Part shown: positions 1 to 64,000 of the stretch, piece after piece
How the letters are laid out: the number at the start of each line of letters is the position of its first letter
Numbering within the stretch: the stretch's first letter is position 1
Assembly: GCA_963799845.1 (NCBI GenBank)
Contig: CAWCYI010000004.1
Coordinates: 1,824,001-1,888,000, forward strand
DNA from: an uncultured Nitrososphaerota archaeon
Lineage (GTDB): Archaea; Thermoproteota; Nitrososphaeria; Nitrososphaerales; CADDZS01
DNA: 64,000 bases
Direction of reading: 5' to 3'
Translations under genes and position numbers: made by a program
Notes under the pieces: generated by a model
Seen by the model: the letters and a program-made list of their open reading frames with translations, nothing else
Told to the model about the DNA's origin: nothing
Databases searched by the model: none

Positions 1-6
1 TACACG

Positions 7-1017
7 ATGGGCGAAGTGAAGCTCGGCCTACCGGGCGACATCGTAAAGCTCCCGATAATAATGGGCCACGAAAACCTCGGCGTAATCGAGGCGATCGGAT
101 CCGAAGCCGCGAAGAAGATGCTCATGGAAGGCCCTCCGCTCGAAGTCGGCGAACGGGTCTATATCGCAGCCGACATCCGATGTGGTCAGTGCTACAACTG
201 CAAGAACATCTACGGCTTCCCCTGGTGCTTGAATCACACGAGCTATGGTGACGTGATCAGCTGCACAAAGCCGCCACATCTATTCGGCGGCTACTCGGAA
301 AAAATGTTCATCCTCGAGCACAGCGACCTCTTCAGAGTCCCCAAGAACCTACCTAACGAAATTGCGCTTTTGGCGGAACAGATGGCGGTTGCATACGGGG
401 CATTCGGACGAGGATTCCAAAGTCCAATAACAAAAGAAGGGTACTCACCCGGCGATACTGTAGTGGTGCAGGGCGTCGGCTCGCTTGGGTTGTGCAACGC
501 TCTGATGGCAAGGATGCTCGGCGCCGGAAAAATAATCGCAATCGACAAGTCTGAATACAGGTTGCGGCTAGCGGGGCAGTTGTGCTCAACCGAAGGAATA
601 AGCCTGAACGAATTCCCAAAGCAGTCAGACAGGATCTCGAGGGTCAATGCGCTGACCGATGGGATTGGAGCAGACACGGTCGTCGAATGCACGGGAGATC
701 CCGGAGTTATCTCCGAGGGTCTTGACATGCTACGCATAGGCGGGACGTACCTAGTAGAAGGAGCGTTTGTCGAAGATGCCGACACGCGAATCTCTCCGTC
801 ACGTCAGGTTCTTGCGAAGAACGCGAGGATCATCGGAGTTTCAGGAATGCCGCACCAGGCATACGGGCGGGTGCTAAAGATGATGGACAGCTATCGCAAC
901 ATCATCCCGTTTGAAAAGATGATAACTCACAGGTTCGACGTCGAAGACGCGAATGAGGCGATCGAAGTCTCAATGTCGCCGGACTCTGGCAAGGTCGCTC
1001 TCGGTTCAATGCGTTGA
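7..1017 (+). CDS. Zn-dependent alcohol/sugar dehydrogenase (MDR family), 5' end probably outside the window
   Basis: GHE catalytic-Zn motif, CGQCYNC...C structural Zn site, GVGSLG Rossmann motif; the frame is open to base 1. Confidence 0.9.
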   Translation: MGEVKLGLPGDIVKLPIIMGHENLGVIEAIGSEAAKKMLMEGPPLEVGERVYIAADIRCGQCYNCKNIYGFPWCLNHTSYGDVISCTKPPHLFGGYSEKMFILEHSDLFRVPKNLPNEIALLAEQMAVAYGAFGRGFQSPITKEGYSPGDTVVVQGVGSLGLCNALMARMLGAGKIIAIDKSEYRLRLAGQLCSTEGISLNEFPKQSDRISRVNALTDGIGADTVVECTGDPGVISEGLDMLRIGGTYLVEGAFVEDADTRISPSRQVLAKNARIIGVSGMPHQAYGRVLKMMDSYRNIIPFEKMITHRFDVEDANEAIEVSMSPDSGKVALGSMR

Positions 1018-1083
1018 ATCACTGATCTTTCTAGAATCACTTGAGATTTCCTTAATAGCGAAAATCCGTTTCGGACTAGTCTA

Positions 1084-1564
1084 TTGTCAACTCAAAGCAA
1101 AATCTGGTATTTCGCATACGGCTCGAACTTGAACGTTGACCAGATGAAATCCCGCATAGGCGCGTGGCAGCTATCGAGAAGAGCCATCGTCAGAATCTAC
1201 AAACTCGTGTTCAACGTCTTCTCTAAACAACGAGGCGGCTACTCTGCCAACCTGCAGGAGACGAGCAACTTCGAGGACACAGTTTCTGGCGTGGTCTACC
1301 ACATTACGCAGGATCAACTAAACAAGTTGCAAAAATCCGAGGGAGTAGCACCGGTCGAGATCAGAGTCGAGCTGAGAAGACGGGAACGAAATTTCGCACG
1401 CGAAAGTCTTCATCTGGAAGACGACGGAAAAAGAGCACGAGCCCCATAAAGACTACAGACGCATCATCGAACAGGGCTTTTTGCAGCACGGATACCCGGA
1501 TTCCTCGGCGAAGAAAATTTTCGAGCGGTTCAGTAATCCCAAAGCTGAAATCCTGAGCGAGTAA
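1084..1564 (+). CDS. Gamma-glutamylcyclotransferase family protein, frameshifted near 1376
   Basis: N-terminal YFAYGSNL motif; a second frame continues EDGNEISHAKVFIW...PHKDYRRIIEQGFLQHGYP to TAA at 1562-1564, which resembles the usual GGCT C-terminus. Confidence 0.8.
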
Positions 1565-3097
1565 TTATTCTGGTGGTATCTCGCGAAAAGCGAAAGAAAT
1601 ATCGATTCCTCTTGCCTTCTGCCTGGATTTAGAAATTACATAGATCACTACGCCCGCGAGAAAAGTCGCTGCAATGTATCCGTAGGCAAGAGTGTTCCCT
1701 CCCCAGACCGATCCGTACGCGAAGAACTCGTAAGTGAGGTAGGAAAAAACCAGGATCTGTAGAAGACCTGCAATAAAGAGGACAATTTTTTCACGGCCAC
1801 TGTGCAACTGCCTGAAAGCATAGACCACGGCAGCAAGCCCGACGAATGCAAAATAAATCATTGCAGCCACTACCGCCCCGTATAGAGAAGATATCGTCCC
1901 ATAAAGAAACGAAGCAAGCCCGATCAAGATCACCGTAATGACAAGATCAAGTAAATGCGCAACAACGGGCGACCCGTACTTCGGGCTGACGTAAGCCAGC
2001 CGCTCCGGGAGGAAGCGGTCAAACGCCTGAGCGAGCAGGTATCTCGAGATCGTAATTATTCCAAAGGCAAGGACTGCGACAGTGAAAAGTATCCAGCCCA
2101 GTCCGATGATCAACTTTACCAGATAGCTCCCGGATACCCCCATGGCAAGCGTCCAGAAATTGAACGAGTAGTTGTACACCAGATTGGAATTAGAAAGCGC
2201 TGAATTCGTGAATGCGAATCCTCCCACATAATACATCACCGCAAAGGGAACCGTGAGGAGGATGAAGGCGACGAGAAGCGAAACGGGCGTGCTCCACCTG
2301 ATGGTCTTGCCGCCCTTCAGTTCTGATCCGACCGAGGGTGCCGCATTGAACCACGGATAGCTGAACAGCGCGAAAAATGGCATGATCAAAAGGGTGTTTC
2401 CAAGATTGAAGCCCGTCGATCCCTGGTAGGAATTTGCAATCGAATTGTATGTGGTATTTGTTATGTTAAGTGAAGAAACATAGTTTACAACTCCCTCTCT
2501 CCCCGCGAAGAGAAGCGACGCAACGGATACGACGATAGAAATTATTCCGATAGCCCAGAATATCGAAATAATTCTGAAACCGGAGTTGGGTCTGAAAATG
2601 TTGAGAAGGACTAACAGCGCTACAATGAGCGAACCTATGAGAAACTGGTAGACGGGTGTGGCTCCAGAAGTTGCGAGCTGAACCATGCTTGAATAACCGA
2701 GATTTACACCCACCGAACCAATCGCGAACACGGCGGACAGTGCGATGAGTGCGAGGTACGGCATGGTCTCGAGTGTGATTCCCATAAAGGTCAGAGTGCT
2801 CCCGGCAAAACCTCCGAGGGACCTCGAAACCCAGACGTAATCCCCGCCCGTCCTTGAAATATGCCTCTGCATAATCGTGTAGACGATCATCTGCGGCACG
2901 GCGAACATTGCCGCAATTGCAGATCCGTAAACCAAGTTGACGCCGGTTACAGTTGGGAGGGCCAGCATGGTAAATCCAATCAGAGCGAGAGCCGCACCGA
3001 TCGACATGTAGCTGATGTTTATCGCGATCGAATCCAGAAAGGAAACACTCCTGACAAGACCGGTCGCCTGTCTGACGAAGACCTTGCTTTCTCCCAC
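1565..3097 (-). CDS. APC family amino acid permease
   Basis: FVRQATGLVR start, SRTGGDYVWVSR and AFDRFLPERLAYVSPKYGSPVVA motifs, about 12 TM segments. Confidence 0.9.
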   Translation of the reverse strand: MGESKVFVRQATGLVRSVSFLDSIAINISYMSIGAALALIGFTMLALPTVTGVNLVYGSAIAAMFAVPQMIVYTIMQRHISRTGGDYVWVSRSLGGFAGSTLTFMGITLETMPYLALIALSAVFAIGSVGVNLGYSSMVQLATSGATPVYQFLIGSLIVALLVLLNIFRPNSGFRIISIFWAIGIISIVVSVASLLFAGREGVVNYVSSLNITNTTYNSIANSYQGSTGFNLGNTLLIMPFFALFSYPWFNAAPSVGSELKGGKTIRWSTPVSLLVAFILLTVPFAVMYYVGGFAFTNSALSNSNLVYNYSFNFWTLAMGVSGSYLVKLIIGLGWILFTVAVLAFGIITISRYLLAQAFDRFLPERLAYVSPKYGSPVVAHLLDLVITVILIGLASFLYGTISSLYGAVVAAMIYFAFVGLAAVVYAFRQLHSGREKIVLFIAGLLQILVFSYLTYEFFAYGSVWGGNTLAYGYIAATFLAGVVIYVISKSRQKARGIDISFAFREIPPE

Positions 3098-3188
3098 GTT
3101 GAAAATCCGAACACATGTTCGGAAATCTTACATATTTATGATTGCCCACATGTTGTTGGACTCTCGCAAACCTGATGGGATAATATCA

Positions 3189-4247
3189 ATGGGAAAAGTT
3201 GAGCGCGTTCTTCTGGATCTCATAGAGCGAACCGGAAACGAAGTTTACCAGTCCGACCTCGTGAGGCAGAGCGGTTTTTCGAAAAGCCGCGTTTCCGAAG
3301 TTCTCTCGGCACTTGAAGGAAAGGGACTTGTGTCCAGAGTCCCCCTGGGGAAAAATTTCAGGGTGATCGCTTCCGGCAAAACTAAAATCGGGAGATCAGA
3401 AATTCGTAAAGACAAAAGGAATAGCAAGATTCTGAGACTCGGAATTATACGTGCATCTGAATATCCATTCGTCCTGCCGTTTGAAAGACTGCTCCGAGAA
3501 AAGCTCGACATCAACCTCAGCCTGGTCACTTACAACAACGGAATCGATCTCTCGCGGGATCTGTCACTCCTTCGACTAGATCTTGGTATCGCGCCGGTGC
3601 TGACGCACTTTATGTTTTATTCGATCGGCTCTCCGATCAGGATGATTGCCCCGGCGGGCTCAGGCGGAGCGACAATTCTCGTGAACAATTCTACTAAGAG
3701 AAAAACTAAAGATCAATCTTACGAAGTGGCATCGACGAAACTGTCAACGATGGAGCTGATGCTTCGAGCTTCGATCAGCGACGGGGACTTACCTTCGTCC
3801 TCCAAGATTCAATACTGCAACAGTCCGAAACAGTTGATGAACGCGGCAGTATCCGGAAATGTTGACGCGGCGTGCATCTGGGAGCCCTACTCCACGATTC
3901 TCCTCAAGGACAAGCACCGAAGTTTCAAGAGACTTATCAGGCGTGACGATTCCGAGGAGTACATCTGCTGTGCGCTTGCCGCGGGAAATCACCTCGACAT
4001 CAACACGCTCCGTCGCATAGCCAAAATTTACGATGAATCCATGGATGAATACAGAAAGAGCCCCGAGAAGTTCTTTGCCCCGTACTCGGCGTTCATGGGA
4101 TTCGATGAAAAACTGATGAGGACAGTTGCGAAGGAATACACTTATCCCGCGGAGCTGGATTATCGCAAACTTTCAAAACAGTTTGAACATGCCGGGATCA
4201 AGATACCATTACCATCCAGCGTGAAAGAAGCCGTGCTGTCCGCATAG
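3189..4247 (+). CDS. wHTH (MarR-like) fused to NitT/TauT-like substrate-binding domain; putative regulator
   Basis: YQSDLVRQSGFSKSRVSEVLSALEGKGLV HTH, then LRLGIIRASEY and VDAACIWEPY SBP motifs; no signal peptide; start chosen at ATG 3189. Confidence 0.75.
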   Translation: MGKVERVLLDLIERTGNEVYQSDLVRQSGFSKSRVSEVLSALEGKGLVSRVPLGKNFRVIASGKTKIGRSEIRKDKRNSKILRLGIIRASEYPFVLPFERLLREKLDINLSLVTYNNGIDLSRDLSLLRLDLGIAPVLTHFMFYSIGSPIRMIAPAGSGGATILVNNSTKRKTKDQSYEVASTKLSTMELMLRASISDGDLPSSSKIQYCNSPKQLMNAAVSGNVDAACIWEPYSTILLKDKHRSFKRLIRRDDSEEYICCALAAGNHLDINTLRRIAKIYDESMDEYRKSPEKFFAPYSAFMGFDEKLMRTVAKEYTYPAELDYRKLSKQFEHAGIKIPLPSSVKEAVLSA

Positions 4248-4366
4248 TAAAGGAAAAAACACCTGCCTTTACTCAGTGGAAAAAGCCGCAAAGTTGCTCG
4301 ACAACTAAAACGAGCAACGCTTAATTCTAATCCGGACTCGCAACTCATTTTCAGGACGAAAAAGAA

Positions 4367-6118
4367 ATGTCATCCGAGTTTACCGGCGTCAAGTTCATCG
4401 CAGAGTACTTCAAAAAATCAGGCATTAAGCACGTCTTTGGCATTCCTGGTCACGGGAATGCTGCGATCGTTGACGAGCTCATCGATTACTCCTCTGACAT
4501 ACAGTTTGTCCCGATAAAACACGAGCAGTGGGGCGGCCACATGGCCGACGGGTACTTTAGAGCAAACAGGAAAGTGCCGGCAGTTGTAACGACTTCCGTC
4601 GGACCAGGAGCTACAAACCTCGCGACCGCGCTTGCAACAGCTTACGTTGATTCTTCGACCTTCATCGCCCTGACCGGGGAGATTCAGACCTATTTCTTCG
4701 GCATGGGCATCTTTCAGGAGATCGAGCGGCAGAATTCCATTGATTACATCAACGCGATGCGCCACCTCGCAAAGCGAACCTGGCTCGTCTCAAGCATCAA
4801 GCAACTCCCGAGAGTTTTGCAGAACGCGCACAGGGAAGCCCTGAGTGGCAGGCCCGGCCCGGTTTTGATCGACCTACCCATGGAGCTGCAGGTGGAGAAA
4901 ACTAGTGCGAAAGTCCCGGATCCCCCGGTGATTCTTGGACGGCTGTACCCCGACCCGGCAAGCGTCGAGAAAGCTGCGGAACTCTTGCTCTCGGCAGAGC
5001 GACCATTCATCCTCATCGGAGGGGGCGTGGTCATGTCCGACGCGCAGGGCGAGCTCGTGAGGGTCGCCGAATTTCTGGGAGCCCCGGTGGCCGCGACGTT
5101 CAGGGGCGACGCGAAGGGCGGTTTTCCCGAAGACAACGATCTCTACGTGTTCTCCCCGGGAAATGTGGGGAGTCTGGTTGCAAACAGACTTGCAACGGAA
5201 GCGGACGTGATACTCGCGGTCGGGACGACGTTCAGCGACGAGACCACAAGTTCGTACTCTCCGGGCGTGACCTTCAACATCCCTCCAACGAAATTGATTC
5301 ACATGGACATCGATCCGCGAGAGATCGGGAAAAACTACCCGACGGAAGTCGGCATCAATTCCGATGCAAAGGCGGGTCTCTCTTCCCTGTACGACGTTCT
5401 GTCGCAGATGGGAAAGAAAGCAGATTATCACAGGTCCGCCCACTACCAGCGGATAAAGCAGCTAAAGGATCAGTGGTTCCAGGAGATCGATGCCCTGAGG
5501 ACGCAAACTCCCATGGGAATCCCGAACGCGGTCAAGATCTTGCGCGCCGTGCTCCCGAAGAGCGCGATCGTTTCCGTGAGCGCGGGCCTGCCTCAGGAGA
5601 TTATGGCGCAGTTGTGGACGACTTCAGAGCCGAGGACGTTTTTGAGTTCGGGCGGATATTCGACGATGGGGTTTGCCTTCCCGGCGGCGATGGGCGCCAA
5701 GCTCGCCCGACCGGACAGAGTGGCCGTTGCGGTGGAAGGGGACGGCTCGTTCATGATGAACAATGTCGAGCTCCTTACCGCAGTCCAGTTGAAGCTCCCC
5801 GTCGTTGTCGTGATCCTGAACAATTTTGGCTGGATCTCGATCAGAGACCTGCAGATTAGAAATTTTCAGGGCAGAATTGTAGGGACGGATTTCAAGGATC
5901 GAACTGGAAAAGTCAGGACACCGGATTTTGAAATGATCTCGAAAGGGTACGGAGCAGAATATTTCCGCGCGGAGAACCCCGCGGAACTTTCAAAATCGGT
6001 TTCGAGCGCGATTCTATCGGAGGGACCGGCGGTCGTGGAGGCCATCATCGAGAACAAGTTCCCGTACAGCGGATCAAAGTCCTACGGATTCTGGGACCTG
6101 CCGTCGAGAGCCAACTAG
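4367..6118 (+). CDS. Thiamine-pyrophosphate-binding protein (ALS/IolD-like)
   Basis: GIPGHGN, HEQ catalytic Glu, GPGATN, GDGSFMMN...NN TPP motif, C-terminal WDLP. Confidence 0.9.
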   Translation: MSSEFTGVKFIAEYFKKSGIKHVFGIPGHGNAAIVDELIDYSSDIQFVPIKHEQWGGHMADGYFRANRKVPAVVTTSVGPGATNLATALATAYVDSSTFIALTGEIQTYFFGMGIFQEIERQNSIDYINAMRHLAKRTWLVSSIKQLPRVLQNAHREALSGRPGPVLIDLPMELQVEKTSAKVPDPPVILGRLYPDPASVEKAAELLLSAERPFILIGGGVVMSDAQGELVRVAEFLGAPVAATFRGDAKGGFPEDNDLYVFSPGNVGSLVANRLATEADVILAVGTTFSDETTSSYSPGVTFNIPPTKLIHMDIDPREIGKNYPTEVGINSDAKAGLSSLYDVLSQMGKKADYHRSAHYQRIKQLKDQWFQEIDALRTQTPMGIPNAVKILRAVLPKSAIVSVSAGLPQEIMAQLWTTSEPRTFLSSGGYSTMGFAFPAAMGAKLARPDRVAVAVEGDGSFMMNNVELLTAVQLKLPVVVVILNNFGWISIRDLQIRNFQGRIVGTDFKDRTGKVRTPDFEMISKGYGAEYFRAENPAELSKSVSSAILSEGPAVVEAIIENKFPYSGSKSYGFWDLPSRAN

Positions 6119-6157
6119 AGATTTTACAATGTACGACGTAGGGATGGGCTGTTTCAG

Positions 6158-7255
6158 ATGACGAGTAAAGTTGGCACGGCCGTAGTGGGGTTGGGCACGA
6201 TCGGGTCAGTGCACGCCGAGTGGTACGCTCAGATTCCGGAATCTACTCTCGTAGCGGTCTGCGATGCACGTGAAGACGTGTCAAGAAAGATCGCAGCAAA
6301 ACACGGCGTGAAAGGATACACGGATTTTCACGAGCTCATCGAAGACAAGAATGTCGAGGCTCTTACGGTCGCGGTTCCAAACTATCTCCACCATGACGTC
6401 GCGGTCGCTGCTCTAAAAGCTGGAAAGCACGTCGCGGTTGAAAAACCTCTCTGCCTGACACTCGCCGAAGCCGATGAGATGATCAGGGAGGCAAAGAAAG
6501 CAGGAGCCGTGGACATGTATACCGAAAACCTCTGCTTTGCTCCGTCGTACCGCGCGGCAAAGGACATCGTCGACAAGGGAGGGCTCGGAAACCTGTACCT
6601 CTGCAAGGCGTTCGAGTCAGACGACATCGTCCTCGGATCGGAGGCGGAGAAGAACGTTCTCAAGACGAGCTGGTACCTTGACCCGAAGCAGTCTGGAGGA
6701 GGGAAGTTGATCAGCACTGGGGTGCACGCCGTTGAATACGTGAGGTTCATGTTCAATCATCCGCGGGCGTTGAGGGTGCATGCCGAAATCATCGACAGCA
6801 TCGGGGTGCAGAAACCGGAGCGGATGGAGGACATGGCGCTCGTCACGATCAGGTTTGAGGGAAACCGCGTCGGAGAAGTTCACACCGGCGGCTACATGAC
6901 GGGCGGGACGGATGACCGCGCCGAGATTTACGGCGACCAGGGGACCATATTCTTGGACCTCTACAGGCGCAATGAGATAAAGGTGCACAGCCACGTCGGT
7001 TACGGCAGCGTGGGGCAATCGATGTTTCAGCCCTCGGAGGGAGCTGACATTGGTTGGTCGTTTCCGATTCCAGACGAAAAGTACGACCTCGGGTACTACC
7101 ACGAGCAGCGGCACTTTTTGCAGTGCGTGATCGCCGGGAAGAGGCCGAAGGTCAACTTCGACGACGGCCGCGCCACTTTAGAGATAGTGCTCGCGGCTTA
7201 CGCGTCTCATGACCGCGGAGAATCGATAAATCTGCCGCTGCAATCCGTTCAATGA
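6158..7255 (+). CDS. Gfo/Idh/MocA family oxidoreductase
   Basis: GLGTIG Rossmann motif, GKHVAVEKP, SGGGKLISTGVH. Confidence 0.92.
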   Translation: MTSKVGTAVVGLGTIGSVHAEWYAQIPESTLVAVCDAREDVSRKIAAKHGVKGYTDFHELIEDKNVEALTVAVPNYLHHDVAVAALKAGKHVAVEKPLCLTLAEADEMIREAKKAGAVDMYTENLCFAPSYRAAKDIVDKGGLGNLYLCKAFESDDIVLGSEAEKNVLKTSWYLDPKQSGGGKLISTGVHAVEYVRFMFNHPRALRVHAEIIDSIGVQKPERMEDMALVTIRFEGNRVGEVHTGGYMTGGTDDRAEIYGDQGTIFLDLYRRNEIKVHSHVGYGSVGQSMFQPSEGADIGWSFPIPDEKYDLGYYHEQRHFLQCVIAGKRPKVNFDDGRATLEIVLAAYASHDRGESINLPLQSVQ

Positions 7256-7260
7256 GAAAC

Positions 7261-7345
7261 AAGCTCTCTAAGCTCCGTTCAGCTCGTTTCAAGCTCTTCT
7301 GAGCTTACAGAGCTCGAACGTCAGCTCTTCGCTCAAAAAGTGCTC
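7261..7345. repeat. Phased AGCTC-like pentamer array (about 10 bp period)
   Basis: AGCTC at 7262, 7271, 7281, 7292, 7311 and 7323; AGCTT at 7302; GCTC at 7331 and 7342. Confidence 0.6.
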
Positions 7346-7464
7346 GTGTGTAGAAACGCAGAAAAAAAATTCTATATAAGAATCAATGGAAACTAGTAAT
7401 TAAAGAAAGACTAGAAACACGTCTTTCTTGGCTTCAGGGTATGGAACAAGACCTGACGAATGCT

Positions 7465-9363
7465 TTAGGGCGAAGAGCTTTCGGTCTCCGTAGTAGTCAT
7501 GATTTGTGTAATAGTGGTCCCGCATGCTCCAATGATCGGATTTCCCAAATAGGTTCCGCCGCTCGCACCCAGGAAATTGCTGCCGCAGAAATTGACGACG
7601 GTTCCATTGTTTACAAAATCGCCCGCGTTGATGATGGTGCCGTTGTTGTTTACGATGTCGCGATTCTGGAACTCAGAGCCTGGGAGGTTTTGGAGCGTTC
7701 CATAGTTGTTGATCGTGCTGTTAAAATTCGCGCCGATTACAAAATTCTGGATTACTCCGGAGTTGTTCAAAGAACCGTAATTGTTGAAAATCGCGCCGTT
7801 GCCGAAATTCCCTCCGGCCAGGTAAGCCGTTTGATTGGGATCGCTGGAGTTGGCGGGATAATTTGCATAGTACCCGATGATCTCGAACGCTCCGTAGTTG
7901 TTTACGGTTCCTCCGCTCGGCATGAAGTTAGTGTTGTTATCACTTACAAAAGTAGCGTTTGCCGATATCAGGCCATAATTATCGATGATTCCCTCTTGAC
8001 CAAATGTATTCTTGAGATCAATTGTGCCGTTGTTTATTATCGTGCCATAATTTTCAAACCCGAATCCCGGATTGTCTAGAACGAGCGTGATCCCGGGGAA
8101 TATGTCCAGGATCGTGTTAGGACTCACCAGAAAAGAAGGCGATGTGGTCTCGGACCCCGTGAGCATGCATGTGTTTGCTTCCCACTTTGCCGTGCCGCTG
8201 CCCGGCATGAGGCTCTCGCACGCTGCCGATCCGTTTGAATTGTCAAGTATAATGGAATTTGAAATAGAATTCGAGATGGTCGTTGTCGTGGAAGTAGTTT
8301 GGATATTGTCCCATTCTTGGAACGATAAGTAGAAACCTGTCGTGTTAGTGTACCACAGTATCAGCAGGTTTGCATCCAGATAATTTACGGTGGCGTTTTC
8401 AGGATCGGGAAGAACCCAGCTGTTGTCCGACTCGCACCGGAAGCCGAGGTTCAATGAGCATGGAGGTGTCCACACGAAGGGGACGCTTCCAGAAACGCCA
8501 TCGGGCGTAGTAATGTTGAAGATGAACATGTATTGGCTGCCATTCCCAGACATGATGTGTCCGTTCGGATTGGAAAACTGGATCGTGAAATTCCCGACTA
8601 TTGTTCGCGATGGAATCTTATCGTAAGAAAAAGCTTCGTTGGAGGTTAGAACTGGATTTTGGCTGGAGCTCGTCGTAGAAGTTCCGGAAGTCGTAGTAAT
8701 CCAGCTGGTCGTCCCCGTATGGGAGCTGAAGATCGTCATGTTCACTTCCAGTAATTGCCCGAGAGAAGTACCGTTTATTGAATTCAGCAGCGGCAAGATC
8801 GTGATAATGTAAGACCCGGGGGCTTCCATTACGCTAGTGGGGATCTGGTTAAAATCGATGAATTCTTCGCCTTCAGTTACGTTGACAAGGGCCAGTGCTC
8901 CCGGCACAGCCCAACTCCATACGCCAGTCCCATTCTGGTTCACTACCAGAATCGTGTTAATCGGATGCTGAATCTCAAACTCCTCAGTCCGGTTTGATAG
9001 GTAGGTCAAGGTGGAGTTCAGGTCAACCGTGTTCTGATTCACATATGCGAAAACGGAAAACTCCCAGGTTTTATTCAAAGCATACTCGGAGAGTTGTGAA
9101 TAGGGAATCGACAGAGAAAAATTTTGGGCACTCGGTACGGTCGTTGTGATGGTCGTGTTTTGAGTAAGGTTGGTTGTCGCCGAAGTACTAGACTGGCTGG
9201 AGGTTGAAGATGAGTTCAGACTGGTGATGGTCGAAGAAACTGTGTAGCTTCCCGAATTGGAGGGTATCGAGCTGAGATATATGCCGAGAACTACGGAAAT
9301 AGCTATGATTGGAATCACTCCAATTGCGACCACCTTGCTTGTAATTTTGGCCAAGTGATTCAC
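7465..9363 (-). CDS. Membrane-anchored surface protein with Ser/Thr linkers and C-terminal N-x-G repeats
   Basis: N-terminal TM helix, S/T-rich linkers, repeated NNYG/NNGT units, many N-x-S/T sequons. Confidence 0.8.
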   Translation of the reverse strand: MNHLAKITSKVVAIGVIPIIAISVVLGIYLSSIPSNSGSYTVSSTITSLNSSSTSSQSSTSATTNLTQNTTITTTVPSAQNFSLSIPYSQLSEYALNKTWEFSVFAYVNQNTVDLNSTLTYLSNRTEEFEIQHPINTILVVNQNGTGVWSWAVPGALALVNVTEGEEFIDFNQIPTSVMEAPGSYIITILPLLNSINGTSLGQLLEVNMTIFSSHTGTTSWITTTSGTSTTSSSQNPVLTSNEAFSYDKIPSRTIVGNFTIQFSNPNGHIMSGNGSQYMFIFNITTPDGVSGSVPFVWTPPCSLNLGFRCESDNSWVLPDPENATVNYLDANLLILWYTNTTGFYLSFQEWDNIQTTSTTTTISNSISNSIILDNSNGSAACESLMPGSGTAKWEANTCMLTGSETTSPSFLVSPNTILDIFPGITLVLDNPGFGFENYGTIINNGTIDLKNTFGQEGIIDNYGLISANATFVSDNNTNFMPSGGTVNNYGAFEIIGYYANYPANSSDPNQTAYLAGGNFGNGAIFNNYGSLNNSGVIQNFVIGANFNSTINNYGTLQNLPGSEFQNRDIVNNNGTIINAGDFVNNGTVVNFCGSNFLGASGGTYLGNPIIGACGTTITQIMTTTETESSSP

Positions 9364-9520
9364 CAGCGCTTCTTTGAATGGAGAGTAGGGACTGGCGCTA
9401 TTTCATTCTTGAGTGTTCCCCGTCTGTTCTATCGGGCAGAACAACCCGATGAAAATCCTGTTGCCGGCCAACAGCACGACGTCGAAATCAAACGAGAAAA
9501 ACTAGGTGTGTGCGATTTCA

Positions 9521-10015
9521 CTATCGCAGTCCCAGAGCGTCTTTAAGATCTATTTCGTGATCCTGTTCTTGCGCAATGACCTTGCGCAAAGCCTCGGAAA
9601 GCGCAAATTCTCCCGCTGCTTCCGCCTCGCGAATCCTCTCTCTGTAGTTCTTGATTGTGTTCTGCTCGTCTTTCAGATCGATCTCCAGCATCCTCTTTGA
9701 TTCATTTGAAAACTCCGCCTGTTTTGGCGTCACAGTCGGATTTCCTCCAAGGTAGTCGATCTGTCTTGCGACTTCCAGTGCATGTGCCAGTTCTTGGGAA
9801 GCGTGCTGCTTCAACTGGTCCGCGATGTCGTTGTACTCGGCGCCCTTTAGCGCGGAGCTGAAAACCACGTACTGAATTATCGCTTTGTATTCTCTAGCAA
9901 GATCCTCGTTCAATCCCTTGATTATCTGCTGCCGGGCAGCGGAAGAAGTACCTTCGGCGTCTGCTGCGATTGAAGTCTTGTCGCTCACTATTCTTACACG
10001 TTGTCCAATTGGCAT
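9521..10015 (-). CDS. Ferritin-like (bacterioferritin/Dps-like) protein
   Basis: LNEDLAREYKAIIQY, ELAH, IDYLGGNP and EQDH di-iron motifs. Confidence 0.88.
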   Translation of the reverse strand: MPIGQRVRIVSDKTSIAADAEGTSSAARQQIIKGLNEDLAREYKAIIQYVVFSSALKGAEYNDIADQLKQHASQELAHALEVARQIDYLGGNPTVTPKQAEFSNESKRMLEIDLKDEQNTIKNYRERIREAEAAGEFALSEALRKVIAQEQDHEIDLKDALGLR

Positions 10016-10135
10016 GACACACTAATAAAATTTGAATCGTGGATCTCTCACATTATTGAAATGCCTGCAAGTATATTCGACATACAGTATCCGAAATTGC
10101 TACATTATCGGCATTTTATCTTTTGAGAATACACT

Positions 10136-10519
10136 ATGAAACTCACCGAAAAGGCCGCTGCCATGATCGATAACAAGAATTTTGGAAATCTCGCTTTTGT
10201 TACTCCGAAGGGAAACCCGCACGTCAGCCCGGTCTGGGTAGACCGCGAAGGAGACACGATTTTGATCAACGCCGCGGAGTTCCGCGCCAAGATAAAACTA
10301 TTGAAGGAGAACCAGAAAGTGATGCTGAGCATTACTGAACGCGAAAATCCGTACAGCAAAGTTCTGATCCGAGGTCACGTCGTGAAGATAACAAAGAACG
10401 GAGCTCTCGAGCAAAACGACAGGATGTCGATGAAATATCTCGGAACTCTTGATGACCCTGATCGGCCCGTGGGCGACCGCGTTTTGATCAAGATCCAGCC
10501 GGACTGGATTGGGAACTAG
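10136..10519 (+). CDS. Pyridoxamine 5'-phosphate oxidase-like (PPOX, F420-dependent class) protein
   Basis: GNPHVSPVWVD, INAAEFRAK, NPYSKVLIRG, RVLIKIQP. Confidence 0.85.
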   Translation: MKLTEKAAAMIDNKNFGNLAFVTPKGNPHVSPVWVDREGDTILINAAEFRAKIKLLKENQKVMLSITERENPYSKVLIRGHVVKITKNGALEQNDRMSMKYLGTLDDPDRPVGDRVLIKIQPDWIGN

Positions 10520-10825
10520 GATTCTTTACGTCTCCATAGGATTTCAGGTGCAGTGTAGGGTAAATTGTCACCCAGAACAGTAATTCAGAAAGATCGATTC
10601 GCTTCGATTCTGATCTATGAACACTTTCGGAATTATTTGCTATCGACGCTGGATAGTTACACTAGCCAGCTGACAATTTTAGAACTTGATTTTGCAGAAC
10701 TGGAAAACGAAATGAGCTGAGGAATGAACTCGGCTATGCCTCCAATCGCAGACTAGTAGTCTATCATTCCAGACGTCAGGACTTATGTAAGCCCTCAGTC
10801 CAGCCGCGTGTCTTGAAATTAAGAC

Positions 10826-11293
10826 ATGAAGGAACTTCAGTCGGATAAAAGGATCCAAGGCAACGAAAACAAAAAGTCGCCGAAACTCAGGAAAACAAGA
10901 CCAATCAAAGTAATCACGCGAGTAACGACGAAGGCCCCCACTTCCAGCGCATGCGAAATGCCAATCTTGTCTGTGTTATCGAAGGCGCAAGAGGCAGGGA
11001 TGCCAACAAGGTCGGTAATTCAAGAAGTGAGGAACGGAAAATGGTTCAAGCTCAGCTACGATGACCTCAGAGGGCGCTACCCAGGATCAAAAAAGAAAAT
11101 TGTTGACAGCGTAGTCAAGTTCGCGCGAAAAAATCTCGTGATGAAAGGCGAAGTCTTTCCGGTTGGGGAAGGAAACCCCATTGGAATATGGAAAATAACT
11201 GCAAAGGGAGCGGATATGGCACAAATTCGAAGTGCCTTCTGGAAGCCTAGATATTCGACTCACGACGCCCTCGTGATAGAGGAGGAGAAATGA
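10826..11293 (+). CDS. Stand-alone winged-helix protein resembling the Mrr N-terminal domain
   Basis: PILSVL...LSYDDL...VKFARKNLVMKG...GIWKITAKG pattern; no nuclease domain. Confidence 0.55.
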   Translation: MKELQSDKRIQGNENKKSPKLRKTRPIKVITRVTTKAPTSSACEMPILSVLSKAQEAGMPTRSVIQEVRNGKWFKLSYDDLRGRYPGSKKKIVDSVVKFARKNLVMKGEVFPVGEGNPIGIWKITAKGADMAQIRSAFWKPRYSTHDALVIEEEK

Positions 11294-11314
11294 CCGGGAG
11301 GTCACAAGCTCTCA

Positions 11315-11710
11315 GTGCAGTGCATGCGCGCAATGCGTGATCTCTTGGGGTATAGCATAGTGGTCAGACCTCGCTGGACAGTTCCGATCAATATGAGGCT
11401 CGAGGATAAGCCTGTCTTGGACGCAGCCCTTATAATTGCGAAGGAGGAGGGAACTGATATTACCAAAATTTTTCGGATGGCATTGTTGGAGTTCGTAAGA
11501 ACCAGGGCTGGGTCTGCAGAGGTGCGAAAAATAGACGAGTTCCTAGACAAATCAGCGATGTCAAGTACTTTGTACAATCGAATATTGACCCCTGCGGAGT
11601 TGAATAACTGGTCTGACGATAGTTTACTCGAGACTGCAAAGCTTGTGAGATCAAGAAAAGATGAACTCGATCCGGAACTTCGCCGCCGCGGCTCTTACGT
11701 CAAATGGTAA
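11315..11710 (+). CDS. Ribbon-helix-helix-like hypothetical protein (start uncertain)
   Basis: VPINMRLED...AKEEGTDITKIFRMALLEFV RHH-like pattern. Confidence 0.55.
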   Translation: MQCMRAMRDLLGYSIVVRPRWTVPINMRLEDKPVLDAALIIAKEEGTDITKIFRMALLEFVRTRAGSAEVRKIDEFLDKSAMSSTLYNRILTPAELNNWSDDSLLETAKLVRSRKDELDPELRRRGSYVKW

Positions 11711-11821
11711 GATCCCTGTAAATGTTTGGATGTCCCGGAGTAAGCTGTGAAGTTGTCAAAGTAGTAACCGAAGAGATTAGTTTCGGTAGGAAGAAATCTA
11801 AGCTTTAGAGATTGTTTATAC

Positions 11822-12232
11822 TCAGGGCCTGGCGAATTCAGCTTCATCCGTAAGATTAGACTTCAGGGAATCCAGGGAATCAGCAAGTTGCTGAGTGGAA
11901 AACGGCTTTAGAAGAAAGGAGAATCCTGCGTCAAATGCCTGCTGTTTTGCAAAATCATAGGCTGAGACTATCAATATCTTGGTGTGAATTCGGTAACGAT
12001 GAATTATCTTAGCGGCTTCGACTCCATTCATTTCGGGCATCCGGTAGTCCATGATGATCAAATCGAAAGATAAGTGATCTCTGGACATCGCTTTGACGAT
12101 AGAAGTTCCGTTATTGAAAATTGATGGAGACGGATATCCCAATTTTCCGATGACCTGAGAATAGAGAACAGGTAGGTCCGGATCGTCATCAACGATGGCA
12201 ACCTTCAAATCGTTTCTTGTTTGCATATACAT
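11822..12232 (-). CDS. Stand-alone response regulator receiver
   Basis: IVDDD, MDYRMPEMNG, SA, KPF; paralog of 24564 and 60318. Confidence 0.92.
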   Translation of the reverse strand: MYMQTRNDLKVAIVDDDPDLPVLYSQVIGKLGYPSPSIFNNGTSIVKAMSRDHLSFDLIIMDYRMPEMNGVEAAKIIHRYRIHTKILIVSAYDFAKQQAFDAGFSFLLKPFSTQQLADSLDSLKSNLTDEAEFARP

Positions 12233-12530
12233 TCACAATTTTCGAAAGCGAAAATTTGATGCGTGGAAAATACTAGAAGGAGACTCAGCACCAGTCAAGG
12301 CCGCTTTTGGATGAATGCAATAACCCGATTCCGGGCTGACAACAGTTGTTAAGATAGAGGATTCCTTTTCAACCTGAACCATCGCATACATCGAATTGTC
12401 GGCTTTCATTGTCAAAGTGATTATTCTTGAGAGGAAGCGACCTGAACAAACTATTAGAAATTGACGTTTAGAAATAAGCTAAATGCAATAATATGCAAAC
12501 ATTTGTCTCGTTTCGCTCAGAATGAAATTC

Positions 12531-13263
12531 CTATCTCTTAAGAGGCATGCTGAGGTACACAAAGCAACTCTTAGTGGAAACCTCGTAGTTTGTTTCAATT
12601 GCGGGGATTGAAGATTTGAAAAGATTCGTAATATACATTCCCAAGAATGTAGACCAGCGTTTGCCCAGATGGTGGCGAACAGCGATCTCATATTTTTCGT
12701 AACCATTGTTCGGGCCATCGTTGTCAGCATGATTCAGGTTTGTCCCACTACCTAGGCGGCCGTTACCATTAATCGGATCGATGACGATTTTTCCGATGTT
12801 GGCATAAGAAGAAAGTAACTCCAAGTATCGGACCGTGTTTTGAAAATTCACTTTCTTCCATCTGAATTTTATGAAGTCGATAGCTGTTTCGTTTGAGATC
12901 TCTTTCACGATTTTTTCCAGTTTTTCATCGTCAACAGATTCTATTAGAGTAAGTAGAGTTCCGCTATCTAATGTTATGAAAGGACTTTCGTGGTTTATGA
13001 TGAATTGTGCCCAATTCAGATACTGCTTCAATATTTCATTCATGAGGTTTGTTTGCGAGGTGCCCTGTTCCGCAACGAGCTTCTCGAAGGAAGTGTTCAA
13101 TTCCTCAAACAGCCTGAAGGTTCGAGTTATTGTTTTTCTCTGAGATTCAATTTCGTCTCTAGATCTGATTACGTTATCTCTCGGGTCGACCTCATTTCCG
13201 TCATTGCCAAAAACTTTCTCTTCCCCACTGTTCTTTGATGGTATTTTGTTTCACTTTTTGCAT
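12531..13263 (-). CDS. RHH-containing regulator typical of Nitrososphaerota; 5' frameshift probable near 13210
   Basis: The frame upstream of the TTG at 13100 reads KTITRTFRLFEELNTSFEKLVAEQGTSQTNLMNEILKQYL (RHH) with no in-frame start; the ATG at 13263 joins by a 1-bp shift in an A-run. Confidence 0.6.
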
Positions 13264-13510
13264 TTGGTAAATCAAAACACAGATCATTTGCGTGTGTTCG
13301 GCAGCGGATCGGACTGACCAAAATATTGGAGGAGTAGGATTGTGGAGAACTAACCCATTAGGTGCAAAAGAAATTCGAGGTGCGATCTAACTTATCACTT
13401 AAGAAAGGGGCGTTGCTACGCTAAAAGGTTTGTCGAGAGAAAGCTGGTTTATAGTAATTGTAGGAGAAACTTTGGTCTTTTTCCTATGCCTAAATGTTGA
13501 AGGGAAGTAA

Positions 13511-13729
13511 TTAAGACGACATATTGCAGCTAGCCCCATGCGGGTTACTGCATCGCGACAAGTTCGAATGTTTAAATTCAAAATTGGACACAGATCCATT
13601 ACTTTGGTCTCGGGCATTATCTTTACATGAACAGTTCTCAACTTTTTGATTACATCCACTACAGCGAAGACTATCGTTGTCGTTAAACGTGAATGTAGAC
13701 CACTTTTTACAAGTTTCACACAGTGGCAC
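13511..13729 (-). CDS. Small Cys-rich (zinc-ribbon-like) protein
   Basis: CETC...CSGC...CSC. Confidence 0.45.
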   Translation of the reverse strand: MPLCETCKKWSTFTFNDNDSLRCSGCNQKVENCSCKDNARDQSNGSVSNFEFKHSNLSRCSNPHGASCNMSS

Positions 13730-13871
13730 TGTGATTCAAGTCGTTATTAGATATTTCAACCTCTTAGAACAGGTACTAGATTTGTATCTAAGAAAATCCT
13801 ATTCGATTTCCACGATTCAAGTTACCTGATTAATATTAGAGCAGTTTGAAAAGTAAGAGCGTAAACAGTAG

Positions 13872-14935
13872 GCCTGCGAGATTATCCTTCCAAGTTTCTT
13901 AGCCCGATCGATCAGCTCGCTCGAGCCATCTGTTGCTCTCAATATGGAATCAATGAGAGAAAGCCTTTGCGTGCTTTGAAAATCCTCCTTCAACAATTCA
14001 GCGCCGGTTTTGGAAAACTGATTGTAGTTCCTGATGTCGTGCGCCATGATGTCCTGTAAAAGTTCCGCCGCTTTTCTGCTCCGTTTCTCCCTTTCCAGGA
14101 GAGCTTCTTCCTTCTCTCTGAGTTCTACCTCCTCCCACATTCTTTCGAAGAACCGAACGTCTGCGAGTACCATGGAATTCCTTGTCAAAATCTGGTTGCG
14201 AGTCGTCCTTCTGCTCAATGACGAGGAGGCATTCCTATCGACTACGAGGACAGTAACAGTGTTCGGAGTAGTGGCTTCAAGTATGCGCCTGTGATTGAAT
14301 AGTTTTCTACCGACCTTTGCCTCTGTCTTTCTATTCAAAGCTTGAAGAGTCTCCTGAATGAGGGAATCTGGAGTGATTATGCTGACCTTCACTCCTAGCA
14401 TCGATGCGACGGACTACAGAGTCTTCGATCACCCCGATTCTCTCGTCGCGATGGAATGCGCTGGAAGTTGGCAATATATCCAGAATATCTTCTTTGGCTT
14501 GATTGATCAGGTCGATATAACGCCTTTGAATCAGATAGGGATCGCGTATTATCTCAATTTTGGGCTGAACAATCCCCTCCTCAATTTCTTTGATCCGATC
14601 TTCTGCAGGAGTTGCCATATTCCAGAACATATCGAACACAATTCTGTTTTGCTCGATGAAAGGTCTGGCATTGCTATAGATGACCGTGACCATGACATTT
14701 GGCTGAAAGGTTGTGCTCGTCGGGGAGGACATGTACTCGTTGTCGCTGATGGCAAAGTTTCCCCTTACGCCTTCAAGATGACAAAGTTCTATGTTTTTCA
14801 TTCAGCTCCTTAGAGTACGCAATATTCTTCTCGTCAATCTTAGTGAGTATCCTGAGATGTCCTCCCCTCTTCTTTATGTCGAAGTATGCTTTGGCCGCGT
14901 TCAGAGCCTCTTGAGATTGTTCTGATTCGAGGGGA
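13872..14935 (-). pseudogene. Truncated, frameshifted copy of the histidine kinase at 25646-27346
   Basis: Near-identical blocks (HRRILEATTPNTVTVLVVDRN, LLQDIMAHDIRNYNQ, DRAKKLGRIISQ) split over several frames; internal deletion; no HATPase domain. Confidence 0.9.
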
Positions 14936-15280
14936 CGAACTTTTTTTAGCAATTATCGGAGAATTTATTTTGAGAATTGAAGTATCAGTGCCTTTCTTGC
15001 GGAAGAATCGTTTCAACTCATTTCCTCATCTCCGCAAAAAAAGACAGATAGGCCATTGCGAGAACTTGAACTAGCCGAATTATTCTCCGCTTTTCTGACG
15101 GGTTTTTGGTAGACTATATTCCAAATCCTAAGATTGGTTCTAGATTGTGGAAAATCTCTAATTATTAGCGAACAATTCTCCACAATACTTATCCACTTTG
15201 TCCTTTGGCTGTGGGAAGATGTCGTGGGCGAGTATTTCTGGGCTTTTTTGAAATTGATGTCCACCAGGGTGTGGGTGAAT

Positions 15281-15457
15281 ATGGACAAAGATAAAATCGA
15301 AGCAATTGAAAACTTGATTCGCGTTTTTTCGTGCGAGTTCCCTCGGAGGAATCATATTATTCTAGTTGACATGACTACTGGACGCTATCGCGTAGATGAG
15401 ATGCTTTCTCAAGAAATAAGGGAAGGAAATTCTGAGAAGCTAGTTATGCAGCACTAG
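15281..15457 (+). CDS. Small hypothetical protein, paralog of 20511-20648
   Basis: MDKDKIEAIENLIRVFSCEFPRRNHIILVD, preceded by GGGTGAAT; conserved in the second copy. Confidence 0.65.
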   Translation: MDKDKIEAIENLIRVFSCEFPRRNHIILVDMTTGRYRVDEMLSQEIREGNSEKLVMQH

Positions 15458-15480
15458 GCTGACGGGCTTGAGTAAAGGCT

Positions 15481-16047
15481 GTGAAAATGAATCGGAAACC
15501 AAAAACGAACAATACCATAAACAAAAAGATCCCGGAAAATTTAGTTGGTAAGTTCCTCCCTTCCCAAGGGGTGCAGGGGGACGTCACGCATTCCGAGCTT
15601 ACAGATATAGACAGAAAAATATTGCGACTACTTCTCGAAACTGAGGGAGCTGTGCCGACACATGAAATCTCTCAGCAGCTTGGGCTTCCTCTGAGTACCG
15701 TGCAGAGAAGAAGGAAGAGACTGGAAGCAAATTATCTCCTCAAGCACTATTCGTTAGACCAGTTGAAATTCGGATTTAGGCTGATAGACCTTCTCATTTA
15801 CGCCGAAGGAGGTGAGACGATGAACGTCGGCAAGGAGCTGTTGAAACGCGAAGAGGTGACATATGCTGCAAGAACAATCGGAGAACATACTATCGATTTA
15901 CGCGTTGAAGTATCCGTGAAAGACAACGGAATCTTGCTAAATCTCCTTGAGGATGTAAAGGCAATGAAAGGCGTGAGAGACGTAATCTGGACCGAAGCAG
16001 TGGAGACGATTGGAAGGAAGAATCCTCCGAATCACTTTGTAATTTAG
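15481..16047 (+). CDS. Lrp/AsnC family transcriptional regulator
   Basis: LTDIDRKILRLL...ISQQLGLPLSTVQRRRKRLE HTH plus RAM-like C-terminal domain. Confidence 0.85.
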   Translation: MKMNRKPKTNNTINKKIPENLVGKFLPSQGVQGDVTHSELTDIDRKILRLLLETEGAVPTHEISQQLGLPLSTVQRRRKRLEANYLLKHYSLDQLKFGFRLIDLLIYAEGGETMNVGKELLKREEVTYAARTIGEHTIDLRVEVSVKDNGILLNLLEDVKAMKGVRDVIWTEAVETIGRKNPPNHFVI

Positions 16048-16064
16048 AGCTGTCTCTAGATCAA

Positions 16065-16391
16065 TTAGTAGCTGAAAGACTCAACTGCTTTGGAAGAGAG
16101 AAACGGAGTCATATTTCCTCTCTCGAATAGAGAATTTCGTACTTCAGTGCTTGGGACAAGTTCACTAATCTTGTCGTAAGCATTCATAAAACGGAGGCCC
16201 TTCTCGGTGATCGTATAGACTCGTGAACCTTCTTCGTATTTTATCAACTCCCTTTCTTGAAGGAGTTTTAGATATTCCTTCAATTGCACGTAGGACAAGT
16301 ATGCCTTGTACATTATGTGGGTCTTTGTAGCTCCCGATTTTATTGATCGAAGCATCGAGTCAATTATCTCGGTGCTGCCTCGGTATTTCAC
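16065..16391 (-). CDS. HTH_45-type winged-helix regulator (paralog 1)
   Basis: KYRGSTEIIDSML...ATKTHIMYKAYLSY.QLKEYL...YTITEKG. Confidence 0.88.
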   Translation of the reverse strand: MKYRGSTEIIDSMLRSIKSGATKTHIMYKAYLSYVQLKEYLKLLQERELIKYEEGSRVYTITEKGLRFMNAYDKISELVPSTEVRNSLFERGNMTPFLSSKAVESFSY

Positions 16392-16743
16392 GATTCTTGA
16401 CCTTAGGCACTTCGATAAAGAGTCATAATAAAACAGGATGGTCAGCTTAAGATGACAAAATGTGAATGTTTTGTTCAAAAATCAGATGAAAATTGAACAT
16501 TTTACCTTCACAGAACCCTCTAATGCACAGCACGCTCGATTTCCAAAAAACCTACGCTAGCGGACGAGGAACTGTTCAAAATGAGGCCAAAAAATATGAA
16601 TGATCAAATATTTGAACGAACTGGGTCATAGCCAATTCTTGATCTTCGGATGAAAAAGCGATACTCCGGTTAAAGGGTTTCGTTAGATCCTGGAGGTAAA
16701 GCGATTCTTACGGTGAAAATTTCCATCAAACATATGAGGAAGA

Positions 16744-17052
16744 GTGTCGTTGGGGAGTATCATGGGCCTAGGAAAATGGATCGCGATATTTGTAGTGATA
16801 ATCATACTCTTTAGTTTCTTTGTGCCGGTTTTTCATTCGACGTCCGATTCTGGAAGATTCTTTGGGGCAACCTACCAGGTTGATGCCGACGAGTCTCTCG
16901 CGTTTCTTCTCGCTCACTGTGGTTCATACATGAATGCTCATTCAACTGCTACTTTGGGTGGAATCACAATAACGCATCAAATTTCAAGTGGTTACAATTT
17001 CAGCTGTAACTTCTCGACCTCGAACGAAAGTTCGTCTGTCAAGATTCGATAG
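16744..17052 (+). CDS. Small membrane-anchored/secreted hypothetical protein
   Basis: N-terminal TM helix; decayed paralog at about 28045-28310. Confidence 0.6.
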   Translation: MSLGSIMGLGKWIAIFVVIIILFSFFVPVFHSTSDSGRFFGATYQVDADESLAFLLAHCGSYMNAHSTATLGGITITHQISSGYNFSCNFSTSNESSSVKIR

Positions 17053-17464
17053 AGCAATATCCGGTATCTGAATAATTCAAACCTATTTCATATTCAAATA
17101 AACAGGTTTAGCATTGTTCAAGAGATTTTTCGAATTAGGTGCTCATGCGCAGTGAATTCTTCGAAAAGCAAATTTGCTGCCCTTTCGACAGAACCCCTGA
17201 TAAAGGCCTGAGCACCTTCCGTTACTTCACACATTGGAATGTAAAGAGACTTCATGAGCGGGAGCCTGATTAAGTCATCAAAATTTTTCTGGCCTGACTC
17301 ATCAGACATTGAAAAGAATCCTCCAAATTGTGCTCCAGTACGGAAACCTATGTTTGACGTTCCAACCTTCTTTCTCTGATGGAAATTTGTACGGCCTCAA
17401 TTAACTATGGAACAGTTTAAACTACACCATTGTACAAATTGCCACCGGTGGTTTTTGCCGAAGT

Positions 17465-17587
17465 CTAGGAAGCTGCAACCAAGAGCACAACACGAGCAAG
17501 TCGCTTCTCGTATTTTTTCCTCGTCAACGGATTCCTGATGGCGTCAAAGAATTCCTGTAAACGGTCAAGCTCTACGCCGACTTCCAT
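17465..17587 (-). pseudogene. Probable N-terminal stub of a tyrosine integrase
   Basis: MEVGVELDRLQEFFDAIRNPLTRKKYEKRL resembles the N-termini of thaumarchaeal integrases; lies about 130 bp downstream of a tRNA 3' fragment. Confidence 0.5.
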
Positions 17588-17720
17588 CGCCCTGATATAA
17601 ATGAGGAATCCTATTTAAGAACCTGAATCAAGAGCGGGCCTCTGGGGATTAACCTGTGCTACGGGTTCAAAAATAGGATTCCTACGAAAATGGCTGTAGC
17701 GTAGTTACATCATCTGCCAA

Positions 17721-17738
17721 TGCCCCGGCCGAGATTTG
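17721..17738 (-). other. tRNA 3'-end fragment (att-like scar)
   Basis: CAAATCTCGGCCGGGGCA = end of T-loop, T-stem 3' strand, acceptor 3' strand and discriminator; no 5' half nearby. Confidence 0.55.
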
Positions 17739-18253
17739 TATAAGGCTAATGTGGTTACATATCTCGCGTTAAATCACTAGTGGATAGGGTAGATGCAAAC
17801 GCCTGATGAGCTATGAACTTCATTACTCGAAACAGAGCACACAAGCAAGTTTCGCAAGATCGCCCGCTCGATTGAAGTACACTCCGTGGCAGTTAAAGAT
17901 CGGCTCTAGTCTAAAAAAACAAGAAAAACCTAAACTAGGCTTTTCCCCTTTTGAGTTACGGGTGTTTCTGGGCAAAGAGCGCATCTCTACTTGCCAATAC
18001 AGTAGAGGCCTCGGTGGTCGCAAACCAACTTTGAGAACACATCTCGCGATCGGCCATCTTCTTTGTTCTCTCGTTCCTAACAATCTCTGGTCAATTAAAT
18101 CAACTTCTTTCATCTCCTCCTGTGTGAATATCTCAGTAGCAAGAGAGTCTATCTCAGGCAGAACATAGAGTGCATCCAGCCGATTAGCCATGTCCTAACT
18201 ATCCTTGATTTCTTTCAATTTCATCTTGAGTAGCGCGCGCGCGGACTAAGACA

Positions 18254-18813
18254 ATGGGAGGAATTGTTCGGGTCAAAACAGCGTACCCAAGGATCTGACG
18301 ATGATCCAAGTTATCCTTCGACAGCTCCAAGACAGGGCTCGTAGAAGATCCTCTTCTTGGCATACGCACTCTGGTAGTAGACGCACCTGAATTCTATAAG
18401 GCACTTAGGGACAACCTCTATACGCACTTTCCACGCGGCGCATCCATAATCCTCTACGAAATGGGTGCAGGCTATGGGGAGCAGATGGCAAAGAGCATCA
18501 AGGACATGGGCGCTGGCAAGATGGAGTTTTACAAGCGTTTTCTTGAGCGTAGCAAGCGCCATGGGTACGGCGAATTCAAGGTGCCCATACTTCAGGCAAT
18601 AATTTCTGGTCTCAAAGGAGAGGCAGGAGTCCACTTCAAGGACAGCTTCTTTGCTGCTCCCGCCGGGAATACGGGAAAGGTAGAGTGCTGGGATTGTCAC
18701 GGGAATGATAGCGGGAGCGGCAAGAAAAATTCTCGCCAAAGAGGTGGTCTTGCATCGAGGAACTTTGTATGTCCAAGGGCGACGATCATTGCGAGTTCAA
18801 ACTGATGGACTGA
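18254..18813 (+). pseudogene. V4R domain protein, multiple frameshifts
   Basis: ASIILYEMGAGYG...GYG...DSFFA...ECW/IVTGMIAGAA/CIEELCMSKGDDHCEFKL spread across frames. Confidence 0.75.
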
Positions 18814-19305
18814 GAATGTCGAACCTTTTGTTATCTTAGACTGTCGATACCAGATTGCTTCCCTGGATAAGCCTCGTCACGATCGTGGAGTGCAGTCTGT
18901 CCAACATCATAGGAGACACTTGTCTTCCTCCCTTTTTCTTTTTGAGATGATTGCGAGTATGAAAGAATTAACGACGGATGAGAAACAGTATGTCATTACA
19001 CAGTGTACGCACCTGATCAACATGTGTGCGAAGACACCCTCCAAAGCAACATAAGTCGGAAGAGATTTCTCTTAACACTCGCCGCCCTTATTATCGGATT
19101 CATCATTCTGGGAGCACCGGACAATGCGTCGGGACTTGCAGAGTTGTCTGATCCTGCTCGTGATTTTTTCATCTGTAATAGTTGACCCTAAATCTTTACA
19201 GGGTTTCAATAAACAGGTAAAATGTTCGAGCATAACAACAATAAATCGCTGTTTAGAGAGTATCAATCCCTCAAGCAGAAGTTCGGCGTTTGAGTCGCAC
19301 ATCAG

Positions 19306-19344
19306 AGAAAAGCAAAAATTGGGGGCGCCTGTGGAGGACGCCCC
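19306..19344 (-). terminator. GC hairpin plus T-run downstream of the 19390-19587 gene
   Basis: Minus strand reads GGGGCGTCCT-CCAC-AGGCGCCCC followed by CAATTTTTGCTTTT. Confidence 0.55.
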
Positions 19345-19389
19345 TTTACTGACCTAGAATCTGTCGAACATTCGTTCAGATGCTAGAGA

Positions 19390-19587
19390 TTACGCTTTAC
19401 TTAGGAGCGCATTCACAACATCCGCGGGGGCTCTGTATGTCTGGTCGGGCAGGCTCTTTGATACCCACTCCTTGTCACCAGAGGGCACGTCAGACATGTT
19501 ATTGCATGCCGCAACGACCTGCTCCTTTGATGCCGGATAGGATATGTGATTCTTGATGTGTCCAAGTTCTTCTTGTAGATTGCTCAT
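19390..19587 (-). CDS. DUF2795-like small protein
   Basis: ISYPASKEQVV...LPDQTYRAPADVV pattern; GGAGAGG before the ATG. Confidence 0.65.
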   Translation of the reverse strand: MSNLQEELGHIKNHISYPASKEQVVAACNNMSDVPSGDKEWVSKSLPDQTYRAPADVVNALLSKA

Positions 19588-19627
19588 CTTTTGATTTTCC
19601 TCTCCATTGTGAAATGTATCACCATTG

Positions 19628-19653
19628 TTATAAGCCGATCTCAAGATTCTTCG
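19628..19653 (-). promoter_or_regulatory. Recurrent upstream element plus TATA box
   Basis: CGAAGAATCTT-gagatcggc-TTATAA. Confidence 0.6.
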
Positions 19654-20084
19654 GTATTACTCCCTAGCATTTGCCGGCTTCTTCCCGGGAGCTTCAGCGA
19701 ATCGAGGGCTCATTCTCGGGTTGGAAAATTCCAAACGAAAGTACCTAACAAAGTTCAAAAATCTTAATGAGTGACCCGCTGCAATCAGTACGTCATGCCT
19801 AGAATGAAGAAGTGCGATAGTTGTGGGCATGAGGAATTTCTTCATTTGTACACGACCCAGATTTGCACTGCGAAAAGATGCAGATGCAACTGCTGGAAGG
19901 AACCTAATTCGCATCGCATGACAGAATCAATCGATTTGTATTAGTGCGGAGGAAAGCACGAAGTAGCGGTTCCTAGTGAATGAGTCGTCTATCAGAAAAT
20001 TCTCGAAGTTCAGGACTTTTCAAAGGAATACATTCGTGTCTTATCCCATAACGGCTTAATATCGGATATAGCCTTGAGACACTT

Positions 20085-20414
20085 ATGAAGAAATTTATCG
20101 TGTTATACAAGTCAGAGCAACCAGCGGAAGAAATGATCAGGAACACGACCGAAGAGCAAAGGAAACAAGGAATTGACTTGTGGATGCAGTGGGCAAGCAG
20201 AGCTGGAGATACGCTTGTTGATTTGGGCACGCCCCTCGGAAATGGGCGCAGCATCGCCAAAACCGGCACTGAAAACCTGCGTGCCGGAGTGAGTGGCTAT
20301 TCAATTATGCAGGGGGAAAGCATGGAGACGATTAGAAAACTCTTGGAGGAACATCCACATTTCATGACCCCTGGTAAGGTCTCGATCGAAGTTTACGAGA
20401 CCCTACTAATGTAG
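20085..20414 (+). CDS. YciI-like (YCII-related) protein
   Basis: MKKFIVLY...WMQWA...LVDLGTPLG...SGYSIMQ...HPH...IEVYE. Confidence 0.7.
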   Translation: MKKFIVLYKSEQPAEEMIRNTTEEQRKQGIDLWMQWASRAGDTLVDLGTPLGNGRSIAKTGTENLRAGVSGYSIMQGESMETIRKLLEEHPHFMTPGKVSIEVYETLLM

Positions 20415-20510
20415 CCAAGCCCCCCGAAGGCTGACGGTATGTTTCCCCTGACTCCGCTTCGAAAGAAAGTCTGAATGCTGACTTCACTCGCAAATCGGAC
20501 ACTTCCATTA

Positions 20511-20648
20511 CTATATCTGCGAGCTTGCGGCGGGCGAATCGATCCTTCGTTCTTCGAGATCGACTACAATAATATGATTCCGTCTAGGGAACTCGTGAGC
20601 AAAGACGTGAATCAAGTTTTCAATAGCTTTCATCTTATCTTTGTCCAT
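20511..20648 (-). CDS. 45-aa microprotein, paralog of 15281-15457 (not in the ORF track)
   Basis: MDKDKMKAIENLIHVFAHEFPRRNHIIVVDLEERRIDSPAASSQI; GGTGAAT before the ATG. Confidence 0.6.
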   Translation of the reverse strand: MDKDKMKAIENLIHVFAHEFPRRNHIIVVDLEERRIDSPAASSQI

Positions 20649-20843
20649 ATTCACCTACCCTTTCTGGATCTTCGGAAATTATTTTTGAAAGCATGGCAAC
20701 CACGGATGTATTTTTTCCCAGAACTAGGACTTTTCCAATTAGAGAATCTGAACTTGTTGAATTGGCGAGCTCAATCAGGTTCGACATCGTATCGGTAAGC
20801 ATACTGCTATGGATTGAAAAACTGGGAAATACCTAGACTTGGG

Positions 20844-21104
20844 TTATTCTTCCAAGAGGTATTCTCCCATTTCTCTAATGAGATTCCTCGCTTCCCGAAC
20901 TTTTTTGGAATTATCCTCTGCGTAAGATTTTATCTTAAGGAGAGCGAGTTCGATCGCTTGACTATTTCCCTTGCCTTGCTCAATAGAATCTTCGATTACT
21001 TCGGCTTCGAAAACTATCATTTGGTCAATGTCGATGCTCGAATGCATCAACAAATTCACTCTTTGTATTTCACCCGGTTCTTCTTGATCGATTTCTTTTA
21101 GCAA
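20844..21104 (-). CDS. Stand-alone DHp/HisKA-like helical protein (copy 1)
   Basis: NLLMHSSIDIDQMIVFEAEVIED aligns without gaps to DILTHDIVNYNQIIRLQAELMGD of kinase 49175; paralog of 40527. Confidence 0.6.
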   Translation of the reverse strand: MLKEIDQEEPGEIQRVNLLMHSSIDIDQMIVFEAEVIEDSIEQGKGNSQAIELALLKIKSYAEDNSKKVREARNLIREMGEYLLEE

Positions 21105-21323
21105 GAACTGGTCCCTTCAAACATCAACTATTGTAAATGCTTTCAGGTTATTATCTTTGCAGTAACAATGATCCCAATAATAGTGATCCGGTTCCTCAGG
21201 CAGCCTTAGCTGCTGCCTGTGTGAAGAGCCGGATTGCATCCAAACGAAGGTAACTCGCAGATTCTCAAAAATAGTAATATCGACGTTCTATACATCGATG
21301 CTTAGCATCTGTGAAATATAATC

Positions 21324-21524
21324 TCAGCTTTTCTTAGCGCCTTTTAGAGTCGCCCTAAAAGCAACATCCACCACTATGCCGGCCTGAATTTTTTCAACCG
21401 AGAATTTGTAAGTCTCGATATTCGCGTCTACTTTGCCCAAATATTGGTGAATCTGATTTCCGAATGAGACAAGCTGGGTCTTTGCATCTTCGAGAGAGAT
21501 TGATTTCTTGTCGTCTTCTTTCAT
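21324..21524 (-). CDS. Small hypothetical protein, paralog of 48223-48459
   Basis: Shared QL..(F/Y)G.QI..YL.KVDA..E.YKFSVEK...G...D..FRATL. Confidence 0.75.
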   Translation of the reverse strand: MKEDDKKSISLEDAKTQLVSFGNQIHQYLGKVDANIETYKFSVEKIQAGIVVDVAFRATLKGAKKS

Positions 21525-21554
21525 TTTTCGATCGGGTGTGAGTAGGTGCATATG

Positions 21555-21583
21555 CTATAAGAACTTGAGGTAAGATTGTACTA
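21555..21583 (-). promoter_or_regulatory. Recurrent upstream element plus TATA box
   Basis: TAGTACAATCTT-acctcaagttc-TTATAG. Confidence 0.55.
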
Positions 21584-21841
21584 AATTCTCTATCCTTTTC
21601 ATAGATAGGAGTTTCATTCTCCATTTTACCTTGAAGAAAGATATACCATCCGTTCTTCTCGGGTTGTGCTGGACTATCCTTCGGGAAGGTCGGCCACAGG
21701 TCTTACCTGGTCCCGAGAGGACTTTTCTAATTCTGTCTTTAGGTTATTGATGGGTCTGGGCATGATTCGGAAGTCCCAGATCATCTTTGCCGGAAAACTA
21801 ACAGGTTAGTTACGACGGGCAAGTCTACATTAGGAGACGCG

Positions 21842-22111
21842 ATGGCTGCAATTCTTAGAGGCGGGTTGATCTATTTTCTAGTATTTTATGGCGTGCATTT
21901 CTTTTTGGCAGCACTACAAGGTTCGCCGGCCATATTTCTTGCACTCATTCTCGCCTTGCTCGCTTGGTTGGCCGTCTATCGTGCTTCATTTGATAAGAGC
22001 TGGTTTGGCGCGTTAGGCATAGTTGTAGTCGCATGGCTAGTTTTGGTCGTTTTAGACGCGATTCTGATTGCAACACCAGGCGTGAGTCTTCCCAAATTTT
22101 ATCCCTTCTGA
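21842..22111 (+). CDS. Small membrane protein; 5' part appears decayed
   Basis: Three TM helices; the C-terminus WLAVYRASF...WFGAL...PKFYPF is shared with 60919-61070. Confidence 0.6.
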   Translation: MAAILRGGLIYFLVFYGVHFFLAALQGSPAIFLALILALLAWLAVYRASFDKSWFGALGIVVVAWLVLVVLDAILIATPGVSLPKFYPF

Positions 22112-22490
22112 ATTTGGGGATCCCCAGATCTCAATTTTCGAAGTTGGCGGTTATCTGCCGAGCATGTGTATGAGCGATTCAGCCAAACCCAAAAGAATCG
22201 GAAATGTGAAGTTCCGTCCAAATGTGTTTGATTTCGAGCACAATTCCTGCTTATTTCCTTAGCAGCATCCCAAATTCTTGTTTACGAAAAACTAGTCCAT
22301 TTGAAAGCATTTCGTTCTACCAAACTTACCAGCCCAGGGGTTTGGTTTGATTCATGTGCATTTGAGGCGAATTTCTGCTTGTGCAGATACGTAGAAAGCG
22401 CAGATCCCGTGCGTACTCCGACAAGTCTGAATTCGCTTCGAAGCTCAAACAGGAATGGATACTTTGGAAAAAAGCATGCCAGTTCTTGTC

Positions 22491-23426
22491 TTAGCTTTTG
22501 TTGGCATCACGTACTTTGATCTTGAGCTGGGTTCTTATTTCCAGTTTTTCATTTTCGTCTTTTTCTGATCTCACTTCCCTTGCATGGGAACCGTGGGTTT
22601 CCGCGTAAACTTTAGAAAACTGGGCGCCGAACAGGATAAACAGGTTCATTATGTATATCCACAAGAACAGGACCATGAGAGCGCCGGCGGTTCCTGCAAG
22701 AGTCGTGACTTGAAAGACGCTCAGGTATACGCCGAATAGATAGTTGAGAATCGTGAAGACGAAGGCGGTTATCGCCGCCGCTAACCACACATCTCCCCAT
22801 CTGACGAGTGTTTCAGGTAGCAATTTGAAGATGATGGCGAATAGAAGGGTTCCTAATCCCAGAGATAGAACGACCTGAAGGGATCTCAAGAACAGAGGAG
22901 CCATGCTGCCTATCAATGGAACGAGGATGAATACCATTGCGTTGAAGAGCACGGTCGAGAAGGTGGTCCAGGCCACCACAATGAGTGAAAGCCCCACAAT
23001 CAACAAGAACGGAACCGCTTTTTTTCTTACGCTCGCTAGCCTCCCTTGTTTGGTTGGTTCTACCTCCCAAATTGCATCCATAGATTTTTGTAAGACCGAA
23101 AACGCGCCGACCGCCCCGGAAATCGCGAAGGTGACGCTTATCAGAGAGCCAAAATAAGATGTTAACGGACTCGCCGCGTTCCTTAGAAGTTGAGCAAGAA
23201 GGGCCCCGACGGAGGAACCAGCAAACGAGCTTACTTGGTTAACGAGTTGTTGGAGGGCTTGTTGTTGCCCGTATACCTGTGCGAGTATCGCCACGGCAAT
23301 GAGCGCGAGAGAGGGTAGGGGCATTATCGTAAAGAACGTGAGCGCGCCCGCAGTCAGCGTGGCGTCATGTTTTTGCCACTTCGTGAAGGTAACTTTGATC
23401 AAGTCTGTGAATTCTTGCCTGTTCAA
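22491..23426 (-). CDS. YihY/virulence factor BrkB family membrane protein
   Basis: AGALTFFT..PL, IFKLLP...WGDVWLAA, GALMVLFLWIY...ILFGAQF. Confidence 0.9.
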   Translation of the reverse strand: MNRQEFTDLIKVTFTKWQKHDATLTAGALTFFTIMPLPSLALIAVAILAQVYGQQQALQQLVNQVSSFAGSSVGALLAQLLRNAASPLTSYFGSLISVTFAISGAVGAFSVLQKSMDAIWEVEPTKQGRLASVRKKAVPFLLIVGLSLIVVAWTTFSTVLFNAMVFILVPLIGSMAPLFLRSLQVVLSLGLGTLLFAIIFKLLPETLVRWGDVWLAAAITAFVFTILNYLFGVYLSVFQVTTLAGTAGALMVLFLWIYIMNLFILFGAQFSKVYAETHGSHAREVRSEKDENEKLEIRTQLKIKVRDANKS

Positions 23427-23471
23427 GGACTTGCCCCTCGCTTCACCATCTAAAAAATAGCGACGACCAGC

Positions 23472-24128
23472 TCAGATCATCATTTCTATCGCGGTATACA
23501 CGCTGTTGATGGCCAGAGCTCTTGTCTTTGTCACGAGCTGCAAAAGCGTGGGTTTCGCATCTGCGCCCAAGGTTGCAATTCGGCGACCCTTGTAGGAGAC
23601 CGTCAGGGTAATTCCTAATTTCTTGGAAGTCTCAGCAATCGTCCTCATCATGGCAAGGGGATTGGATTTTTTCTCATTCACTTTCTTTTCTCGCGCCTCT
23701 GGATTCTTGGGAGTAAGCTCGTTGCGGAACTTCATCACCCTTTTCATGAACTGTTTATCCTCCACATCAAGGTCTAATTGTCTGCCCGCTACCTTGACTC
23801 TAAGCACCTCTAAATCTCCCGTGGAAATGAGAACCCTCCCCGATTCGAATGCAGTCGCCCTATTGTCGCGCTGTTCTTGCGACATCTTCACCGCCCCGTA
23901 ACTCGCGTTTCCGTTCTTCTTGTGTATAACATTGAAGTCGAGCTCGCCGGCGACTTCGTATAGTTTGTCGTCGATGGTGAGTCTTATGTCCTGAACGTCC
24001 ACCCGGAGGCTAGATTTTCCTCCCACGAGCTTGTCGATTATTTCGGCTATGCGATCGGGCTTCCATTTTGAAAATTCTTGTTTCAGTTCTGACTGGTTAA
24101 AGACCGTCACGACGAAGCACCCTAGCAA
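23472..24128 (-). CDS. Hypothetical protein
   Basis: 218-aa ORF, co-oriented with and just upstream of YihY. Confidence 0.65.
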   Translation of the reverse strand: MLGCFVVTVFNQSELKQEFSKWKPDRIAEIIDKLVGGKSSLRVDVQDIRLTIDDKLYEVAGELDFNVIHKKNGNASYGAVKMSQEQRDNRATAFESGRVLISTGDLEVLRVKVAGRQLDLDVEDKQFMKRVMKFRNELTPKNPEAREKKVNEKKSNPLAMMRTIAETSKKLGITLTVSYKGRRIATLGADAKPTLLQLVTKTRALAINSVYTAIEMMI

Positions 24129-24563
24129 ACATCACGAGGGTCCAGGTGGCGACAGGTTTCGCTACTCACAACGCTTCTCCTTCGCCTTCTGGGGCTTTCT
24201 GCTTTAACTTCGATTCGTTACAATCTTCCTAACAAGATCTCTGTAACTATCTGCTCTGGATAGTGTGGTTCCAGCGCCCTCTACCTGTCAAAGAGGGATC
24301 CCAAGATCGAACAAAAGAAATCTACTGAAGGACGAGTAATTTGTACTGGACACCAGTAATGATTACAAGAATATGAATGTCTTACGGAGACTCAAATCAA
24401 TTAGTGATCACCAGATCATCAAAGAGGACGTGACTAACGATAGGTCATCGCTAGATGTTTTTCAAAGGAACGCTGATGCCTCATTCACGGCATTTTGAAT
24501 GGCAGTTTTTTCATTTATTTGTTGTTTGATAAATGAAGAATCCAGATTAGATAATGATTGAAA

Positions 24564-24953
24564 TTAATTCTTCACCATTTCTAGGCATTCACCGAGTTGT
24601 TCAATTGAAAATGGTTTCAAAAGGAAAGGAAATCCTGCTTCAGCCGCTTTCTGTTTCACGAAATCATAAGCCGACACGAGAATTATTTTTGTGTTCTTTT
24701 TGTATCTAACTATGATGTTGGCTGCTTCGATACCGTTCATCTCGGGCATTCGATAATCCATGATGATGATGTCAAAAGACTGGCGATCTTTAGAAAGGGC
24801 TTTGACTATCGACGTTCCATCATTGAATAGAGACGGAGATGGATATCCTAATTTTTCGATGACTTGTGAACAGAGACCGGGCAGGTCCGGCTCATCATCG
24901 ACGACTGCAATTCTCAGATCAGCAATTCTTGGACTGTTGTTCGTTGCGACCAT
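24564..24953 (-). CDS. Stand-alone response regulator receiver
   Basis: VVDDE, MDYRMPEMNG, KPF. Confidence 0.92.
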   Translation of the reverse strand: MVATNNSPRIADLRIAVVDDEPDLPGLCSQVIEKLGYPSPSLFNDGTSIVKALSKDRQSFDIIIMDYRMPEMNGIEAANIIVRYKKNTKIILVSAYDFVKQKAAEAGFPFLLKPFSIEQLGECLEMVKN

Positions 24954-25193
24954 TATCCCAAATTTGATTGGTACAGAACTAAATTTTCATAAAAGCGAAG
25001 CGCTCTCTTGCAATTTTCGCTACTGGGGAATTCTCCATTTTAGGAGAAAAAGCTCTTCGGGTATCGAGATTCGACATCCATTCTTAATACAGACTGCACC
25101 CCGATTTTCCAAAAATCACTTAAGTGAAACATGAATGACCCAAATCATTCAACCATTAACTCTAACTGCACTCCAATATCTTCCATGCTATGA

Positions 25194-25580
25194 ATGCGAA
25201 AGACATCCCATCTATCCAAAGAAACCTCCCATGACGTTACATCTAGGCGAAGTATGCCTAATCTGCAAGGACAAGGAATCTTTTTGAGTTTCGTCATTCT
25301 TGGAACACAGGCTGGAATCATCGGAATTCTACTCCTCCTTGCCGATGGATTAGTAATTGGAATAGCTGGAAAGAAAGCTCTGGCTTCAGTTCTCCTCATA
25401 ATTGTTTGCTTGGTTCTCGCTAGTTTCATCGGGCTCGTAATTCCTTTCTTAACAGTGAGCGACGTTTGGACTCAAGTAGTTAGTATTCTGAGTTCCCAAG
25501 CATCTCGCACCGGACCAATAATCTACTCATTTCCAGTGTTCTGGATTCTCGGTTTTGGCATCGGTGTGTGGAAAGGCTAG
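25194..25580 (+). CDS. Small membrane protein (family with 37130 and 43130); true start probably later
   Basis: DGLVIGIAGKK...FPVFWILGFGIGVWKG. Confidence 0.7.
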   Translation: MRKTSHLSKETSHDVTSRRSMPNLQGQGIFLSFVILGTQAGIIGILLLLADGLVIGIAGKKALASVLLIIVCLVLASFIGLVIPFLTVSDVWTQVVSILSSQASRTGPIIYSFPVFWILGFGIGVWKG

Positions 25581-25645
25581 TTAGAATCCGCTGTATTTTA
25601 ATTGAAGTCTAATCATATCACTTTTCTGGAGATGCCAGTGAGGAT

Positions 25646-27346
25646 TTGACGAGTGCTGTCGAACGCACAGAAGTTCTGACAGATCAGAAGTTAGTTATGG
25701 ACAGGGCTCTCGCCATTTTCTCCAACGCGAAGAATGGGGTTGACATACTCGCGGAAGCGATGGCTCTCCCGGAATCAGAGCAATCTCAAGAGGCCAAGAA
25801 CGCGGCGGAAGCATACTTCGACATAAAGAAGAGGGGAGGACGCCTGAGGATACTCACTAAGATTGACGTGAAGAATGTTTCGTACAGTAAGGAGCTAATG
25901 AAAAACGTAGAACTTCGTCATCTTGACGACGTAAAGGGGAACTTTGCGATAAGCGACAGCGAGTACATTTCTTCTCCGACGGGCACAACTTTTCGCCCTA
26001 ATATCATGGTCCCCGTCATCTATAGTAATGCCAGACCTTTCATTGAGCAAAACAGAAATGCGTTCGAGAGATTCTGGTATATGGCCACGCCTGCAGAGGA
26101 ACGAATCAAAGAAATTGAGGAAGGGATTGTTCAACCCCGGATTGAAATAATAAACAACCCGGACCAGATTCTAAAGCTGCATTTCGATCTAGTTATCCAA
26201 GCCAAAGAAGAAATTCTGGTCATTTTGCCAACTGCTAACGCGTTCCATCGCGAAGAGAGAATCGGGGTAATTGAAGCTCTGAAGATCGCCGCCTCAGAAC
26301 GAGCAGTGAAGGTCAGCATAATCGCTCCAGATTCCCTCATTCAGGAGACTCTCGGATCTTTGAACAGAGAGACACAGGCACACGCCGGGAGAGAACTGAT
26401 TAACCACAGGCGTATTCTTGAAGCCACTACTCCTAACACCGTAACTGTTCTCGTGGTCGATAGAAATTCCTCACTCGTCATCGAAGAGAAGGATGACTCG
26501 CAAGCCGATTTTGGCAAAGCAATCGGCGTGGCCACCTATTCGACTAGGAATTCCATGGTGCTCGCAAACGTTCGGTTCTTTGAGAGAATGTGGGAAGAGG
26601 TTGAACTCAGGGAGAGGGAAAAGGTTCTCCTGGAAAGGGAGAAACGAAGCAGAAAAGCTGCAGAACTTTTGCAGGACATCATGGCGCACGACATCAGGAA
26701 CTACAATCAGATTTCCAAGACCAGTGCCGAAATGTTGAAGGCTGACTTGCAGAGCACACAAAGGCTATCTCTTATTGATTCGATACTGAAAGCAACAGAC
26801 GGTTCAAGCGAGCTGATCGATAGGGCTAAGAAACTGGGAAGGATAATCTCGCAGGTGGAAATAGAGCTCCATCCTGTCGATCTCAAAGATTCGCTGGAAA
26901 CATCGGTAGCCTTGATAATAAAGTCCCATCCTCAAAGGTCAATCAATCTTTCATCCTCTGTAGAATCGGGAGTACGAGTGTTCGCGGATAATCTGTTGGA
27001 GGAAGCGTTCACTAACATAATGTCTAACTCGGTCAACTACACTGAAACAGATGAAGTTCCTGTTGAAATTCAAGTGGAAGAGACCGAAGAAGAGACTCTT
27101 GAAAGAAAAAGGATGCCGTACTGGAAGATAACTTTCACTGATCATGGAGAGGGCATACCGGACAAGATGAAGGACAAAATATTCACGCGTTATCTGAACA
27201 CATCAACTGGAGCGGGCCTTGGACTCTCAATAGTCTATGCGCTGGTGGTGGAGAGGTATTCGGGAAAAGTGAAAATCACAGATAGGGTGAAAGGAGACTA
27301 CGCAAAGGGGACAAAGGTGGAAGTATGGTTACCAAAAGCATCTTGA
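25646..27346 (+). CDS. Cytoplasmic sensor histidine kinase with tandem TrmB/PLD-like N-terminal domains
   Basis: H-box AHDIRNYNQ, N-box NIMSNSVNY, G1 DHGEGIP, G2 GAGLGL; ELRHLDDVKGNFAISD sensor motif; no TM helix. Confidence 0.92.
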   Translation: MTSAVERTEVLTDQKLVMDRALAIFSNAKNGVDILAEAMALPESEQSQEAKNAAEAYFDIKKRGGRLRILTKIDVKNVSYSKELMKNVELRHLDDVKGNFAISDSEYISSPTGTTFRPNIMVPVIYSNARPFIEQNRNAFERFWYMATPAEERIKEIEEGIVQPRIEIINNPDQILKLHFDLVIQAKEEILVILPTANAFHREERIGVIEALKIAASERAVKVSIIAPDSLIQETLGSLNRETQAHAGRELINHRRILEATTPNTVTVLVVDRNSSLVIEEKDDSQADFGKAIGVATYSTRNSMVLANVRFFERMWEEVELREREKVLLEREKRSRKAAELLQDIMAHDIRNYNQISKTSAEMLKADLQSTQRLSLIDSILKATDGSSELIDRAKKLGRIISQVEIELHPVDLKDSLETSVALIIKSHPQRSINLSSSVESGVRVFADNLLEEAFTNIMSNSVNYTETDEVPVEIQVEETEEETLERKRMPYWKITFTDHGEGIPDKMKDKIFTRYLNTSTGAGLGLSIVYALVVERYSGKVKITDRVKGDYAKGTKVEVWLPKAS

Positions 27347-27840
27347 TCGTTCGACAGGTCTATCCGCCCAGTTTCGCCACTTTGATAAGCTCGACCACAG
27401 ATTATTCAGGAAAATCGAATCGGATCGGACAGAACACTCATTTTTCAAACGATCAAGGCGAGACTGGAAGGCATAGCAGCAAGAGCATCGCGATAGTGGA
27501 TGATGAGGAAGACTTGTGCTCGTTGTTTTCAATGTTGATCAAGAATTTAGGATATCACGCGGCGTGTGTTGCCCATGACGGAGATGAAATTGTTCAACTT
27601 GTGTTGGAGGATAGCATCCACCCGGATCTGATATTGATGGACTACCGCATGCCTACGATGAATGGCATGCAGGCAGCCGAGAAGATTCTGCACGTCAGGC
27701 CGGAGACAAAGATAATCATCGCCACTGCCGACGACTCGGTGAGGCGAGATGCGATTTCTGAGGGGTTTTTCTTCATACAGAAACCTTTCTCCATATCGGC
27801 ACTCGCCAAGAAAATAGAAGAGGCATTAGGACAGCGATAG
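27325..27840 (+). CDS. Response regulator receiver (start uncertain)
   Basis: IVDDE, MDYRMPTMNG, TA, KPF; directly follows the kinase. Confidence 0.88.
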   Translation: MVTKSILIVRQVYPPSFATLISSTTDYSGKSNRIGQNTHFSNDQGETGRHSSKSIAIVDDEEDLCSLFSMLIKNLGYHAACVAHDGDEIVQLVLEDSIHPDLILMDYRMPTMNGMQAAEKILHVRPETKIIIATADDSVRRDAISEGFFFIQKPFSISALAKKIEEALGQR

Positions 27841-28044
27841 TGAGTCGACCTAGAACATCCGAAGCGATATGCCATGATCATGTATCGAAGTTCCATATGG
27901 AGGAGTCATCCTCTCATCATCTGATTTATGAACTACGAGATATTTCAAGGTTGGTCCTATTTCTCTCGCCTATTGATTATACACAGGTCTTCTAGTCTGC
28001 AGTTTCCAAGATGTTATCAGCAGCAAACTCTATTACACGCAAAC

Positions 28045-28310
28045 GTGGGTTTAGGGCGATAGATAATCATTCTGCTCTTGATTGTTGTACTTTATAGCTT
28101 TTTGGTTCCTGTTTTTCCTGTGACATCGTAATCCCGCTCAATTTTTGGGCAACCTTTCAAATTGGTGCCAATATCTCCTTGACATTTCTTATCTTCCACT
28201 GCGGCTACTATTCGAATGCCCATTCATCTACCAACATAGATGGATCACATTTACGCATCCAATTTCGAACTGATACAATTTTCAGTGTAACTTTTCGAGC
28301 TCATCTGAAT
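28045..28310 (+). pseudogene. Decayed paralog of 16744-17052
   Basis: GLGR*IIILLLIVVLYSFLVPVF ... LTFLIFHCGYYSNAHS ... YNFQCNF, with stops and shifts. Confidence 0.6.
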
Positions 28311-28370
28311 AACAGAGTTTGTTCAGGAGAAAACAGGGGACTCCAAAGCTGCCAAATCAAAGCGTACGAA

Positions 28371-28493
28371 CTAACCTACGTCTTCATTAGAATCATCTTT
28401 TTTTGCTTTCCCTAACTCCTGAGGGAGATCTGGCTTGCCTTCGATTTTTTCTTCGAATTTATCCTCGGCTTTTTCTTTTTCGTTCTTATGCAT
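28371..28493 (-). CDS. Possible 40-aa hydrophilic microprotein
   Basis: MHKNEKEKAEDKFEEKNRRQARSPSGVRESKKDDSNEDVG; a variant of the upstream element-N9-TAAATA precedes it. Confidence 0.35.
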   Translation of the reverse strand: MHKNEKEKAEDKFEEKIEGKPDLPQELGKAKKDDSNEDVG

Positions 28494-28706
28494 GTTTGAT
28501 TCCGATTTTCTCTATGAAGTCAGATATTTAGAAGGGATGGGATTTGTTTCTAGACAAATGATCAGCTCGTCCTTTTGGTTCGTAGAAATGTGAGGGCCCG
28601 TGGAACTGTCAGCTCGACTATATCCCGATAGTTAGCTAGGAATCGAACTGTTCATTTTTATAATGGCATAGGCTTCCACTAAGATCAGGACTAAGGTTCT
28701 CTTTCA

Positions 28707-28994
28707 GTGATTATTCTCGATGTTTTTCTATTCAGCTTGATCCATGCGCTCCCAAATGCATCCCTATTCTTGGGTGAAAGGATCCTGAATGGCTTAGCCG
28801 ACTTATTTGGTGGCATAATTCTTCTCGTGATAGGAATATTAATCATAGTGTTGCTTGTGGCTGCTGCCATAGTCTTATTGCCGGCGATCATTGTCGGAGT
28901 TCTCGTGTGGTTTTTGACGGGCAGTTTCTTCTACGCAGGAATCTCGTTTCTTATCGTCGCCCTGATTAGCCTGGTGGCAATGTCTGACGATTAA
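28707..28994 (+). CDS. Small membrane protein, paralog of 42348
   Basis: Shared DL.GG.I.LVIGILII...LLPA..VGV..WFLTGSFFYAGI.FL. Confidence 0.7.
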   Translation: MIILDVFLFSLIHALPNASLFLGERILNGLADLFGGIILLVIGILIIVLLVAAAIVLLPAIIVGVLVWFLTGSFFYAGISFLIVALISLVAMSDD

Positions 28995-29105
28995 GTCTGT
29001 CGGATCGAGGGCACTGATGATTTGGGAAATTTGTAGCCCGTTAGATGAAAATCGATGGAATGAATCCTAGACTACATATTATGGATTTTCCATCTTAAGA
29101 TAATT

Positions 29106-30141
29106 TCTCTTATCAAACAATTATTTCGCTCCATAGTCAACAAGGTTAGGCTGGGGGACTATTGGAGGAGCATCTGGAAGAAGCATGGCTATGGGTCAAG
29201 AAAGCTTTCAGAGGAAAAGGTGGTGTGGGTGGTCAAGGCTAGAGAGAGCGGCCTTGCAGCCAGGGATATCGCATCAACCCAGAACATCACCGTGAGAAGA
29301 GTGGAGCAGCTTTATGCCCAATACAGGGAATCCGGAGAGATACCATCTCTCAAGAAGGCAGGCAGAAAAAGAATCGAGATCCCAATTGAGGAGAGGAATG
29401 CGATCATCGAAGCTTCAAGGAAGTTTGGCGTCGGAGCCTGCTACCTCGTTTCAATCCTCAAGAGAGATTACGGCATCGATGAAACAAACCACATGCGAGT
29501 CTATAGCGTATTGAAGGAGGAAGGATTGTTGTACAATACAGCAAGGACGCGCTTCAAGCGCAAGTGGATCAGATATGAAAGGGAGCATTCCAATTCGTTG
29601 TGGCACGTCGATTGGCACGAGATGAAATCGTCAGTATACAGGGGCAAGTGGCTGGTAATCTACGAGGATGACGCATCGAGGTACATCCTGGGTTATGGCG
29701 TGTTTGACTCTCCGTCGTCTGAAAATGCAGTGAGCGTCCTGAAGGAAGCGATCAGGGAACATGGCAGACCAGCATCAATCCTCTCAGACAGAGGTACATC
29801 CTTCTATGCGGTCGAAGCTGAAACAAAAACGAAAGGTCTCACTGAATTCGAGCTCTATCTGATGAGGAATCACATCAAACATATTCTTTCAAGAGTGAGA
29901 CATCCCCAAACCAATGGAAAATTGGAGAAGCTCTTTGATACGGTTGAAAGAGGACTCGCGAAGGGATTCTCTCCGATTGAGGAGTGCGTACGCTGGTACA
30001 ACTGCATCAAGCCCCACGGAGCCCTTGATCTGGAGAGAGCTGAAACTCCACTGGAAGCCTACTACAGGAAGATGGAAATAAAAGAGGAACTCATAGATCC
30101 TTCAATCATGTGGGAGAGCGAAATGATTCTTTGATAGAACA
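29106..30141 (+). mobile_element. IS481-family insertion sequence
   Basis: Imperfect ~26-bp terminal IRs (tctcttatcaaacaattatttcgctc versus the reverse complement of the right end, tgttctatcaaagaatcatttcgctc); flanked by the 15-bp direct repeat CATCTTAAGATAATT (29091-29105 and 30142-30156). Confidence 0.88.
29220..30134 (+). CDS. IS481-family DDE transposase (true start probably ATG 29191 via a 1-bp indel)
   Basis: RYEREHSNSLWHVDW, DDASR, ILSDRG, HPQTNGKLEK, YN..KPH. Confidence 0.9.
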   Translation: MVWVVKARESGLAARDIASTQNITVRRVEQLYAQYRESGEIPSLKKAGRKRIEIPIEERNAIIEASRKFGVGACYLVSILKRDYGIDETNHMRVYSVLKEEGLLYNTARTRFKRKWIRYEREHSNSLWHVDWHEMKSSVYRGKWLVIYEDDASRYILGYGVFDSPSSENAVSVLKEAIREHGRPASILSDRGTSFYAVEAETKTKGLTEFELYLMRNHIKHILSRVRHPQTNGKLEKLFDTVERGLAKGFSPIEECVRWYNCIKPHGALDLERAETPLEAYYRKMEIKEELIDPSIMWESEMIL

Positions 30142-30296
30142 CATCTTAAGATAATTCTATAGAAATTAATGTTTTTGACATGACTTCAATCCCTGCCCAC
30201 AAACTTCTCAAGATGTTTAGGTAATTCTTATAGTGATCGCTCTGAATTGCACTACTTTCAAATTTTCCAATAGAAGATTCGTAACCAAAGTCTAAA

Positions 30297-30593
30297 TTGA
30301 AATCATGCATTTCTATCATTTTGATATTAATGCAAAATAATAGACTGAGATTTCCAGAGAAGAGTCTCAGGTTGTATCTTGCCGCGGCCTTTTTCTTTTT
30401 GGTTGTGACCGTGATTGAAATGGCTGTTTACATAACGCATTCTTTCGGAAATTCGGTAGAGAATGTTGCTTCCAGTTTCTGGTTATCTGGTAGCCTATGC
30501 TTGGGAAATGTTGGATTGTATCTCTTTGCAAAGCACAAGAATAATGTTCAGAGACGGGCCCTGTTCGATAATGAAGAACCGAAAAATAATTGA
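30297..30593 (+). CDS. Small two-TM hypothetical protein
   Basis: Two hydrophobic segments; start probably ATG 30330. Confidence 0.45.
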   Translation: MKSCISIILILMQNNRLRFPEKSLRLYLAAAFFFLVVTVIEMAVYITHSFGNSVENVASSFWLSGSLCLGNVGLYLFAKHKNNVQRRALFDNEEPKNN

Positions 30594-30896
30594 GCTTTTC
30601 TTAAGTCTTCAATTTGTTACATATCCTGTAAGGGAATGAAGAAAATAGTTCGACTTTGCAGTATTTTAGCAATCCTAAGTCTGATTTCTGCAATCATTTG
30701 ATGCTAGTGTTGGTATCAACGCCAGCGTTACGGCTGGGTCGAATTCCCGGATAGCTCGCAAAAGCAATACGAATGATATGGTGTCGGGGAATCCGTCTTA
30801 TTCGTTTGGCGGAAAGGGTAACAATCACTCAAATTCCAAAACAACCACTAACCTCAACAACTAGCACTTCTACAATTTATAATCCAAGTGCGAACA

Positions 30897-31304
30897 TCAA
30901 CTCCAGTCCTCAAACCAAACATCGAGACAAGACAACTCATCCGACTGGCGTCGTGCGCTCGCGCCCGATGCTACGAGAAGCTCAGCCAGTCGCGTGATAC
31001 GTTTCCTTGTCTCGACTTTCGGGACCCGTCTATGCACGTCACCATTGATCCGTACAAGCTCTTCAGCAGCTAAGTGTGAAACTCCCATCTTCTTCGCAAG
31101 GCCCTCAACATCGTAGAACTTGACCTTCAGCTCTTCTCCTCCTACTCCTTCACGATGGTTGCCCAAAAGAATCTTGTGCGGGTGTTGTTGACATTTCATA
31201 ATATCCTGGAGCTGGCCAGTAGTTTTCATGCTTGAACGCAGAACTTCGAGTATCCTCTGATCTAATCTGGGAGTCGTCTCTGCCCTATTGACTTCGGGAG
31301 GCAT
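30897..31304 (-). CDS. Hypothetical protein divergent from a wHTH gene
   Basis: ATG start, divergent arrangement with a short AT-rich spacer; possible internal frameshift. Confidence 0.4.
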   Translation of the reverse strand: MPPEVNRAETTPRLDQRILEVLRSSMKTTGQLQDIMKCQQHPHKILLGNHREGVGGEELKVKFYDVEGLAKKMGVSHLAAEELVRINGDVHRRVPKVETRKRITRLAELLVASGASARRQSDELSCLDVWFEDWS

Positions 31305-31376
31305 GGATACTGTATGGTCGAGAGAGGCTTATAACTCCTTTCCCATGACAAATCCTAGTCTAGGACAAATACGGCC

Positions 31377-32057
31377 ATGCTAAATCACAATCAGATACAA
31401 AGAGACCAAACACGACTAAGGCTGCTCGCCCTTCTGGCCAAAAATGGGAAGCTATCGTGGTCCCAGTTGCTCATGAGTACTAAGCTAAACAAGAACACCA
31501 TATCAAACCAGTTGGCAGAATTGAGGAGAGGTGGCTGGATTGAAGAATCAATCGGCAGAACAGGTAACAGAGGGCGCCCGCAGCTTTTTTATTCAATATG
31601 CAGTGACAAGCGAGAAAAAGTTCGTCATTTGCTCAAGCCCGTTAAGGGGGTTCTTGAAATCGAAGATGAGTACGAGTCTTTCTTCTCGAATTATACAAGA
31701 GGAGTTGATCCTAATTCCAGTAAGCCGATCCAATCAGATATTCTAGATGCGTTGACAAAGGCAGCACTTGCGATGCTTCAGACAGTCATCCTTCAACGCG
31801 AGGCTTATCCGGGCAAGAGTACGATCACTGAATTTGAAGCAGTTTCTGCGGTCGGAAGGATCCTTGAATTGGCATTGTCCTTCCGAAAACTTCCCCTCGG
31901 CGAAAAAAACAAGGTAAGAAGGGATTTAGAAAACAATCGAAAGCAGATGGCAAATTTAGCTGCAAAATATATTTACGTTCCTGTGGAATCAAGAAAAGGA
32001 AAGAAGGTTCCAAAGGATAGCAACAGAAGAGAAGATTGTAAAGAGGTTGAAAGTTGA
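31377..32057 (+). CDS. ArsR-like winged-helix transcriptional regulator
   Basis: TRLRLLALLAKNGKLSWSQL...NTISNQLAELRRGGWIE...GRP..FYSI. Confidence 0.75.
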   Translation: MLNHNQIQRDQTRLRLLALLAKNGKLSWSQLLMSTKLNKNTISNQLAELRRGGWIEESIGRTGNRGRPQLFYSICSDKREKVRHLLKPVKGVLEIEDEYESFFSNYTRGVDPNSSKPIQSDILDALTKAALAMLQTVILQREAYPGKSTITEFEAVSAVGRILELALSFRKLPLGEKNKVRRDLENNRKQMANLAAKYIYVPVESRKGKKVPKDSNRREDCKEVES

Positions 32058-32553
32058 TTGGTCTTGTGCCTCTTTTCAAGCGGTTAGAGAAACTGAGTCT
32101 GATGATCGAGATCCTGGCCCCGATGGAAGTAGAGGAGAAATAATGTTTAGTTCAGCACAAGAATAACAAATTCAGTGTGGAGACTCTGCTGTCTCAGACG
32201 ACAACCCCTATGGATGCGTGCCAAAGCTTCTTCTTTACTGAGGTCCTAATGAAGAAAGTTATACAGTTGGAAGAAGAACTATCCAAAACTACCAGTGATT
32301 TGGCGCCCGCTTCGGTCGGCAATCAACGCTTTGGATCACGTGGAATTAGGACGCGCGCGTTTGAAATAGGATGCGTAAAAAATTGCTTTAATTTCGAGTA
32401 TTCGCAAGCGGAAAGCAGTTCTTACAGACGCAGTCTCAATCGCAAGAGTTCATGTCGATGAGACGAAAACTGGATTACGACTCCGACAAAACCCGCTAGA
32501 AGAAAGAAGGAATCCTACGATTATCAAAACATTTGAAGAATCTCTCGAGGCTA

Positions 32554-32772
32554 TCAGGCGGCTCGGGCCGGATGACCCTTCCCAGCTTTCGTCGTACTTA
32601 GTTTACCCGGCTCATGAAAGAGCATATGTTGGGTTAGGTCAGCCTGATTTGTGAAGACCTGCCCACAGATTTTGCACTGAAATGATCCTTGCCGAGTTGA
32701 TGAAGGACCAATTATCTCAGCGTCAGAAGAAGGTGTACTCTTAGTAGAGTCAGCCGGTCTGTCGCTTTGCAA
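32554..32772 (-). CDS. C2H2 zinc-finger microprotein
   Basis: FQCKICGQVFTNQADLTQHMLFH. Confidence 0.75.
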   Translation of the reverse strand: MQSDRPADSTKSTPSSDAEIIGPSSTRQGSFQCKICGQVFTNQADLTQHMLFHEPGKLSTTKAGKGHPARAA

Positions 32773-32804
32773 CTATACCGCCTAAGTAATTTCTGTTTCC
32801 GAGC

Positions 32805-32830
32805 TATTATGATTTCAGATAGAATCTTCA
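32805..32830 (-). promoter_or_regulatory. Recurrent upstream element plus TATA box
   Basis: TGAAGATTCTA-tctgaaatc-ATAATA. Confidence 0.5.
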
Positions 32831-33748
32831 TACTTGAAGGGAACTGAGACTTGAAGGTGAACTCCGGCTTTTGGGGTCCCTCTTTATCAAGGAATCCAAG
32901 ATAATTGTTCTAATTTTGATAGAACAGTTTACTGACATTGTCTGACCGCATGAAAGTGGTTGAGAGCCTTTCCCAAACCCCAGATAATTGGAAAAATGCA
33001 GGGGTATACTGCTCTAGGAATTTTTAGATCGCTGTGATTTTGGAGTATTCGGCGTTGCCTCCTCCTCCTCCGTCAAAGGGTACGGCTTTGTGTCTTTCTT
33101 TTCCTTTGAAGATCTATCAAGTTTGTCAGGTGTGGGAGCTTTCGTCGGCTCCTACTTTCGAGTCATATCCTGGTTTTCGGTTTTCTTCATGAAATCAACT
33201 CTTGTTTATCTGGGAAAATATAGACCCCTATCTCTCAACCTATGAGCGAGAAAAGCCTCCATAAATCGCGCAGATGCTTTGAAGTTTTTTCGCTAGTCTT
33301 GCTCTCTTGTTTGTATCCGACTAGTTGTTGCTTTGGCATGATTCCCCTCAAAAAGACGATTGATAATTTCAATTATTTGTCGCAATCACAAAGAAAAAAG
33401 TTCTAGATCAATCAATTCTCAAGAATTAGTGGGTGATCGATCTCGGTCGTTCAGCCCGTTTCTTAACTGAGAAATATCTAAGCGGGCATATCCAGCATCA
33501 AGAATTATAATATGCGCTAGCACCTTTACGAACTAAAGATTAACTACAAGAGCGCGCTCTCTCTTGGAATCCTAAAGATTGCTCTCAACTTCGAGAACCT
33601 AAATATTCGTTGATCCGCGTGTTTTTTTGAATGATCCTTTTTCTCAAAATCTTATATGGCATAAATGAATTTTTGGCGGATTTCTTTGTTAGATAAGATT
33701 GTAACCTTTCATTAATCAATTTAGGGAGGAACAAATCTTCTGGTCTTA

Positions 33749-33895
33749 ATGCCAAAGGGAAAAACTCACCGTTTTACTTCGAAAGAACACAGGCAAGCCG
33801 AACACATCATAGAATCAGAGGAAAAATTGGGTAGGTCCAAAGAAAGGGCCAAAAGAATTGCGTATGCGACTGTCAATAAACAAAAAAAGTCTTAA
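33749..33895 (+). CDS. ChaB-like/'plasmid stabilization'-type stress microprotein (not in the ORF track)
   Basis: MPKGKTHRFTSKEHRQAEHIIESEEKLGRSKERAKRIAYATVNKQKKS; paralog of 40141. Confidence 0.75.
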   Translation: MPKGKTHRFTSKEHRQAEHIIESEEKLGRSKERAKRIAYATVNKQKKS

Positions 33896-34096
33896 TTTTG
33901 GAAAGACTGAATTTCAAAGACTAATTTAATCGGCGCTCCAAAAGACTCTCGAAAAGTAGTAAATCGGTTTGTGGTACAATATTGACTGCCCAATGCGATG
34001 ATTATTAGAGCACCATAACCCCTCTGATATTTCAGTATAGAGAAATCATCGCATATGCTGAAATAAGACGACTGCATTAATTCAGACAGTGAATTA

Positions 34097-34945
34097 TTGA
34101 CCTTGGCTAACGAAAATATCACTACAGCCTCCACCGTAGATTGGAAAGAAATACAAAAGAAAGAGGCGAGAGGAGTAAACGGCTTTAACTTGGGAGAAGT
34201 TCAAGATTCAGGCCCCTCCTATGTCCACACACAAAAGGGAATTGCCAAGAAGGAACAATTCTACATTCCAAAATATTTGGTCGAAGGATACGATGGCAGT
34301 ATCTTGTGGTTCAACGTGTCTGAGGCCCAGGCACCTCAACTCGTACTCACTAGCCCGCCGTCAGACGAGGAATACAGAACGCGATACAGAACAAAAGAAA
34401 TGCGATCCGATATTGAGAAAACGATTCCAGTGATCAAGCGATCGCTTACGGGAAATCAAAGATTACTGAGGGATGTTTTGGTCGATGAAATGAGAGATCT
34501 TTACCATGCAGAAAATCAGCTCGTTAACGCACTGCCGAAAATGTCGGAGGCCGCGCGCGATCCACAGTTGAAATTATCATTTCAAAACCATCTTGAGCAA
34601 ACAAAGTTGCATGCAACTCGCCTTGAACAGGCTTTCAATATGCTTGGCGAACCCCCCCAGGGAAAACCGTGCAAAGGAATGATGGGTCTGATTCAGGAAG
34701 GTGAAGAGGAGATTATTGAAGGAAAGCAAAAGGAGGCCTTTGCAGCCGATCTCGGGTTAATCACTGCAGCTCAAAAGGTTGAGCACTATGAAATCTCTGG
34801 TTATGGTACCGTTAGAACCATGGCAGAAAAAATAGGCAAGCAAGATATTGCCTCATTGTTGCAGCAGACGGAAATGGAGGAAAAACAGACTGACCAATTG
34901 CTTACTCGGGCAGCAATGCCAATGCTGGACCGAGCATCAATGTAA
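34097..34945 (+). CDS. PRC-barrel-like domain fused to DUF892 (YciE/YciF) ferritin-like domain
   Basis: N-terminal KKEARG...LGEV...FYIPKYLVEGYDGSILWF; C-terminal DLYHAENQL..ALPKM, CKGMMGLI.EG, AAQKVEHYEISGYG. Confidence 0.88.
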   Translation: MTLANENITTASTVDWKEIQKKEARGVNGFNLGEVQDSGPSYVHTQKGIAKKEQFYIPKYLVEGYDGSILWFNVSEAQAPQLVLTSPPSDEEYRTRYRTKEMRSDIEKTIPVIKRSLTGNQRLLRDVLVDEMRDLYHAENQLVNALPKMSEAARDPQLKLSFQNHLEQTKLHATRLEQAFNMLGEPPQGKPCKGMMGLIQEGEEEIIEGKQKEAFAADLGLITAAQKVEHYEISGYGTVRTMAEKIGKQDIASLLQQTEMEEKQTDQLLTRAAMPMLDRASM

Positions 34946-35466
34946 CATAACCCGCATAATCGAAAGATAATGCGCTTTCGCAAAATCTGAATTTCACCTG
35001 GATAATTCATCGAACTTCAAAATTCGCAAGACGTCAAAACCGTTTGAATCTCTTGACTCTGAAATCGATAAAGGATCTAGCGTCACAAGATTACGACAGA
35101 AGACTCAAAGGTGTGTTCGCAATTCAGACGGAAAATTGCCAAGAGTGTCGCAGACGCGTTGAGTGTAACCCTCCTTACAACCGAGAAAGAGGACTTAACG
35201 ATGGGATACTGACAACACTCAGGCTCATACCCTGTATCTGAAGGGCTGAAATGGAGTGTCGCTAACCAGATTCCTGAACTCGTTGGTTTCCGGTTCCCTC
35301 GTATTTTTAGATGACATTGGAAATCCAATGAAGCTTGTGAGACAATCTCGACGGCACCCATTCAGTAGTGCTTTTTGAATTTTCTAACTAAAGATAATTC
35401 TATAGAAATCAATCTTTATAATTATTAGTCATTTGGAGTTGATACTCTTGAGGATGAGAGAGGTCA

Positions 35467-35607
35467 ATGTCAGCATTGATGAAATGTGAAGTGTGCGCCG
35501 ATATTTTCAATAAAAGACAAGAATTAGAAGTACATTATAGAGCGGAGCACAACCCGGAATCAAAAAAATCGAAGCAGAGTAACCTTCATCCAAGATTAAT
35601 CGAGTGA
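35467..35607 (+). CDS. C2H2 zinc-finger microprotein (not in the ORF track)
   Basis: MSALMKCEVCADIFNKRQELEVHYRAEHNP... Confidence 0.7.
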   Translation: MSALMKCEVCADIFNKRQELEVHYRAEHNPESKKSKQSNLHPRLIE

Positions 35608-35615
35608 TTATCGAA

Positions 35616-35780
35616 TTGTCAAAACACCTCCTGCAAGGGGAGAAAGATAAGATCAAGGGAAAGCTTCGCGTGGCAAAAGGAAGAATAAGCGGTAATCGGA
35701 CAGAAGTGGTGAAAGGAAGGCTTCAGCAAAAGAAAGGGATTCTGAAAAAGAAAATTTGGCGATTGAGGTACCGCCTATAG
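35616..35780 (+). CDS. CsbD-like general stress microprotein (not in the ORF track)
   Basis: DKIKGKLRVAKGRISGNRTEVVKGRLQQKKG matches the CsbD pattern DK.KGK.K...G..TG....EG...Q..G. Confidence 0.65.
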   Translation: MSKHLLQGEKDKIKGKLRVAKGRISGNRTEVVKGRLQQKKGILKKKIWRLRYRL

Positions 35781-36072
35781 ACTTCGTGTTTCCACTATTT
35801 ATTTTATGTGCAACGTCATCCTTAGCGCTTTTTACGAGCGCTCATGGTCTCCCCACTTTCCGGTACAATTCCCTAGGCATAGCCAATGTCAATTAGAAAA
35901 GAATCCCATGACTCTTTTTTCAAAGATTCGACTAGACGATTCCCCGTAAACTTTCTTCGGATTTCAATAAGATTAAGCACGCTCGATCGAGAATTTTTCA
36001 AAAGAGACTTTTGGAAAACTTGCAGCGGCATCCATTTAGAGTACAAAGGCTATCGAGATACTCGATAATGTC

Positions 36073-36258
36073 ATGGGATTAGTCAATCTCGCAATCCTGG
36101 TCTTGATTTTATTCATCGTTTTCGCAGTCTTAGGATTCTGAGGCATAGCGGCAGCTCTTGGAAGCATTCTGTACCTTCTCATCATCGTTATCGTGGTCAT
36201 ATTCGTCGCAAGTCTTGTAGCTGGAAGATCTTGGTACGGATTAGCCCTAAGACAATAA
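36073..36258 (+). pseudogene. DUF1328 (UPF0391/YtjA-like) membrane microprotein with in-frame TGA at 36139
   Basis: MGLVNLAILVLILFIVFAVLGF*GIAAALGSILYLLIIVIVVIFVASLVAGR. Confidence 0.7.
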
Positions 36259-36619
36259 AAGTCGTTTATGATTTCTATTTTGATCTAACGACAAACTTCA
36301 TTTGCAAAAACTGAACCAACTTCAAACAAGTTTCTAAAAAAGTTCGATGCATTAATCTTATCACTAATTCTTAAAGAAGCTCGAATCTCACTGAACGAAT
36401 TACTTCAACGGCAGATTCACAGACTGTCCGCGATCGTCCGACTCGTAAGCCGCCGGAACGATTTCAATCATCGCCCGCCTCAGGAGTTGTCTGTGATATT
36501 TCGCGCTCACCAATTATTCCCCGGGAACTCGATTGAAACGTCGGTTCTCCTAAGCCGTAGGTGGAGGTTTAACGCGGATGTAGGGAAAACGCTTCTGTCA
36601 TGATAGAAAACGACCGCTC

Positions 36620-36886
36620 TTAATTTTCGTCAGCTAAATATTTTGAAATTAATCCTTTCATGATTTCGTAATCAATTTCGTCAGCAGGAATGATTCTGTA
36701 TGCTCTTTCTTCACTTCGAATAGTCTCTTTTCGAATGATTAATCCTTTGGTTTCTAAACCTTCGCATATTTTGGAAATAATCCCTGAACTTAGACCAGTT
36801 GAACTGACAAGATAAGATTGGTAGACACCTTCTCTTATTTCTGATGTTATTTTCTCGACAATGTCCCTGTCGGGATTCCCTCCCAT
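36620..36886 (-). CDS. Small winged-helix protein
   Basis: GVYQSYLVSSTGLSSGIISKICEGLETKGLIIRK. Confidence 0.7.
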   Translation of the reverse strand: MGGNPDRDIVEKITSEIREGVYQSYLVSSTGLSSGIISKICEGLETKGLIIRKETIRSEERAYRIIPADEIDYEIMKGLISKYLADEN

Positions 36887-37129
36887 TTAGATAGGCCACA
36901 TCCCTTCTCACGCAAGAAAGTGATTTGGCTAGACTCCAATTAAAATATAGCGAATCGAGCTTTGAGATCCTCGGTCTTTCTCAGTCGAGGCGAAAATAGA
37001 CACTGTCGCTTCGGTTTAACTCACTACTTTCGCTTGTTTTTCGAGGTGTAGGCAAGCAAAGCAATGTCTGTGACTGGTCGGCGCATTATTCCGAGGAAGA
37101 GCGCCTGCTCCATACATGAAGGATTCTAG

Positions 37130-37429
37130 CTACCCTTTCCACAGTCCGATGCCGAACCCGATAATCCAGAAGATCGGAAACGCGTAGAATACAGCCCCGA
37201 TGTGGGACGCCTGAGAGAGGAAGATATCCACGATGCGGCTCCAGACATCCGACAGACTGATGAAGGGAATTGAAAGACCAATGGCACCGGCGAGAACAAG
37301 CCCCACAACTATGAGAATCGCGGAACTTATCCCCTTCTTTGCGGCGAGCCAAAGACCAGTCCATCCGCGAATAAAAGTACTATCGATACGACTCCGGCTA
37401 TCGTCGTTGGAGGCGCGATCAACTTTCAA
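37130..37429 (-). CDS. Small membrane protein (family with 25194 and 43130), frameshift near 37350
   Basis: LLFADGLVFG in one frame and LAAKKG...FPIFWIIGFGIGLWKG in the next. Confidence 0.65.
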   Translation of the reverse strand: MKVDRASNDDSRSRIDSTFIRGWTGLWLAAKKGISSAILIVVGLVLAGAIGLSIPFISLSDVWSRIVDIFLSQASHIGAVFYAFPIFWIIGFGIGLWKG

Positions 37430-37436
37430 ATCACCT

Positions 37437-37745
37437 TTATGTTTGTACTAGTGAAGGTTCAGGGGGCGCGTTTTGTTTTAGACTTTCATTTCGCACTTTC
37501 GCAGATGGCATTAGCTCTTTGATCTCTTCGTATGCATTCAAGAATTTGAGTCCTTTTTCCGTTATTAAGTAAAGTCGAGCTCCTTCATCATATCTTACCA
37601 AGTCTCTGTCCTGGAGCAGGCCGAGATATTCAGACAGTTGGGCGTACGATAAGTAAGCGCTGTACATTATGCGAGTCTTGGTCGTACCTGATCCGATTGA
37701 CCGCAACATGCTGTCGATAATTTCTGTGCTGCTTCTGTACTTCAT
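37437..37745 (-). CDS. HTH_45-type winged-helix regulator (paralog 2)
   Basis: MKYRSSTEIIDSML...TKTRIMYSAYLSY.QL.EYL...ITEKG. Confidence 0.9.
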   Translation of the reverse strand: MKYRSSTEIIDSMLRSIGSGTTKTRIMYSAYLSYAQLSEYLGLLQDRDLVRYDEGARLYLITEKGLKFLNAYEEIKELMPSAKVRNESLKQNAPPEPSLVQT

Positions 37746-38176
37746 GATTTTGGTAAATGCGGGACATGGTGTGGAATATTAACAGTTTGGAACAATGTTT
37801 GTTTCGAGTCTAGTTGATATTCACATATTCTCCATTTTTGGATAATACACAGAGCCCGTCGATAAATTAAGTCAGCATAGGCTTTGGATTCCCTGGAGAA
37901 GCGTCCTCCTCGCTTTTGAAAACGGATCGGACACCTGTTATAGATCCGGAAAAGACGGATGTGGTCTATCCTTTGGATACAATCTTCGATCACCTTACTT
38001 TTGCTGAGCGAATTTATCGCTGAATGAATTCAAAAGATCTCCCTGACTCCAGTGCCTCTTGATTTCTTTTATTGCTTTGAGTAGCTGATGATGGAATCGG
38101 ATCTTCCGAAGTGTTTGCAGTATTCGGATCTACGGTCAAATGGGCCTTGTGGTTACAATCTCAATGCCATTTCATT

Positions 38177-38443
38177 TCAAGTATGAGGCTCGCGATTGGA
38201 GTCGTTTCCGGAAATAAATGGGTATACACCTGCCAGAACTTCGGCTTCGGTGGCGCGGAGGTAGACTCTTTCTCCATCAAAAGTTGCCACTGACTCCTTG
38301 GGAATCCGAAGTAATCGCATACCTCTGACTGCTACAAGAAGAGGGCCGTCGCCTTCTTTGGTATGGCCAACTTCCTTGTTATCACAGCTTTTGACTTCTT
38401 TTCCCGTTATTTCGGCGTCCTGCCAGGTTGGAACAGTTATCAT
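38177..38443 (-). CDS. Stand-alone PRC-barrel-like protein
   Basis: GKEVKSCDNKEVG...RIPKESVATFDGERVYL; similar to the N-domain of 34097. Confidence 0.65.
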   Translation of the reverse strand: MITVPTWQDAEITGKEVKSCDNKEVGHTKEGDGPLLVAVRGMRLLRIPKESVATFDGERVYLRATEAEVLAGVYPFISGNDSNREPHT

Positions 38444-38464
38444 GACTAGTTAAAATGAAAAGTG

Positions 38465-38493
38465 CCTAATATGTTCCCACAAGATCTTTCTAG
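38465..38493 (-). promoter_or_regulatory. Recurrent upstream element plus TATA-like box
   Basis: CTAGAAAGATCTT-gtgggaaca-TATTAGG. Confidence 0.5.
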
Positions 38494-38674
38494 TAAGAAG
38501 GAACTAGGAGATTGACTTTTCATTTTACTAATGGGTTACTTCCAAAAGGCGGTTCCTTACAGAATTTATTTTACTAGAAGATATTCCTGAAATTTTATTT
38601 GACCATCGTTAAATTCATCCGCGGAACTCTGAGGTTCCACAGAATCGTTTTAAAATTGCTAAAGGTGACAAGAA

Positions 38675-39625
38675 TTGGCGCAAGAATTCGATAAATTATT
38701 AGTCGCAATCGATGACTCAGATATTGCCGATCAAGTATTGCATCTTGCGATTGGCATTGCTCTTCCCGATTCATCCAGGCTCGATGTACTCCACGTCGTG
38801 AATCCCTCTCCTTCTACGGCAGTCGAGATTCCATCTCCATTGCTTGGGTCGTCTGTTCCTCCGGTTATTCCCCTCCCGGCCGACTCTGCTCAAAGCACCC
38901 CCGAGGATTCGGATTCAAATGCCAAGTTAAAGGGTGAGGAACTTCTCGCCGAAAGTAAAGCTGAGATTCAAAAAGCTTCACAGAATTTTAGTAGCGATAA
39001 GAAACTCCAGTGCGATACTATTTTACTCAGATCCTCCGACGTTGCTAGAGAGATAATCAGGACATCAAAAGAGGGAGCTTACGACCTAGTGATAGTTGGC
39101 AGTCGAGGCCTCGGCATTCTCAAGAGCTTCTTTCTCGGAAGTGTCTCAAAAAAGGTCGCCAAGGAAGCTAAGTGTTCGGTCCTCGTTGTAAAGAAAGCGT
39201 CCGGCACCCTCAATAGGTTTCTCCTTGGATACAACGGTTCCGAAGAAGGAAAGAAAGCTCTCAACATTGGTGCAAGTCTTGGTAAGAATTTCAATGCGGA
39301 AATTGATCCGATATGTGTGGTCAGTATTCCTCCTATCATGCCTACTATTGAACAATCAACCATAAACAATCTTGAAGGAGAAATGAAATCTTATGCGGCT
39401 GATGCTGTTTCATCCCTCAAGAATCAAGGTGTCCCTACGTCTAAGGGAATAGTGATCGATTCACCGAGCATATCAGGAGCGATAGAGGAGTATTCTACCA
39501 AGAACTCCTACGATCTTGTTATCGTTGGAAACCACCCGAAAGGGAAACTGGAAACCCTTCTGCTAGGGAGTGTGTCTTTAGACGTCGTCGAACAATCAAA
39601 AACCAATGTCCTCGTGGTCAAATGA
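38675..39625 (+). CDS. Tandem-domain universal stress protein
   Basis: Two USP domains, DLVIVGSRG...LGSVS and DLVIVGN...LLGSVS. Confidence 0.92.
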   Translation: MAQEFDKLLVAIDDSDIADQVLHLAIGIALPDSSRLDVLHVVNPSPSTAVEIPSPLLGSSVPPVIPLPADSAQSTPEDSDSNAKLKGEELLAESKAEIQKASQNFSSDKKLQCDTILLRSSDVAREIIRTSKEGAYDLVIVGSRGLGILKSFFLGSVSKKVAKEAKCSVLVVKKASGTLNRFLLGYNGSEEGKKALNIGASLGKNFNAEIDPICVVSIPPIMPTIEQSTINNLEGEMKSYAADAVSSLKNQGVPTSKGIVIDSPSISGAIEEYSTKNSYDLVIVGNHPKGKLETLLLGSVSLDVVEQSKTNVLVVK

Positions 39626-40140
39626 AAAATTAGGCCGATTCCGACTACAATCCCACATGGGACAATGCAGCGCCACACCGAAATGTGATTGTCCCTCGAG
39701 GATCCTTGTGGAAAGTGAAGTGGTTGTTTTTTGATTAGTAAACAGGAATCTTAGTTTCTGTCTAACCTTCAGAATATTTCTTAGAAACAAGAAAGACTGC
39801 TTGAAAAAGCAGCTTGAATCAAGAGTTTCCTCTCATTTCTAATTCGATTTCAATTTCCCTTAGTCGAGCTCTTATCTGGTTTCTAGGAACTATCCATAGC
39901 ACAAGTCCACGAGGAGTTAATCTTCTACACTTTGCGATGTTAGCTTCCAATACCACCATCTGATTTTTGTAATCTTGAATACAGGATTTCAACCGATCAT
40001 TATTTAACTCTGCGAACAGCTTGTTGAACCATCTGATTTTTCTTTCGGATAGTTCACTAATTACTAGAGATTTTTGCAGAAATCACACCACTTGTCCCAC
40101 CTCAGTTCATTGAAAAATCCGCAAATCATTTTCACTGTTC

Positions 40141-40329
40141 TTATTCTTCTCGCACCTCGCGTGACAGATCTTTTTGTACAGTTCTCCACTCTATTTCCTC
40201 CGCACGTTCTGGCGAATCACCACGGGCCTCCTCACTTCGCTCTATGTGCTCTGCCATCCTGTCTGCCTTTTCGGTGTGTTCATGGCCTCCTACGCCTCTT
40301 CGAATTTCGCTATGTTTCTTGCTCGGCAT
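40141..40329 (-). CDS. ChaB-like stress microprotein, paralog of 33749
   Basis: RMAEHIERSEEARGDSPERAEEIEWRTV. Confidence 0.7.
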   Translation of the reverse strand: MPSKKHSEIRRGVGGHEHTEKADRMAEHIERSEEARGDSPERAEEIEWRTVQKDLSREVREE

Positions 40330-40526
40330 AATTAGCTTGGACTGGAATTAGAGCAACAAGAGCTTGCGAAATTTGAACTAGAGGATTATCCCCTAATTTT
40401 GTATACTAATTTTACAAGCTTTCATAGATTATGATTTATCAAAATTGTAAGTGACTTTCTTATTGAATAATGGCTGCAAAGATGTAACAATGACTTTTGA
40501 ATAAAGCTATTTACTCTCTGAAGCGA

Positions 40527-40769
40527 TCAATCCATTCCTCGGACTAGATTACATGCCGCTCTGACTCTTCTGGAATTTTCCTCTGCGTAGGATCTTATTT
40601 TCAGGAGAGAAAGTTCGATCGCTTGACTATTTCCCTTGCCCTGCTCAATAGAATCTTCGATTATTTCGTCCTCGAAAACTATCATTTGGTCAATGTCGAC
40701 GCTCGAATGCATCAGTAAATCTACTGTTTGCCTTATCCCAGGCTTATTGGGATCCACTTCCTCTAGCAA
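40527..40769 (-). CDS. Stand-alone DHp/HisKA-like helical protein (copy 2)
   Basis: DLLMHSSVDIDQMIVFEDEIIED; close paralog of 20844. Confidence 0.6.
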   Translation of the reverse strand: MLEEVDPNKPGIRQTVDLLMHSSVDIDQMIVFEDEIIEDSIEQGKGNSQAIELSLLKIRSYAEENSRRVRAACNLVRGMD

Positions 40770-40906
40770 ATCTGATCTCTTGTCGTTCTAGACAAGACAA
40801 ATGCTTGCAAGTTATTATCTTTAGCTTAACATTAATCCTAATTCTTTTCTAGTCCTTGTTCCAGACACCCAAAGAACCTTCAAAAAATACCAAATTAGGA
40901 GCGTCA

Positions 40907-41071
40907 TTAGCTGATACCGTCTGAGACTTGCGATTCCCGTTCTCGTCTAGGCCCAGAACACTCATGGGAACTTAGATCAGCTTCGTTTGCAAAAGAACGC
41001 TTGCAAACGTTGCATTCGTAGGTCTTCCCTGGAGGGGGCGGAGTGATCACGCTCAAGAGATTCTCATCCAA
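40907..41071 (-). CDS. Zinc-finger microprotein (not in the ORF track)
   Basis: YECNVCKRSFANEADLSSHEC. Confidence 0.6.
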   Translation of the reverse strand: MDENLLSVITPPPPGKTYECNVCKRSFANEADLSSHECSGPRRERESQVSDGIS

Positions 41072-41113
41072 GCTTGGATTTCCAGAACATCGAGAAAATG
41101 TTTGGGTAATTTT

Positions 41114-41335
41114 CTATCCTTCTTTTCTTGTGCTTTTGAATTGTTTTACTTTCCCAAAATCTTTGACAGATATTCCAAATTTCTTTGCTGCCCTGATTAT
41201 TCTCCTTCTTGCCACCTCGGGATGACAGAATTTTGATTCGACCTGGTCAAACCTCGCCATTGCATTGCGTACGTGAACGGCATCGTTTATTGGAAGTTTG
41301 CGATCTCTCGGGCAAGCATATTCAATGATCTTCAA
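41114..41335 (-). CDS. DUF6582-like protein (start uncertain)
   Basis: RKLPINDAVHVRNAMARFDQV...ARRRIIRAAKKFGI. Confidence 0.7.
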   Translation of the reverse strand: MKIIEYACPRDRKLPINDAVHVRNAMARFDQVESKFCHPEVARRRIIRAAKKFGISVKDFGKVKQFKSTRKEG

Positions 41336-41617
41336 TTTCTGTCTCCAGCCGTACTTAATTTTACCGAATTTTTTCTCCCCAATTTTATGAAATCTTTTTC
41401 AAGAGGGAATCCGAAATCAAACCTGCTCCGAATCGGGTCTTGGGTACGCGTCGTCAATCAGCTGGTACTGATCTGAATAATTGTCGCAATATCGGGAGAA
41501 TCCTATCATGTGGGAAGCTTGACCGTAACAATTTGATTACAACGGATGCATCTTAGTTTGCCTTTTGTGATGGATGCTGACAAAATAATTCTCAATTTTC
41601 TACTTAACTATAGGCTA

Positions 41618-42106
41618 TTATGAATGGTGCAATAATTTCGTGGGATTATGTTCTAGAAATTTTTTGGACGAAAGCTCAAGAATATCGGTAGTCTGCCTAT
41701 TTTTTCTTGAGACTGCCAATTGAAAGTCTAGGATCTCGGACTTGGCATTCGAAGAGCCCGACCCGTTAAAGGAATGAGTTCCATTACTATGGTGTTCTCC
41801 AAAATATTTCAGCATCCTCGCTATCAAAGCGAGTCTGGATTGAAGCTCTTCAATACCCGCAGGGGTGAGAAACCAGTTGTACGACGTTGGTTCATCCTGT
41901 CTTTCCCTCACACGTACGACTAACTGATATCTTTCAAATCTATGCAACATTGGAACCAAAGTTCCGAAACTCAATCCCTTGTTCGTGGTTTGGATGAACT
42001 TTTTTCTAATTTGATAACCGGTCACCGGCTGATTAGCATTTATAATTTGGAGAACAATTGTTTCTCCCAGACTTGGCAGTACTTGTAGACGAGTCTCAGC
42101 TGACAA
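41618..42106 (-). CDS. PadR-family transcriptional regulator
   Basis: VLQII...TGYQI...SFGTLVPMLHRFE..QLV...LTPAG. Confidence 0.75.
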   Translation of the reverse strand: MSAETRLQVLPSLGETIVLQIINANQPVTGYQIRKKFIQTTNKGLSFGTLVPMLHRFERYQLVVRVRERQDEPTSYNWFLTPAGIEELQSRLALIARMLKYFGEHHSNGTHSFNGSGSSNAKSEILDFQLAVSRKNRQTTDILELSSKKFLEHNPTKLLHHS

Positions 42107-42347
42107 TCTTTGCCTTCGAAAATGAGGATACTTGCTAGAGATTAAGTATATTGAGGAATTGTTATGTAAGATTATACCGTAACGTCTCCCGATACACTCC
42201 TGACAAGATATCTGAACTCGTTGGTGTTACGATCGACGGGTGAGAAATCCGCCAATCTTCTGTAGGTTGCATCGAATTATTGTTACTTACGATTCTTTAG
42301 CTTTGACTATATTGATGATTCGCCTAAATGCCGTCAAGTGATCTTTC

Positions 42348-42626
42348 GTGCTAGGACCAGATCTAATTTTTCGTCTTTCTATCTCAATTTTTCCCTCGAT
42401 TCAACAGAGTGGTCTTGGAATCCTGTCGGGCTTTGCAGATCTGATTGGAGGCGCGATTCCTCTAGTCATAGGGATTTTGATCATTGTGTTGATTGTTGGA
42501 GCTGCGATAATTCTACTCCCGGCGCTTCTTGTTGGAGTGGTTATCTGGTTTCTGACTGGGAGTTTCTTTTACGCCGGAATAGCGTTTCTCGTAATCGCAG
42601 CGATAAGTCTTGTGAAACTGATCTGA
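42348..42626 (+). CDS. Small membrane protein, paralog of 28707
   Basis: Shared WFLTGSFFYAGI motif. Confidence 0.7.
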   Translation: MLGPDLIFRLSISIFPSIQQSGLGILSGFADLIGGAIPLVIGILIIVLIVGAAIILLPALLVGVVIWFLTGSFFYAGIAFLVIAAISLVKLI

Positions 42627-42636
42627 AGCATTTGTC

Positions 42637-43017
42637 ATGTGCGAAACCATCAGCTCGATGAGGTATCCAAAAATGAAAAACGGAGACAAGTGGCGAAAGT
42701 CGGAGGAGTGGGATTCACGGGAACGAGAATGGACAAGAGAAATGCGTAACAGAATGCACGGAGCTCGCAGAGAGTTGAAACTAAAAGAGAAAAAATTTGA
42801 CCCCAGGAAGAGGTTTAGATTTATGTTGGTCTGCTTGGGCATTTTCCTTGTTTCGATCTTCGCCCTATGGTTGACCTCGTTTATTCCTTGGGCGACAGAT
42901 CAGGCTATTTTTTCAATATTCAGCACAATCATCTCGGGAATAGTGTTTGTTGTAAATTACGGAAAAGATATCCTAGTTACTGTTCTAAATTCTCTATCAA
43001 AGAACTCTCTGAGATAA
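42637..43017 (+). CDS. Hypothetical two-TM protein with basic N-terminus
   Basis: Charged N-terminal region followed by two hydrophobic helices. Confidence 0.55.
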   Translation: MCETISSMRYPKMKNGDKWRKSEEWDSREREWTREMRNRMHGARRELKLKEKKFDPRKRFRFMLVCLGIFLVSIFALWLTSFIPWATDQAIFSIFSTIISGIVFVVNYGKDILVTVLNSLSKNSLR

Positions 43018-43129
43018 TTATAGAAAATTACTTTGTTGGATAGAAGAATCGAAAATACATCCTTTCATAATAATCGTTCAGCCTATTAATTAACGAGTCA
43101 TACCATAATGTTCACAGAGTGATAGAAAA

Positions 43130-43423
43130 TTGGATTTCGGATCTCTGACTTTCATCGTACTCGTAATAATGCTGTTCTTCGACGGATTGATATTCGGAGT
43201 TGCAGCGGCCAAAGGAGTCACGTCGATTATCCTGATCGTCGTGGGACTCGTAATTGCATCATTTATTGGCCTCAGCATTCCATTCCTGAACTCCAACGCT
43301 GGAAATTTCCTAGGGAGTATTGAAAACCTGTTTATTTCGGCAGTCAATAGGTATGGACCAACATTTTTCGCCATGCCTATACTCTGGATAGTCGGGTTCT
43401 TGGTTGGGGTCTTTGCAATTTAG
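43130..43423 (+). CDS. Small membrane protein (family with 25194 and 37130)
   Basis: DGLIFGVAAAKG...IGLSIPF...PILWIVGFLVG. Confidence 0.75.
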   Translation: MDFGSLTFIVLVIMLFFDGLIFGVAAAKGVTSIILIVVGLVIASFIGLSIPFLNSNAGNFLGSIENLFISAVNRYGPTFFAMPILWIVGFLVGVFAI

Positions 43424-43939
43424 ACCCTCGAACCCTAACTAATCTGACATCTATTCATGAAAAATCCCGATTAATTTACTTGGATTCCAGGAGCGTTTAG
43501 CCAATCAAGGAGTAGTTTTGGTGGTAAAATGGTATGATGTCAAGCTTCGGTAAGTCGGGCGAATGTGTCGCTCCTGCAAAGGTGGCTGACAGGGATAATG
43601 AAGAGATAGCTGAAAATGTTTGGTACACATGACTGGGATGTCGACTCGGGAAAGCCACTTGGTGAAAGTGGCGTTTTGATTCACTATAATTGCAGAAGGT
43701 GCAATGCTGAGGGGTACTCTATTGTGACTAGTAAGGGGACGAGTACTTCTAAATTGATAGAGACCAGGATTGTCAACTTCATTTGAAATGAATGAAGTTA
43801 ACAATTAGATGTGCGGATCGATATTGGCATAGCTGGAGAGTTCTACCGATCCAATTGCGCCACAGAGGGCGTGAAAAATCGAAAAGATCTTCAACAAGCA
43901 CATAATTCAAGCGGCTGAATCGAAAACAGTCACCTAAAT

Positions 43940-44473
43940 TCAGACACTTTCAATTGCTTCAAGCAACTGATGCTTGGAAATGGGCTTCGCTAGAATTAAG
44001 TTTAAGAATTTTTTTGAATCCCGAGGAACATCATAAGCAGTTATCATAATTATCTTGATATCAGAATTGATTTCTTTGATTTTATGAGAGGCCTCGAGCC
44101 CGTCCATGCGAGGCATCTTCTGGTCCATCAATATCACGTCTGGGTAGTTTCCTGGACTGGACTTTACAGCATTGACAGCTTCGACCCCGTCTTGGAAAAC
44201 GCGATCTACGGTAAATCCTGCCGATCTAAGAATAATGGAATAAAGATCCGCAATCTTTTTTTCATCATCGACTACCATTATCTTATAATCGAGAGATTTT
44301 CCGTTTTCTGGCCCTGTCTTGGATTTCGGATTATTGTTTCGAAGTCCTTTAGAGCGTTGCCCAAATGCGCGCTTTGACTCTGGAAAGCCCCAATCAGATC
44401 GATTTGGAAGATTTTCCTCGAAAAAGCTTGGCACGAGGACCTGCTTTGCACTTTTTGATTTTTTCGGAGTCAA
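43940..44473 (-). CDS. Response regulator receiver with N-terminal extension
   Basis: VVDDE, MDQKMPRMDG, TA, KP; overlaps the stop of the upstream kinase. Confidence 0.88.
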   Translation of the reverse strand: MTPKKSKSAKQVLVPSFFEENLPNRSDWGFPESKRAFGQRSKGLRNNNPKSKTGPENGKSLDYKIMVVDDEKKIADLYSIILRSAGFTVDRVFQDGVEAVNAVKSSPGNYPDVILMDQKMPRMDGLEASHKIKEINSDIKIIMITAYDVPRDSKKFLNLILAKPISKHQLLEAIESV

Positions 44474-46171
44474 TTTTCCACTCGTTCAGGCTTAAGTGAA
44501 ATTGGAAGCCAAATTCTAATCGTACTCCCACGTGGTTTTCGATCCTCGACCACTATCCTGCCATCATATCTATTTACAACGAGCGCGTGTATTATCGACA
44601 TGCCTAGACCGCTTCCCCTCGCTCCCGCAACAAACCTATCAAAGATCTTATCCTTCAATTCATAGGGGATACCGATTCCATTATCGGAGATCGAGATCTT
44701 GAAGTAAGGCTCCTCTCTCTCGATCTCGATCCAAAGTGGAACCGTATTTGACTCGGTATATTTTGCCGAATTTGAAAAGACATTGGTGAAGACTTCATCT
44801 ATGAGCTCATCCACTTCGATGTAAGTCTTCTTCTTTCTTTCTTTAGGCGAAATCTCGGTCTCTTCGCGGATCAGCTTGTCAGGAAACGCTTGTCGGACGA
44901 GCGTTAGCGATCTCTGTAGTGATTGAATAAGATCAATCGGGCCGAGTTCCGGCTTTTCTTCCGACAGAATCTTACCTCAGCTTCTTGCCCCTCTCTACCA
45001 AGGAAGATGCCCCGTCGATCGCATCAAGAAGGTCTTTTACAAGCCTTGCGCCCTCCACGTCTTCCGAAGCTTCGAGCCGCTCAAGCAAAAGCTCAGCACT
45101 CAATCTGGAGACCTGATTATAGTTTTTGATATCATGGGTCAGTATATCCTGAAGAAGTTGCGCCTGTTTTCTGCTTCTCTCTTCCATCTCCCTAAGCTCA
45201 CTTTCCTTCCAGAGGGCATCGAACACAGAGGCAATCCCAACGATCGTGTGTCTATTAGTCGTATAGATGTTAGAAAACACAGCGTTCTGCGTCGAGTCCG
45301 CTTCGGTATTCGAGTACTGGGTGATGAACATTTTCTTCATATCGTAAATCGTGATGCTTACGTTCATAGGCTCGATCTTTCTCCATTCAGCATTAGGTAG
45401 AATTTTCATTGCGGAGATGTCATTGCCAGGCGAAAGAACTCTAACTTGGAAGCCTCTTTCCTGCTGAAGTTGCGAAAGTCGTTCGAACATCTTGGAGTTT
45501 CTTGTGATCGTCTTGGGAGAGGCGACGATTAGGAGAGCTGATTCTCTGCATTCTTCCGTCATCTCCGTTCCAAGCTTGAAGACTTCGGTCATATCTTCGA
45601 TCAATCGCGTCTCCTCAATCTCTCGGCCTTCCTCTAACTGGCGAATCCGCGACTCGCCAGGAATAGACATCCGCCACATCATTTGGAATATCTGACTCGC
45701 TTGTGAGACTACGTCACTCTTATTGCTCCAGATTATTTCTCGTGGGAGGTCTGAGCCGGTGGCAGTTTGTTCCTCCATTACAGCGAGCTCGATTGCCACG
45801 TACTCGTCTCTCGACAAGGCGAAACTGATCTTGTTTTTATCAAGGTGCCTCACTTCTACACCGATTTCTGAAAGGGACTTGTAGTATGCCAGGTTTTCTC
45901 TTTGAAGGTCTGTGATTAATTGAAACTTGAATTTTGGATTTAGAGCGAATAGAGCCTTCGAAAGATCAATTGCGGCTTCTTGATCTCTGGGGACGCGACT
46001 ATCTGAGGAAGTTTTCAGATAAGAAGCCGTCGACCGCTCTATGAACGCCATTGAGAGCGGGGCAACTTCAGCTCCACTTACGAGCTTGGTCTCCTGAACT
46101 GTGGAAGAGGACGAAGAATCGACAACAGAATCAGAGCCTCCTCCAGTCTGGTGGTTGACCGTAGAAGACAA
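44470..46171 (-). CDS. Cytoplasmic histidine kinase (TrmB/PLD-like sensor), frameshift near 44977
   Basis: H-box THDIKNYNQ in ORF 44972-46171; the shifted frame reads GKILSEEKPELGPIDL into the HATPase (NVFSNSAKY, DNGIGIP, GSGLGM). Confidence 0.88.
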
Positions 46172-46200
46172 CTAGTACTGGATTCTTGTTTTAGGCTTTC

Positions 46201-46229
46201 TATATATGCACAGCGGGAGGATTGTTCCA
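46201..46229 (-). promoter_or_regulatory. Recurrent upstream element plus TATA box
   Basis: TGGAACAATCCT-cccgctgtgc-ATATATA. Confidence 0.55.
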
Positions 46230-46280
46230 TAACAGAATTAGTTTCCCAAAAAAATTGGGAATCGCTGGCGTTCCTGGGAT

Positions 46281-46481
46281 TTACATGCTATCGTCTCTTT
46301 CTAGGCTGGGACTCTGATCTTTATTGTTATTGCCCAGCGGGCTAGGTTGTGGCTTGACTTCCCCGAAATTTTCGGATCTTTCAGTTGGTCGTCCCTTAGT
46401 GTCTAGATTGTCTATCTCGTCTTCCGTCTGCATTTCATCAGCGCTGATTTTCTTTTTATTAGTCTGGACTTTTTTTGTCAT
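46281..46481 (-). CDS. Small hydrophilic/disordered protein
   Basis: 66 aa rich in K/E/D/S/N with no hydrophobic core. Confidence 0.5.
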   Translation of the reverse strand: MTKKVQTNKKKISADEMQTEDEIDNLDTKGRPTERSENFGEVKPQPSPLGNNNKDQSPSLERDDSM

Positions 46482-46668
46482 CTTCCTTCCGTTCACTTGA
46501 TGGCTAATCACAACCATTAAGCGTGATGGAAAAAGGAACTAGAATCCTTTCTGAAAACTGTGTTACAGAGTTTCATAACATCTCAGTAGTTTTTGTTCAA
46601 GATTTCTCGAAATTCCTTGATAACTAGGACCGAAGTGTCGGCTTTGGACAAGAGAACCGGGCGTCACC

Positions 46669-46848
46669 CTAAAACTTGTCGCAAATGACACATATGCCTT
46701 CGAGGTGCAGCGTCACTGCTGGTATGTTAGGATAGTGGGGATGTCTCTTGCAGTTTAGGCACGTGCTGTAGGTTACGCTTCGTGATGTTCTGGCGGATTT
46801 TTCCTCTGAGGCACTCTCCACTTTGGTTCCGAAAAGTTGTCTGGCCAT
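46669..46848 (-). CDS. CxxC...CxxC zinc-binding microprotein (not in the ORF track)
   Basis: 59 aa; CLNCKRHPH...H..GICVICDKF; GAGGG before the ATG. Confidence 0.55.
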   Translation of the reverse strand: MARQLFGTKVESASEEKSARTSRSVTYSTCLNCKRHPHYPNIPAVTLHLEGICVICDKF

Positions 46849-46926
46849 AGTTTTTCCCTCAAAAAACCATTTAATATTTCAACTGATTGCCGTATTCGAA
46901 GAGAAGAAAGTTCTAGAACATTTGAG

Positions 46927-47178
46927 CTACCTCAAAGCTCTTCTCAAATCATCAGAATAGCTCTGTTTTAGAGTGATCAGGCACTTGTGAACAGCCATGT
47001 CAAACGCGCAAAGAAATGACCCACAGGGGCAATAAAACGCTGCCAATTCCTTAAAACAATTCCTGCAGCTCACCGTATGACCGATGATCCTCAACATCTG
47101 GGTGGGCTTTGCCTCAATATCATCGAATTCGTCGACCTCTTCTTTGAGGTTTGTCCTCAACTTGTGCAACTTTCGCAT
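46927..47178 (-). CDS. Cys/His-rich zinc-finger protein (B-box/AN1-like spacing)
   Basis: CRNC...FYCPCGSFLC....HKC. Confidence 0.6.
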   Translation of the reverse strand: MRKLHKLRTNLKEEVDEFDDIEAKPTQMLRIIGHTVSCRNCFKELAAFYCPCGSFLCAFDMAVHKCLITLKQSYSDDLRRALR

Positions 47179-47395
47179 GTTCTGTCTCTGCGAGATAGAG
47201 GAGACTTGGTGTATTTGAGACAGAAGTAATGGAGTTAGGAAACATTTTCCGTTTCGAATGTTTTCGAATTATTTTAGTGGAGTCGAAGAACCTCGTTTCT
47301 CTGAGAAATTTGTACGTGATTAGGTTATAGAACTCGTTTGCGAATATGAAAAACTATGTTCGATTAGATTTGGACTAAAAAAGTGGTTTGAAAGC

Positions 47396-48149
47396 TTATC
47401 CTTCGGCTTCTGGTACGACATCCATTCTCAATGAGAAATCTATCCTGGTTTCATTGTTTCCCGTCGGGATGACGTCGAACCGATAGTTCTTGACGTTCAT
47501 GTCATAGTTTCCGTACGGGGTTGAAATTCGGCGTGACAGTATTTCGACCAGATCGCGTTCACTTAGCTGGGGAAGCGCACCCGGTCGTGCATTGATCCTC
47601 GTCTGTCCGCTAGAAGCTCTCGAATTAAGTTCCATCCCGTTCAACTGCCACACGAAATGAACAGCGAGGAGGTAGGTTACCGGAAATGAAACTATTGCTC
47701 CGACGATATTCCCCAAGATAGGCGGAAATGATACCTCTTTCAAGAGTAGAAGTTGAACCATGATCATGATGATATTTCCAGCTGAGGAACGAAAGCTGAA
47801 ATTTGGCGAGGCGCCTGAGAATGCTTGAGAGATTGTAGTTTATTCTTCGACCCTCACTTCGAATCAAAAGCGATTCATTGACAAAAAATGCAACCGATAC
47901 TCCAATGACGAAGGCGATGATATTCAGAGCCCAGAAAATCGGGGAGCTAAATGCATTCTGTGGTGCACTAACCTTCCCATAGAGAAGGTAAGTCCCTGAC
48001 GTTAGGATGATCTCGGTGTCTAGAAAACCAACAGCACTGCCGGTCGCGAACTTTCCAGCGCGAAAAAGAGAAGCGTACTGTCTTGTCCAACGACGCAGTT
48101 TTTCCTTTGTATTCTTTGTACGAGTTTCGGCGATGAGATTAGATTCCAA
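47396..48149 (-). CDS. GtrA-family membrane protein, frameshift near 47785
   Basis: KFATGSAVGFLD...SVAFFVNE then AGNII...GNIVGAIVSFPVTY...FVW in the next frame. Confidence 0.75.
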
Positions 48150-48222
48150 ACTGCAACACTTCTAAGAAATAGCGCAAGGACTCAAAAATTGAGTCCAGGT
48201 TTTCGATGGGGGCAGTCCTTAC

Positions 48223-48459
48223 CTAGGATCCGTTTGATTGAAGGGTCGCTCTGAACTGGCAATCAATTGAGAGTCCGCCTTCAGTTTTCTCGACGGAAAA
48301 TTTGTAGTTCTCGACCTTCGCGTCAACCTTTGCAAGATATTCCTGGATTTGACTGCCATAGGTCATGAGCTGGCCCTTCACGCTATCCATGGACTGGCTA
48401 AGATTTATGGCGTGCTCTGATTTGCGATCTTCTTTTTCTTTCATTTCTGTTCGAGACAT
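48223..48459 (-). CDS. Small hypothetical protein, paralog of 21324
   Basis: QIQEYLAKVDAKVENYKFSVEK...FRATL. Confidence 0.75.
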   Translation of the reverse strand: MSRTEMKEKEDRKSEHAINLSQSMDSVKGQLMTYGSQIQEYLAKVDAKVENYKFSVEKTEGGLSIDCQFRATLQSNGS

Positions 48460-48490
48460 GTTTTTCTCATTGTTTTACAACTCAAAACAT

Positions 48491-48640
48491 ACTAAAAAGC
48501 GGAAGGAAAGATTGTACTAGAAACAAATTGATAAAGCTTTGAGATTAATGCCCTAAATTCAGTTTCTTAGGGATAAGCAAAGCGATTTCGTCTGCAAAAA
48601 AGCGAAAGGACTAGAAGATTCTTTCGTCAATCTTATATTT
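48491..48640. promoter_or_regulatory. Divergent promoter pair, each with the upstream element-N9-TATA
   Basis: Minus: CTAGTACAATCTT-tccttccgc-TTTTTAGT (48508-48520). Plus: CTAGAAGATTCTT-tcgtcaatc-TTATATTT (48611-48623). Confidence 0.6.
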
Positions 48641-48663
48641 TAGTTGTGGAAATCACAACACCC

Positions 48664-48984
48664 ATGAAGTACAGAAGCAGCACAGAAATAATTGATTCGA
48701 TGCTCCGATCAATAAGATCCGGCGCGACGAAGACTCATATCATGTACCGTGCCTATATGTCCTATTCTCAGTTGAAGGAGTACCTCAAATTGTTGGAGGA
48801 GAGACAGCTGATAAGGTGCGAAGCCGGCTCGCAACTGTACGTCCTAACCGAAAAAGGGCTGAAGTTCATGAATGCGTACGAGAAGATCAATGAGCTTGTA
48901 CCCAGCATTAACGAAAGCAAGGGTCCTGTTGAAGACCGGTCAGAAGAAATTCCCGTCATAAAGAAACAAGCTTTCGAATATTGA
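48664..48984 (+). CDS. HTH_45-type winged-helix regulator (paralog 3)
   Basis: MKYRSSTEIIDSMLRSIRSGATKTHIMYRAYMSYSQLKEYL. Confidence 0.9.
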   Translation: MKYRSSTEIIDSMLRSIRSGATKTHIMYRAYMSYSQLKEYLKLLEERQLIRCEAGSQLYVLTEKGLKFMNAYEKINELVPSINESKGPVEDRSEEIPVIKKQAFEY

Positions 48985-49174
48985 CCTCTTGGGAAAAAAC
49001 AAAGGGGTCACGGGCTTGCGAAGTGTATTCGCACATGCCCATATTTCCTCTTTTTTCTTCAAATCCGCTGAAGTGCACATCCTCATCAGCTAGGTGGTTA
49101 TATTGTGAACTCGGGCAGACGGAATCGACCGCGCCGCTAATTGATCGCTTCTAGTTTTTAGAAACGTCTTGGCT

Positions 49175-50989
49175 TCACTTTTCAGCTTTTGGAAGCCAGA
49201 TCTCCACTAGGGTTCCTTTCGAATAATCTCCTTCGACTCGGTTCTTCAATGAAATTCTACCCGCATACCTGTCGACTGCTAGGGCACGCGCTATGGACAT
49301 TCCGAGACCACTCCCTTTTGCGCTCCCGGAGTAGCGATCATAGATGTTATATTTTGCTTCTTCGGGAATTCCTCTCCCCTGGTCGATCACCTTGATGAGC
49401 CAAAAATCCTTGTCATCCTCGATCACCGTATTCAATACGACTTCCTGAGAATCCGTATATTTCACCGCGTTAGAATAGATGTTGATGAAAATTTCGTCCA
49501 AGAAATCATCGCCCAATACTGCAAAATGATCTCCAGCAACGGATAATTGATTGCTAACTTTCTTGGAAGGATTCGCTTTGATTACCAACGAGTAAGAATT
49601 ATTGATGGAGTCTAGTAAATTCCTCGAAGAGAGTTTAACACTCTGATCGGACATTACCTTTCCCAACTTTCTGGCTCTCTCGAGGAGACTCGTCGAGCCT
49701 TCTATTGCTGTTATTATAGTTTTGAGTGCATTGGAGAATTCGACATCGTCTTTCGAAGGAAGATCGCCCATTAGCTCCGCTTGAAGCCTGATTATTTGGT
49801 TATAGTTCACTATGTCGTGGGTGAGAATATCCTGCAAAAGTTTTGCCTGCCGGGTGGCTTTCTCTTCTCTCGCTAGGGATTCGACAAGCTTCTCCCTTGC
49901 CAACATCTCTGATTCTCTCAATTCGCTCTCGTGCCAAAGTTTTTCGAAGAACGCAATGTATGAAGAAACGGTTGGTTTGCTGTTGGAATAGGTGGCCAGA
50001 CCGATCGCCTTCTCAAATTCCAGCTTTGAATTGTCTCCGAGCTCAATTATGAAAGATCTAGACCTATCAAATACAGCAAATGTGACCTTTGTCTCGCTCG
50101 AAGCCACGTCTATCTCACGAATTATGATTTGTCTTGAAGAACTTACAGCTTTATCGGAACTTATTTCTGAACTTAGATTCCATCTATGTGATGAAATTTT
50201 TTCTCTAATCAAATTGTCGAGCGGGGAGAGCATTCTAATCTTGACTCCCCTTTCGATCGCTGCCTTATCCAACGCCTCGTTAACTCCAATTATCTCCTCC
50301 CGCAGGAAAGAGGCTTGAGTCGGAAACACGATCTGTATCTCTACGGTAGCTGAATTTACCAATTCGAGAAATTTTTCCTTGATTTCAATCGGATCGGATG
50401 ATACTTCAATTCGCGGCGAAGTTGTTCCGATATTCTCATTTTCGATTTCATCTATTCTGCTCTTGGACGGAATAGCACTTTCCCAGAGGTTATCGAATAT
50501 ATTCTTCATTTGTTCCAAGAGGACGGCATTTGTGCTCCACACCATTTGTTTGGGTAATTTGCCATACTCGTCAGTAACGAAATAAAGATAGTCCGTTCTC
50601 GTAATTCCAAAATTCCCTTTGAGGCCCCCTATGTGCCTTGCTTCGTAACCAGCATCAATGAGTTTCTTGACGCTGTCCAAATTTTCTTGTTGTATATCGA
50701 TAACAAAACGGATTTTTTCGTTAGGATTTTCCTTCTTGATTGACTGAAGAATCTTGAAGAATTCTGGCTGGACTGCAGTTTCTGGTGCTCTACAATCCAT
50801 CGTTCCGAAGTAAAAAGCAGATATTGGATCAGAACTGGCCCGTCGAGAAATAGAGTAAATCGTAGAGATTATCTCATCCGGTTCTGAAATTACCCGGGTG
50901 AGTGGATCCGAATTGATAGTCGCTGATTCTGAGAGACCATTCTTCGAATTAGTCTCATGTTCATCAATAGAAAGCAAGGGCGGATCCAT
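49175..50989 (-). CDS. Cytoplasmic histidine kinase (TrmB/PLD-like sensor)
   Basis: THDIVNYNQ, NIYSNAVKY, DQGRGIP, GSGLGM; EARHIGGLKGNFGI sensor motif. Confidence 0.92.
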   Translation of the reverse strand: MDPPLLSIDEHETNSKNGLSESATINSDPLTRVISEPDEIISTIYSISRRASSDPISAFYFGTMDCRAPETAVQPEFFKILQSIKKENPNEKIRFVIDIQQENLDSVKKLIDAGYEARHIGGLKGNFGITRTDYLYFVTDEYGKLPKQMVWSTNAVLLEQMKNIFDNLWESAIPSKSRIDEIENENIGTTSPRIEVSSDPIEIKEKFLELVNSATVEIQIVFPTQASFLREEIIGVNEALDKAAIERGVKIRMLSPLDNLIREKISSHRWNLSSEISSDKAVSSSRQIIIREIDVASSETKVTFAVFDRSRSFIIELGDNSKLEFEKAIGLATYSNSKPTVSSYIAFFEKLWHESELRESEMLAREKLVESLAREEKATRQAKLLQDILTHDIVNYNQIIRLQAELMGDLPSKDDVEFSNALKTIITAIEGSTSLLERARKLGKVMSDQSVKLSSRNLLDSINNSYSLVIKANPSKKVSNQLSVAGDHFAVLGDDFLDEIFINIYSNAVKYTDSQEVVLNTVIEDDKDFWLIKVIDQGRGIPEEAKYNIYDRYSGSAKGSGLGMSIARALAVDRYAGRISLKNRVEGDYSKGTLVEIWLPKAEK

Positions 50990-51023
50990 TTTTTGGAAAT
51001 TATATCACAACAAACAATCCAAG

Positions 51024-51050
51024 TATTAATTTTTATGGAAGAATCTTCTA
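51024..51050 (-). promoter_or_regulatory. Recurrent upstream element plus TATA box
   Basis: TAGAAGATTCTT-ccataaaaa-TTAATA. Confidence 0.6.
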
Positions 51051-51285
51051 TCCATGATTTCTTGGAGCAATTTCTTTTCGACAGTTATGGCCTGACTCTC
51101 TGTCCGAGATCATTTCGATGGATCTGTGATTCTAATTTTTCTTCTGTGATTTCTTGTTTAGGAACTTGAATCCAGTAATTAACAATCTTTCACTTTAGGG
51201 TACATTGTTCAGTAATACGAATGTGATAACTCTAAATTTCAGAATAGCTTCCTTACTGTTCGAAGTGTAACATTGGGGTTAGAAG

Positions 51286-51846
51286 ATGAGTAAACCATCT
51301 ATTGGTGGAAGAGGTAAGTTAGTCTGGGCAGGTCGCCCATCGGTCTCGGTGTTCTACGCGCTGTATGCAGTGGTTTGCTTGATAATAATCGGGTTGCTTG
51401 TTGGATTCGAACTTTGGTTTTCGAATTCTACAAATCTCGGAAGCAAAATCTTCCCAATAAATTTCGTTTTCGGAGGAACTACAATTCCGTACCCTGTTGA
51501 GATCGCAACGGCAATCTTGGTATTATTGGTGTACATTGGTGAGGCAGTGCATCTAGCTATCCTCCGGGCTCGACATAAATACGAGCTTTATGAGGATGGG
51601 TTGTATGTTGATTCTGGCATCGTTAATCTCCAGAATACATTTGTCGCGCCGATGGCTTTTTCGGATGCCAGGTTAGTAATGCCTTTGTCTCTTCGCGTTG
51701 TCAGTCGGGCAAACATAATCGTTGATGCAAACGATGACAGGCATTTCAAACTGCTCTTGATAGAAAATGCGATTGAAGTACAGAATCTGATCAGGAGGAC
51801 GCTGGGCCATCCTGTCGTGAGGGTTGAATCTCCGGCTCCGCCATAA
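51286..51846 (+). CDS. Membrane protein with bacterial PH-like domain
   Basis: WAGRPS, two TM helices, YELYEDGLYVDSGIV. Confidence 0.6.
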   Translation: MSKPSIGGRGKLVWAGRPSVSVFYALYAVVCLIIIGLLVGFELWFSNSTNLGSKIFPINFVFGGTTIPYPVEIATAILVLLVYIGEAVHLAILRARHKYELYEDGLYVDSGIVNLQNTFVAPMAFSDARLVMPLSLRVVSRANIIVDANDDRHFKLLLIENAIEVQNLIRRTLGHPVVRVESPAPP

Positions 51847-51997
51847 CGAAAGAATTACTCTCAACCTGGATATTTTCTACGCCGGGATCTCTCCTTCGCT
51901 GCGGAAATGCGCCTTCTAGGCACTTCTTGAATGCGCAGGCCGAGAAATCACACGACAAGAATAGTAATTGCAGCGATGATGTACCAAAATGAAAAGA

Positions 51998-52309
51998 TTA
52001 TGACTTGTGTGAATTGATGAATGCTTCAATGACTAATGATCGAAACTCTCCATCGAGTAAAAAGTCTTGGATCACCGTCGAAAGTATTCTCATGGATATT
52101 CTGATCATTTTACCAGGCTCCGTCGTTACTAGATATAGTGCGAAATCCTTGTCCGACCCACCGCGGGCTTTGAGAAACAAATAACCAGCGAGGATCTCTG
52201 AGAGCGTGGCTCGATCTAGATTTGTCAGCAAAGAGTCTGCAAGTCTCAGGAAAGAAGGCGAAGTAGACAGTCTTCTCGCTGTTTCCAATTCTGTAAGCTT
52301 GAGCTTCAA
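51998..52309 (-). CDS. Hypothetical protein
   Basis: 103-aa helical ORF. Confidence 0.45.
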   Translation of the reverse strand: MKLKLTELETARRLSTSPSFLRLADSLLTNLDRATLSEILAGYLFLKARGGSDKDFALYLVTTEPGKMIRISMRILSTVIQDFLLDGEFRSLVIEAFINSHKS

Positions 52310-52557
52310 GTCTATCAGATGTTAAAATTAGCTGGGTAATTGTTCTTGGTTAGGCTGTTCGCATTTGATCCAAGCGGCTCCTTGGCATAGTCTCTCCTTT
52401 CTGAGATCATGGTTGATTCTTGGAACACTGCAATAATCCCATTCTGCCTAGTATCCTAGCGGCTGATATTATTGCCCTAGATTCATTATGGAAAAAAGTT
52501 CTAGTCTAAATATTCTGTGGAAAAGCTCGGGAAAAGTGGTTCAATGACAATAGAAAA

Positions 52558-52851
52558 ATGTTCTATAACTATGTTGCATTATGGATAAGACCTCCGTGTC
52601 ACTTGGGAGACGACCGACGGTCTTTGAACTACCTTGTAACGTTTGATCAAGAAGCTGGAATGTTTTTGGCACGATCTCCTGCCAACCCCCAAATTACGGG
52701 AGAAGGTCCGTCTCTGTATGCTGCAATAGACAACCTGGAAGTAGAATTGAGTCAAAATACGCGCCGCTCAGAGAAATTAAACATGGACCTGGTAATTCGA
52801 GAAAAGGAAAGCGAAGTCGAAGTAACTGCAAAAATCTCAATTCTAGCCTAG
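52558..52851 (+). CDS. HicB-like N-terminal domain protein
   Basis: YLVTFDQEAGMFLARSP..PQITGEGPSLYAAIDNL. Confidence 0.5.
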   Translation: MFYNYVALWIRPPCHLGDDRRSLNYLVTFDQEAGMFLARSPANPQITGEGPSLYAAIDNLEVELSQNTRRSEKLNMDLVIREKESEVEVTAKISILA

Positions 52852-52907
52852 ACGCGCCCAAATTCAGAGAACCCTGCATGTGTAACTAGACTATTGATGA
52901 ATCTTCT

Positions 52908-53219
52908 ATGACATATTTCGTGCCTGTTTATTACCTACCACGCCGGATGATGTGCGCTTTGCAAGTCATGCGGGAACTCGACGTTCAATCGATATGTGAG
53001 ACGCTCCTAGACCTGGAACCTGAGGTACTGTATTCGAGCTATCTCAACGCGTCGGGTTCTAGAGTAGGCGAAGCGACGAAAAGTTCGATAACTAATTTCG
53101 AAAGGCTTACCGTAATGGTTTTGCCCATAAATCCGAGTAAGGAATCACTCGTTCTCGCGATTCCGATTAACAGTGATTTGAACGGAATACTCGCGAGAGT
53201 GAAGCAAGTCCTCCCGTAG
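52908..53219 (+). CDS. Small hypothetical protein, possibly a roadblock/profilin-like fold
   Basis: ICETLLDLEPEVLYSSYLNASG...LTVMVLPI...LVLAI. Confidence 0.4.
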   Translation: MTYFVPVYYLPRRMMCALQVMRELDVQSICETLLDLEPEVLYSSYLNASGSRVGEATKSSITNFERLTVMVLPINPSKESLVLAIPINSDLNGILARVKQVLP

Positions 53220-53360
53220 TCGTTCGAAGCTGGTCCCACTAGTTCTCTTAGGTTTGCACATGAATCGTGACTTGGGTCGCGTCTCCGTCGAAGACGGATC
53301 TCTGACCAAATACCCTGTATTTGTTACTAATTACGAAAGGGTTGGAACCGTCTGCCCTGA

Positions 53361-53881
53361 CTAATTGTGCTGAGCGACTGTCAATGGGCTTCTTCCGGTA
53401 ACAACTTGCATAGTATCTGGACCGAGGTTTGCAAGCAGATCGATGATGGAAAGGTTTGGAACAAAGGTCTTGGATAGATGTTGCGAATATAGAGTCGGCG
53501 TGTAAGTTTGATACTGGACCGTTAGCCCGTTTCTTTCAAACAAGGATTCATCCATGTAATTTCTGGAACCGCTTCCCGCTACGTAGGTATTTGCACCCAC
53601 TGCTCTGCACACATCCACCAGTCTTTGCGTGGACTTTGATTCAATGCCCAGTTCCGATTCCCTGATCATCTCAATTCTTAATCCCAACCAGGATATCACT
53701 TGCTTTAGGGTTTCAAAATTTAGGTCAAACAGCATATCCCAATGTTTTCTGTACAACTGTTCAAAGTAAATCTCTTGTCGTATTGGACGTCGTCCATTAT
53801 CACGTAGAGATCGGAAAGACTCAGCCTGTGAAAGAAGCCACCATAAGGGAAATACTGGGGCTGATGTATCGCGACCTTCAA
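53361..53881 (-). pseudogene. WbqC-like protein with internal deletion/frameshift near 53765
   Basis: KVAIHQPQYFPYGGFF...DDVQY N-terminal motif out of frame with RLVDVCRAVGANTYVAG...NLSIIDLL. Confidence 0.8.
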
Positions 53882-53969
53882 TAGCCTCTACGTATTCTTG
53901 ACAGTCTTAATGCGTAAATTAATGAGATGTGATATTCTTTCAGAAGAATATTGGATTCAAGAAAGTGTG

Positions 53970-54338
53970 CTAACTTGCAGGCAATTTTTCTCGGATCTGA
54001 TTCGACAATTCCTGTAATGAGACGGGTTTCCTGATAAAGCTCTTAACGTCAAGATTCGGGAACATTTTCTTGAACTCTTCGTAGTAAACCTCAAAGGCTG
54101 TCAGAAACCAGACTGTGGCGTTGCTGTCGACCTTTCTAATCTCTCTGACTAGTTCGAAACCGTTCAGTTTGGGCATCCTAATATCTATCAATAGAAGGTC
54201 GTAAGAACCCGGTTTGTACATAGACAGGGCTTCTTGTGGGTCAGTATATGCGTCGACGCTAAACCCTTTCCTCTCTAGTCCAATTTTCAGGGAATTAGCG
54301 ATGTCAGGCTCGTCATCTACGAGAAAGATTTTGATCAT
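53970..54338 (-). CDS. Stand-alone response regulator receiver
   Basis: LVDDE, IDIRMPKLNG, LTA, RKP. Confidence 0.92.
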   Translation of the reverse strand: MIKIFLVDDEPDIANSLKIGLERKGFSVDAYTDPQEALSMYKPGSYDLLLIDIRMPKLNGFELVREIRKVDSNATVWFLTAFEVYYEEFKKMFPNLDVKSFIRKPVSLQELSNQIREKLPAS

Positions 54339-54537
54339 TTGGAAAGGGTTCTGACAGCGAGCCTTTAACCAGACTTAAATGCCTTATCATTTCAGCATCA
54401 AGAAAAATATGGACTCGACCAATGCCGTGGTCATTGTCCTACATAGATGCTTGAAGAGGAAGCTGAATTTTCAAATCTTAAGATAGGATTATAGCTCCAA
54501 CAATTATATACAGCAGAGAGCATACTATAAAATAAAA

Positions 54538-55950
54538 ATGCCCCGGGATCGAGGCCAAATTCTCCAGGTAGCGGATCATCGGAGAATTCCTAACGAATTA
54601 GAGCAATTCCTGCATCACGACGCTTTCTCCCTTGTAGTCAAGGGTGGGGCCGGCACCGGCAAAACTGCTCTGGCATTGACAATTTTTAGCATGTCTGTGG
54701 AAAAGCAAAACTGTCTCTACATTTCTAGCAGGCTCGCTCTCCCAGAGCTGTTTGAGTTCTATCCTTGGGTTCGAAATTACGTGCCCAACACAAAAGCTGG
54801 GAATCAAAGTTCCGAATTTTCGGGTGAGAGTACTGAAGTCGGTCCTTTCGTCGATGCTCGTTTAGATGAGCCCCAATCCCTTTTTGAGAGAATAACAAAT
54901 CAGTTGATGGATGCAAGTTCTCCTCTAATTGTGATAGACACTTGGGACGCCGTCGGGGATTTCATGGACAAAGAAGCCCTAATGACAAATGCAAAGATAC
55001 TCCAAATTTGGAGACAGAGGGCTCGCGCGAAACTCATATTCGTTCTCGAAAATGTGGAGGACATAATTTTCGACAATCTGGTAGACGGAGTTGTGGAACT
55101 TGAAGAAGATTACGTTAATTCGCGGAGAATCCGAAGAATACGTCTGACCAAGCTTCGGGGGATCAAAATCGAAAAGCCCCAGAACTTTTTCACTCTAAAC
55201 GAGGGTGTCTTTCACAGTTTCGATCAATACGACCAGTCGAAGTGGATCGAGCTATCTGATGCCGTCGATTCTGGGTCTTATGGTTTTCAGTCTGTTGATA
55301 TATTTCCTGACGGATCTCTTCGTTCCTCAATCTCAGTTGAGGGCATTCTGGCTGGAAAAATTCCAAAACATACGGTTGTTAGTATTGAACTGGATCCTAC
55401 AGCAAGTTCAAAGTCAATTCTTCCACTTATTGCTAGAATCGTTTCAGGATATTCCAGGAAAAATGAAGTTGTTTTGTTGCCTCCCTTGGGCGTCGCGGAC
55501 AAGGATATCGAGAGCCTATTGAAATTATTTGTCACAAACTCCAAGCAGAGGAGGAGAATCCGGATACTGAATCAGAATAATGGAAAGGCTTGGACAAATG
55601 AAAATTTTGCACAGTTAACGGATGTATTGAAGAAAATTGTCGCCAAGAACAAAGGAAAAGAGAACCGCTCCGAACTTCTTGGTGTATTTTCCATCGGCCC
55701 ATTATTCAACAAGGATATGACTGATCTTGAGAATCTTGTCGAAACCATAATTTCAGATTTTGATTCTTCGGTTGTAGTAACCCGATCGAGTGACAGCTTC
55801 CAGAAGCTATCCGAAATTGCCGATGTCCGTTTCAGGATAATCGAACTGGAAGGAAATCTATTCGTGCAGCCTGATAACCCATGGGCGAGCCTATACGGGA
55901 TCGAGAACGAGAAAAATGGCGAAATAATTTCAGTTAGACCAATGGTATGA
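54538..55950 (+). CDS. KaiC/RecA-superfamily ATPase, GvpD-like
   Basis: Walker A GGAGTGKT, Walker B IVIDTW, LVDGVVEL, KLRG...FTL; degenerate second domain. Confidence 0.8.
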   Translation: MPRDRGQILQVADHRRIPNELEQFLHHDAFSLVVKGGAGTGKTALALTIFSMSVEKQNCLYISSRLALPELFEFYPWVRNYVPNTKAGNQSSEFSGESTEVGPFVDARLDEPQSLFERITNQLMDASSPLIVIDTWDAVGDFMDKEALMTNAKILQIWRQRARAKLIFVLENVEDIIFDNLVDGVVELEEDYVNSRRIRRIRLTKLRGIKIEKPQNFFTLNEGVFHSFDQYDQSKWIELSDAVDSGSYGFQSVDIFPDGSLRSSISVEGILAGKIPKHTVVSIELDPTASSKSILPLIARIVSGYSRKNEVVLLPPLGVADKDIESLLKLFVTNSKQRRRIRILNQNNGKAWTNENFAQLTDVLKKIVAKNKGKENRSELLGVFSIGPLFNKDMTDLENLVETIISDFDSSVVVTRSSDSFQKLSEIADVRFRIIELEGNLFVQPDNPWASLYGIENEKNGEIISVRPMV

Positions 55951-55969
55951 CGTATAGGGTTTTCGAAAC

Positions 55970-56350
55970 TTAGTTGATAAATGATTCAGCCACATCTTCC
56001 AGCTTACTTCGTGATATTGCAGCTTCCAAAACTTGTTGCAGCTGCTGGTATTTACGCATGAACATCATCCCAGATTCTGTTGTGTAATAACACATGGTAA
56101 CGTGACTTTCATCCTTCCTTCCTTCAAGAAATTTGCAATTAAGTAGAAATGAAAGGTACTGTTGCATCTGTTTTGAGTTCAGATTGCAACTGTACATTAT
56201 TCTTGTCTTGACTGAGCCGGAAACACACTGAGAGAGGATCAACCAGATAATCTCAATCCACCCGCGCTTTCGTTTGCTAGATTGCAAATGTTCCTCTACA
56301 AGCGAATTCAAATATCCTCGCTCTCTCGAAGGTGGAACTTGCATGTTCAT
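55970..56350 (-). CDS. HTH_45-type winged-helix regulator (divergent paralog)
   Basis: KRGWIEII..IL...KTRIMYSCNLNSKQMQQYL...YYTTESG. Confidence 0.85.
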   Translation of the reverse strand: MNMQVPPSRERGYLNSLVEEHLQSSKRKRGWIEIIWLILSQCVSGSVKTRIMYSCNLNSKQMQQYLSFLLNCKFLEGRKDESHVTMCYYTTESGMMFMRKYQQLQQVLEAAISRSKLEDVAESFIN

Positions 56351-57050
56351 GTTCCAGTTAGTATCTCCTCAAGGTTGATTCTTTGTTCTGGGGATATTCT
56401 GGGAATTCTCTCAATGGGCACCTGAGCGAGTGCCAAATCCTTCGTTAGACAAAGCTTCAAAACTTGAAAGCCTCCACGTGGTTTGTCGCAGTATTTAGGC
56501 GACTCTGAAGCGCCCGATACTCTGCAAGTCCCTTTATGGCGTTTGCCTTTAGGTACAGTTTACTATGCTGCGACCAGAAGATATCAATTAATCGGACTTT
56601 CTTGTTGATGACGTCAGAAATGTCAAAGTAAACTTGGGGAGAGAAATTCTTGGTAAGCGGGATCTCGTAAGCGAGAATGTTCGAATAGTAACGTCCCGCT
56701 TCCACTGTCGCGAGCGCGATTGCCCGATGATCATGGTGGGAGTCCCCGTCAGAGTGAGTCAGAATAAGGTCCGGTCTTGCCTTGTTTATTATGTGCTCAA
56801 TGTGGTTGATCAAATTATCATTAACGGAAAGCTTCATGTCTTCAAAATTGTCGATCCACAAGTTGGTTGCGCCAATAAACCTTGCCGATTCTTGCAGTTC
56901 CCTAGTTCTCTGAACCGGGTCTCCAGAGGCTGAACCTCTGGTCACTGCGTACATATTCACGAAATGACCTTGGCTGGCGCATTTTATCAAAAGCCCACCA
57001 CAACCCAATTCAATGTCATCAGGGTGGGCATCTATCGCTAATATGTTCAC
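56347..57050 (-). CDS. PIG-L family deacetylase; probable 3' frameshift near 56465
   Basis: AHPDDIELGCGG, HHDHR; the shifted frame VLKLCLTKDL...LTGT ends at a TGA overlapping the next ATG (ATGA). Confidence 0.85.
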
Positions 57051-57254
57051 GAGCTTAGAAGACCATCGAATTATCTTATGAATACGGGAATAATGTTCGA
57101 AACATTGTTCTCAAACATTGTAACCTTTGAATCATATTTTTAATGTCTCGAACTTGTTTTCAAGATTTGAACGACCGTTCTACGAATTTGAACGGGCATT
57201 CTATTCCATGCCGTAATATATCGAATTCCCGATTCAAGATGTAATTGATGGAAA

Positions 57255-57608
57255 ATGAAAGTCATGCTTGTAGACGACGAACAAGATATTCGCGAGCTCT
57301 ATGCCCGGATTCTGAATCGTGAGGGATACACTACAGTGAACTCATATTCAAATGGCGCCGATGCCGTGGCTGCCCTTCAGGAAGAAACAAATCATGCTGA
57401 TGTGATGGTCATAGATTATAAGATGCCAAAAATGGACGGTATTGAGGCTACCAGAAGAATTAGAAGTATGAACCTGAACATAAAGGTGATCATGGCGTCA
57501 GGCAGTGATGAGCTAACGGAATCCGATAGTTCTTTGTTTGACGTTATTTTGACAAAACCTATTTCGTTTCACGATCTGGTGAACGCTATCCAGAGATTCT
57601 GTCTCTAG
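57255..57608 (+). CDS. Stand-alone response regulator receiver
   Basis: LVDDE, IDYKMPKMDG, SG, KP. Confidence 0.92.
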   Translation: MKVMLVDDEQDIRELYARILNREGYTTVNSYSNGADAVAALQEETNHADVMVIDYKMPKMDGIEATRRIRSMNLNIKVIMASGSDELTESDSSLFDVILTKPISFHDLVNAIQRFCL

Positions 57609-57901
57609 TGATCTTTTTTGATTAGGATAAGAGGCATCGCAGTCTATTGACAATATTTTAGAATCTTTTTCTTTCTTTCTTTCAAGTCTTGCAAAACTGA
57701 TCATAGAAAGGTAAGACGTCGATACGCCGGAGTTAACAATCGAATCCAAAATTGAGTTGAAACACAAAACTTTGACTCGAAAATTCAAGCTTATCTGTCC
57801 AATATTGCCAATCCTGCACACAATTTCTAAACAAAGTCTTAAGAGTGAAAACTCATCCAAAAGACAAATCGAATCCTGAAAAATAAGATGCGTCTTTACC
57901 A

Positions 57902-58282
57902 GTGACTAACAGAAGAAAAATTCTGATCATTGATGACGATGCGGACGTCACACGCCTTTTCAAATTCGGCCTAGAGAGTGGAGGATTCGATGTTGATTAT
58001 TTTAATGATTCAAGGATAGCTCTCGATAGAATCAAACCCGATCTAAAATATGACCTCGCGATCTTGGACATTCGCATGCCCGATGTAGATGGTTTCGAAT
58101 TTTATAGGAAATTCAGTCTTATAGATAATCGGACGGCTGTGTGTTTCTTCACGGCTTTCGAAGACGAAGAGAAAGTGCACAATCTTATGCGAGATGATCC
58201 CAGGATTAAAGGGATCCTCAAGAAACCTATGAGTCTTTCAGAGTTCACAGCTCGAATTCAGCAACTAATCAATGGTAAATAA
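57902..58282 (+). CDS. Stand-alone response regulator receiver
   Basis: IIDDD, LDIRMPDVDG, TA, KP. Confidence 0.92.
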   Translation: MTNRRKILIIDDDADVTRLFKFGLESGGFDVDYFNDSRIALDRIKPDLKYDLAILDIRMPDVDGFEFYRKFSLIDNRTAVCFFTAFEDEEKVHNLMRDDPRIKGILKKPMSLSEFTARIQQLINGK

Positions 58283-58322
58283 TTATTACGCGCCCTAACG
58301 AGAACTAGCGGAGGACCAAGCT

Positions 58323-60258
58323 TTGAAAATACCAGACATTTCTTTTTCAAAGAGATCCTCACTCATAATTGTTGGAATAATCGTCATCGCTGCAGTCTTA
58401 TCTCTAGCTTCTCTCCTATCATACAGCTACACGTCTACGAATATAACAAATTCAGCAATCGGTGAAATCCATCTCAATGCTCAAATTCAAGCGAATGATA
58501 TGAGCAACTTGGTCGTAGCAAAGTTGGAATCTGTCTCTACCAATCTAGAAGTAATTTCCGGATCAAAAGCTGTCGAGAATCAAAATGTAACAGTAGTCCA
58601 GAGCCTCCTCGACGCAGCTCAGAATTCTACGAGTAATTTCACATTTTCTTACGCATGGATTAACAAATCAGGTATTTCGTTAGCCAGCTCTAATATTACG
58701 AATTTTGAAATTGCCAAGCAGGAAGGAGATCTAAACGAGAGCCAGAGGTCATTCTTTATAGAAGCGGAAGAGACGGGGACGACTTACTATAGCACTGCAA
58801 CAATCTCGGTTGTGAGTGGAAAGCAGTACATAGTGATAGACTCAACCGCTATTCATCGATCAATTAAATGGGTCACGCGCCACAAATCTGTTCAACGGAA
58901 TCTTGACAGCGTCAATTAGTCTCATTTCTCTAGGCAGGTACGTTCAAACCCAGTTATCCTCTCATTCCCAAAATTCCGTCGGACTTCTTGACCCGACTGG
59001 GGTTATTTTGTATTCAACTAACGAGTCGGCGATAGGAAGCAATGTTTTCGCAAACCAGTTTCAGGATTCGCTACCTTCAGCCCTAAAAGGACCATTCTAT
59101 TCCATGATCAACGAATCTCTTCTAGGACAGCCTGGAATTTCGGATTTTTCATTCAACGGTTCCAGCGGGACTTTTGCTTATCAGCCAGTATTTGTTCCCA
59201 GAGGATCCAATGAGTCAAACCCTCAAGAATTTGCAATACTTTTTATTTCTGCGCCTCACGTCTTGGCAGCGATCCAGACATCTCAAATTACTTTTCTTGG
59301 CGAAGTAACAGGAATCACAGTTGGAGGAATTGTTGCCGTCTCACTCGTTGCATCCATCACGGTATTGCGATGGAACAAGAGACTTGATGAACGCGTGAAA
59401 GAGAAAACTGCTGAATTAGTTTCTTCAAACGAAAGACTTGCTTTGGCTAACGCTCAGCTTGAAGATCAGAATAGAGCACAAAAAGATCTTATCAACATAG
59501 CCGCACACGAGCTTAGAACGCCCACTCAAAGCATCTTGGTAAGTACGGAAATAATGCAAGATACTTTGCGCTCGGCTGAAAAAGTTTCGTTTCCTTCTAT
59601 TCCATCAGCGGATAGCTCGCCCCTTTTGCAAAGAGCGATCTCATCCAACATAATCACTCCGGATTCAGCCCGGTCGACCGAGACTTCTTATCTAGATCTG
59701 AAAGAATTAGTTGAAACTACAAACAGAAACGCAAAAAGGCTTTCAAAACTGACTCAGAACATTCTAGAGGTTGCAAAGATTGATAATAAAGCCCTAAAAT
59801 TGGAACTTGAAACTTTCAACCTGAACGATACGATACGGGAAGCAATTGAGGATTGCCGCATGTCATCTTCGATTAATGGTTTTGGAAACTACTTCAAAAT
59901 CGTTTTCGAACCCAGTTCCTCTACGCTTCCAGTAACTTCTGACAAAACAAAAGTCTACGAGGTAGTCCAAAATCTATTGAGGAATGCAGTGGAACATTCA
60001 GGAAGCAGTGGTAAGAAGATAATTATTACAGCGGAAAAGTCGAGTGGTTCTATCCTGGTAAGCGTCAAAGACGAGGGAACTGGGATTGATCCTGAAATAC
60101 AACCCAGGCTGTTCAACAAATTTGTAACCAAAATGGGGACCGGACCTGGTTTATACATTTCAAAGGGATATGTTGAAGCGCTTGGTGGAAAAATCTGGGC
60201 CGAAAATAATTCCGACGGGCCTGGTGCGACTTTCTCTTTTTCTTTGCCGCAGGAGTAA
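58323..60258 (+). CDS. Membrane sensor histidine kinase with Cache-like extracellular domain, frameshift near 58840
   Basis: TM-Cache-TM layout, AAHELRTP, NLLRNAV, DEGTGID, GTGPGL; the two ORFs join via QPLFIDQLNG...GILTASIS. Confidence 0.88.
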
Positions 60259-60317
60259 CAGAAGAAGATTATCGATTTGATGATACCAAACTTTACGTTT
60301 CAGAAAGTCTGCTGACT

Positions 60318-60716
60318 TCATAGCGAACTTACAATTTGATCCGTCTTTACGTTTGCCAGGGATTCAGCGAGCTGTTCAGATGAAAAAGGTTTCAAGATAT
60401 AGGGCAATCCCGCTTCAATCGCCTTTTGCCTAACGAAATCGTACCCAGTTGCGATGATTATCTTGGTCTTATTTCGGTATCTTTGGATGATCCTGGCCGC
60501 TTCTATTCCATTCATCTCGGGCATTCGATAATCCATTATGATAATATCAAATGACTGACGATCTTTCGCCATCGCCCTGACTATCGAAGTTCCATCTTTG
60601 AAAATAGACGGAGGTGAATATCCTAACTTCTGAATAACTCTTGAATAAAGATCGGTCAGGTTCACATCGTCGTCGACTACGGCAATTTTCAAATTCTTAT
60701 TTTCTTCCACTTGCAA
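60318..60716 (-). CDS. Stand-alone response regulator receiver
   Basis: VVDDD, MDYRMPEMNG, KPF; paralog of 11822 and 24564. Confidence 0.92.
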   Translation of the reverse strand: MQVEENKNLKIAVVDDDVNLTDLYSRVIQKLGYSPPSIFKDGTSIVRAMAKDRQSFDIIIMDYRMPEMNGIEAARIIQRYRNKTKIIIATGYDFVRQKAIEAGLPYILKPFSSEQLAESLANVKTDQIVSSL

Positions 60717-60918
60717 AAATCCACTCTATCTTATGAGAATACTCGGTTGATGAATACGCACCAGTGCCGAGTCTCGTATAAAAAGGGGCCGTCAATTTTG
60801 CTGGAAGTTTCCTATAGAAGAATCTTCCAAATTATTACCCTCAATAGATGATCAGTAAGTGCATGTTTTTCCGAGAGCAGTTCACGGAAATTCTTGTCAG
60901 GAAAAGGAGACTCCATTG

Positions 60919-61375
60919 CTAAAAGGGGTAAAATTTGGGGAACGTAACTCCAAATGCCAGACCGAGGACGACATCAAGTACAACCAGTACTATCCATGCT
61001 ATTACTATAATCGCCAAAGCTCCGAACCAATTCGTTTCGAAAGAAGCCCGATATACCGCGAGCCAACGTCTGATCCGAGGATGTTGAAATTGCAGTCGAA
61101 CTATTGGCGGAGGATTGGTTCTGATTCGTGAGGGAAGTAGTACTAACATCGCTCGACGCCGAGCTAATCGTCGAATTTGTATCATTTTTCGCGCTGAGGG
61201 GATCAGTCGAATTCGGTAGTTGAGGTGCCGGAATTTGGTTTTGGTCTGCCAGTCCCCGAATAAAGAAGACGCCAACGATCGCCGCAATTACTATTAATGA
61301 AATTAAGAGGAGTGTGAACAAGACAAGAAGACCGTTCTCCCTGTCACCCTTCCTCTCGTAAGGTCGATAAGACAC
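60919..61375 (-). pseudogene. Chimeric locus: TM + Ser/Thr-rich gene 5' part joined to the 3' half of a 21842-type membrane gene
   Basis: The S/T-rich ORF runs out of frame at about 61070 into WLAVYRASF...PKFYPF. Confidence 0.55.
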
Positions 61376-61484
61376 CGTAATCCGAATAAAATACCAATTA
61401 GTTGCTTTATTGTCGGTGGAGCTTTGTTATCTAGGATAATTTTGGATACGAACCCTTGCTCATTTATAAATAAATACCAAAGAT

Positions 61485-61513
61485 TAGAACAATCTTACAT
61501 TAAATTTTTATTA
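61485..61513 (+). promoter_or_regulatory. Recurrent upstream element plus TATA box
   Basis: TAGAACAATCTT-acattaaat-TTTTATTA. Confidence 0.6.
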
Positions 61514-61535
61514 TCGCGGCTCATCCGTGATTCTT

Positions 61536-61850
61536 ATGAAGTACAGAAGTAGTACAGAGATAATTGACACTATTCTCAGGTCGTTAGATTCTGGTGCTAC
61601 TAGAACACGGATAATGTACAAGGCATATCTCTCCTACTCCCAATTGAAGGAATACCTCTCCCTGCTCCAAGACAGACAACTTCTGAAGTACGAAGAAGGG
61701 TCGCAGGTCTACACTATTACCGAAAAGGGACTTCGTTTTATGAACGCCTATGATGAGATTAGAGAATTGGTATCGGGGAGTCAAGAGGAAAATTTTCAAA
61801 AGGAGAGTCTGGGGACAACTCCGAATAAGAACCCTGAACTCTCCCAGTAA
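61536..61850 (+). CDS. HTH_45-type winged-helix regulator (paralog 4)
   Basis: MKYRSSTEIIDTIL...ATRTRIMYKAYLSYSQLKEYL. Confidence 0.9.
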   Translation: MKYRSSTEIIDTILRSLDSGATRTRIMYKAYLSYSQLKEYLSLLQDRQLLKYEEGSQVYTITEKGLRFMNAYDEIRELVSGSQEENFQKESLGTTPNKNPELSQ

Positions 61851-62079
61851 TAAGTCTCTTTTTCCAGCAGAATTTCTTCCCCTCTCATGGTTTTTGAGGG
61901 GCGTTTATTCAGATCTCATTTCTGTTTATTCTGAGATATTTTGTTACGTGGAGTAGTGAGCAAGAAGCGTAGAACTCTGGGTGAGAGTTTCGGTCAGGCA
62001 GGGATCAGTACTCCCGTTAGACCAGTGTAGAAATGTGTACTGGTTATAGTTCTCCACGCAAGAGGTGTAAGTCTGTCCT

Positions 62080-62394
62080 TTAGTTGCTCCAGAGTAAGTC
62101 AGAGGGGAATATCCTTGACTGACAACCTGACCTGATGAATTTGTAATATAATGCGTAGAGTCCCGTAATTTGATTTCCCGACTGTGAAACTGTCTTAATG
62201 GTCAAAATTAAGCTGCCCCCTCCTGTCCCGCCATCGTCCGAATAGGAATCTCCACCGTAAATAGAGACCGTCCCCTGAGTTGAGGAAAGAACGCTGTTGC
62301 TTGAACTCAGGACTTCGATTTCTGCGCTCAGTGGCAAGATGAATTTCCCAACCTCGATGGTCGCCGAGCCACTTCGCTTTGGTGCACTCGCCAA
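62080..62394 (-). pseudogene. Fragment of a beta-rich (probably secreted) protein
   Basis: S/G/T-rich beta-strand-like sequence; both ends appear broken. Confidence 0.35.
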
Positions 62395-62696
62395 TTTACA
62401 TTCCCGTTACTGGGATTGATTAGCTCGACTTTCGCAGCACTTGAGGGTAGACCCGAGACGGTGAGATATTCGCGCTTGTCAAATAATAATTCAGAAACGT
62501 GGCGTAGAGTTCCGATCCAGTGTGCGACGTTTCGGGTTCAAGGTATATTTGGAATGGCTTTGGCATCAAGCACTTCAGCGATTAAATCTTGAAATTATAG
62601 TGTACGCGCGAAAGGAATACCGCTTTAGAATAATTTGACGGGGCGTATGAAAATACGGATGATAATCAGTCTGATCGAGATTTAACGAGAAATTTT

Positions 62697-63503
62697 CTAT
62701 GTGGCGATAGGCAGTGCAAATCTAAAGTTCGCTCCGCTCTGGGGCTTTGGATTGTTGGCAGCCATTATGGTGCCTTCGTGAGCCTCGATAATCTTTCGCG
62801 AAATGTACAGTCCCAGGCCCATTCCAGAGCCGGTGTCAGTTTTTTTGCCAAAGCGAGTAAACAAATGCGGATATACCTGGGAACTAATACCCGGGCCAGA
62901 GTCACGTACAATCACAATTGCGTAGCGCCCTGCTCTTTCAACTGCCATTTCAATCGCTCCCTCCTCCGTTACTTTTACCGCGTTCCCGAGAATATTGAAT
63001 AGAACTTGGGCTATTCTGTTCCTGTCGGCGTAAACATTGATTTCCTCACGAGAATCAAATTGCATTTGCACGTTCCTTTTCACGAACCGTCTGTGATCCT
63101 CCTGTACTTCGGAAATTAGAGCCGTCAGGTTGAATGTTGAACGTTCTAAAATAATGTTACGGGACTCGATTCTTGCCACATCCAGTATGTTTTGAGCCAG
63201 GTATTGCAGGCGGTAGGCGTTGCGGATAATGATTCGAAGTTCTTCCTTTTCCTTTCCCAACTCGTTCTGCAACATTTCAGCATTGAAAAGGATGGGCGAG
63301 ATCGGAGCCCGGAGTTCGTGGGCGGCAATATTGATGAAATCAGATTGATCTTCGAGTTGCTTTTGAAGCGCTTTCGTTTTTGACCCATTGGCACTTTCAC
63401 TAGCATTCGATATCTTGAGTACTGAGATAAATTCGTCAAGGGCTTGAAGCCCACGGTTAGATCGATCGCCAAGATTAGCGCGTATTGGTTCTTCGTTTAT
63501 CAA
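62697..63503 (-). CDS. Histidine kinase core (HisKA + HATPase) with little or no sensor
   Basis: AAHELRAP, NILGNAVK, DSGPGI, GMGLGL. Confidence 0.9.
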   Translation of the reverse strand: MINEEPIRANLGDRSNRGLQALDEFISVLKISNASESANGSKTKALQKQLEDQSDFINIAAHELRAPISPILFNAEMLQNELGKEKEELRIIIRNAYRLQYLAQNILDVARIESRNIILERSTFNLTALISEVQEDHRRFVKRNVQMQFDSREEINVYADRNRIAQVLFNILGNAVKVTEEGAIEMAVERAGRYAIVIVRDSGPGISSQVYPHLFTRFGKKTDTGSGMGLGLYISRKIIEAHEGTIMAANNPKPQSGANFRFALPIAT

Positions 63504-63537
63504 ACGAATGACGCCATAATAATCATACGAAGTTACA

Positions 63538-63753
63538 CTTAAGGTCAGAAGTCATATTGTACCAATCGAATGATCTGGTCGTCTAATTCATCTCTAAATC
63601 AGAATGAAAAGATCATTTTGCGTTCTGTAGCTAAGACAACTGATCTCGACAAATGATCCAGCTCTTAAAGTAATTGGAAGATTTCTCAAGAGATTCTTCG
63701 ATTCCATTCTGAATTAGAATTTTCTAGACAATATTATCTGTCTGTATTATTTA
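63538..63753. promoter_or_regulatory. Divergent promoters for the kinase and TFB genes with variant upstream elements
   Basis: Minus: TGGTACAATATG-acttctgac-CTTAAG (63553-63564). Plus: CTAGACAATATT-atctgtctg-TATTATTTA (63724-63735). Confidence 0.4.
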
Positions 63754-63777
63754 GCCCGATCTTGCATCAACTCATCC

Positions 63778-64000
63778 ATGCAATTGAAACAGGAAATATT
63801 GGAAAAGGGAGACTGGCGACAATGCCCTCTCTGTCGCGGAAACATCGTTCTTGACATTGAGAGCAGTGAAAATATTTGCGATTCATGCGGGCTTGTGGTA
63901 GGAAATGACCTTGCCCCACCAGAGTTAAGGGTTGGAGAATTTGCAGCAAGGCAAGACGAAAGAGCAATTGCTCCTCCAAATCGCTTCGGTCAGACCTTCA
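63778..64000 (+). CDS. tfb: Transcription initiation factor IIB (TFB)-like N-terminal zinc ribbon; runs off the window
   Basis: MQLKQEILEKGDWRQCPLCRGNIVLDIESSENICDSCGLVV (CPxC...D...E.IC..CG.V); not in the ORF track. Confidence 0.7.
   Translation, partial: MQLKQEILEKGDWRQCPLCRGNIVLDIESSENICDSCGLVVGNDLAPPELRVGEFAARQDERAIAPPNRFGQTF

Follow-up and report, generated by a model that had tools for sequence, protein, structure and literature searches.

Do the stress-type genes that lie among signalling genes in the chromosome of a soil archaeon form a regulon, or have they come to share a locus with these signalling genes in another way? The locus belongs to a Nitrososphaerales archaeon with a large genome (4.6 Mb), in which amoA was not found, and was analysed as a stretch of 64,000 nucleotides (the window), which makes up 1.4% of the genome. 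A sequence-only reading of its central part, positions 19390-46481, had seen a bacterial-style set of general-stress genes and had proposed an archaeal general-stress or desiccation system, wired from kinases through a DHp protein or receivers to an HTH_45 activator and/or an alternative TFB.

Within a signalling island of about 52 kb (window about 11.8-64 kb), this span forms the half that is variable and rich in small genes. Our own crude hexamer caller, many of whose small ORFs are provisional, places 43 genes in it, with a median length of 92 aa, a coding fraction of 0.63 and 70% of genes below 120 aa; across 58 segments of 27 kb drawn at random from this genome, we counted at most 40 genes, a median of at least 106 aa, a coding fraction of at least 0.64 and at most 58% of genes below 120 aa. 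The gene structure of the span is therefore a real outlier within this genome. Families were assigned in two Pfam scans, one (E<=0.01) of all 211 ORFs of at least 40 aa at 18800-47300 and one (E<=1) of the 64 called genes at 9.5-63.5 kb. The stress-type genes and their companions are:

9521-9988 (-), Ferritin/Dps-like, outside the island proper; Pfam Ferritin 83.8 bits
19390-19644 (-), DUF2795-like small protein; 21.2 bits, cut-off 25
22491-23426 (-), YihY/BrkB membrane protein; BrkB 121.8 bits, above the Pfam cut-off
23472-24128 (-), 218-aa protein, no family assigned; precedes the YihY gene on the same strand
33749-33895 (+), hydrophilic 48-aa ORF; paralogue at 40141-40329 (-), 2e-5 (phmmer)
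34097-34945 (+), fusion of a DUF2171-like and a YciF-like DUF892 domain; DUF892 171.4 bits, cut-off 23.7
35604-35780 (+), divergent CsbD-like gene; CsbD 24.6 bits, cut-off 40
38177-38443 (-), DUF2171/PRC-like small protein, a weak call; DUF2171 E 0.013
38675-39625 (+), tandem universal stress protein (USP); Usp 163.6 bits
41114-41335 (-), DUF6582; 45.8 bits, cut-off 27.3

The gene set that had been named from the letters thus held in part. The DUF892, DUF6582, USP, YihY and ferritin calls were confirmed, as were the kinases (25646, 44470), receivers (24564, 27325, 43940), HTH_45 gene (37437) and wHTH genes, all above Pfam cut-offs. In the fusion protein, the only DUF892 member of the genome, the DUF2171-like domain (about aa 8-100) is followed by a ferritin-like domain (aa 118-277) that matches the YciF structures 4eru (E 7e-29) and 2gs4 (E 1e-26). 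YihY is a single-copy gene (phmmer) and stays below the NCBIfam cut-off (TIGR00765, 56.5 vs 73.15), and the ferritin at 9521, one of two in the genome, has weak DpsA/bacterioferritin NCBIfam matches below their cut-offs. Two sub-threshold calls are probably real: the CsbD-like gene, although the weakest of five CsbD matches in the genome, is tied by phmmer to its bona fide copies (2e-18 to C4:771151, 5e-7 and 8e-7), and the DUF2795-like protein has a paralogue at C6:435043. The PRC-barrel call is weak, since PF05239 matches four genes of the genome and none in the window; BLASTP matches ORF 38177 to the first 121 aa of the DUF892 protein (E 2e-4). DUF1328 and ChaB were not recovered, with no DUF1328 match in the whole genome and no ChaB match at E<=1. 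The two supposed ChaB-like genes are probably the 33749/40141 pair, which lacks Pfam and NCBIfam matches; the Atlas neighbours of ORF 33749 are 'hypothetical protein' clusters.

Such failed or sub-threshold calls, an estimated genome contamination of 4.87% and 1-nt indels relative to short-read contigs are what one would expect if the cluster were an artefact, namely mis-assembled or mis-binned bacterial DNA combined with an over-reading of random small ORFs. We consider this most improbable: the window is embedded in a contig of 2.1 Mb and flanked on both sides by archaeal genes, and 20 kb of it are covered, mostly at >=99% identity, by short-read contigs that come from three runs of a single study and bridge gene junctions (e.g. 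35380-36538 and 36802-38266). Moreover, the DUF892, USP, BrkB and DUF6582 scores lie far above their cut-offs, and the N-terminal part to which DUF892 is fused matches 11 ORFs in G026, a different genome from the same order. The same contigs point to local plasticity at a feature that had been missed:

29105-30141 (+), IS element; rve transposase at 29220-30134, rve 52.9 bits

The element reaches about 8-10 times the flanking depth in the short-read contigs, with loose ends at 29102-29106 and 30141-30142, and its transposase has 20 further matches in the genome (phmmer, best E about 1e-205). The extreme gene sizes and coding density of the span are further signs of plasticity. For large-genome, non-ammonia-oxidising soil Thaumarchaeota, PMC10640624 reports genome expansion through lateral acquisition and duplication.

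Duplication is evident in the signalling genes of the island, whose left and central parts hold:

11822-12232 (-), stand-alone receiver (REC) at the left island edge; Response_reg 69.5 bits
13817-14952 (-), histidine-kinase paralogue in three ORF pieces, which match kinase 25646 at 3e-78, 5e-56 and 1e-16
16065-16391 (-), HTH_45 paralogue (Sso10a-like winged helix); HTH_45 73.9 bits
21324-21524 (-), small protein, no family assigned
24564-24953 (-), REC; Response_reg above the curated Pfam cut-off
25254-25580 (+), small membrane protein
25646-27346 (+), kinase; HATPase_c above the curated Pfam cut-off
27325-27840 (+), REC with N-terminal extension; Response_reg above the curated Pfam cut-off
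36620-36886 (-), small wHTH
37130-37429 (-), small membrane protein
37437-37745 (-), HTH_45; Pfam 76 bits, Sso10a family NF053610 75.2 bits (cut-off 60)
41618-42106 (-), PadR-type regulator; PadR 32.2 bits
43940-44473 (-), REC; Response_reg above the curated Pfam cut-off
44470-46171 (-), kinase, interrupted by a 1-nt indel near 44978; HATPase_c above the curated Pfam cut-off
47396-47767 (-), GtrA-like (Pfam); preceded by a small ORF in the block
48223-48444 (-), small protein, paralogue of 21324-21524
48646-48984 (+), HTH_45 (Pfam)
49175-50989 (-), kinase (Pfam)

Eight of the ten Response_reg matches of the genome fall in the window, a concentration that had gone unnoticed. By phmmer with window queries, six of the seven kinase loci found lie in the island (the sole outside ORF is C6:826623), as do five of the 12 HTH_45 ORFs; the island also holds a GvpD/KaiC-like ATPase, and a TFB gene begins at its right edge. 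Receivers 11822, 24564 and 60318 are mutual paralogues (1e-47 to 3e-52; 11822 matches 24564 at 3e-52 and 60318 at 2e-47), kinases 13817, 25646, 44470 and 49175 form another paralogous set, and the small membrane protein occurs in three copies (25254-25580, 37130-37429, 43130-43423), all by phmmer. At the DNA level, repeats of 300-380 nt recur within the island, and 13817-14952 and 25765-26855 are inverted repeats of 81-88% identity; the kinase pieces there reflect either a broken gene or assembly indels. Positions 24564-27840 form a signalling module (REC, small membrane protein, kinase, extended REC), and a 39-nt element upstream of its kinase (25586-25624) recurs at 36917-36955, by the small wHTH, membrane protein and HTH_45 group 36620-37745. 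PadR and ArsR/MarR-type wHTH genes are likewise confirmed in the span (Pfam above cut-off). The protein at 21324 has no Pfam or NCBIfam and no usable Atlas match; phmmer finds five paralogues in the genome, and a homologue adjoins an HTH_45 gene in the same-genus contig L005/L014. The counterpart of kinase 44470 in L005 is one unsplit gene of 586 aa; base 44978 is missing in a short-read contig, and without it the frame spans 566 aa. The 'DHp protein' once proposed as a separate wiring part is probably the N-terminal piece of such an indel-split kinase. Separately, the 12-mer AAAATGGAGAAT has four exact copies in the genome, three of which precede three of the island genes at a distance of 77-92 nt; this placement hints at local co-regulation of island genes.

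Could these signalling genes command the stress genes? According to this proposal, the stress-family genes would be a dedicated general-stress or desiccation regulon, switched by the island's kinases, receivers, HTH_45 proteins and/or alternative TFB. Several confirmed stress-associated families do fall in a 22-kb segment, interspersed with kinases, receivers and wHTH genes. When the families typical of bacterial stress regulons are counted a priori, the window holds 4 of 22 genome members, where about 0.3 are expected (CsbD 1/5, DUF892 1/1, Usp 1/~10, ferritin 1/2, PRC 0/4, DUF1328 0/0, ChaB 0/0); the Poisson probability for one fixed window is ~3e-4, which fails correction for a scan of many windows and post-hoc family choice. 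The enrichment is real for this genome and, like the placement of the 12-mer copies, counts against a view of the stress genes as mere cargo.

We nevertheless regard the regulon as unlikely. Any stress family is present in just 5 of 78 Nitrososphaerales loci around HTH_45 orthologues (1.09 Mb), so that the co-conservation of stress and signalling genes that it would entail is not seen, and the same-genus contigs L005 and L006, which are syntenic with the window, lack stress genes. Phyletic patterns are patchy and independent: among 30 relatives, CsbD was found in eight, the USP in seven (all among 12 same-family genomes), DUF2795-like homologues in four (none of the same family), DUF6582 in one, and YihY (E<=1e-8) and DUF892 in none, 300 genomes of the phylum yielding three marginal DUF892 matches (21-23 bits); since the same-genus and same-family relatives are fragmented and 58-96% complete, absence or lack of co-localisation here means not found in those searched. 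None of the contigs with USP orthologues carries a REC or close HTH_45 match. No upstream motif or word common to the stress genes was found, and neither of two palindromes near HTH_45 genes lies upstream of a stress gene. The remaining four CsbD copies, the four PRC genes and the majority of the USP genes reside elsewhere in the genome, copies of these families occupy at least four other loci beside Lrp-type regulators, and three of the families once named (DUF1328, ChaB, PRC) fail confirmation. Beyond one recurrent adjacency, the regulon idea is unsupported: CsbD adjoins HTH_45 twice in the same-genus genome G005 (two contigs) and in 2 of the 78 loci (L008, G005:C58, L037, L063), and some regulatory tie between the two is possible. 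Island signalling may likewise control neighbouring stress genes, CsbD being the only one with a recurrent HTH_45 link.

The wiring half of the proposal fared better and has comparative support. The right part of the island holds:

53361-53735 (-), WbqC fragment (Pfam)
53970-54338 (-), REC (Pfam)
54538-55950 (+), GvpD/KaiC-like ATPase (Pfam)
55970-56242 (-), HTH_45b (Pfam)
56457-57050 (-), PIG-L deacetylase (Pfam)
57255-57608 (+), REC (Pfam)
57902-58282 (+), REC (Pfam)
58323-58919 (+), 198-aa ORF, no family assigned; overlaps the start of kinase 58903
58903-60258 (+), HisKA kinase (Pfam)
60318-60710 (-), REC (Pfam)
61527-61850 (+), HTH_45 (Pfam)
62080-62394 (-), p62080, conserved, no family assigned
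62697-63503 (-), HisKA kinase (Pfam)
63778-64000 (+), 5' portion of a TFB gene cut off by the window end; frame of 329 aa at C4:1887718-1888704, two TFIIB repeats just past that end

Across Nitrososphaerales, the genes for a kinase, a stand-alone receiver, HTH_45 and a particular TFB paralogue are conserved neighbours. TFB is present in 39 of the 78 loci, and in 35 of the 72 with at least 1300 nt downstream it directly follows HTH_45 on the same strand; REC occurs in 25 loci, HK in 26, the ATPase in 19, WbqC in 27, PIG-L in 25 and p62080 in 20. In a tree, the window-edge TFB groups (96/89) with 38 TFBs that adjoin HTH_45 in other Nitrososphaerota and stands apart from the other G000 TFBs. The receiver of cassette 53361-57050 has orthologues at E<=1e-40 in 20 ORFs of the loci, and the alignment of one receiver group shows D8, D9, D52, T80 and K104 to be invariant across 16 orthologues. 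The block 43940-50989 keeps its gene order in L005; the cassette is syntenic with L006/L015 and L008, in slightly different order in L006 and L008, and in L006, too, TFB adjoins HTH_45. Judged by homology and gene order, the signalling core is conserved across Nitrososphaerales and the island backbone is vertical and partly duplicated.

This conservation also speaks against a horizontal origin of the whole region, in which a genomic island or an integrated mobile element would have delivered stress and signalling genes of bacterial type as a single block. Such an origin would suit the drop in GC, which is 0.50-0.54 at 1-8 kb of the window and 0.40-0.47 at 12-64 kb (contig averages 0.44-0.48), the IS element, the very short genes and low coding density, and the rarity of DUF892 and YihY among relatives. 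Yet the window has no tRNA gene and no integrase besides the IS transposase, the backbone of kinase, REC, HTH_45, ATPase and TFB has same-order orthologues in same-genus contigs and across Nitrososphaerales, and the differing phyletic patterns of the stress genes point to separate events. We deem a single acquisition decidedly unlikely.

The locus is thus probably a lineage-specific, duplication-built signalling island that carries accessory stress-family genes as loose cargo, not a conserved regulon. Its backbone comprises histidine kinases and stand-alone receivers together with HTH_45 proteins of the Sso10a-like type and small membrane proteins, anchored by a Nitrososphaerales-wide cassette (WbqC, REC, GvpD/KaiC-like ATPase, HTH_45b, PIG-L) and by an HTH_45 gene with a dedicated TFB paralogue after it. 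The YciF-like fusion, divergent CsbD, tandem USP, DUF6582, DUF2795-like and YihY genes would be interspersed cargo, individually acquired or retained, among which lie an active IS element and indel-split genes. From the domain content, the receivers, whose canonical Asp/Thr/Lys residues are intact, would be phosphorylated by the kinases; they may then make protein contacts with the KaiC-like ATPase, the linked TFB and/or HTH_45 proteins, and transcription would be redirected through these contacts.

That receivers may act via neighbouring HTH proteins is a general idea already voiced for archaea in PMC5847659, and ammonia oxidisers are reported in PMC12448741 to switch TFBs from one growth mode to another, which, like the order-wide link of a specific TFB paralogue to HTH_45, would also fit a regulon. 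The more interesting lead than a stress regulon is the conserved HTH_45–TFB/ATPase–REC–HK cassette itself.

The stretch from 19390 to 46481 is the variable, small-gene-rich half of a signalling island of about 52 kb, which extends from about 11.8 to 64 kb of the window. From sequence alone, it had been read as a sigma-free archaeal regulon for general stress or desiccation, in which a kinase acts through a DHp protein or receiver on an HTH_45 protein or a TFB. We lean towards a different interpretation, namely a lineage-specific signalling island of which this stretch would form the plastic half, with the stress-family genes as accessory cargo. With 43 genes, a median length of 92 aa and a coding fraction of 0.63, it lies beyond every one of 58 random 27-kb segments of the host genome in all four gene-structure measures. 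Families were assigned in a Pfam scan (E<=0.01) of all 211 ORFs of at least 40 aa in 18800-47300, and for our own hexamer-based gene call, of which 64 genes were scanned at E<=1 and 43 of these against NCBIfam.

Features of the window and their profile scores
9521-9988: ferritin, 83.8 bits, above cut-off
19390-19644: DUF2795-like, 21.2 bits (cut-off 25), E 2.6e-4
22491-23426: BrkB/YihY, Pfam 121.8 bits (cut-off 33.7)
29105-30141: IS element, rve transposase 52.9 bits; absent from the sequence-only reading
34097-34945: DUF892/YciF-like, 171.4 bits, above the Pfam cut-off
35604-35780: CsbD-like, CsbD (PF05532) 24.6 bits (gathering cut-off 40)
37437-37745, minus strand: HTH_45, Pfam 76 bits (cut-off 25.5); NCBIfam Sso10a (NF053610) 75.2 bits (cut-off 60)
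38177-38443: gene formerly called PRC-barrel-like, DUF2171 as sole family match, E 0.013
38675-39625: tandem USP, Usp 163.6 bits
41114-41335: DUF6582, 45.8 bits, above cut-off

Several of the proposed families are borne out by these scores. The DUF892 ferritin-like, DUF6582 and tandem USP genes and the further ferritin-like gene at 9521 all lie above their cut-offs, as does YihY with Pfam, although NCBIfam TIGR00765 remains below its own (56.5 against 73.15). The Usp score is composed of three matched stretches, which we read as a tandem protein with its first domain matched in two pieces. Residues 118-277 of the DUF892 protein match solved YciF structures over nearly whole chains (4eru, E 7e-29; 2gs4, E 1e-26). 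The ferritin-like domain thus resembles that of enterobacterial YciF and YciE, but the archaeal protein is a fusion with an additional N-terminal DUF2171-like domain of about 110 aa. The N-terminal ~100 aa (34097-34465) also occur as a separate small domain in G026, a relative from the same order. Kinases, receivers and winged-helix regulators do stand among the stress genes, as had been stated: three receivers, two kinase genes, HTH_45, PadR and ArsR/MarR-type regulators exceed their cut-offs.

Other assignments fared less well. The CsbD-like gene falls short of the profile cut-off, but is clearly homologous to the true CsbD genes of the host (phmmer 2e-18). For the supposed PRC-barrel gene at 38177, only the weak match to DUF2171, which we take to be a member of the PRC-barrel clan, can be upheld; none of the 4 matches to the PRC barrel (PF05239) in the host genome lies inside the window. 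Its sequence is similar to the first 121 aa of the DUF892 protein (BLASTP E 2e-4), whose N-terminal domain cannot be firmly assigned to a family and gave no convincing BLASTP match when compared with a bona fide PRC protein from the host (E 12). DUF1328 (YtjA) and ChaB have to be withdrawn, as neither has a match across the host genome at E<=1, with 32 candidates scored for the former. The two genes probably meant as ChaB-like (33749 and 40141) have no Pfam match at E<=1 and no NCBIfam family; the Atlas neighbours of 33749 are unnamed, and an Atlas search with the 21324 family gave no usable match. Small zf-C2H2-type ORFs lie on the minus strand at 32554-32772 (zf-C2H2, 31.6 bits) and 40907-41071 (zf-met, 24.9 bits).

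The IS transposase has 20 further matches in the host genome (best E about 1e-205), and in short-read contigs the element appears at about 8-10x the depth of its flanks, with loose ends at both borders. It is flanked by the direct repeat ATCTTAAGATAAT (29085-29104 with 30142-30174) and interrupts an element of ~45 nt, of which a second copy lies between the DUF892 and CsbD-like genes (35370-35417) and a half-copy in the divergent REC/ATPase intergenic region (54466-54490). Over 20 kb of the window, short-read contigs from three runs of one study mostly agree at >=99% identity, but differ by 1-nt indels at 41511, 43612 and 44978. The last of these splits the kinase at 44470-46171. We conclude that the 'DHp protein', which had been proposed as a separate component, is probably a piece of this kinase, because omission of base 44978 restores a single frame of 566 aa and the same-genus orthologue is one gene of 586 aa. 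Likewise, 43534-43632 and 43616-43786 may be one gene, because the indel at 43612 lies in their overlap. Assembly indels may thus account for some apparent pseudogenes, and a split phosphoglycerate kinase gene is found in another part of the host genome.

We searched for the stress families in 30 relatives. Six share the genus of the host, a further 6 its family, and 18 represent other families of the order; except for the complete genomes, the assemblies are fragmented.

Occurrence among the 30 relatives
DUF892 domain: 0 (N-terminal domain alone: 11 ORFs in G026)
YihY: 0
DUF6582: 1
DUF2795-like: 4, none of the same family
CsbD: 8, including 7 of the 12 of the same family
Tandem USP orthologue: 7, all of the same family

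One of the genomes counted for both CsbD and USP is the unpublished G001; if it is left out, either gene is present in 6 of the 11 genomes of the same family. For DUF892, a sample of 300 genomes from the phylum yielded three marginal matches only (21-23 bits), and the YciF-like fusion appears almost unique in this sample. The seven contigs with the USP orthologue contain no REC and no HTH_45 match at E<=1e-10. Four USP neighbourhoods were compared with the window, and the extras that they share with it are a gene of the 48223 family 3 kb from the USP gene (L012) and a weak HTH_45-like ORF 6 kb away (L013). Within the host genome, four further CsbD genes, every PRC gene and the majority of the USP genes are found in other loci, often beside Lrp/AsnC-type regulators. 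Four other small-gene clusters, C6:550001-570000 (L001), C4:755001-774000 (L002), C8:62001-76000 (L003) and C4:526001-542000 (L004), combine bona fide CsbD and PRC genes with adjoining Lrp/AsnC-type regulators; they also carry KaiC, fasciclin, Band 7, an ice-binding-like protein, an adenylate cyclase-TPR protein, a DUF5670 micro-membrane protein and more IS copies.

The signalling genes are concentrated in the window. A whole-genome scan placed 8 of the 10 Response_reg matches there, between 11.9 and 60.7 kb. In phmmer searches of all host ORFs with window proteins as queries, all kinase relatives found except C6:826623 fell into the window (25646, 49175, 58903, 62697 and two copies in pieces, 13817-14952 and 44470-46171), as did 5 of the 12 HTH_45 relatives. 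The outlying kinase has another TFB gene at a distance of some 2 kb (region C6:824051-826623). HATPase_c is found in 25646, 44470, 49175, 58903 and 62697, and HisKA, by Pfam, only in 58903 and 62697; in kinase 25646, the part that aligns to kinase models begins at about residue 304-377. Judging by these domain matches, the island encodes two-component kinases with a catalytic ATPase domain and a DHp region. Many of its genes are paralogues of each other, including receivers (11822/24564/60318), kinases (13817/25646/44470/49175), small membrane proteins (25254/37130/43130) and pairs of small proteins (20844/40527, 21324/48223, 28707/42348 and 33749/40141), and DNA repeats of up to 380 nt with 70-88% identity connect them. 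We also considered an integrated mobile element or genomic island and hold it to be unlikely: the window has no tRNA gene, and its sole integrase-family gene is the IS transposase. Rfam models gave no match in the window at gathering thresholds.

Parts of the island are shared with relatives. The same-genus contig L005 (12.7 kb) keeps the gene order of window 43940-50989, with REC, kinase, small ORF, GtrA-like gene, small protein, HTH_45 and kinase; in place of the window's DUF6582, PadR and small ORFs, it has an adenylate cyclase-TPR gene. The genes of window 53361-57050 (WbqC, REC, GvpD/KaiC-like ATPase, HTH_45b and PIG-L) recur in slightly different order in L006, likewise from the same genus, and in L008, and L006 has an additional TFB adjoining HTH_45. 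For a broader view, an alignment of seven HTH_45 proteins was used to retrieve 564 relatives from species-representative genomes; the best 78 loci of these (1.09 Mb) were analysed for gene content by phmmer with window proteins as queries.

Genes found in the best 78 HTH_45 loci
TFB: 39
WbqC: 27
HK: 26
REC: 25
PIG-L: 25
p62080 (conserved protein encoded at 62080-62394, minus strand): 20
GvpD-like ATPase: 19
Any of REC, HK or ATPase: 33
Any stress family: 5 (CsbD 2, USP 1, DUF6582 1, 33749 family 1)
DUF892, YihY, DUF2795-like, ferritin or 38177: 0

Co-conservation of the stress set with the signalling genes is not seen in these loci, nor in the patchy distribution among the 30 relatives. What does recur is a CsbD gene adjoining HTH_45, in L008, G005:C58, L037 and L063; in L008, the HTH_45 is of the 37437 type and the CsbD gene lies 74 nt away in convergent orientation. 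The closest public relatives of the window HTH_45 proteins are in records titled Nitrososphaerales, Thaumarchaeota, Nitrosotalea, Nitrosopumilaceae or Gagatemarchaeum, and 2 of the 78 loci bear the title 'bacterium'.

The most frequent companion, TFB, lies directly downstream of HTH_45 on the same strand in 35 of the 72 loci with at least 1300 nt of downstream sequence (in L015-L087), one of them from Nitrosotalea devanaterra (L047). In the window (61527-64000), p62080 and a kinase are placed between the two. Of 17 TFIIB-repeat matches in the host genome, representing about 9 TFB genes, the TFB from window 63778 forms a clade (support 96/89) with 38 HTH_45-adjacent TFBs, apart from the other host TFBs, in a tree of 47 rows (one of 48 was dropped as shorter than 150 aa) that carries a long-branch warning. 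REC 53970 has 20 orthologous ORFs in the loci at E<=1e-40, and for 15 of these the locus contains the ATPase as well. The GvpD/KaiC-like ATPase (53970-55950 region) and this orthologous stand-alone receiver accordingly occur together in at least 15 loci, either divergently or in one operon with kinases. Residues D8, D9, D52, T80 and K104 are invariant in 16 aligned orthologues of REC 53970, which thus keep the acidic pocket, phospho-acceptor Asp, Thr/Ser and Lys of receivers.

Upstream sequences were compared in search of common regulation. Across 66 called genes, no convincing word is common to the upstream regions: the best 8-10-mers are confined to 3-5 regions (nominal P about 1e-6, among some 8000 words), and the regions before the stress genes have no 8-10-mer in common. 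The 12-mer AAAATGGAGAAT has 4 exact copies in the host genome, three of them on the minus strand of the window (21616-21627, 25030-25041 and 37827-37838), 77-92 nt upstream of the minus-strand genes 21324 (a small protein), REC 24564 and HTH_45 37437. They are not a duplication remnant, because their flanks are not conserved. The derived palindrome ATTCTCC-N6-GGAGAAT has 4 sites in the host at <=1 mismatch, 2 of them in the window; same-family relatives have 15 sites against 3 for a reversed control, and other families 13 against 14. The relatives' sites are not on REC or HTH_45 contigs, and we discarded this palindrome as a conserved operator, as no site with <=3 mismatches lies upstream of 75 HTH_45 orthologues. 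A second palindrome, GAACA-N-TGTTC, has 10 exact copies in the host against 1 for the reversed control. In the window, it occurs with one mismatch at 37790, where it precedes HTH_45 37437 by 45 nt, and at 57088 and 57100, between PIG-L and REC. Related words that contain it or its half-site, TAGAACAA and AACAATGTTC among them, are repeated in the upstream regions of 12-21 of the 75 HTH_45 orthologues (L014-L091), and we consider it a candidate autoregulatory operator. Neither palindrome is found upstream of the window's stress genes.

CsbD, YciE/YciF and the yfkJIH (YihY-type) operon are members of the bacterial general stress regulons governed by SigB, RpoS or EcfG. The window resembles the regulons of SigB in Bacillus, RpoS in enterobacteria and EcfG-PhyR in alphaproteobacteria in that YciF-like DUF892, CsbD-like, USP, Dps/ferritin and YihY genes occur in one neighbourhood. 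However, its host is an archaeon without sigma factor, and the genes have no common promoter word and are not co-conserved. The regulons of bacteria, moreover, are scattered over the genome and defined by the joint expression of their members. The general-stress regulon finds no backing in upstream words or in co-conservation, with the recurrent CsbD-HTH_45 adjacency as its sole exception. As we picture it, the island would have arisen by duplication of modules from a cassette conserved throughout Nitrososphaerales, and the stress-family genes would have independent histories, as cargo in an insertion-tolerant region. Two of them at the least, the YciF-like fusion and YihY, look laterally acquired.

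This picture matches the setting of the genome. The window lies inside a 2.1-Mb contig of a 4.60-Mb assembly of 9 contigs (contig GC 0.44-0.48) with 86.7% completeness and 4.9% contamination. A family search found no match to archaeal AmoA in it, and as its controls gave no match either, it lacks a positive control and offers only a suggestion that the host is a non-ammonia-oxidiser. In size, GC and the lack of a detected amoA, the genome is similar to the large-genome non-ammonia-oxidising soil Thaumarchaeota whose expansion is ascribed, in passages of PMC10640624, to lateral acquisition and duplication.

The conserved part of the island invites a bolder proposal, which we consider rather doubtful: its right-side core could be an undescribed thaumarchaeal switch, duplicated several times here, with stress cargo such as CsbD gathered beside it. 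In such a switch, a histidine kinase would signal to the orthologous stand-alone REC in a two-component pathway; this pathway and the GvpD/KaiC-like ATPase would control the Sso10a-like HTH_45 and its co-transcribed, dedicated TFB paralogue; and RNA polymerase would thereby be redirected to an alternative gene set. By analogy, it would be a functional counterpart of the bacterial partner-switching control of stress sigma factors. Haloarchaea have TFB/TBP networks with alternative TFB usage, and the tie of one TFB group of the host to a signalling cassette may be conceptually similar to alternative initiation factors. GvpD and GvpE regulate gas vesicles in haloarchaea. The island ATPase resembles GvpD in its match to the GvpD P-loop family (45.6 bits, cut-off 24) and in adjoining small DNA-binding proteins; unlike in the GvpD-GvpE system, no gas-vesicle genes are seen in the window, and the partner would by analogy be the Sso10a-like winged-helix protein or a receiver, not GvpE. 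A published study of KaiC-like ATPases as signalling hubs may already describe parts of the ATPase-REC neighbourhood. In the titles and abstracts of the openly accessible literature covered, we found neither an HTH_45-TFB cassette with ATPase, REC and HK as neighbours nor an archaeal CsbD/YciF regulon.

The island fits the published picture of archaeal stand-alone receivers, as far as the main text of Galperin et al. (2018; PMC5847659) describes it. About 75% of thaumarchaeal response regulators are REC-only, archaeal REC genes are often located close to HTH genes, and protein-protein contact, possibly with the neighbouring HTH proteins, has been proposed as their way of signalling (PMC5847659). 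The partners named there are ArsR/HTH_20, and most REC-only genes have no conserved neighbourhood, whereas in the island HTH_45 (Sso10a-like) is accompanied by a GvpD/KaiC-like ATPase and by a TFB paralogue, and this neighbourhood recurs in many loci; the terms 'TFB' and 'GvpD' are absent from that main text. Likewise, passages of PMC12448741 report TFB switching in biofilms of ammonia oxidisers. The wiring suggested by the sequence-only reading is consistent with these two accounts in its signalling part, but its tie to a stress regulon is unsupported, apart from the recurrent CsbD-HTH_45 adjacency.

If true, the stress regulon model would have defined an archaeal general stress response without sigma factors; for this gene set, it is unsupported. 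The island instead illustrates how nearly all two-component genes of a large-genome soil thaumarchaeon can be brought together and duplicated in one plastic region, where apparently laterally acquired genes of stress type, a YciF-like fusion among them, accumulate too. The conserved HTH_45-TFB pair, an arrangement that extends to Nitrosotalea devanaterra, together with the GvpD-like ATPase, REC and HK, offers a testable entry into the targets of stand-alone archaeal receivers and the control of TFB paralogues.

Follow-up and report, generated by a model that had tools for sequence, protein, structure and literature searches.

A conserved palindromic box beside the BRE of island promoters in an uncultured Nitrososphaerales archaeon, and an Sso10a-like protein as its possible binder

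Which protein reads a short element that recurs upstream of genes in one genomic island, and how would it act there? The question is raised by the 64,000-nt stretch analyzed here (hereafter, the window), whose host is a soil thaumarchaeon, apparently without ammonia oxidation. Most of the window is occupied by a low-GC island (12000–64000; 41–47% GC compared with 47–54% in the flanks) that contains an IS and in which histidine kinases, receiver-only response regulators, and stress-type proteins abound. Five HTH_45 genes are encoded in it, together with ArsR/MarR (31377–32057), PadR (41618–42106), and Lrp (15481–16047) regulators, a C2H2 finger, and a TFB. A preliminary description had reported a 12-mer followed by nine nucleotides and a TATA element in front of about 11 island genes. 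All 11 quoted sequences were found in place on the gene strand. At the ten sites with a listed ORF, the 12-mer ends 37–55 nt before the start codon, compared with the 38–56 nt claimed; at 63724, where no ORF was listed, the derived distance to the TFB start codon (ATG 63778) is ~42 nt.

Next, we analyzed whether the recurrence exceeds chance. The pattern TRGWASAWTCTT matched the window nine times at seven loci, whereas 0.18 matches were expected, and none of 100 shuffles reached nine. One of the strict loci (16851) is an orphan without TATA. The whole 4.6-Mb genome contained 26 matches, 17 of them in the 4.54 Mb beyond the window, and none of these 17 showed the box-TATA-start arrangement; four of the 17 belong to a single repeat present in several copies. 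Boxes in a promoter setting are confined to the island in this genome. When 12-mers were counted without bias across 25.2 kb of non-coding sequence from the island, with up to two mismatches allowed, TAGAAGAATCTT was the top seed with 26 neighbours, compared with maxima of 16–21 in seven Markov-3 simulations. We also used an independent matrix built solely from metagenomic promoters, that is, from foreign DNA. Its two best matches genome-wide are island sites, and only 0.11% of window positions reached 5 bits. With palindromic sites tallied on both strands, 11 of the 140 matches of at least 14 bits fell in the island (1.64 expected by length), and TATA lay at +4 to +8 in five of the 45 best matches, four of the five within the island. 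The motif is well above chance, and its recurrence was borne out by both the pattern count and the de novo search.

Alignment of the promoters of the winged-helix (wHTH) genes refined the form of the element. The recurrent unit is a 15-nt imperfect palindrome, TAGAAsAwTsTTyCA in the consensus from these promoters, with half-sites TRGAA-N5-TTCYA whose centres lie 10 bp, or one helical turn, apart. The 12-mer with its nine-nucleotide spacer was a real motif, but it represents the left part of this palindrome, which is better described as standing 6 nt before TATA. The fixed spacing held: the gap is 6 nt in all 15 wHTH promoters and 5–8 nt at the seven matrix-backed proximal island sites. At these seven promoters the box adjoins the BRE, and at two others it stands farther upstream. 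Exact TAGAA-N5-TTCCA occurs at 51036 and 60815 in the window; outside the island, this genome has 19 matches to it and 19 to the reversed control, showing no enrichment there. The nine sites, of which one proximal (37788) and two distal (60815, 46901) were added to the first list, are as follows.

51036–51050, minus strand: box TAGAAGATTCTTCCA, 6-nt spacer to TTAATA; promoter of histidine kinase HK604 (49175–50989); 23.9 bits, the best matrix score in the entire genome.
48612–48626, plus strand: box TAGAAGATTCTTTCG, 6 nt before TTATATTT; promoter of an Sso10a-like wHTH gene (ATG 48664–48984); 18.6 bits.
61485–61499, plus strand: box TAGAACAATCTTACA, 6 nt before TTTTATTA; promoter of a paralogous wHTH gene (ATG 61536–61850); 17.7 bits.
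48505–48519, minus strand: box TAGTACAATCTTTCC, 6 nt before TTTTTA; promoter of a 78-aa protein (48223–48459); 11.4 bits.
46215–46229, minus strand: box TGGAACAATCCTCCC, 7 nt before ATATATA; promoter of the HK399 operon (44972–46171, then a HATPase ORF at 44470–44814 and a receiver at 43940–44473); 8.4 bits.
21569–21583, minus strand: box TAGTACAATCTTACC, 8 nt before TTATAG; promoter of a 66-aa gene (21324–21524); 6.9 bits.
37788–37802, minus strand: added site ACAAACATTGTTCCA, 5 nt before TTAATATT; promoter of the third wHTH paralogue (37437–37745); 6.8 bits, with the TATA-proximal half-site alone kept.
60815–60829, minus strand: distal palindromic box TGGAAGATTCTTCTA / TAGAAGAATCTTCCA, 30 nt before TTTTTATA of a receiver gene (60318–60716); 22.7 bits on the plus strand and 15.4 bits on the minus strand.
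46901–46915, minus strand: distal box TAGAACTTTCTTCTC, 22 nt before AAATATTA of a 59-aa Cys-rich ORF (46669–46848); 6.9 bits.

The 78-aa gene is divergent from the wHTH gene and matches no known family, and the 66-aa protein is its paralogue. Genome-wide, TATA begins 29–32 nt before the ATG, and these distances of ~30 nt therefore suggest leaderless transcripts; for Thaumarchaeota, a distance of 23–24 nt is given in the available part of a published study (PMC3379541). With regard to the weak BREs first suggested, adenine occupied 13 of 45 positions at −8 to −4 in nine island spacers by hand count, compared with a fraction of ~0.41 in 70 other promoters of the genome, in a small sample with crude gene starts.

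Not all members of the first list were supported by the matrix. Six of the 11 scored at least 6.9 bits (21572, 46218, 48508, 48612, 51039, and 61485), whereas five (19643, 32820, 38481, 63553, and 63724) scored 2.9 bits or less, as given below.

38478–38492, minus strand: weak site TAGAAAGATCTTGTG, 6 nt before TATTAG; 88-aa gene (38177–38443); −0.6 bits, the match being confined to the left half-site.
19640–19654, minus strand: weak site CCGAAGAATCTTGAG, 6 nt before TTATAA; DUF2795 gene (19390–19587); −0.6 bits.
32817–32831, minus strand: weak site ATGAAGATTCTATCT, 6 nt before ATAATA; C2H2 zinc-finger gene (32554–32772); 2.9 bits.
63550–63564, minus strand: variant TGGTACAATATG before HK268 (62697–63503); −5.9 bits, with no better register within 3 nt on either side.
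63724–63738, plus strand: variant CTAGACAATATT before the TFB gene (ATG 63778, extending past the window); −0.8 bits in the best register.

By eye, TAGA(A) occurs in the same register at two orthologue promoters of the 88-aa gene (G010 and G011). The promoter of a DUF2795 paralogue on contig C6 has no box. HK268 and the TFB gene, both previously counted as box-bearing, fail the independent matrix. The TFB result bears on the idea that the island TFB paralogue (63778 onward) itself recognizes the box as an extension of the promoter, with no separate regulator. Although the TFB gene does lie at the island edge, we consider this very improbable: its own promoter lacks a supported box, and the element is palindromic, is also placed 22–30 nt away, and lies beyond the 6–7 nt contacted by TFB upstream of TATA, judging from the BRE length in the available text of PMC5512572.

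Conservation was then examined in other genomes and metagenomes. Box and TATA were present in 12 of 13 metagenomic wHTH orthologues (at least 64% identity); among eight genomic homologues (at least 53% identity), four had the full box and one had half. Across the 15 wHTH promoters, the box carries 1.46 bits per position, compared with 1.19 for TATA and 0.31 and 0.36 for the flanks. The box was missing at the island wHTH gene at ~16065–16478 and at G012:C63, G003:C289, and L140. A second HTH_45 orthogroup (G001, G008, G010, and G011) has a TAGAAKAAT box 8–9 nt before TATA, and two more contigs have the box before HK604-like and small-protein orthologues. In a same-genus genome (G004), contig C38 shows 67–79% nucleotide identity to the window over coding parts and retains four boxes, those of the wHTH, small-protein, and HK399 promoters and the distal one, whereas the surrounding DNA does not align. 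The orthologous HK399 box there is TGTAAGAATCTT, with unalignable flanks. The distal site at 46901 has the same placement and spacing in G004 (7779, minus strand) and L130, and the 78-aa gene's orthologous box was found in G004, L133, L134, and L135. Hence, the earlier proposal of a regulon's cis-element is supported in this part: the box is kept across species and marks a small, island-confined regulon, since its promoter context occurs nowhere else in the genome.

These data make it scarcely credible that the boxes are functionless, whether as chance matches, duplicated promoters of paralogues, or mobile-element remnants. Three pairs of target genes are indeed paralogous, and the island holds the IS; furthermore, the TAGAATTATCTT matches at 30148 and 35391 have TCTATAGAATTATCTT in common, the former adjoining the IS end. 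However, the paralogous promoters compared have the box alone in common, in register, and share no longer repeats; box conservation exceeds that of TATA across the 15 promoters, and the element was recovered both de novo and by the foreign-DNA matrix.

Most probably, a transcription factor from the island itself docks at the box, and the likeliest binder is the island's own winged-helix protein of the Sso10a family. Pfam HTH_45 scores (75.9 and 73.8 bits; gathering threshold, 25.5) and a match to PDB 1R7J (E 8.7e-12, residues 2–87) that includes the C-terminal helix indicated that the island wHTH is a clear Sso10a/Sac10a family member. We tentatively favor, at slightly short of even probability, an operator read beside the BRE by a dimeric factor of the island, probably the Sso10a-like wHTH under its own control. 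The wHTH promoter has the best-conserved copy of the box; thus, the wHTH would be autoregulated if it is the binder. The genes that follow the box include regulators (three Sso10a-like wHTH) and sensors (two histidine kinases), and this fits feedback, as first proposed.

Against the wHTH as binder, the box is absent from four wHTH genes or homologues, and a conserved box before a wHTH gene is equally expected under regulation by another factor. The operator may accordingly be real with the wHTH genes as targets only, bound instead by the island ArsR/MarR, PadR, Lrp, or zinc-finger protein or by a partner of the receiver-only regulators, a reading we hold possible but doubtful. The island does encode several further DNA-binding proteins, and half-sites 10 bp apart suit classical compact wHTH dimers (MarR/ArsR/PadR). 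The published Sso10a model, in which a dimer spans ~25 bp and, in the text available, no sequence specificity is seen, misfits a 15-bp palindrome (PMC4941522). However, the own promoters of those regulators are without a box, except for the weak C2H2 site; the box accompanies wHTH genes in 12 of the 13 metagenomic contigs; and in the 12.7-kb syntenic G004 contig with four boxes, the wHTH orthologue is the sole regulator-type gene identified by homology to the window.

The placement of the box bears on the direction of control. Under the favored wHTH reading, the factor bound beside the BRE would control TBP/TFB assembly, with activation by recruitment somewhat likelier than repression. The position just upstream of the BRE, pointed out at the outset, is indeed the usual place of archaeal activators in the available text of PMC5512572. 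Alternatively, whichever protein binds, the dimer could cover the BRE and block TFB, with autoregulation then negative and repression lifted under stress; we regard such a repressor operator as rather unlikely. Only 6 nt separate box and TATA, and therefore a bound dimer could occlude the BRE; if an Sso10a-type dimer spans ~25 bp (PMC4941522), one domain on TAGAA might place the other on TATA. Nevertheless, occlusion is impossible at the two conserved sites 22 and 30 nt upstream of TATA, and the upstream-of-BRE position argues for an activator. As the binder, the wHTH would bring its own paralogues, the operons of two sensor kinases, and small proteins without a known family under joint control as one self-contained module.

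The analysis thus defines a 15-bp site exactly, names a small set of target genes, and singles out one foremost candidate protein. It also outlines a self-contained signalling module in an uncultured thaumarchaeon, made up of kinases, receiver proteins, wHTH factors, and small proteins. To our knowledge, operators have been identified for only a small number of archaeal regulators, nearly all of them from cultured model organisms. For twenty years, the Sso10a family has been regarded as unspecific chromatin proteins. The candidate shares with Sso10a and Sac10a the HTH_45 domain and the homology to 1R7J, whereas, unlike the described proteins, which the available text presents as chromatin proteins for which no specific sites are known (PMC4941522), the island genes bear a conserved palindrome in their own promoters, and this therefore suggests sequence-specific autoregulation. 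Nitrososphaerales Sso10a proteins may thus be sequence-specific autoregulated factors with the operator TRGAA-N5-TTCYA 6 bp before TATA, which bears on whether Sso10a-type winged-helix proteins recognise specific DNA, a question tied to Driessen et al.

Some island sites contain GAAgaTTC and so resemble the eukaryotic heat-shock element nGAAnnTTCn, in appearance only. We rejected this identity because the conserved parts TRGAA and TTCYA lie 10 bp apart and are not contiguous inverted nGAAn units; GAAnnTTC is absent from 61485, 48508, 21572, and 46218, and many good sites lack it (TAGAACAATCTT and others). Closer likenesses are Ptr2 of Methanocaldococcus jannaschii, TFB-RF1 of Pyrococcus furiosus, EarA of Methanococcus maripaludis, and the ara-box of Sulfolobus, which, in the available text of PMC5512572, have a BRE-upstream site at a fixed TATA distance, as here, and a short specific element recurring before co-regulated genes, as the island box recurs before several genes. 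The island box differs from them in sequence, in lineage (uncultured soil Nitrososphaerales), and in having its regulon within one island, and it probably adds a new example to this recognised type of archaeal cis-element, the BRE-proximal regulator site.

The promoters of the island's wHTH genes (winged-helix genes of the HTH_45, Sso10a-like type) were aligned with those of their orthologues, giving 15 promoters (11 metagenomic, two from the source genome G000, and one each from comparison genomes G004 and G006) once one member of a near-identical pair of loci had been left out. The alignment defined a 15-nt imperfect palindrome, TAGAAsAwTsTTyCA, with TRGAA half-sites 10 bp apart and precisely 6 nt between its end and the TATA box downstream. 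This box carried 1.46 bits per position and the TATA box 1.19, compared with 0.31-0.36 in the flanks. The preliminary description had read a 12-mer followed by N9 and TATA, which is the same element read short, the full form being the 15-nt box plus the 6-nt gap. An AGAA-N2-TTCT core, with its likeness to a heat-shock element, was dropped because the orthologue alignment gave the 15-nt form.

All 11 sequences quoted earlier were found on the gene strand. The 12-mer ended 37-55 nt upstream of the start codon at the ten sites with a listed ORF and about 42 nt upstream of the ATG (63778) at the TFB site (63724), with gene starts taken from a crude in-house gene caller. The whole G000 genome was then scanned with an independent matrix made from 11 metagenomic boxes alone; these boxes were delimited with the motif already known, although the TATA box and gene start together set where they lie. 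As only 0.11% of window positions reached 5 bits, the scores supported six of the 11 sites and left five weak or unsupported.

Scores of the 11 promoter sites with the independent matrix (bits)
HK604, histidine kinase (49175-50989): 23.9
wHTH gene 48664-48984: 18.6
wHTH gene 61536-61850: 17.7
78-aa small-protein gene: 11.4
HK399, histidine kinase (44972-46171): 8.4
66-aa small-protein gene, paralogous to the 78-aa gene: 6.9
C2H2 gene: 2.9
DUF2795 gene: -0.6
88-aa gene: -0.6
TFB gene: -0.8 at best
HK268, histidine kinase: -5.9

The 88-aa promoter kept the left half-site alone, and its orthologues in G010 and G011 showed, by eye, TAGA(A) at the equal register. Pfam and NCBIfam assigned no family to the 66/78-aa and 88-aa ORFs, nor to most of the remaining small ORFs. 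Upstream of the 66/78-aa paralogues that lie outside the island (G003:C336 and G000:C6:563004-566168), a different element is conserved, TTCACAAAAT..AC....AAT.TGAACTT.TGAC.TTTATAG, which perhaps marks a second regulon.

The significance of the motif, originally picked by eye, was confirmed by counting. The window held nine matches of the degenerate 12-mer, at 7 loci, where 0.18 were expected, and 0 of 100 shuffles reached nine. Genome-wide it matched 26 times; none of the 17 matches outside the window had a TATA-plus-ORF context, and 4 of these 17 were copies of one repeat. Because the pattern had been fitted by eye, all 12-mers were also counted without bias, with up to two mismatches, in 25.2 kb of non-coding island DNA (17,467 non-low-complexity seeds). 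The top seed was TAGAAGAATCTT, with 26 neighbours, compared with maxima of 16-21 in seven order-3 Markov simulations. The strict 15-mer TAGAAGAWTCTTCTA was weakly enriched in the window with up to three mismatches (8 against 3.3 expected; 2 of 100 shuffles reached 8), and with up to two it occurred 26 times genome-wide, four of them in the island. The TAGAA-N5-TTCCA pattern was not enriched in G000 outside the island. An unquantified pattern search over 201 genomes of the order gave scattered matches, as did the reversed control, and no conclusion is drawn from it. Neither duplication nor a mobile element accounts for the motif, since the box was the sole in-register likeness among these promoters, even between paralogous genes.

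Exact k-mer and 10/11-mer enrichment (island versus genome) was set aside as confounded by the lower island GC; the related words TAGAACAATCT, ATAGAAGATT and TAGAAAATTC ranked high there, though not cleanly. Other enriched words were rejected as separate motifs, being coding repeats of wHTH paralogues or the TCTTAAGATAATT-type ends (29093 and 30144) of an IS (29093-30156) with an rve-type integrase (29220-30134). A TAGAATTATCTT match at 30148 adjoins the IS end, and TCTATAGAATTATCTT occurs a second time at 35391; these two matches do not represent the promoter box.

The two best matrix matches genome-wide were the island sites at 51036 and 60815. At 14 bits or more there were 140 matches genome-wide and 11 in the island, whose length predicts 1.64 (Poisson p about 1e-6 by hand calculation), palindromes being counted on both strands equally inside and outside the island. 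Among the 45 best matches, five had a TATA at +4 to +8, four of which lay in the island. Three sites were new:

37788-37802, third wHTH paralogue (37437-37745), 6.8 bits, proximal half-site alone kept
60815-60829, distal site of a receiver gene, 30 nt from the TATA box
46901-46915, distal site of a Cys-rich ORF, 22 nt from the TATA box, conserved in G004 and metagenome locus L130

Three further good palindromic boxes (52489-, 52551 and 52894) cluster at 52489-52908, a region that has neither confident genes nor a clear TATA box.

The box was also observed in relatives. In a genome of the same genus, a 12.7-kb contig (G004:C38) shows synteny with window 43940-51846 (67-79% identity). On it, boxes were retained in the promoters of HK399, the small protein and the wHTH gene, and at the distal site before the Cys-rich small ORF; the DNA around these boxes did not align to the window. 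A metagenome-contig scan with the wHTH protein gave 15 loci, 13 of them at 64% identity or more, and 12 of these 13 had the box and then the TATA box at equal position; this arrangement was lacking at L140 and at both 44%-identity loci. The protein search gave 328 relatives of the wHTH at E<=1e-10. Genomic homologues at 53% identity or more had the full box in 4/8 and a half box in 1/8. All of the relatives compared come from incomplete MAGs or short contigs, and sequences that are related do not count as mutually independent. As an observation, the box is solid.

The window is C4:1824001-1888000 of G000. G000 (4.6 Mb, 9 contigs, 86.7% complete) has Nitrososphaerales-type relatives; close homologues of one of its proteins carry the source labels Nitrososphaerales or Thaumarchaeota. 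The public runs listed with related DNA were four DNA runs of one soil study, with no RNA run among them. A search for archaeal amoA (PF12942) gave no match in G000, which is about 87% complete, nor in any of the control genomes. The 52-kb island, from about 12 kb to the window end, has 41-47% GC compared with 47-54% in the flanks, and encodes the following:

six histidine-kinase ORFs and five receiver-only response regulators
Usp, DUF892, DUF2795 and BrkB-like proteins
an IS integrase, ArsR/MarR, PadR and Lrp regulators, and a C2H2 finger
five of the genome's 21 HTH_45 genes: 16065-16478, 37437-37745, 48664-48984, 55970-56350, 61536-61850
a TFB gene at the window end (ATG 63778), running beyond it

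Several island ORFs with a Pfam match (PadR, PIG-L, HTH_45) were rejected by a gene caller that had learned its codon usage from the remainder of the genome; this, together with the low GC, suggests a foreign origin. No flanking tRNA gene was found. Behind the HK399 ORF, which has no Pfam match, lies a distinct 114-aa HATPase_c ORF (44470-44814), and the paralogue HK604 holds both parts within one protein. The HK399 pair would be a kinase that is split or frameshifted, or else an arrangement in two ORFs. The long N-terminal regions of HK399 and HK604 have no Pfam match, and the sole match of HK566 (25646-27346), to DUF7436, is sub-threshold; that these three kinases, grouped together in the preliminary description, share a sensor domain is only a guess.

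The box is confined to the island, which encodes its own regulators, and the candidate binders are the wHTH proteins. They belong to the Sso10a family (HTH_45 at 75.9 bits; 1R7J at E 8.7e-12), and four of the five are close paralogues beginning MKYRSSTEIID (one VKYRGSTEIID). The best-conserved boxes lie in the wHTH genes' own promoters and track wHTH orthologues across other genomes. Furthermore, the promoters of a distant second HTH_45 orthogroup (N-terminus ..FKNRNRMEIVANLL..) hold a related TAGAAKAAT box, set 8-9 nt ahead of the TATA; their form, GCTAGAAKAATMCTACTG-N5-AATAT, is strongly conserved in all three family genera. It was found in G001 (an unpublished genome; three copies on C94, C130 and C197), G008:C8, G010:C27 and G011:C54, and no orthologue bearing it was found in G000. 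However, only half of the eight genomic homologues have the full box, none of the 16 remaining HTH_45 genes in G000 has one, and Sulfolobus Sso10a proteins showed no sequence specificity, the published dimer model covering about 25 bp (PMC4941522). This family is not known as sequence-specific, and no DNA motif for HTH_45 proteins was found described in the literature searched. The box is moderately interesting because it makes Sso10a-type sequence specificity directly testable.

The mechanism of the box is uncertain. TATA-like hexamers in G000 set in abruptly 29-32 nt before ATG codons, and thaumarchaeal amo genes are described as having TATA boxes 23-24 nt before ATG (PMC3379541); these distances make leaderless wHTH transcripts probable. 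Crude gene calls yielded a general promoter logo too indistinct for a BRE to be defined, and a second attempt gave only a mild A-rich tract. The preliminary description stated that most spacers lack a purine-rich BRE; A at -8 to -4 was 13/45, compared with about 0.41 in 70 other promoters, a small sample with crude gene starts that makes the claim neither stronger nor weaker. The box may be a repressor operator by its nearness to the BRE, as just 6 nt are left for it; at the two distal sites, a bound protein could not act by occlusion. As a cis-element, the box is of an ordinary archaeal kind; what is new is its sequence, and the lineage is uncultured. Its position directly upstream of the BRE resembles that of the sites of Ptr2, TFB-RF1, EarA and the ara-box factor, which PMC5512572 describes as the usual position of archaeal activators.

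Follow-up and report, generated by a model that had tools for sequence, protein, structure and literature searches.

Two small genes in the window (the whole 64-kb stretch of DNA that was analysed) raise the question of whether the DHp hairpin of a sensor kinase can exist as a protein in its own right, and of what such a protein would do. Copy A lies at 20844-21104 (minus strand, 86 aa) and copy B at 40527-40769 (minus strand, 80 aa), the latter ending six residues before the end of A; both have a TTG start. The first-pass annotation saw in them stand-alone DHp-like proteins, working either as a minimal His relay or as a decoy for a kinase. The available data lead us to propose, with a probability of about 0.6, that the small proteins are DHp-derived and dock receivers, with relay, phosphatase or sequestration as candidate roles.

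The two ORFs are indeed paralogous, with 58 of 79 residues identical (73%, E 3e-42), and the 4.6-Mb genome contains no further copy. Values of dN/dS range from 0.13 to 0.21 when copy A is compared with B and with the homologous loci L005 and L006, and from 0.09 to 0.21 in pairwise comparisons across the small-protein genes. The TTG start is conserved in all six loci read (A, B and L005-L008), in agreement with the proposal that the genes have starts of their own. The similarity of the upstream regions, also pointed out in the first-pass annotation, can be narrowed down by DNA alignment of A with B to a common block of 24 nt, AAAGATAATAAC(C/T)TG(A/C)AAGCATTT, made of the A/T-rich, TATA-like AAAGATAATAAC and 12 conserved bases. 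It is located 54 nt upstream of the TTG of copy A (21135..21158, minus strand) and 53 nt upstream of that of copy B (40799..40822, minus strand). The block is also recognisable in L005-L008, and is thus kept together with TTG in the six loci; it may be regarded as a candidate promoter. Copies A and B are real, selected genes with separate starts. For the region 20300-21700 around copy A, a look-up of RNA data listed no record. Existing gene calls in this genome (P0003, P0006) start both of them at Met20, immediately preceding the His. Because the gene caller starts at Met20 and both Pfam and NCBIfam are blind to the proteins, the family is easily overlooked.

The family is narrow and belongs to Nitrososphaerales. 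The search returned eight close homologs plus another 11 representatives 70-105 aa long, and a survey of 300 additional genomes from the order turned up a match in 5; the full set comprises 25 stand-alone members. No Pfam family reaches its curated cut-off for A or B, as expected from the claim that no ATPase or sensor domain is present, and the HisKA-clan models match neither A nor B, nor any other of the 19 members examined, at E ≤10. Nothing scored above the NCBIfam cut-off for the six members searched. The small proteins match neither the thaumarchaeal NitrOD output domains PF18549, PF18550 and PF11537 (Galperin et al. 2018), which occur fused to REC, nor Hpt (PF01627), and their predicted structure has two helices whereas Hpt is a monomeric four-helix bundle. 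A family-profile search for longer or REC-fused forms of 185-2000 aa found none at E ≤0.01, though this counts as weak evidence. Apparent long members were set aside: P0016 (1178 aa), an adhesin built of CshA/Big_9 repeats, and P0015 (5191 aa), which contains no matched stretch, were treated as artefacts, and the weak match in G023 (E 0.003), which falls in C-terminal helices of a protein of 186 aa, was taken as chance. A pattern scan of genome contigs with the family alignment gave 76 pattern matches, of which none was confirmed.

The AF2 model of copy A is a confident helical hairpin (helices 12-42 and 48-85, pLDDT 86.6, pTM 0.71), the fold anticipated at the outset, and the small proteins terminate 1-6 residues past helix 2. 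Structure searches bring back generic hairpins. Foldseek found no PDB match at E ≤0.001, its top rows being designed hairpins and Mediator; with VIA-align, ESCRT-III, prefoldin and designed hairpins reach Z scores of about 9, and 121 chains lie at Z ≥8, with no kinase among the chains listed in the wide search. Because the matches are generic and the list contains no kinase, the fold search cannot decide identity. Family profiles run against PDB sequences gave nothing below E 0.1 and no kinase, and the ESM Atlas returned no usable match.

Closer comparisons point to the kinases of the lineage itself. On the sequence evidence, the closest relative of the small proteins is the DHp of the sensor kinase 49175-50989, located at 49649..49840 (minus strand; residues 384-447, H-box LLQDILTHDIVNYNQ, helix 2 AIEGSTSLLERARKLGK) ahead of a HATPase_c domain at residues 495-602. 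In the alignment of this kinase DHp family, D387, H391, D392, N395 and Q398 are invariant. The helix 1 alignment quoted in the first-pass annotation is BLASTP's own output, ungapped, with 7/23 identities, 16/23 positives and His on His, and is weak for a single pair (E 0.031); the alignment of helix 2 is borne out if a 3-residue difference in the loop is allowed. When the 25-member family was compared with the DHp core of 102 kinases using hhalign, both helices aligned, His on His, with a score of 34.5, a probability of 87.5% and a P value of 3.6e-6, which, like the other single-test P values given here, overstates significance because the comparison was chosen after reading the window. The reversed-template control scored 13.9. 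Among 150 heptad-preserving shuffles (mean 13.3, maximum 23.5) none reached 34.5, nor did any of 120 shuffles in a second periodicity-preserving set reach the real score. With whole-kinase alignments, the single best match is again the DHp (residues 387-447, probability 50.7%, P 1.6e-4), the family's best match falling there within a kinase profile of 630 columns, and the score rose from 28.3 to 35.9 after six more distant members were added. The kinase DHp core itself corresponds to canonical HisKA with 96% probability, and the kinase profile matches solved HisKA kinases. The direct comparison of the family with 30 canonical HisKA domains of the order gave a probability of 1.2% (P 0.04) in the same register. 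In a family HMM search of 31,593 ORFs, kinase 49175 ranks fourth with a non-significant E of 0.78, and the remaining kinases with this type of DHp fall at ranks 412-3081. Overall, as judged from these profile comparisons, the small proteins most probably derive from a DHp of kinases belonging to their own lineage.

The position-by-position comparison with the class-I kinase DHp of Nitrososphaerales (H-box LLQDILTHDIRNYNQ) shows what was kept and what was changed. Both are two-helix hairpins of equal length with the same hydrophobic pattern, and helix 2 ends alike (A..L.R). They share D at H-4 (19/25 members, 102/102 kinases), L at H-2 (21/25, 89/102), Q at H+7 (23/25, 102/102), A at H+13 and E/D at H+14. 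The His itself, found in both window copies (N-L-L-M-H-S-S-I-D-I-D-Q around His21 in copy A), is universal in the kinases (102/102) but kept in only 21 of the 25 small proteins; the other four carry E, E, R and D at this place, which goes partly against the His conservation expected at the outset and speaks against a relay as the core function of the family. The small proteins differ from the kinases in having neither sensor nor HATPase_c. Moreover, the Asp that is invariant at H+1 in the kinases (102/102) is Ser in both copies, as originally noted, and in 18 members overall (Ala in three, Asp in two), the acid being absent from 23 of 25. Asn, found at H+4 in 102/102 and at H+6 in 95/102 kinases, gives way to D/E in 24/25 and to D in 21/25 members, respectively; the four His-less members retain the acidic residues at both positions. 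Finally, a Glu is fixed at H+12, where the kinases vary.

The note that first described these genes had suggested modelling with local receivers. A three-chain complex was modelled from two copies of the hairpin and the stand-alone 122-aa receiver 53970..54338 (minus strand, Pfam Response_reg E 5e-24), which in the model docks in a kinase-like manner. The ipSAE is 0.68 (0.66-0.70 in three runs) against 0.08 for the best control, and an unrelated 89-aa protein put in place of the hairpin scored 0.00. Among solved complexes, 116 of 157 attain the mark used, as do 2 of 215 mismatched pairs, although the present model, with shallow alignments and three chains, is unlike that calibration. The three runs have at least 88% of contacts in common, with a partner pLDDT of at least 81. 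In the model, the receiver sits, as on a DHp dimer, on helix 1 of one copy, including His21 (residues 21, 24-25, 27-32, 35 and 39), and on helix 2 of the other (residues 59, 62-63, 66, 70 and 73-74). On the receiver side, contacts involve residues 10-23, 54, 81-83 and 104-109, and the invariant D52 and K104 adjoin or fall within the last three of these stretches. In EnvZ, with the His at 243, T250 (H+7) and L254 (H+11) are described as major receiver-specificity positions (PMC2991266). It should be noted that the score obtained may reflect a likeness to solved kinase-receiver complexes.

The small genes lie within the two-component island of this soil archaeon's genome. The window holds five of the genome's seven HATPase_c matches and eight of its ten Response_reg matches; it encodes five kinases and eight stand-alone receivers. 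A second kinase with an HDIRNYNQ-type DHp (25646..27346, plus strand) is followed by a receiver at 27325-27840. A third kinase of the same DHp type (44470..46171, minus strand) is split over two frames by a frameshift near 44972-44976 and is followed by a receiver at 43940-44473. Inspection of the window revealed no hybrid kinase, and a search of the genome (86.7% complete) gave no Hpt domain. The direct neighbours of the two genes are small and of stress type (Usp, DUF6582, DUF2795 and a ChaB-like ORF), and the ortholog of copy B in L006 has neighbours in common with it, DUF6582 upstream and the small ChaB-like ORF downstream. The homolog in G242 lies divergently next to a receiver gene whose product shares 51% identity with 53970-54338 by BLASTP; a 657-aa ORF beside that receiver has the look of an antisense artefact in a GC-rich genome. 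At five of six outside loci (L007, L009, G143, G011 and G275), no kinase or receiver was seen in the 4-10 kb readable on each side. The two-component linkage is not maintained across other genomes.

According to the favoured explanation, the family of about 80 aa would have arisen from the DHp hairpin of Nitrososphaerales HDIRNYNQ-type kinases by loss of the sensor and ATPase parts. Two copies would pack as a four-helix bundle, on which a stand-alone receiver would dock as on a kinase, through the exposed face of helix 1 (His21, I24, D25, D27, Q28, F32, E35) and through the second protomer's helix 2. Having neither an ATPase nor the H+1 acid, the small protein should be incapable of autophosphorylation and would target the phosphorylation state of receivers. 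It might do so in two ways, between which we divide our expectation about evenly. His21 could accept phosphoryl groups and pass them between receivers, as in Spo0B; or the action could be His-independent, the protein promoting dephosphorylation of receivers or holding them, which would account for the stronger conservation of H+4, H+6 and H+7 relative to the His. A Spo0E-like or CheZ-like phosphatase, with an acid and an amide on one helix face, has no Pfam support and was retained only within the second of these possibilities.

How strictly should the relay be understood? The His21 of a DHp-only dimer could be an obligatory phosphoryl carrier between stand-alone receivers, which amounts to taking the first possibility as the sole function and therefore overlaps with the favoured explanation. 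In its favour, both window copies and most members possess the His, the modelled contacts include His21 and receiver residue 54, next to the invariant D52, receivers outnumber kinases in the window, and the genome has yielded no Hpt domain. Nevertheless, four members have replaced the His while retaining the acids at H+4 and H+6, the polar H+4, H+6 and H+7 are conserved as well as the His or better, and the window offers no visible hybrid kinase as a starting point. We consider this strict form possible, if not the expected outcome. The decoy, in which the hairpin would pair with the DHp of a full-length kinase, chiefly 49175-50989, to give a dead heterodimer blocked in autophosphorylation, appears quite improbable. 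It is true that the DHp nearest to the family is that of a single orphan kinase lying 8-28 kb off, and that the helix 1 hydrophobics match this kinase at H-3, H-2, H+5, H+8, H+9, H+11, H+13, H+15 and H+16. However, the most strongly conserved residues are polar and belong to the modelled receiver face (D25, D27, Q28, E33) rather than in the core, where H+2 and H+3 are S/A and I as against I and R in the kinase. As the modelled and conserved surface faces the receiver, a receiver-directed role fits better than a heterodimerising decoy.

Alternatively, the proteins may be unrelated to kinases, for instance a stress-induced hairpin, the DHp likeness coming from amphipathic periodicity and chance identities and the docking passing by resemblance. 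This would agree with the lack of curated family matches, the generic fold matches, the small stress-type genes alongside and the missing two-component linkage at most other loci. It remains unlikely, given that no periodicity-preserving shuffle attained the real score in either set, that six conserved positions around the His coincide in register, and that the unrelated control protein failed to dock. Of the original interpretation, the stand-alone hairpin, its probable descent from the DHp and the modelled docking of a receiver find support.

The receiver-docking hairpin proposed here can be compared with several known proteins. In Bacillus, Spo0B is a kinase-derived histidine phosphotransferase with a DHp-like hairpin bearing a His; it docks receivers as a dimer and does not autophosphorylate. 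Spo0B and ChpT both retain a C-terminal ATPase-like alpha/beta domain, for a total of about 200 aa. The small proteins would resemble them in being kinase-derived, in their DHp-like His hairpin, in their inability to autophosphorylate and in their predicted dimeric receiver docking, but they end with the hairpin and have no such C-terminal domain. Family profiles run against PDB sequences gave no sequence match to either protein. DivL-type pseudokinases illustrate how a DHp without phospho-His can work by binding a phosphorylated receiver, and Sda that a small hairpin is able to regulate a kinase. DivL differs from the small hairpins in being a large multi-domain protein, and Sda in being a 46-aa protein of unrelated sequence. 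The histidine phosphotransferase role of ChpT is documented in Caulobacter (PMC3433190).

Archaeal proteins with a HisKA but no HATPase domain, mainly from Archaeoglobi and Methanomicrobia, are described by Galperin et al. (2018, PMC5847659), where phosphoacceptor, phosphotransfer or receiver-phosphatase roles are proposed for them. Like the small proteins, they combine a DHp-like domain and a conserved His with the absence of an ATPase. However, they carry N-terminal PAS, GAF or other sensors and match the HisKA model (PMC5847659), whereas the present proteins are bare, Pfam-invisible hairpins of Nitrososphaerales. The statement that no archaeal example had been described must accordingly be restricted to the minimal 80-aa form, which was not found in the portions of the literature consulted. 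In SMART, 1556 of 42,417 HisKA proteins lack HATPase, and split kinases are possible among those of bacteria (PMC3591291). The separation of the domain from the ATPase is common to these and to the small proteins; 711 of the 1556 retain the HE/DxxN/T motif (PMC3591291), unlike the small proteins, whose H-S-S-I-D has neither the H+1 acid nor N/T at H+4. In EnvZ, the acid at H+1 (D244) is reported to be required for autophosphorylation (PMC2991266).

Among the response regulators of Thaumarchaeota, about three quarters are described as bare receivers with no known output or wiring (PMC5847659). In such a network, a kinase-derived hairpin docking receivers would be a concrete and testable node. 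It would, moreover, demonstrate that a DHp is able to persist under selection as a free-standing 80-aa protein, which bears on the origin of phosphorelay proteins such as Spo0B from kinases. Taken further, and tentatively, for we hold this doubtful at present, the family might represent the smallest histidine phosphotransferases yet proposed: in ammonia-oxidising-type archaea, an 80-aa DHp hairpin dimer devoid of an ATPase-like part would carry phosphoryl groups from one to another of the many stand-alone receivers, and those members that lack the His (E, R, D) would serve as locked regulators of these receivers. If true, this bare-hairpin shuttle would give Thaumarchaeota a phosphorelay despite their lacking Hpt domains and hybrid kinases.

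The two small proteins are encoded on the minus strand by copy A (20844-21104, 86 aa) and copy B (40527-40769, 80 aa), both of which start with TTG and whose products are identical at 58 of 79 positions. No further copy is found in the 4.6-Mb genome (9 contigs, 86.7% complete). The likeness of the two genes at the DNA level extends no further than the coding sequence and some 60 nt 5' of it. In both cases, a 24-nt block, AAAGATAATAAC(C/T)TG(A/C)AAGCATTT, is placed 53-54 nt 5' of the TTG codon. The block and the TTG start are present again in four metagenome loci (L005-L008), and the block may correspond to an archaeal promoter of the TATA/BRE type. Pairwise dN/dS values among these six genes range from 0.09 to 0.21, which indicates purifying selection on the minus-strand frame. 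The two open reading frames proposed in the first-pass annotation, with their own starts and similar upstream regions, are well founded. In the protein collection, translation of both genes is called from Met20 (P0003, 67 aa; P0006, 61 aa). This start is too late, since many relatives carry Ile or Leu at residue 20 and since D(H-4) and L(H-2), counted from the central histidine (His21 in copy A), are conserved upstream of it. Between the two copies, dS is 0.40 for codons 17-60 and 1.3 and 1.4 for the N-terminal and C-terminal parts; either gene conversion homogenised the middle of the gene or an extra constraint acts there on the DNA or RNA.

A word-indexed search yielded 8 relatives of 61-97 aa, and phmmer, run in full on 1.84 billion representative sequences, gave 14 matches, twelve of which are 70-105 aa long. 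Two long matches were rejected as artefacts: P0015, a repeat protein without the matched stretch, and P0016, a CshA/Big_9 repeat adhesin. The final alignment (A6) comprises 25 stand-alone proteins, and profile searches found no longer member in the range of 185-2000 aa, although this absence is weak evidence. The proteins can be regarded as stand-alone, as had been proposed. Of 300 other genomes of the order, five contain a match: one belongs to the taxonomic family of the present genome, and four to a single genus of a different one. The six other genomes of the same genus (58-87% complete) contain none. No Pfam or NCBIfam model matches the small proteins.

The relationship of these proteins to the dimerisation and histidine-phosphotransfer hairpin (DHp) of sensor kinases is visible mainly at the profile level. 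The same DHp is common to the local kinases 49175-50989 and 25646-27346, the frameshifted 44470-46171 and the fragment 13817-14401. The Pfam HisKA model misses this domain. Nevertheless, it is a true HisKA relative: compared with 30 canonical HisKA domains from the order, its profile gives probability 96% and P 1.8e-9, and the kinase profile finds solved HisKA kinases. The alignment of the small proteins to kinase 49175-50989(-), claimed in the first-pass annotation, is supported by profile-profile comparisons but weak at the sequence level: BLASTP with copy A gave only E 0.031 and, in HMM-to-sequence comparison, this kinase ranked fourth (E 0.78) and its sister kinases 412-3081, none significantly. 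With the DHp core of 102 kinases as target, 19 family members gave a score of 24.9 (probability 47%) and 25 members one of 34.5 (87.5%, P 3.6e-6); against whole-kinase profiles, the score increased from 28.3 (12%) with a smaller family to 35.9 (50.7%) with 25 members. Every comparison aligned the same 60 columns, covering both helices with His on His. Reversed-template controls scored 15.7 and 13.9; the real score was reached by none of 100 column shuffles and by none of 120 and 150 heptad-preserving shuffles (maxima 21.5 and 23.5). D(H-4), L(H-2), the histidine and Q(H+7) are conserved in the family and the kinases alike; Asp/Asn at H+4 and H+6, Ala at H+13 and Glu/Asp at H+14 are also shared. 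A motif built post hoc from these positions, hence not an independent test, matches 4 of 31,593 genome ORFs, namely both small proteins and two kinases. With canonical HisKA, the small family reaches only P 0.04. Moreover, the comparison with the DHp was picked after the window had been read, which counts against homology. Overall, we estimate at about three in four the probability that the small proteins are homologous to the kinase DHp.

An AlphaFold2 model of copy A (8 sequences) is a two-helix hairpin (helices 12-42 and 48-85; pLDDT 86.6, pTM 0.71). Fold searches with it returned generic hairpins only and allowed no discrimination. The window is the two-component island of the genome, with five of its seven HATPase_c matches and eight of its ten Response_reg matches, and all eight receivers are stand-alone. 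Docking on a local receiver, in line with the earlier proposal, was obtained in a model combining two hairpin copies (alignment A6) with receiver 53970-54338 (alignment A7), which scored 0.68 (runs 0.66-0.70) vs 0.08 for the best control. Of 157 solved complexes, 116 reach this score mark, as do 2 of 215 mismatched pairs; the present model may owe its pass to resemblance to solved complexes, and its alignments and its use of three chains depart from the calibration. At least 88% of contacts recur between runs, and the pLDDT of the partner is at least 81. The predicted interface involves residues 21, 24-25, 27-32, 35 and 39 of one hairpin copy, 59, 62-63, 66, 70 and 73-74 of the other, and residues 10-23, 54, 81-83 and 104-109 of the receiver, whose invariant D52 and K104 lie beside or within these stretches. 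This arrangement is the canonical geometry of kinase-receiver complexes. In EnvZ (His at 243), T250, L254 and A255 are the major specificity positions (PMC2991266); Q28 and F32 of the hairpin, at H+7 and H+11, correspond to two of the three. The model shows the hairpin dimer being treated as a DHp, and actual binding would go beyond it. Outside this genome, linkage to two-component genes is loose: in genome G242 the homolog is divergently oriented next to a receiver gene whose product is 51% identical to receiver 53970-54338, and no kinase or receiver is found within the 4-10 kb read on each side in L007, L009, G143, G011 and G275.

As had been noticed at first reading, the proteins lack an ATPase and carry Ser at H+1; self-phosphorylation is therefore not expected, and mutation of the corresponding D244 abolishes autophosphorylation of EnvZ (PMC2991266). 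Two readings, about equally likely, have the proteins act on receivers. Phosphorelay by way of His21 is favored by the place of this residue in the modelled contact set, by the excess of receivers over kinases and by the lack of any detected Hpt domain in the genome (86.7% complete). The histidine itself, the conservation of which was in question, speaks for both readings: it is kept in 21 of 25 members but replaced by E, E, R and D in the other four, all with acids at H+4 and H+6. These replacements speak for an action that does not need His, in which the receiver would be dephosphorylated or held, as does the fact that H+4 (24/25), H+7 (23/25) and H+12 (23/25) are more conserved than His. 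A receiver-phosphatase role was proposed for archaeal HisKA-only proteins in PMC5847659, and HDxxN of the kinases fits the HE/DxxN/T phosphatase motif as given in PMC3591291, with Asp/Glu replacing Asn in the small proteins. The third idea, that of a dominant-negative decoy for kinases, is a poorer fit to the data, as the positions under conservation are polar and would, according to the model, be turned toward the receiver.

Several features of the surroundings may be mentioned. The region 11800-63600 contains five HTH_45 winged-helix genes and, at 29220-30134, an rve integrase gene; its GC content is 0.41-0.46, compared with 0.47-0.48 for most contigs and 0.51-0.53 for the opening 8 kb of the window. 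This region may be variable or acquired. HTH_45-type genes also occur at distances of 0.4-4 kb from the small gene in several loci (L007, 6491-6793; L017, 5647-5985; L020, 10472-10756; window, 37437-37745), which may be due to chance, given how common this gene family is in the genomes concerned. The island is partly duplicated: receiver 24564-24953 shares 69% identity with receiver 11822-12232 and 68% with receiver 60318-60716. The kinase fragment 13817-14401(-), a truncated duplicate of 194 aa without an ATPase domain, has a DHp nearly identical to that of kinase 25646-27346. The HDIKNYNQ-type kinase 44470-46171(-) is split by a single frameshift, the first frame ending ...VERGKKLR at 44972 and the second being open from 44976 (GKILSEE...) through the ATPase domain; a faulty assembly, a pseudogene or a split kinase would each account for this. 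Copy B is flanked by a DUF6582 gene (41114-41335), a C2H2 zinc-finger ORF (40907-41071, 54 aa) and a ChaB-like ORF (40141-40329, 62 aa), and its ortholog in L006 likewise by DUF6582 and ChaB-like ORFs. In L009, a distant family member adjoins a membrane-protein gene (8395-8949(-)) whose product resembles, by eye, that of 51286-51846(+) beside kinase 49175-50989 (...VWSGRPSVS... vs ...VWAGRPSVS...).

Kinase-derived phosphotransferases are exemplified by Spo0B and ChpT. SMART counts 1556 HisKA proteins without HATPase among 42,417 (PMC3591291). The statement that no archaeal example had been described appears to stand for the bare 80-aa form but not for archaeal HisKA proteins without ATPase, which are known; those in PMC5847659 carry sensor domains, in contrast to the hairpin studied here. 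No published description of such a bare hairpin was found in the literature searched. Within the order, a 130-aa stand-alone protein without ATPase that matches canonical HisKA (E 7.6e-9; locus L051, G023:C1:352700-356900, 1859-2251(-)), with Asp in place of the expected His in its H-box (FADKLRNPL), is a second, independent kind of small DHp-only protein. What is new here is a bare 80-aa hairpin matching no curated model, with an altered H-box (H-S-S-I-D-x-D-Q), confined to a few lineages of Nitrososphaerales.
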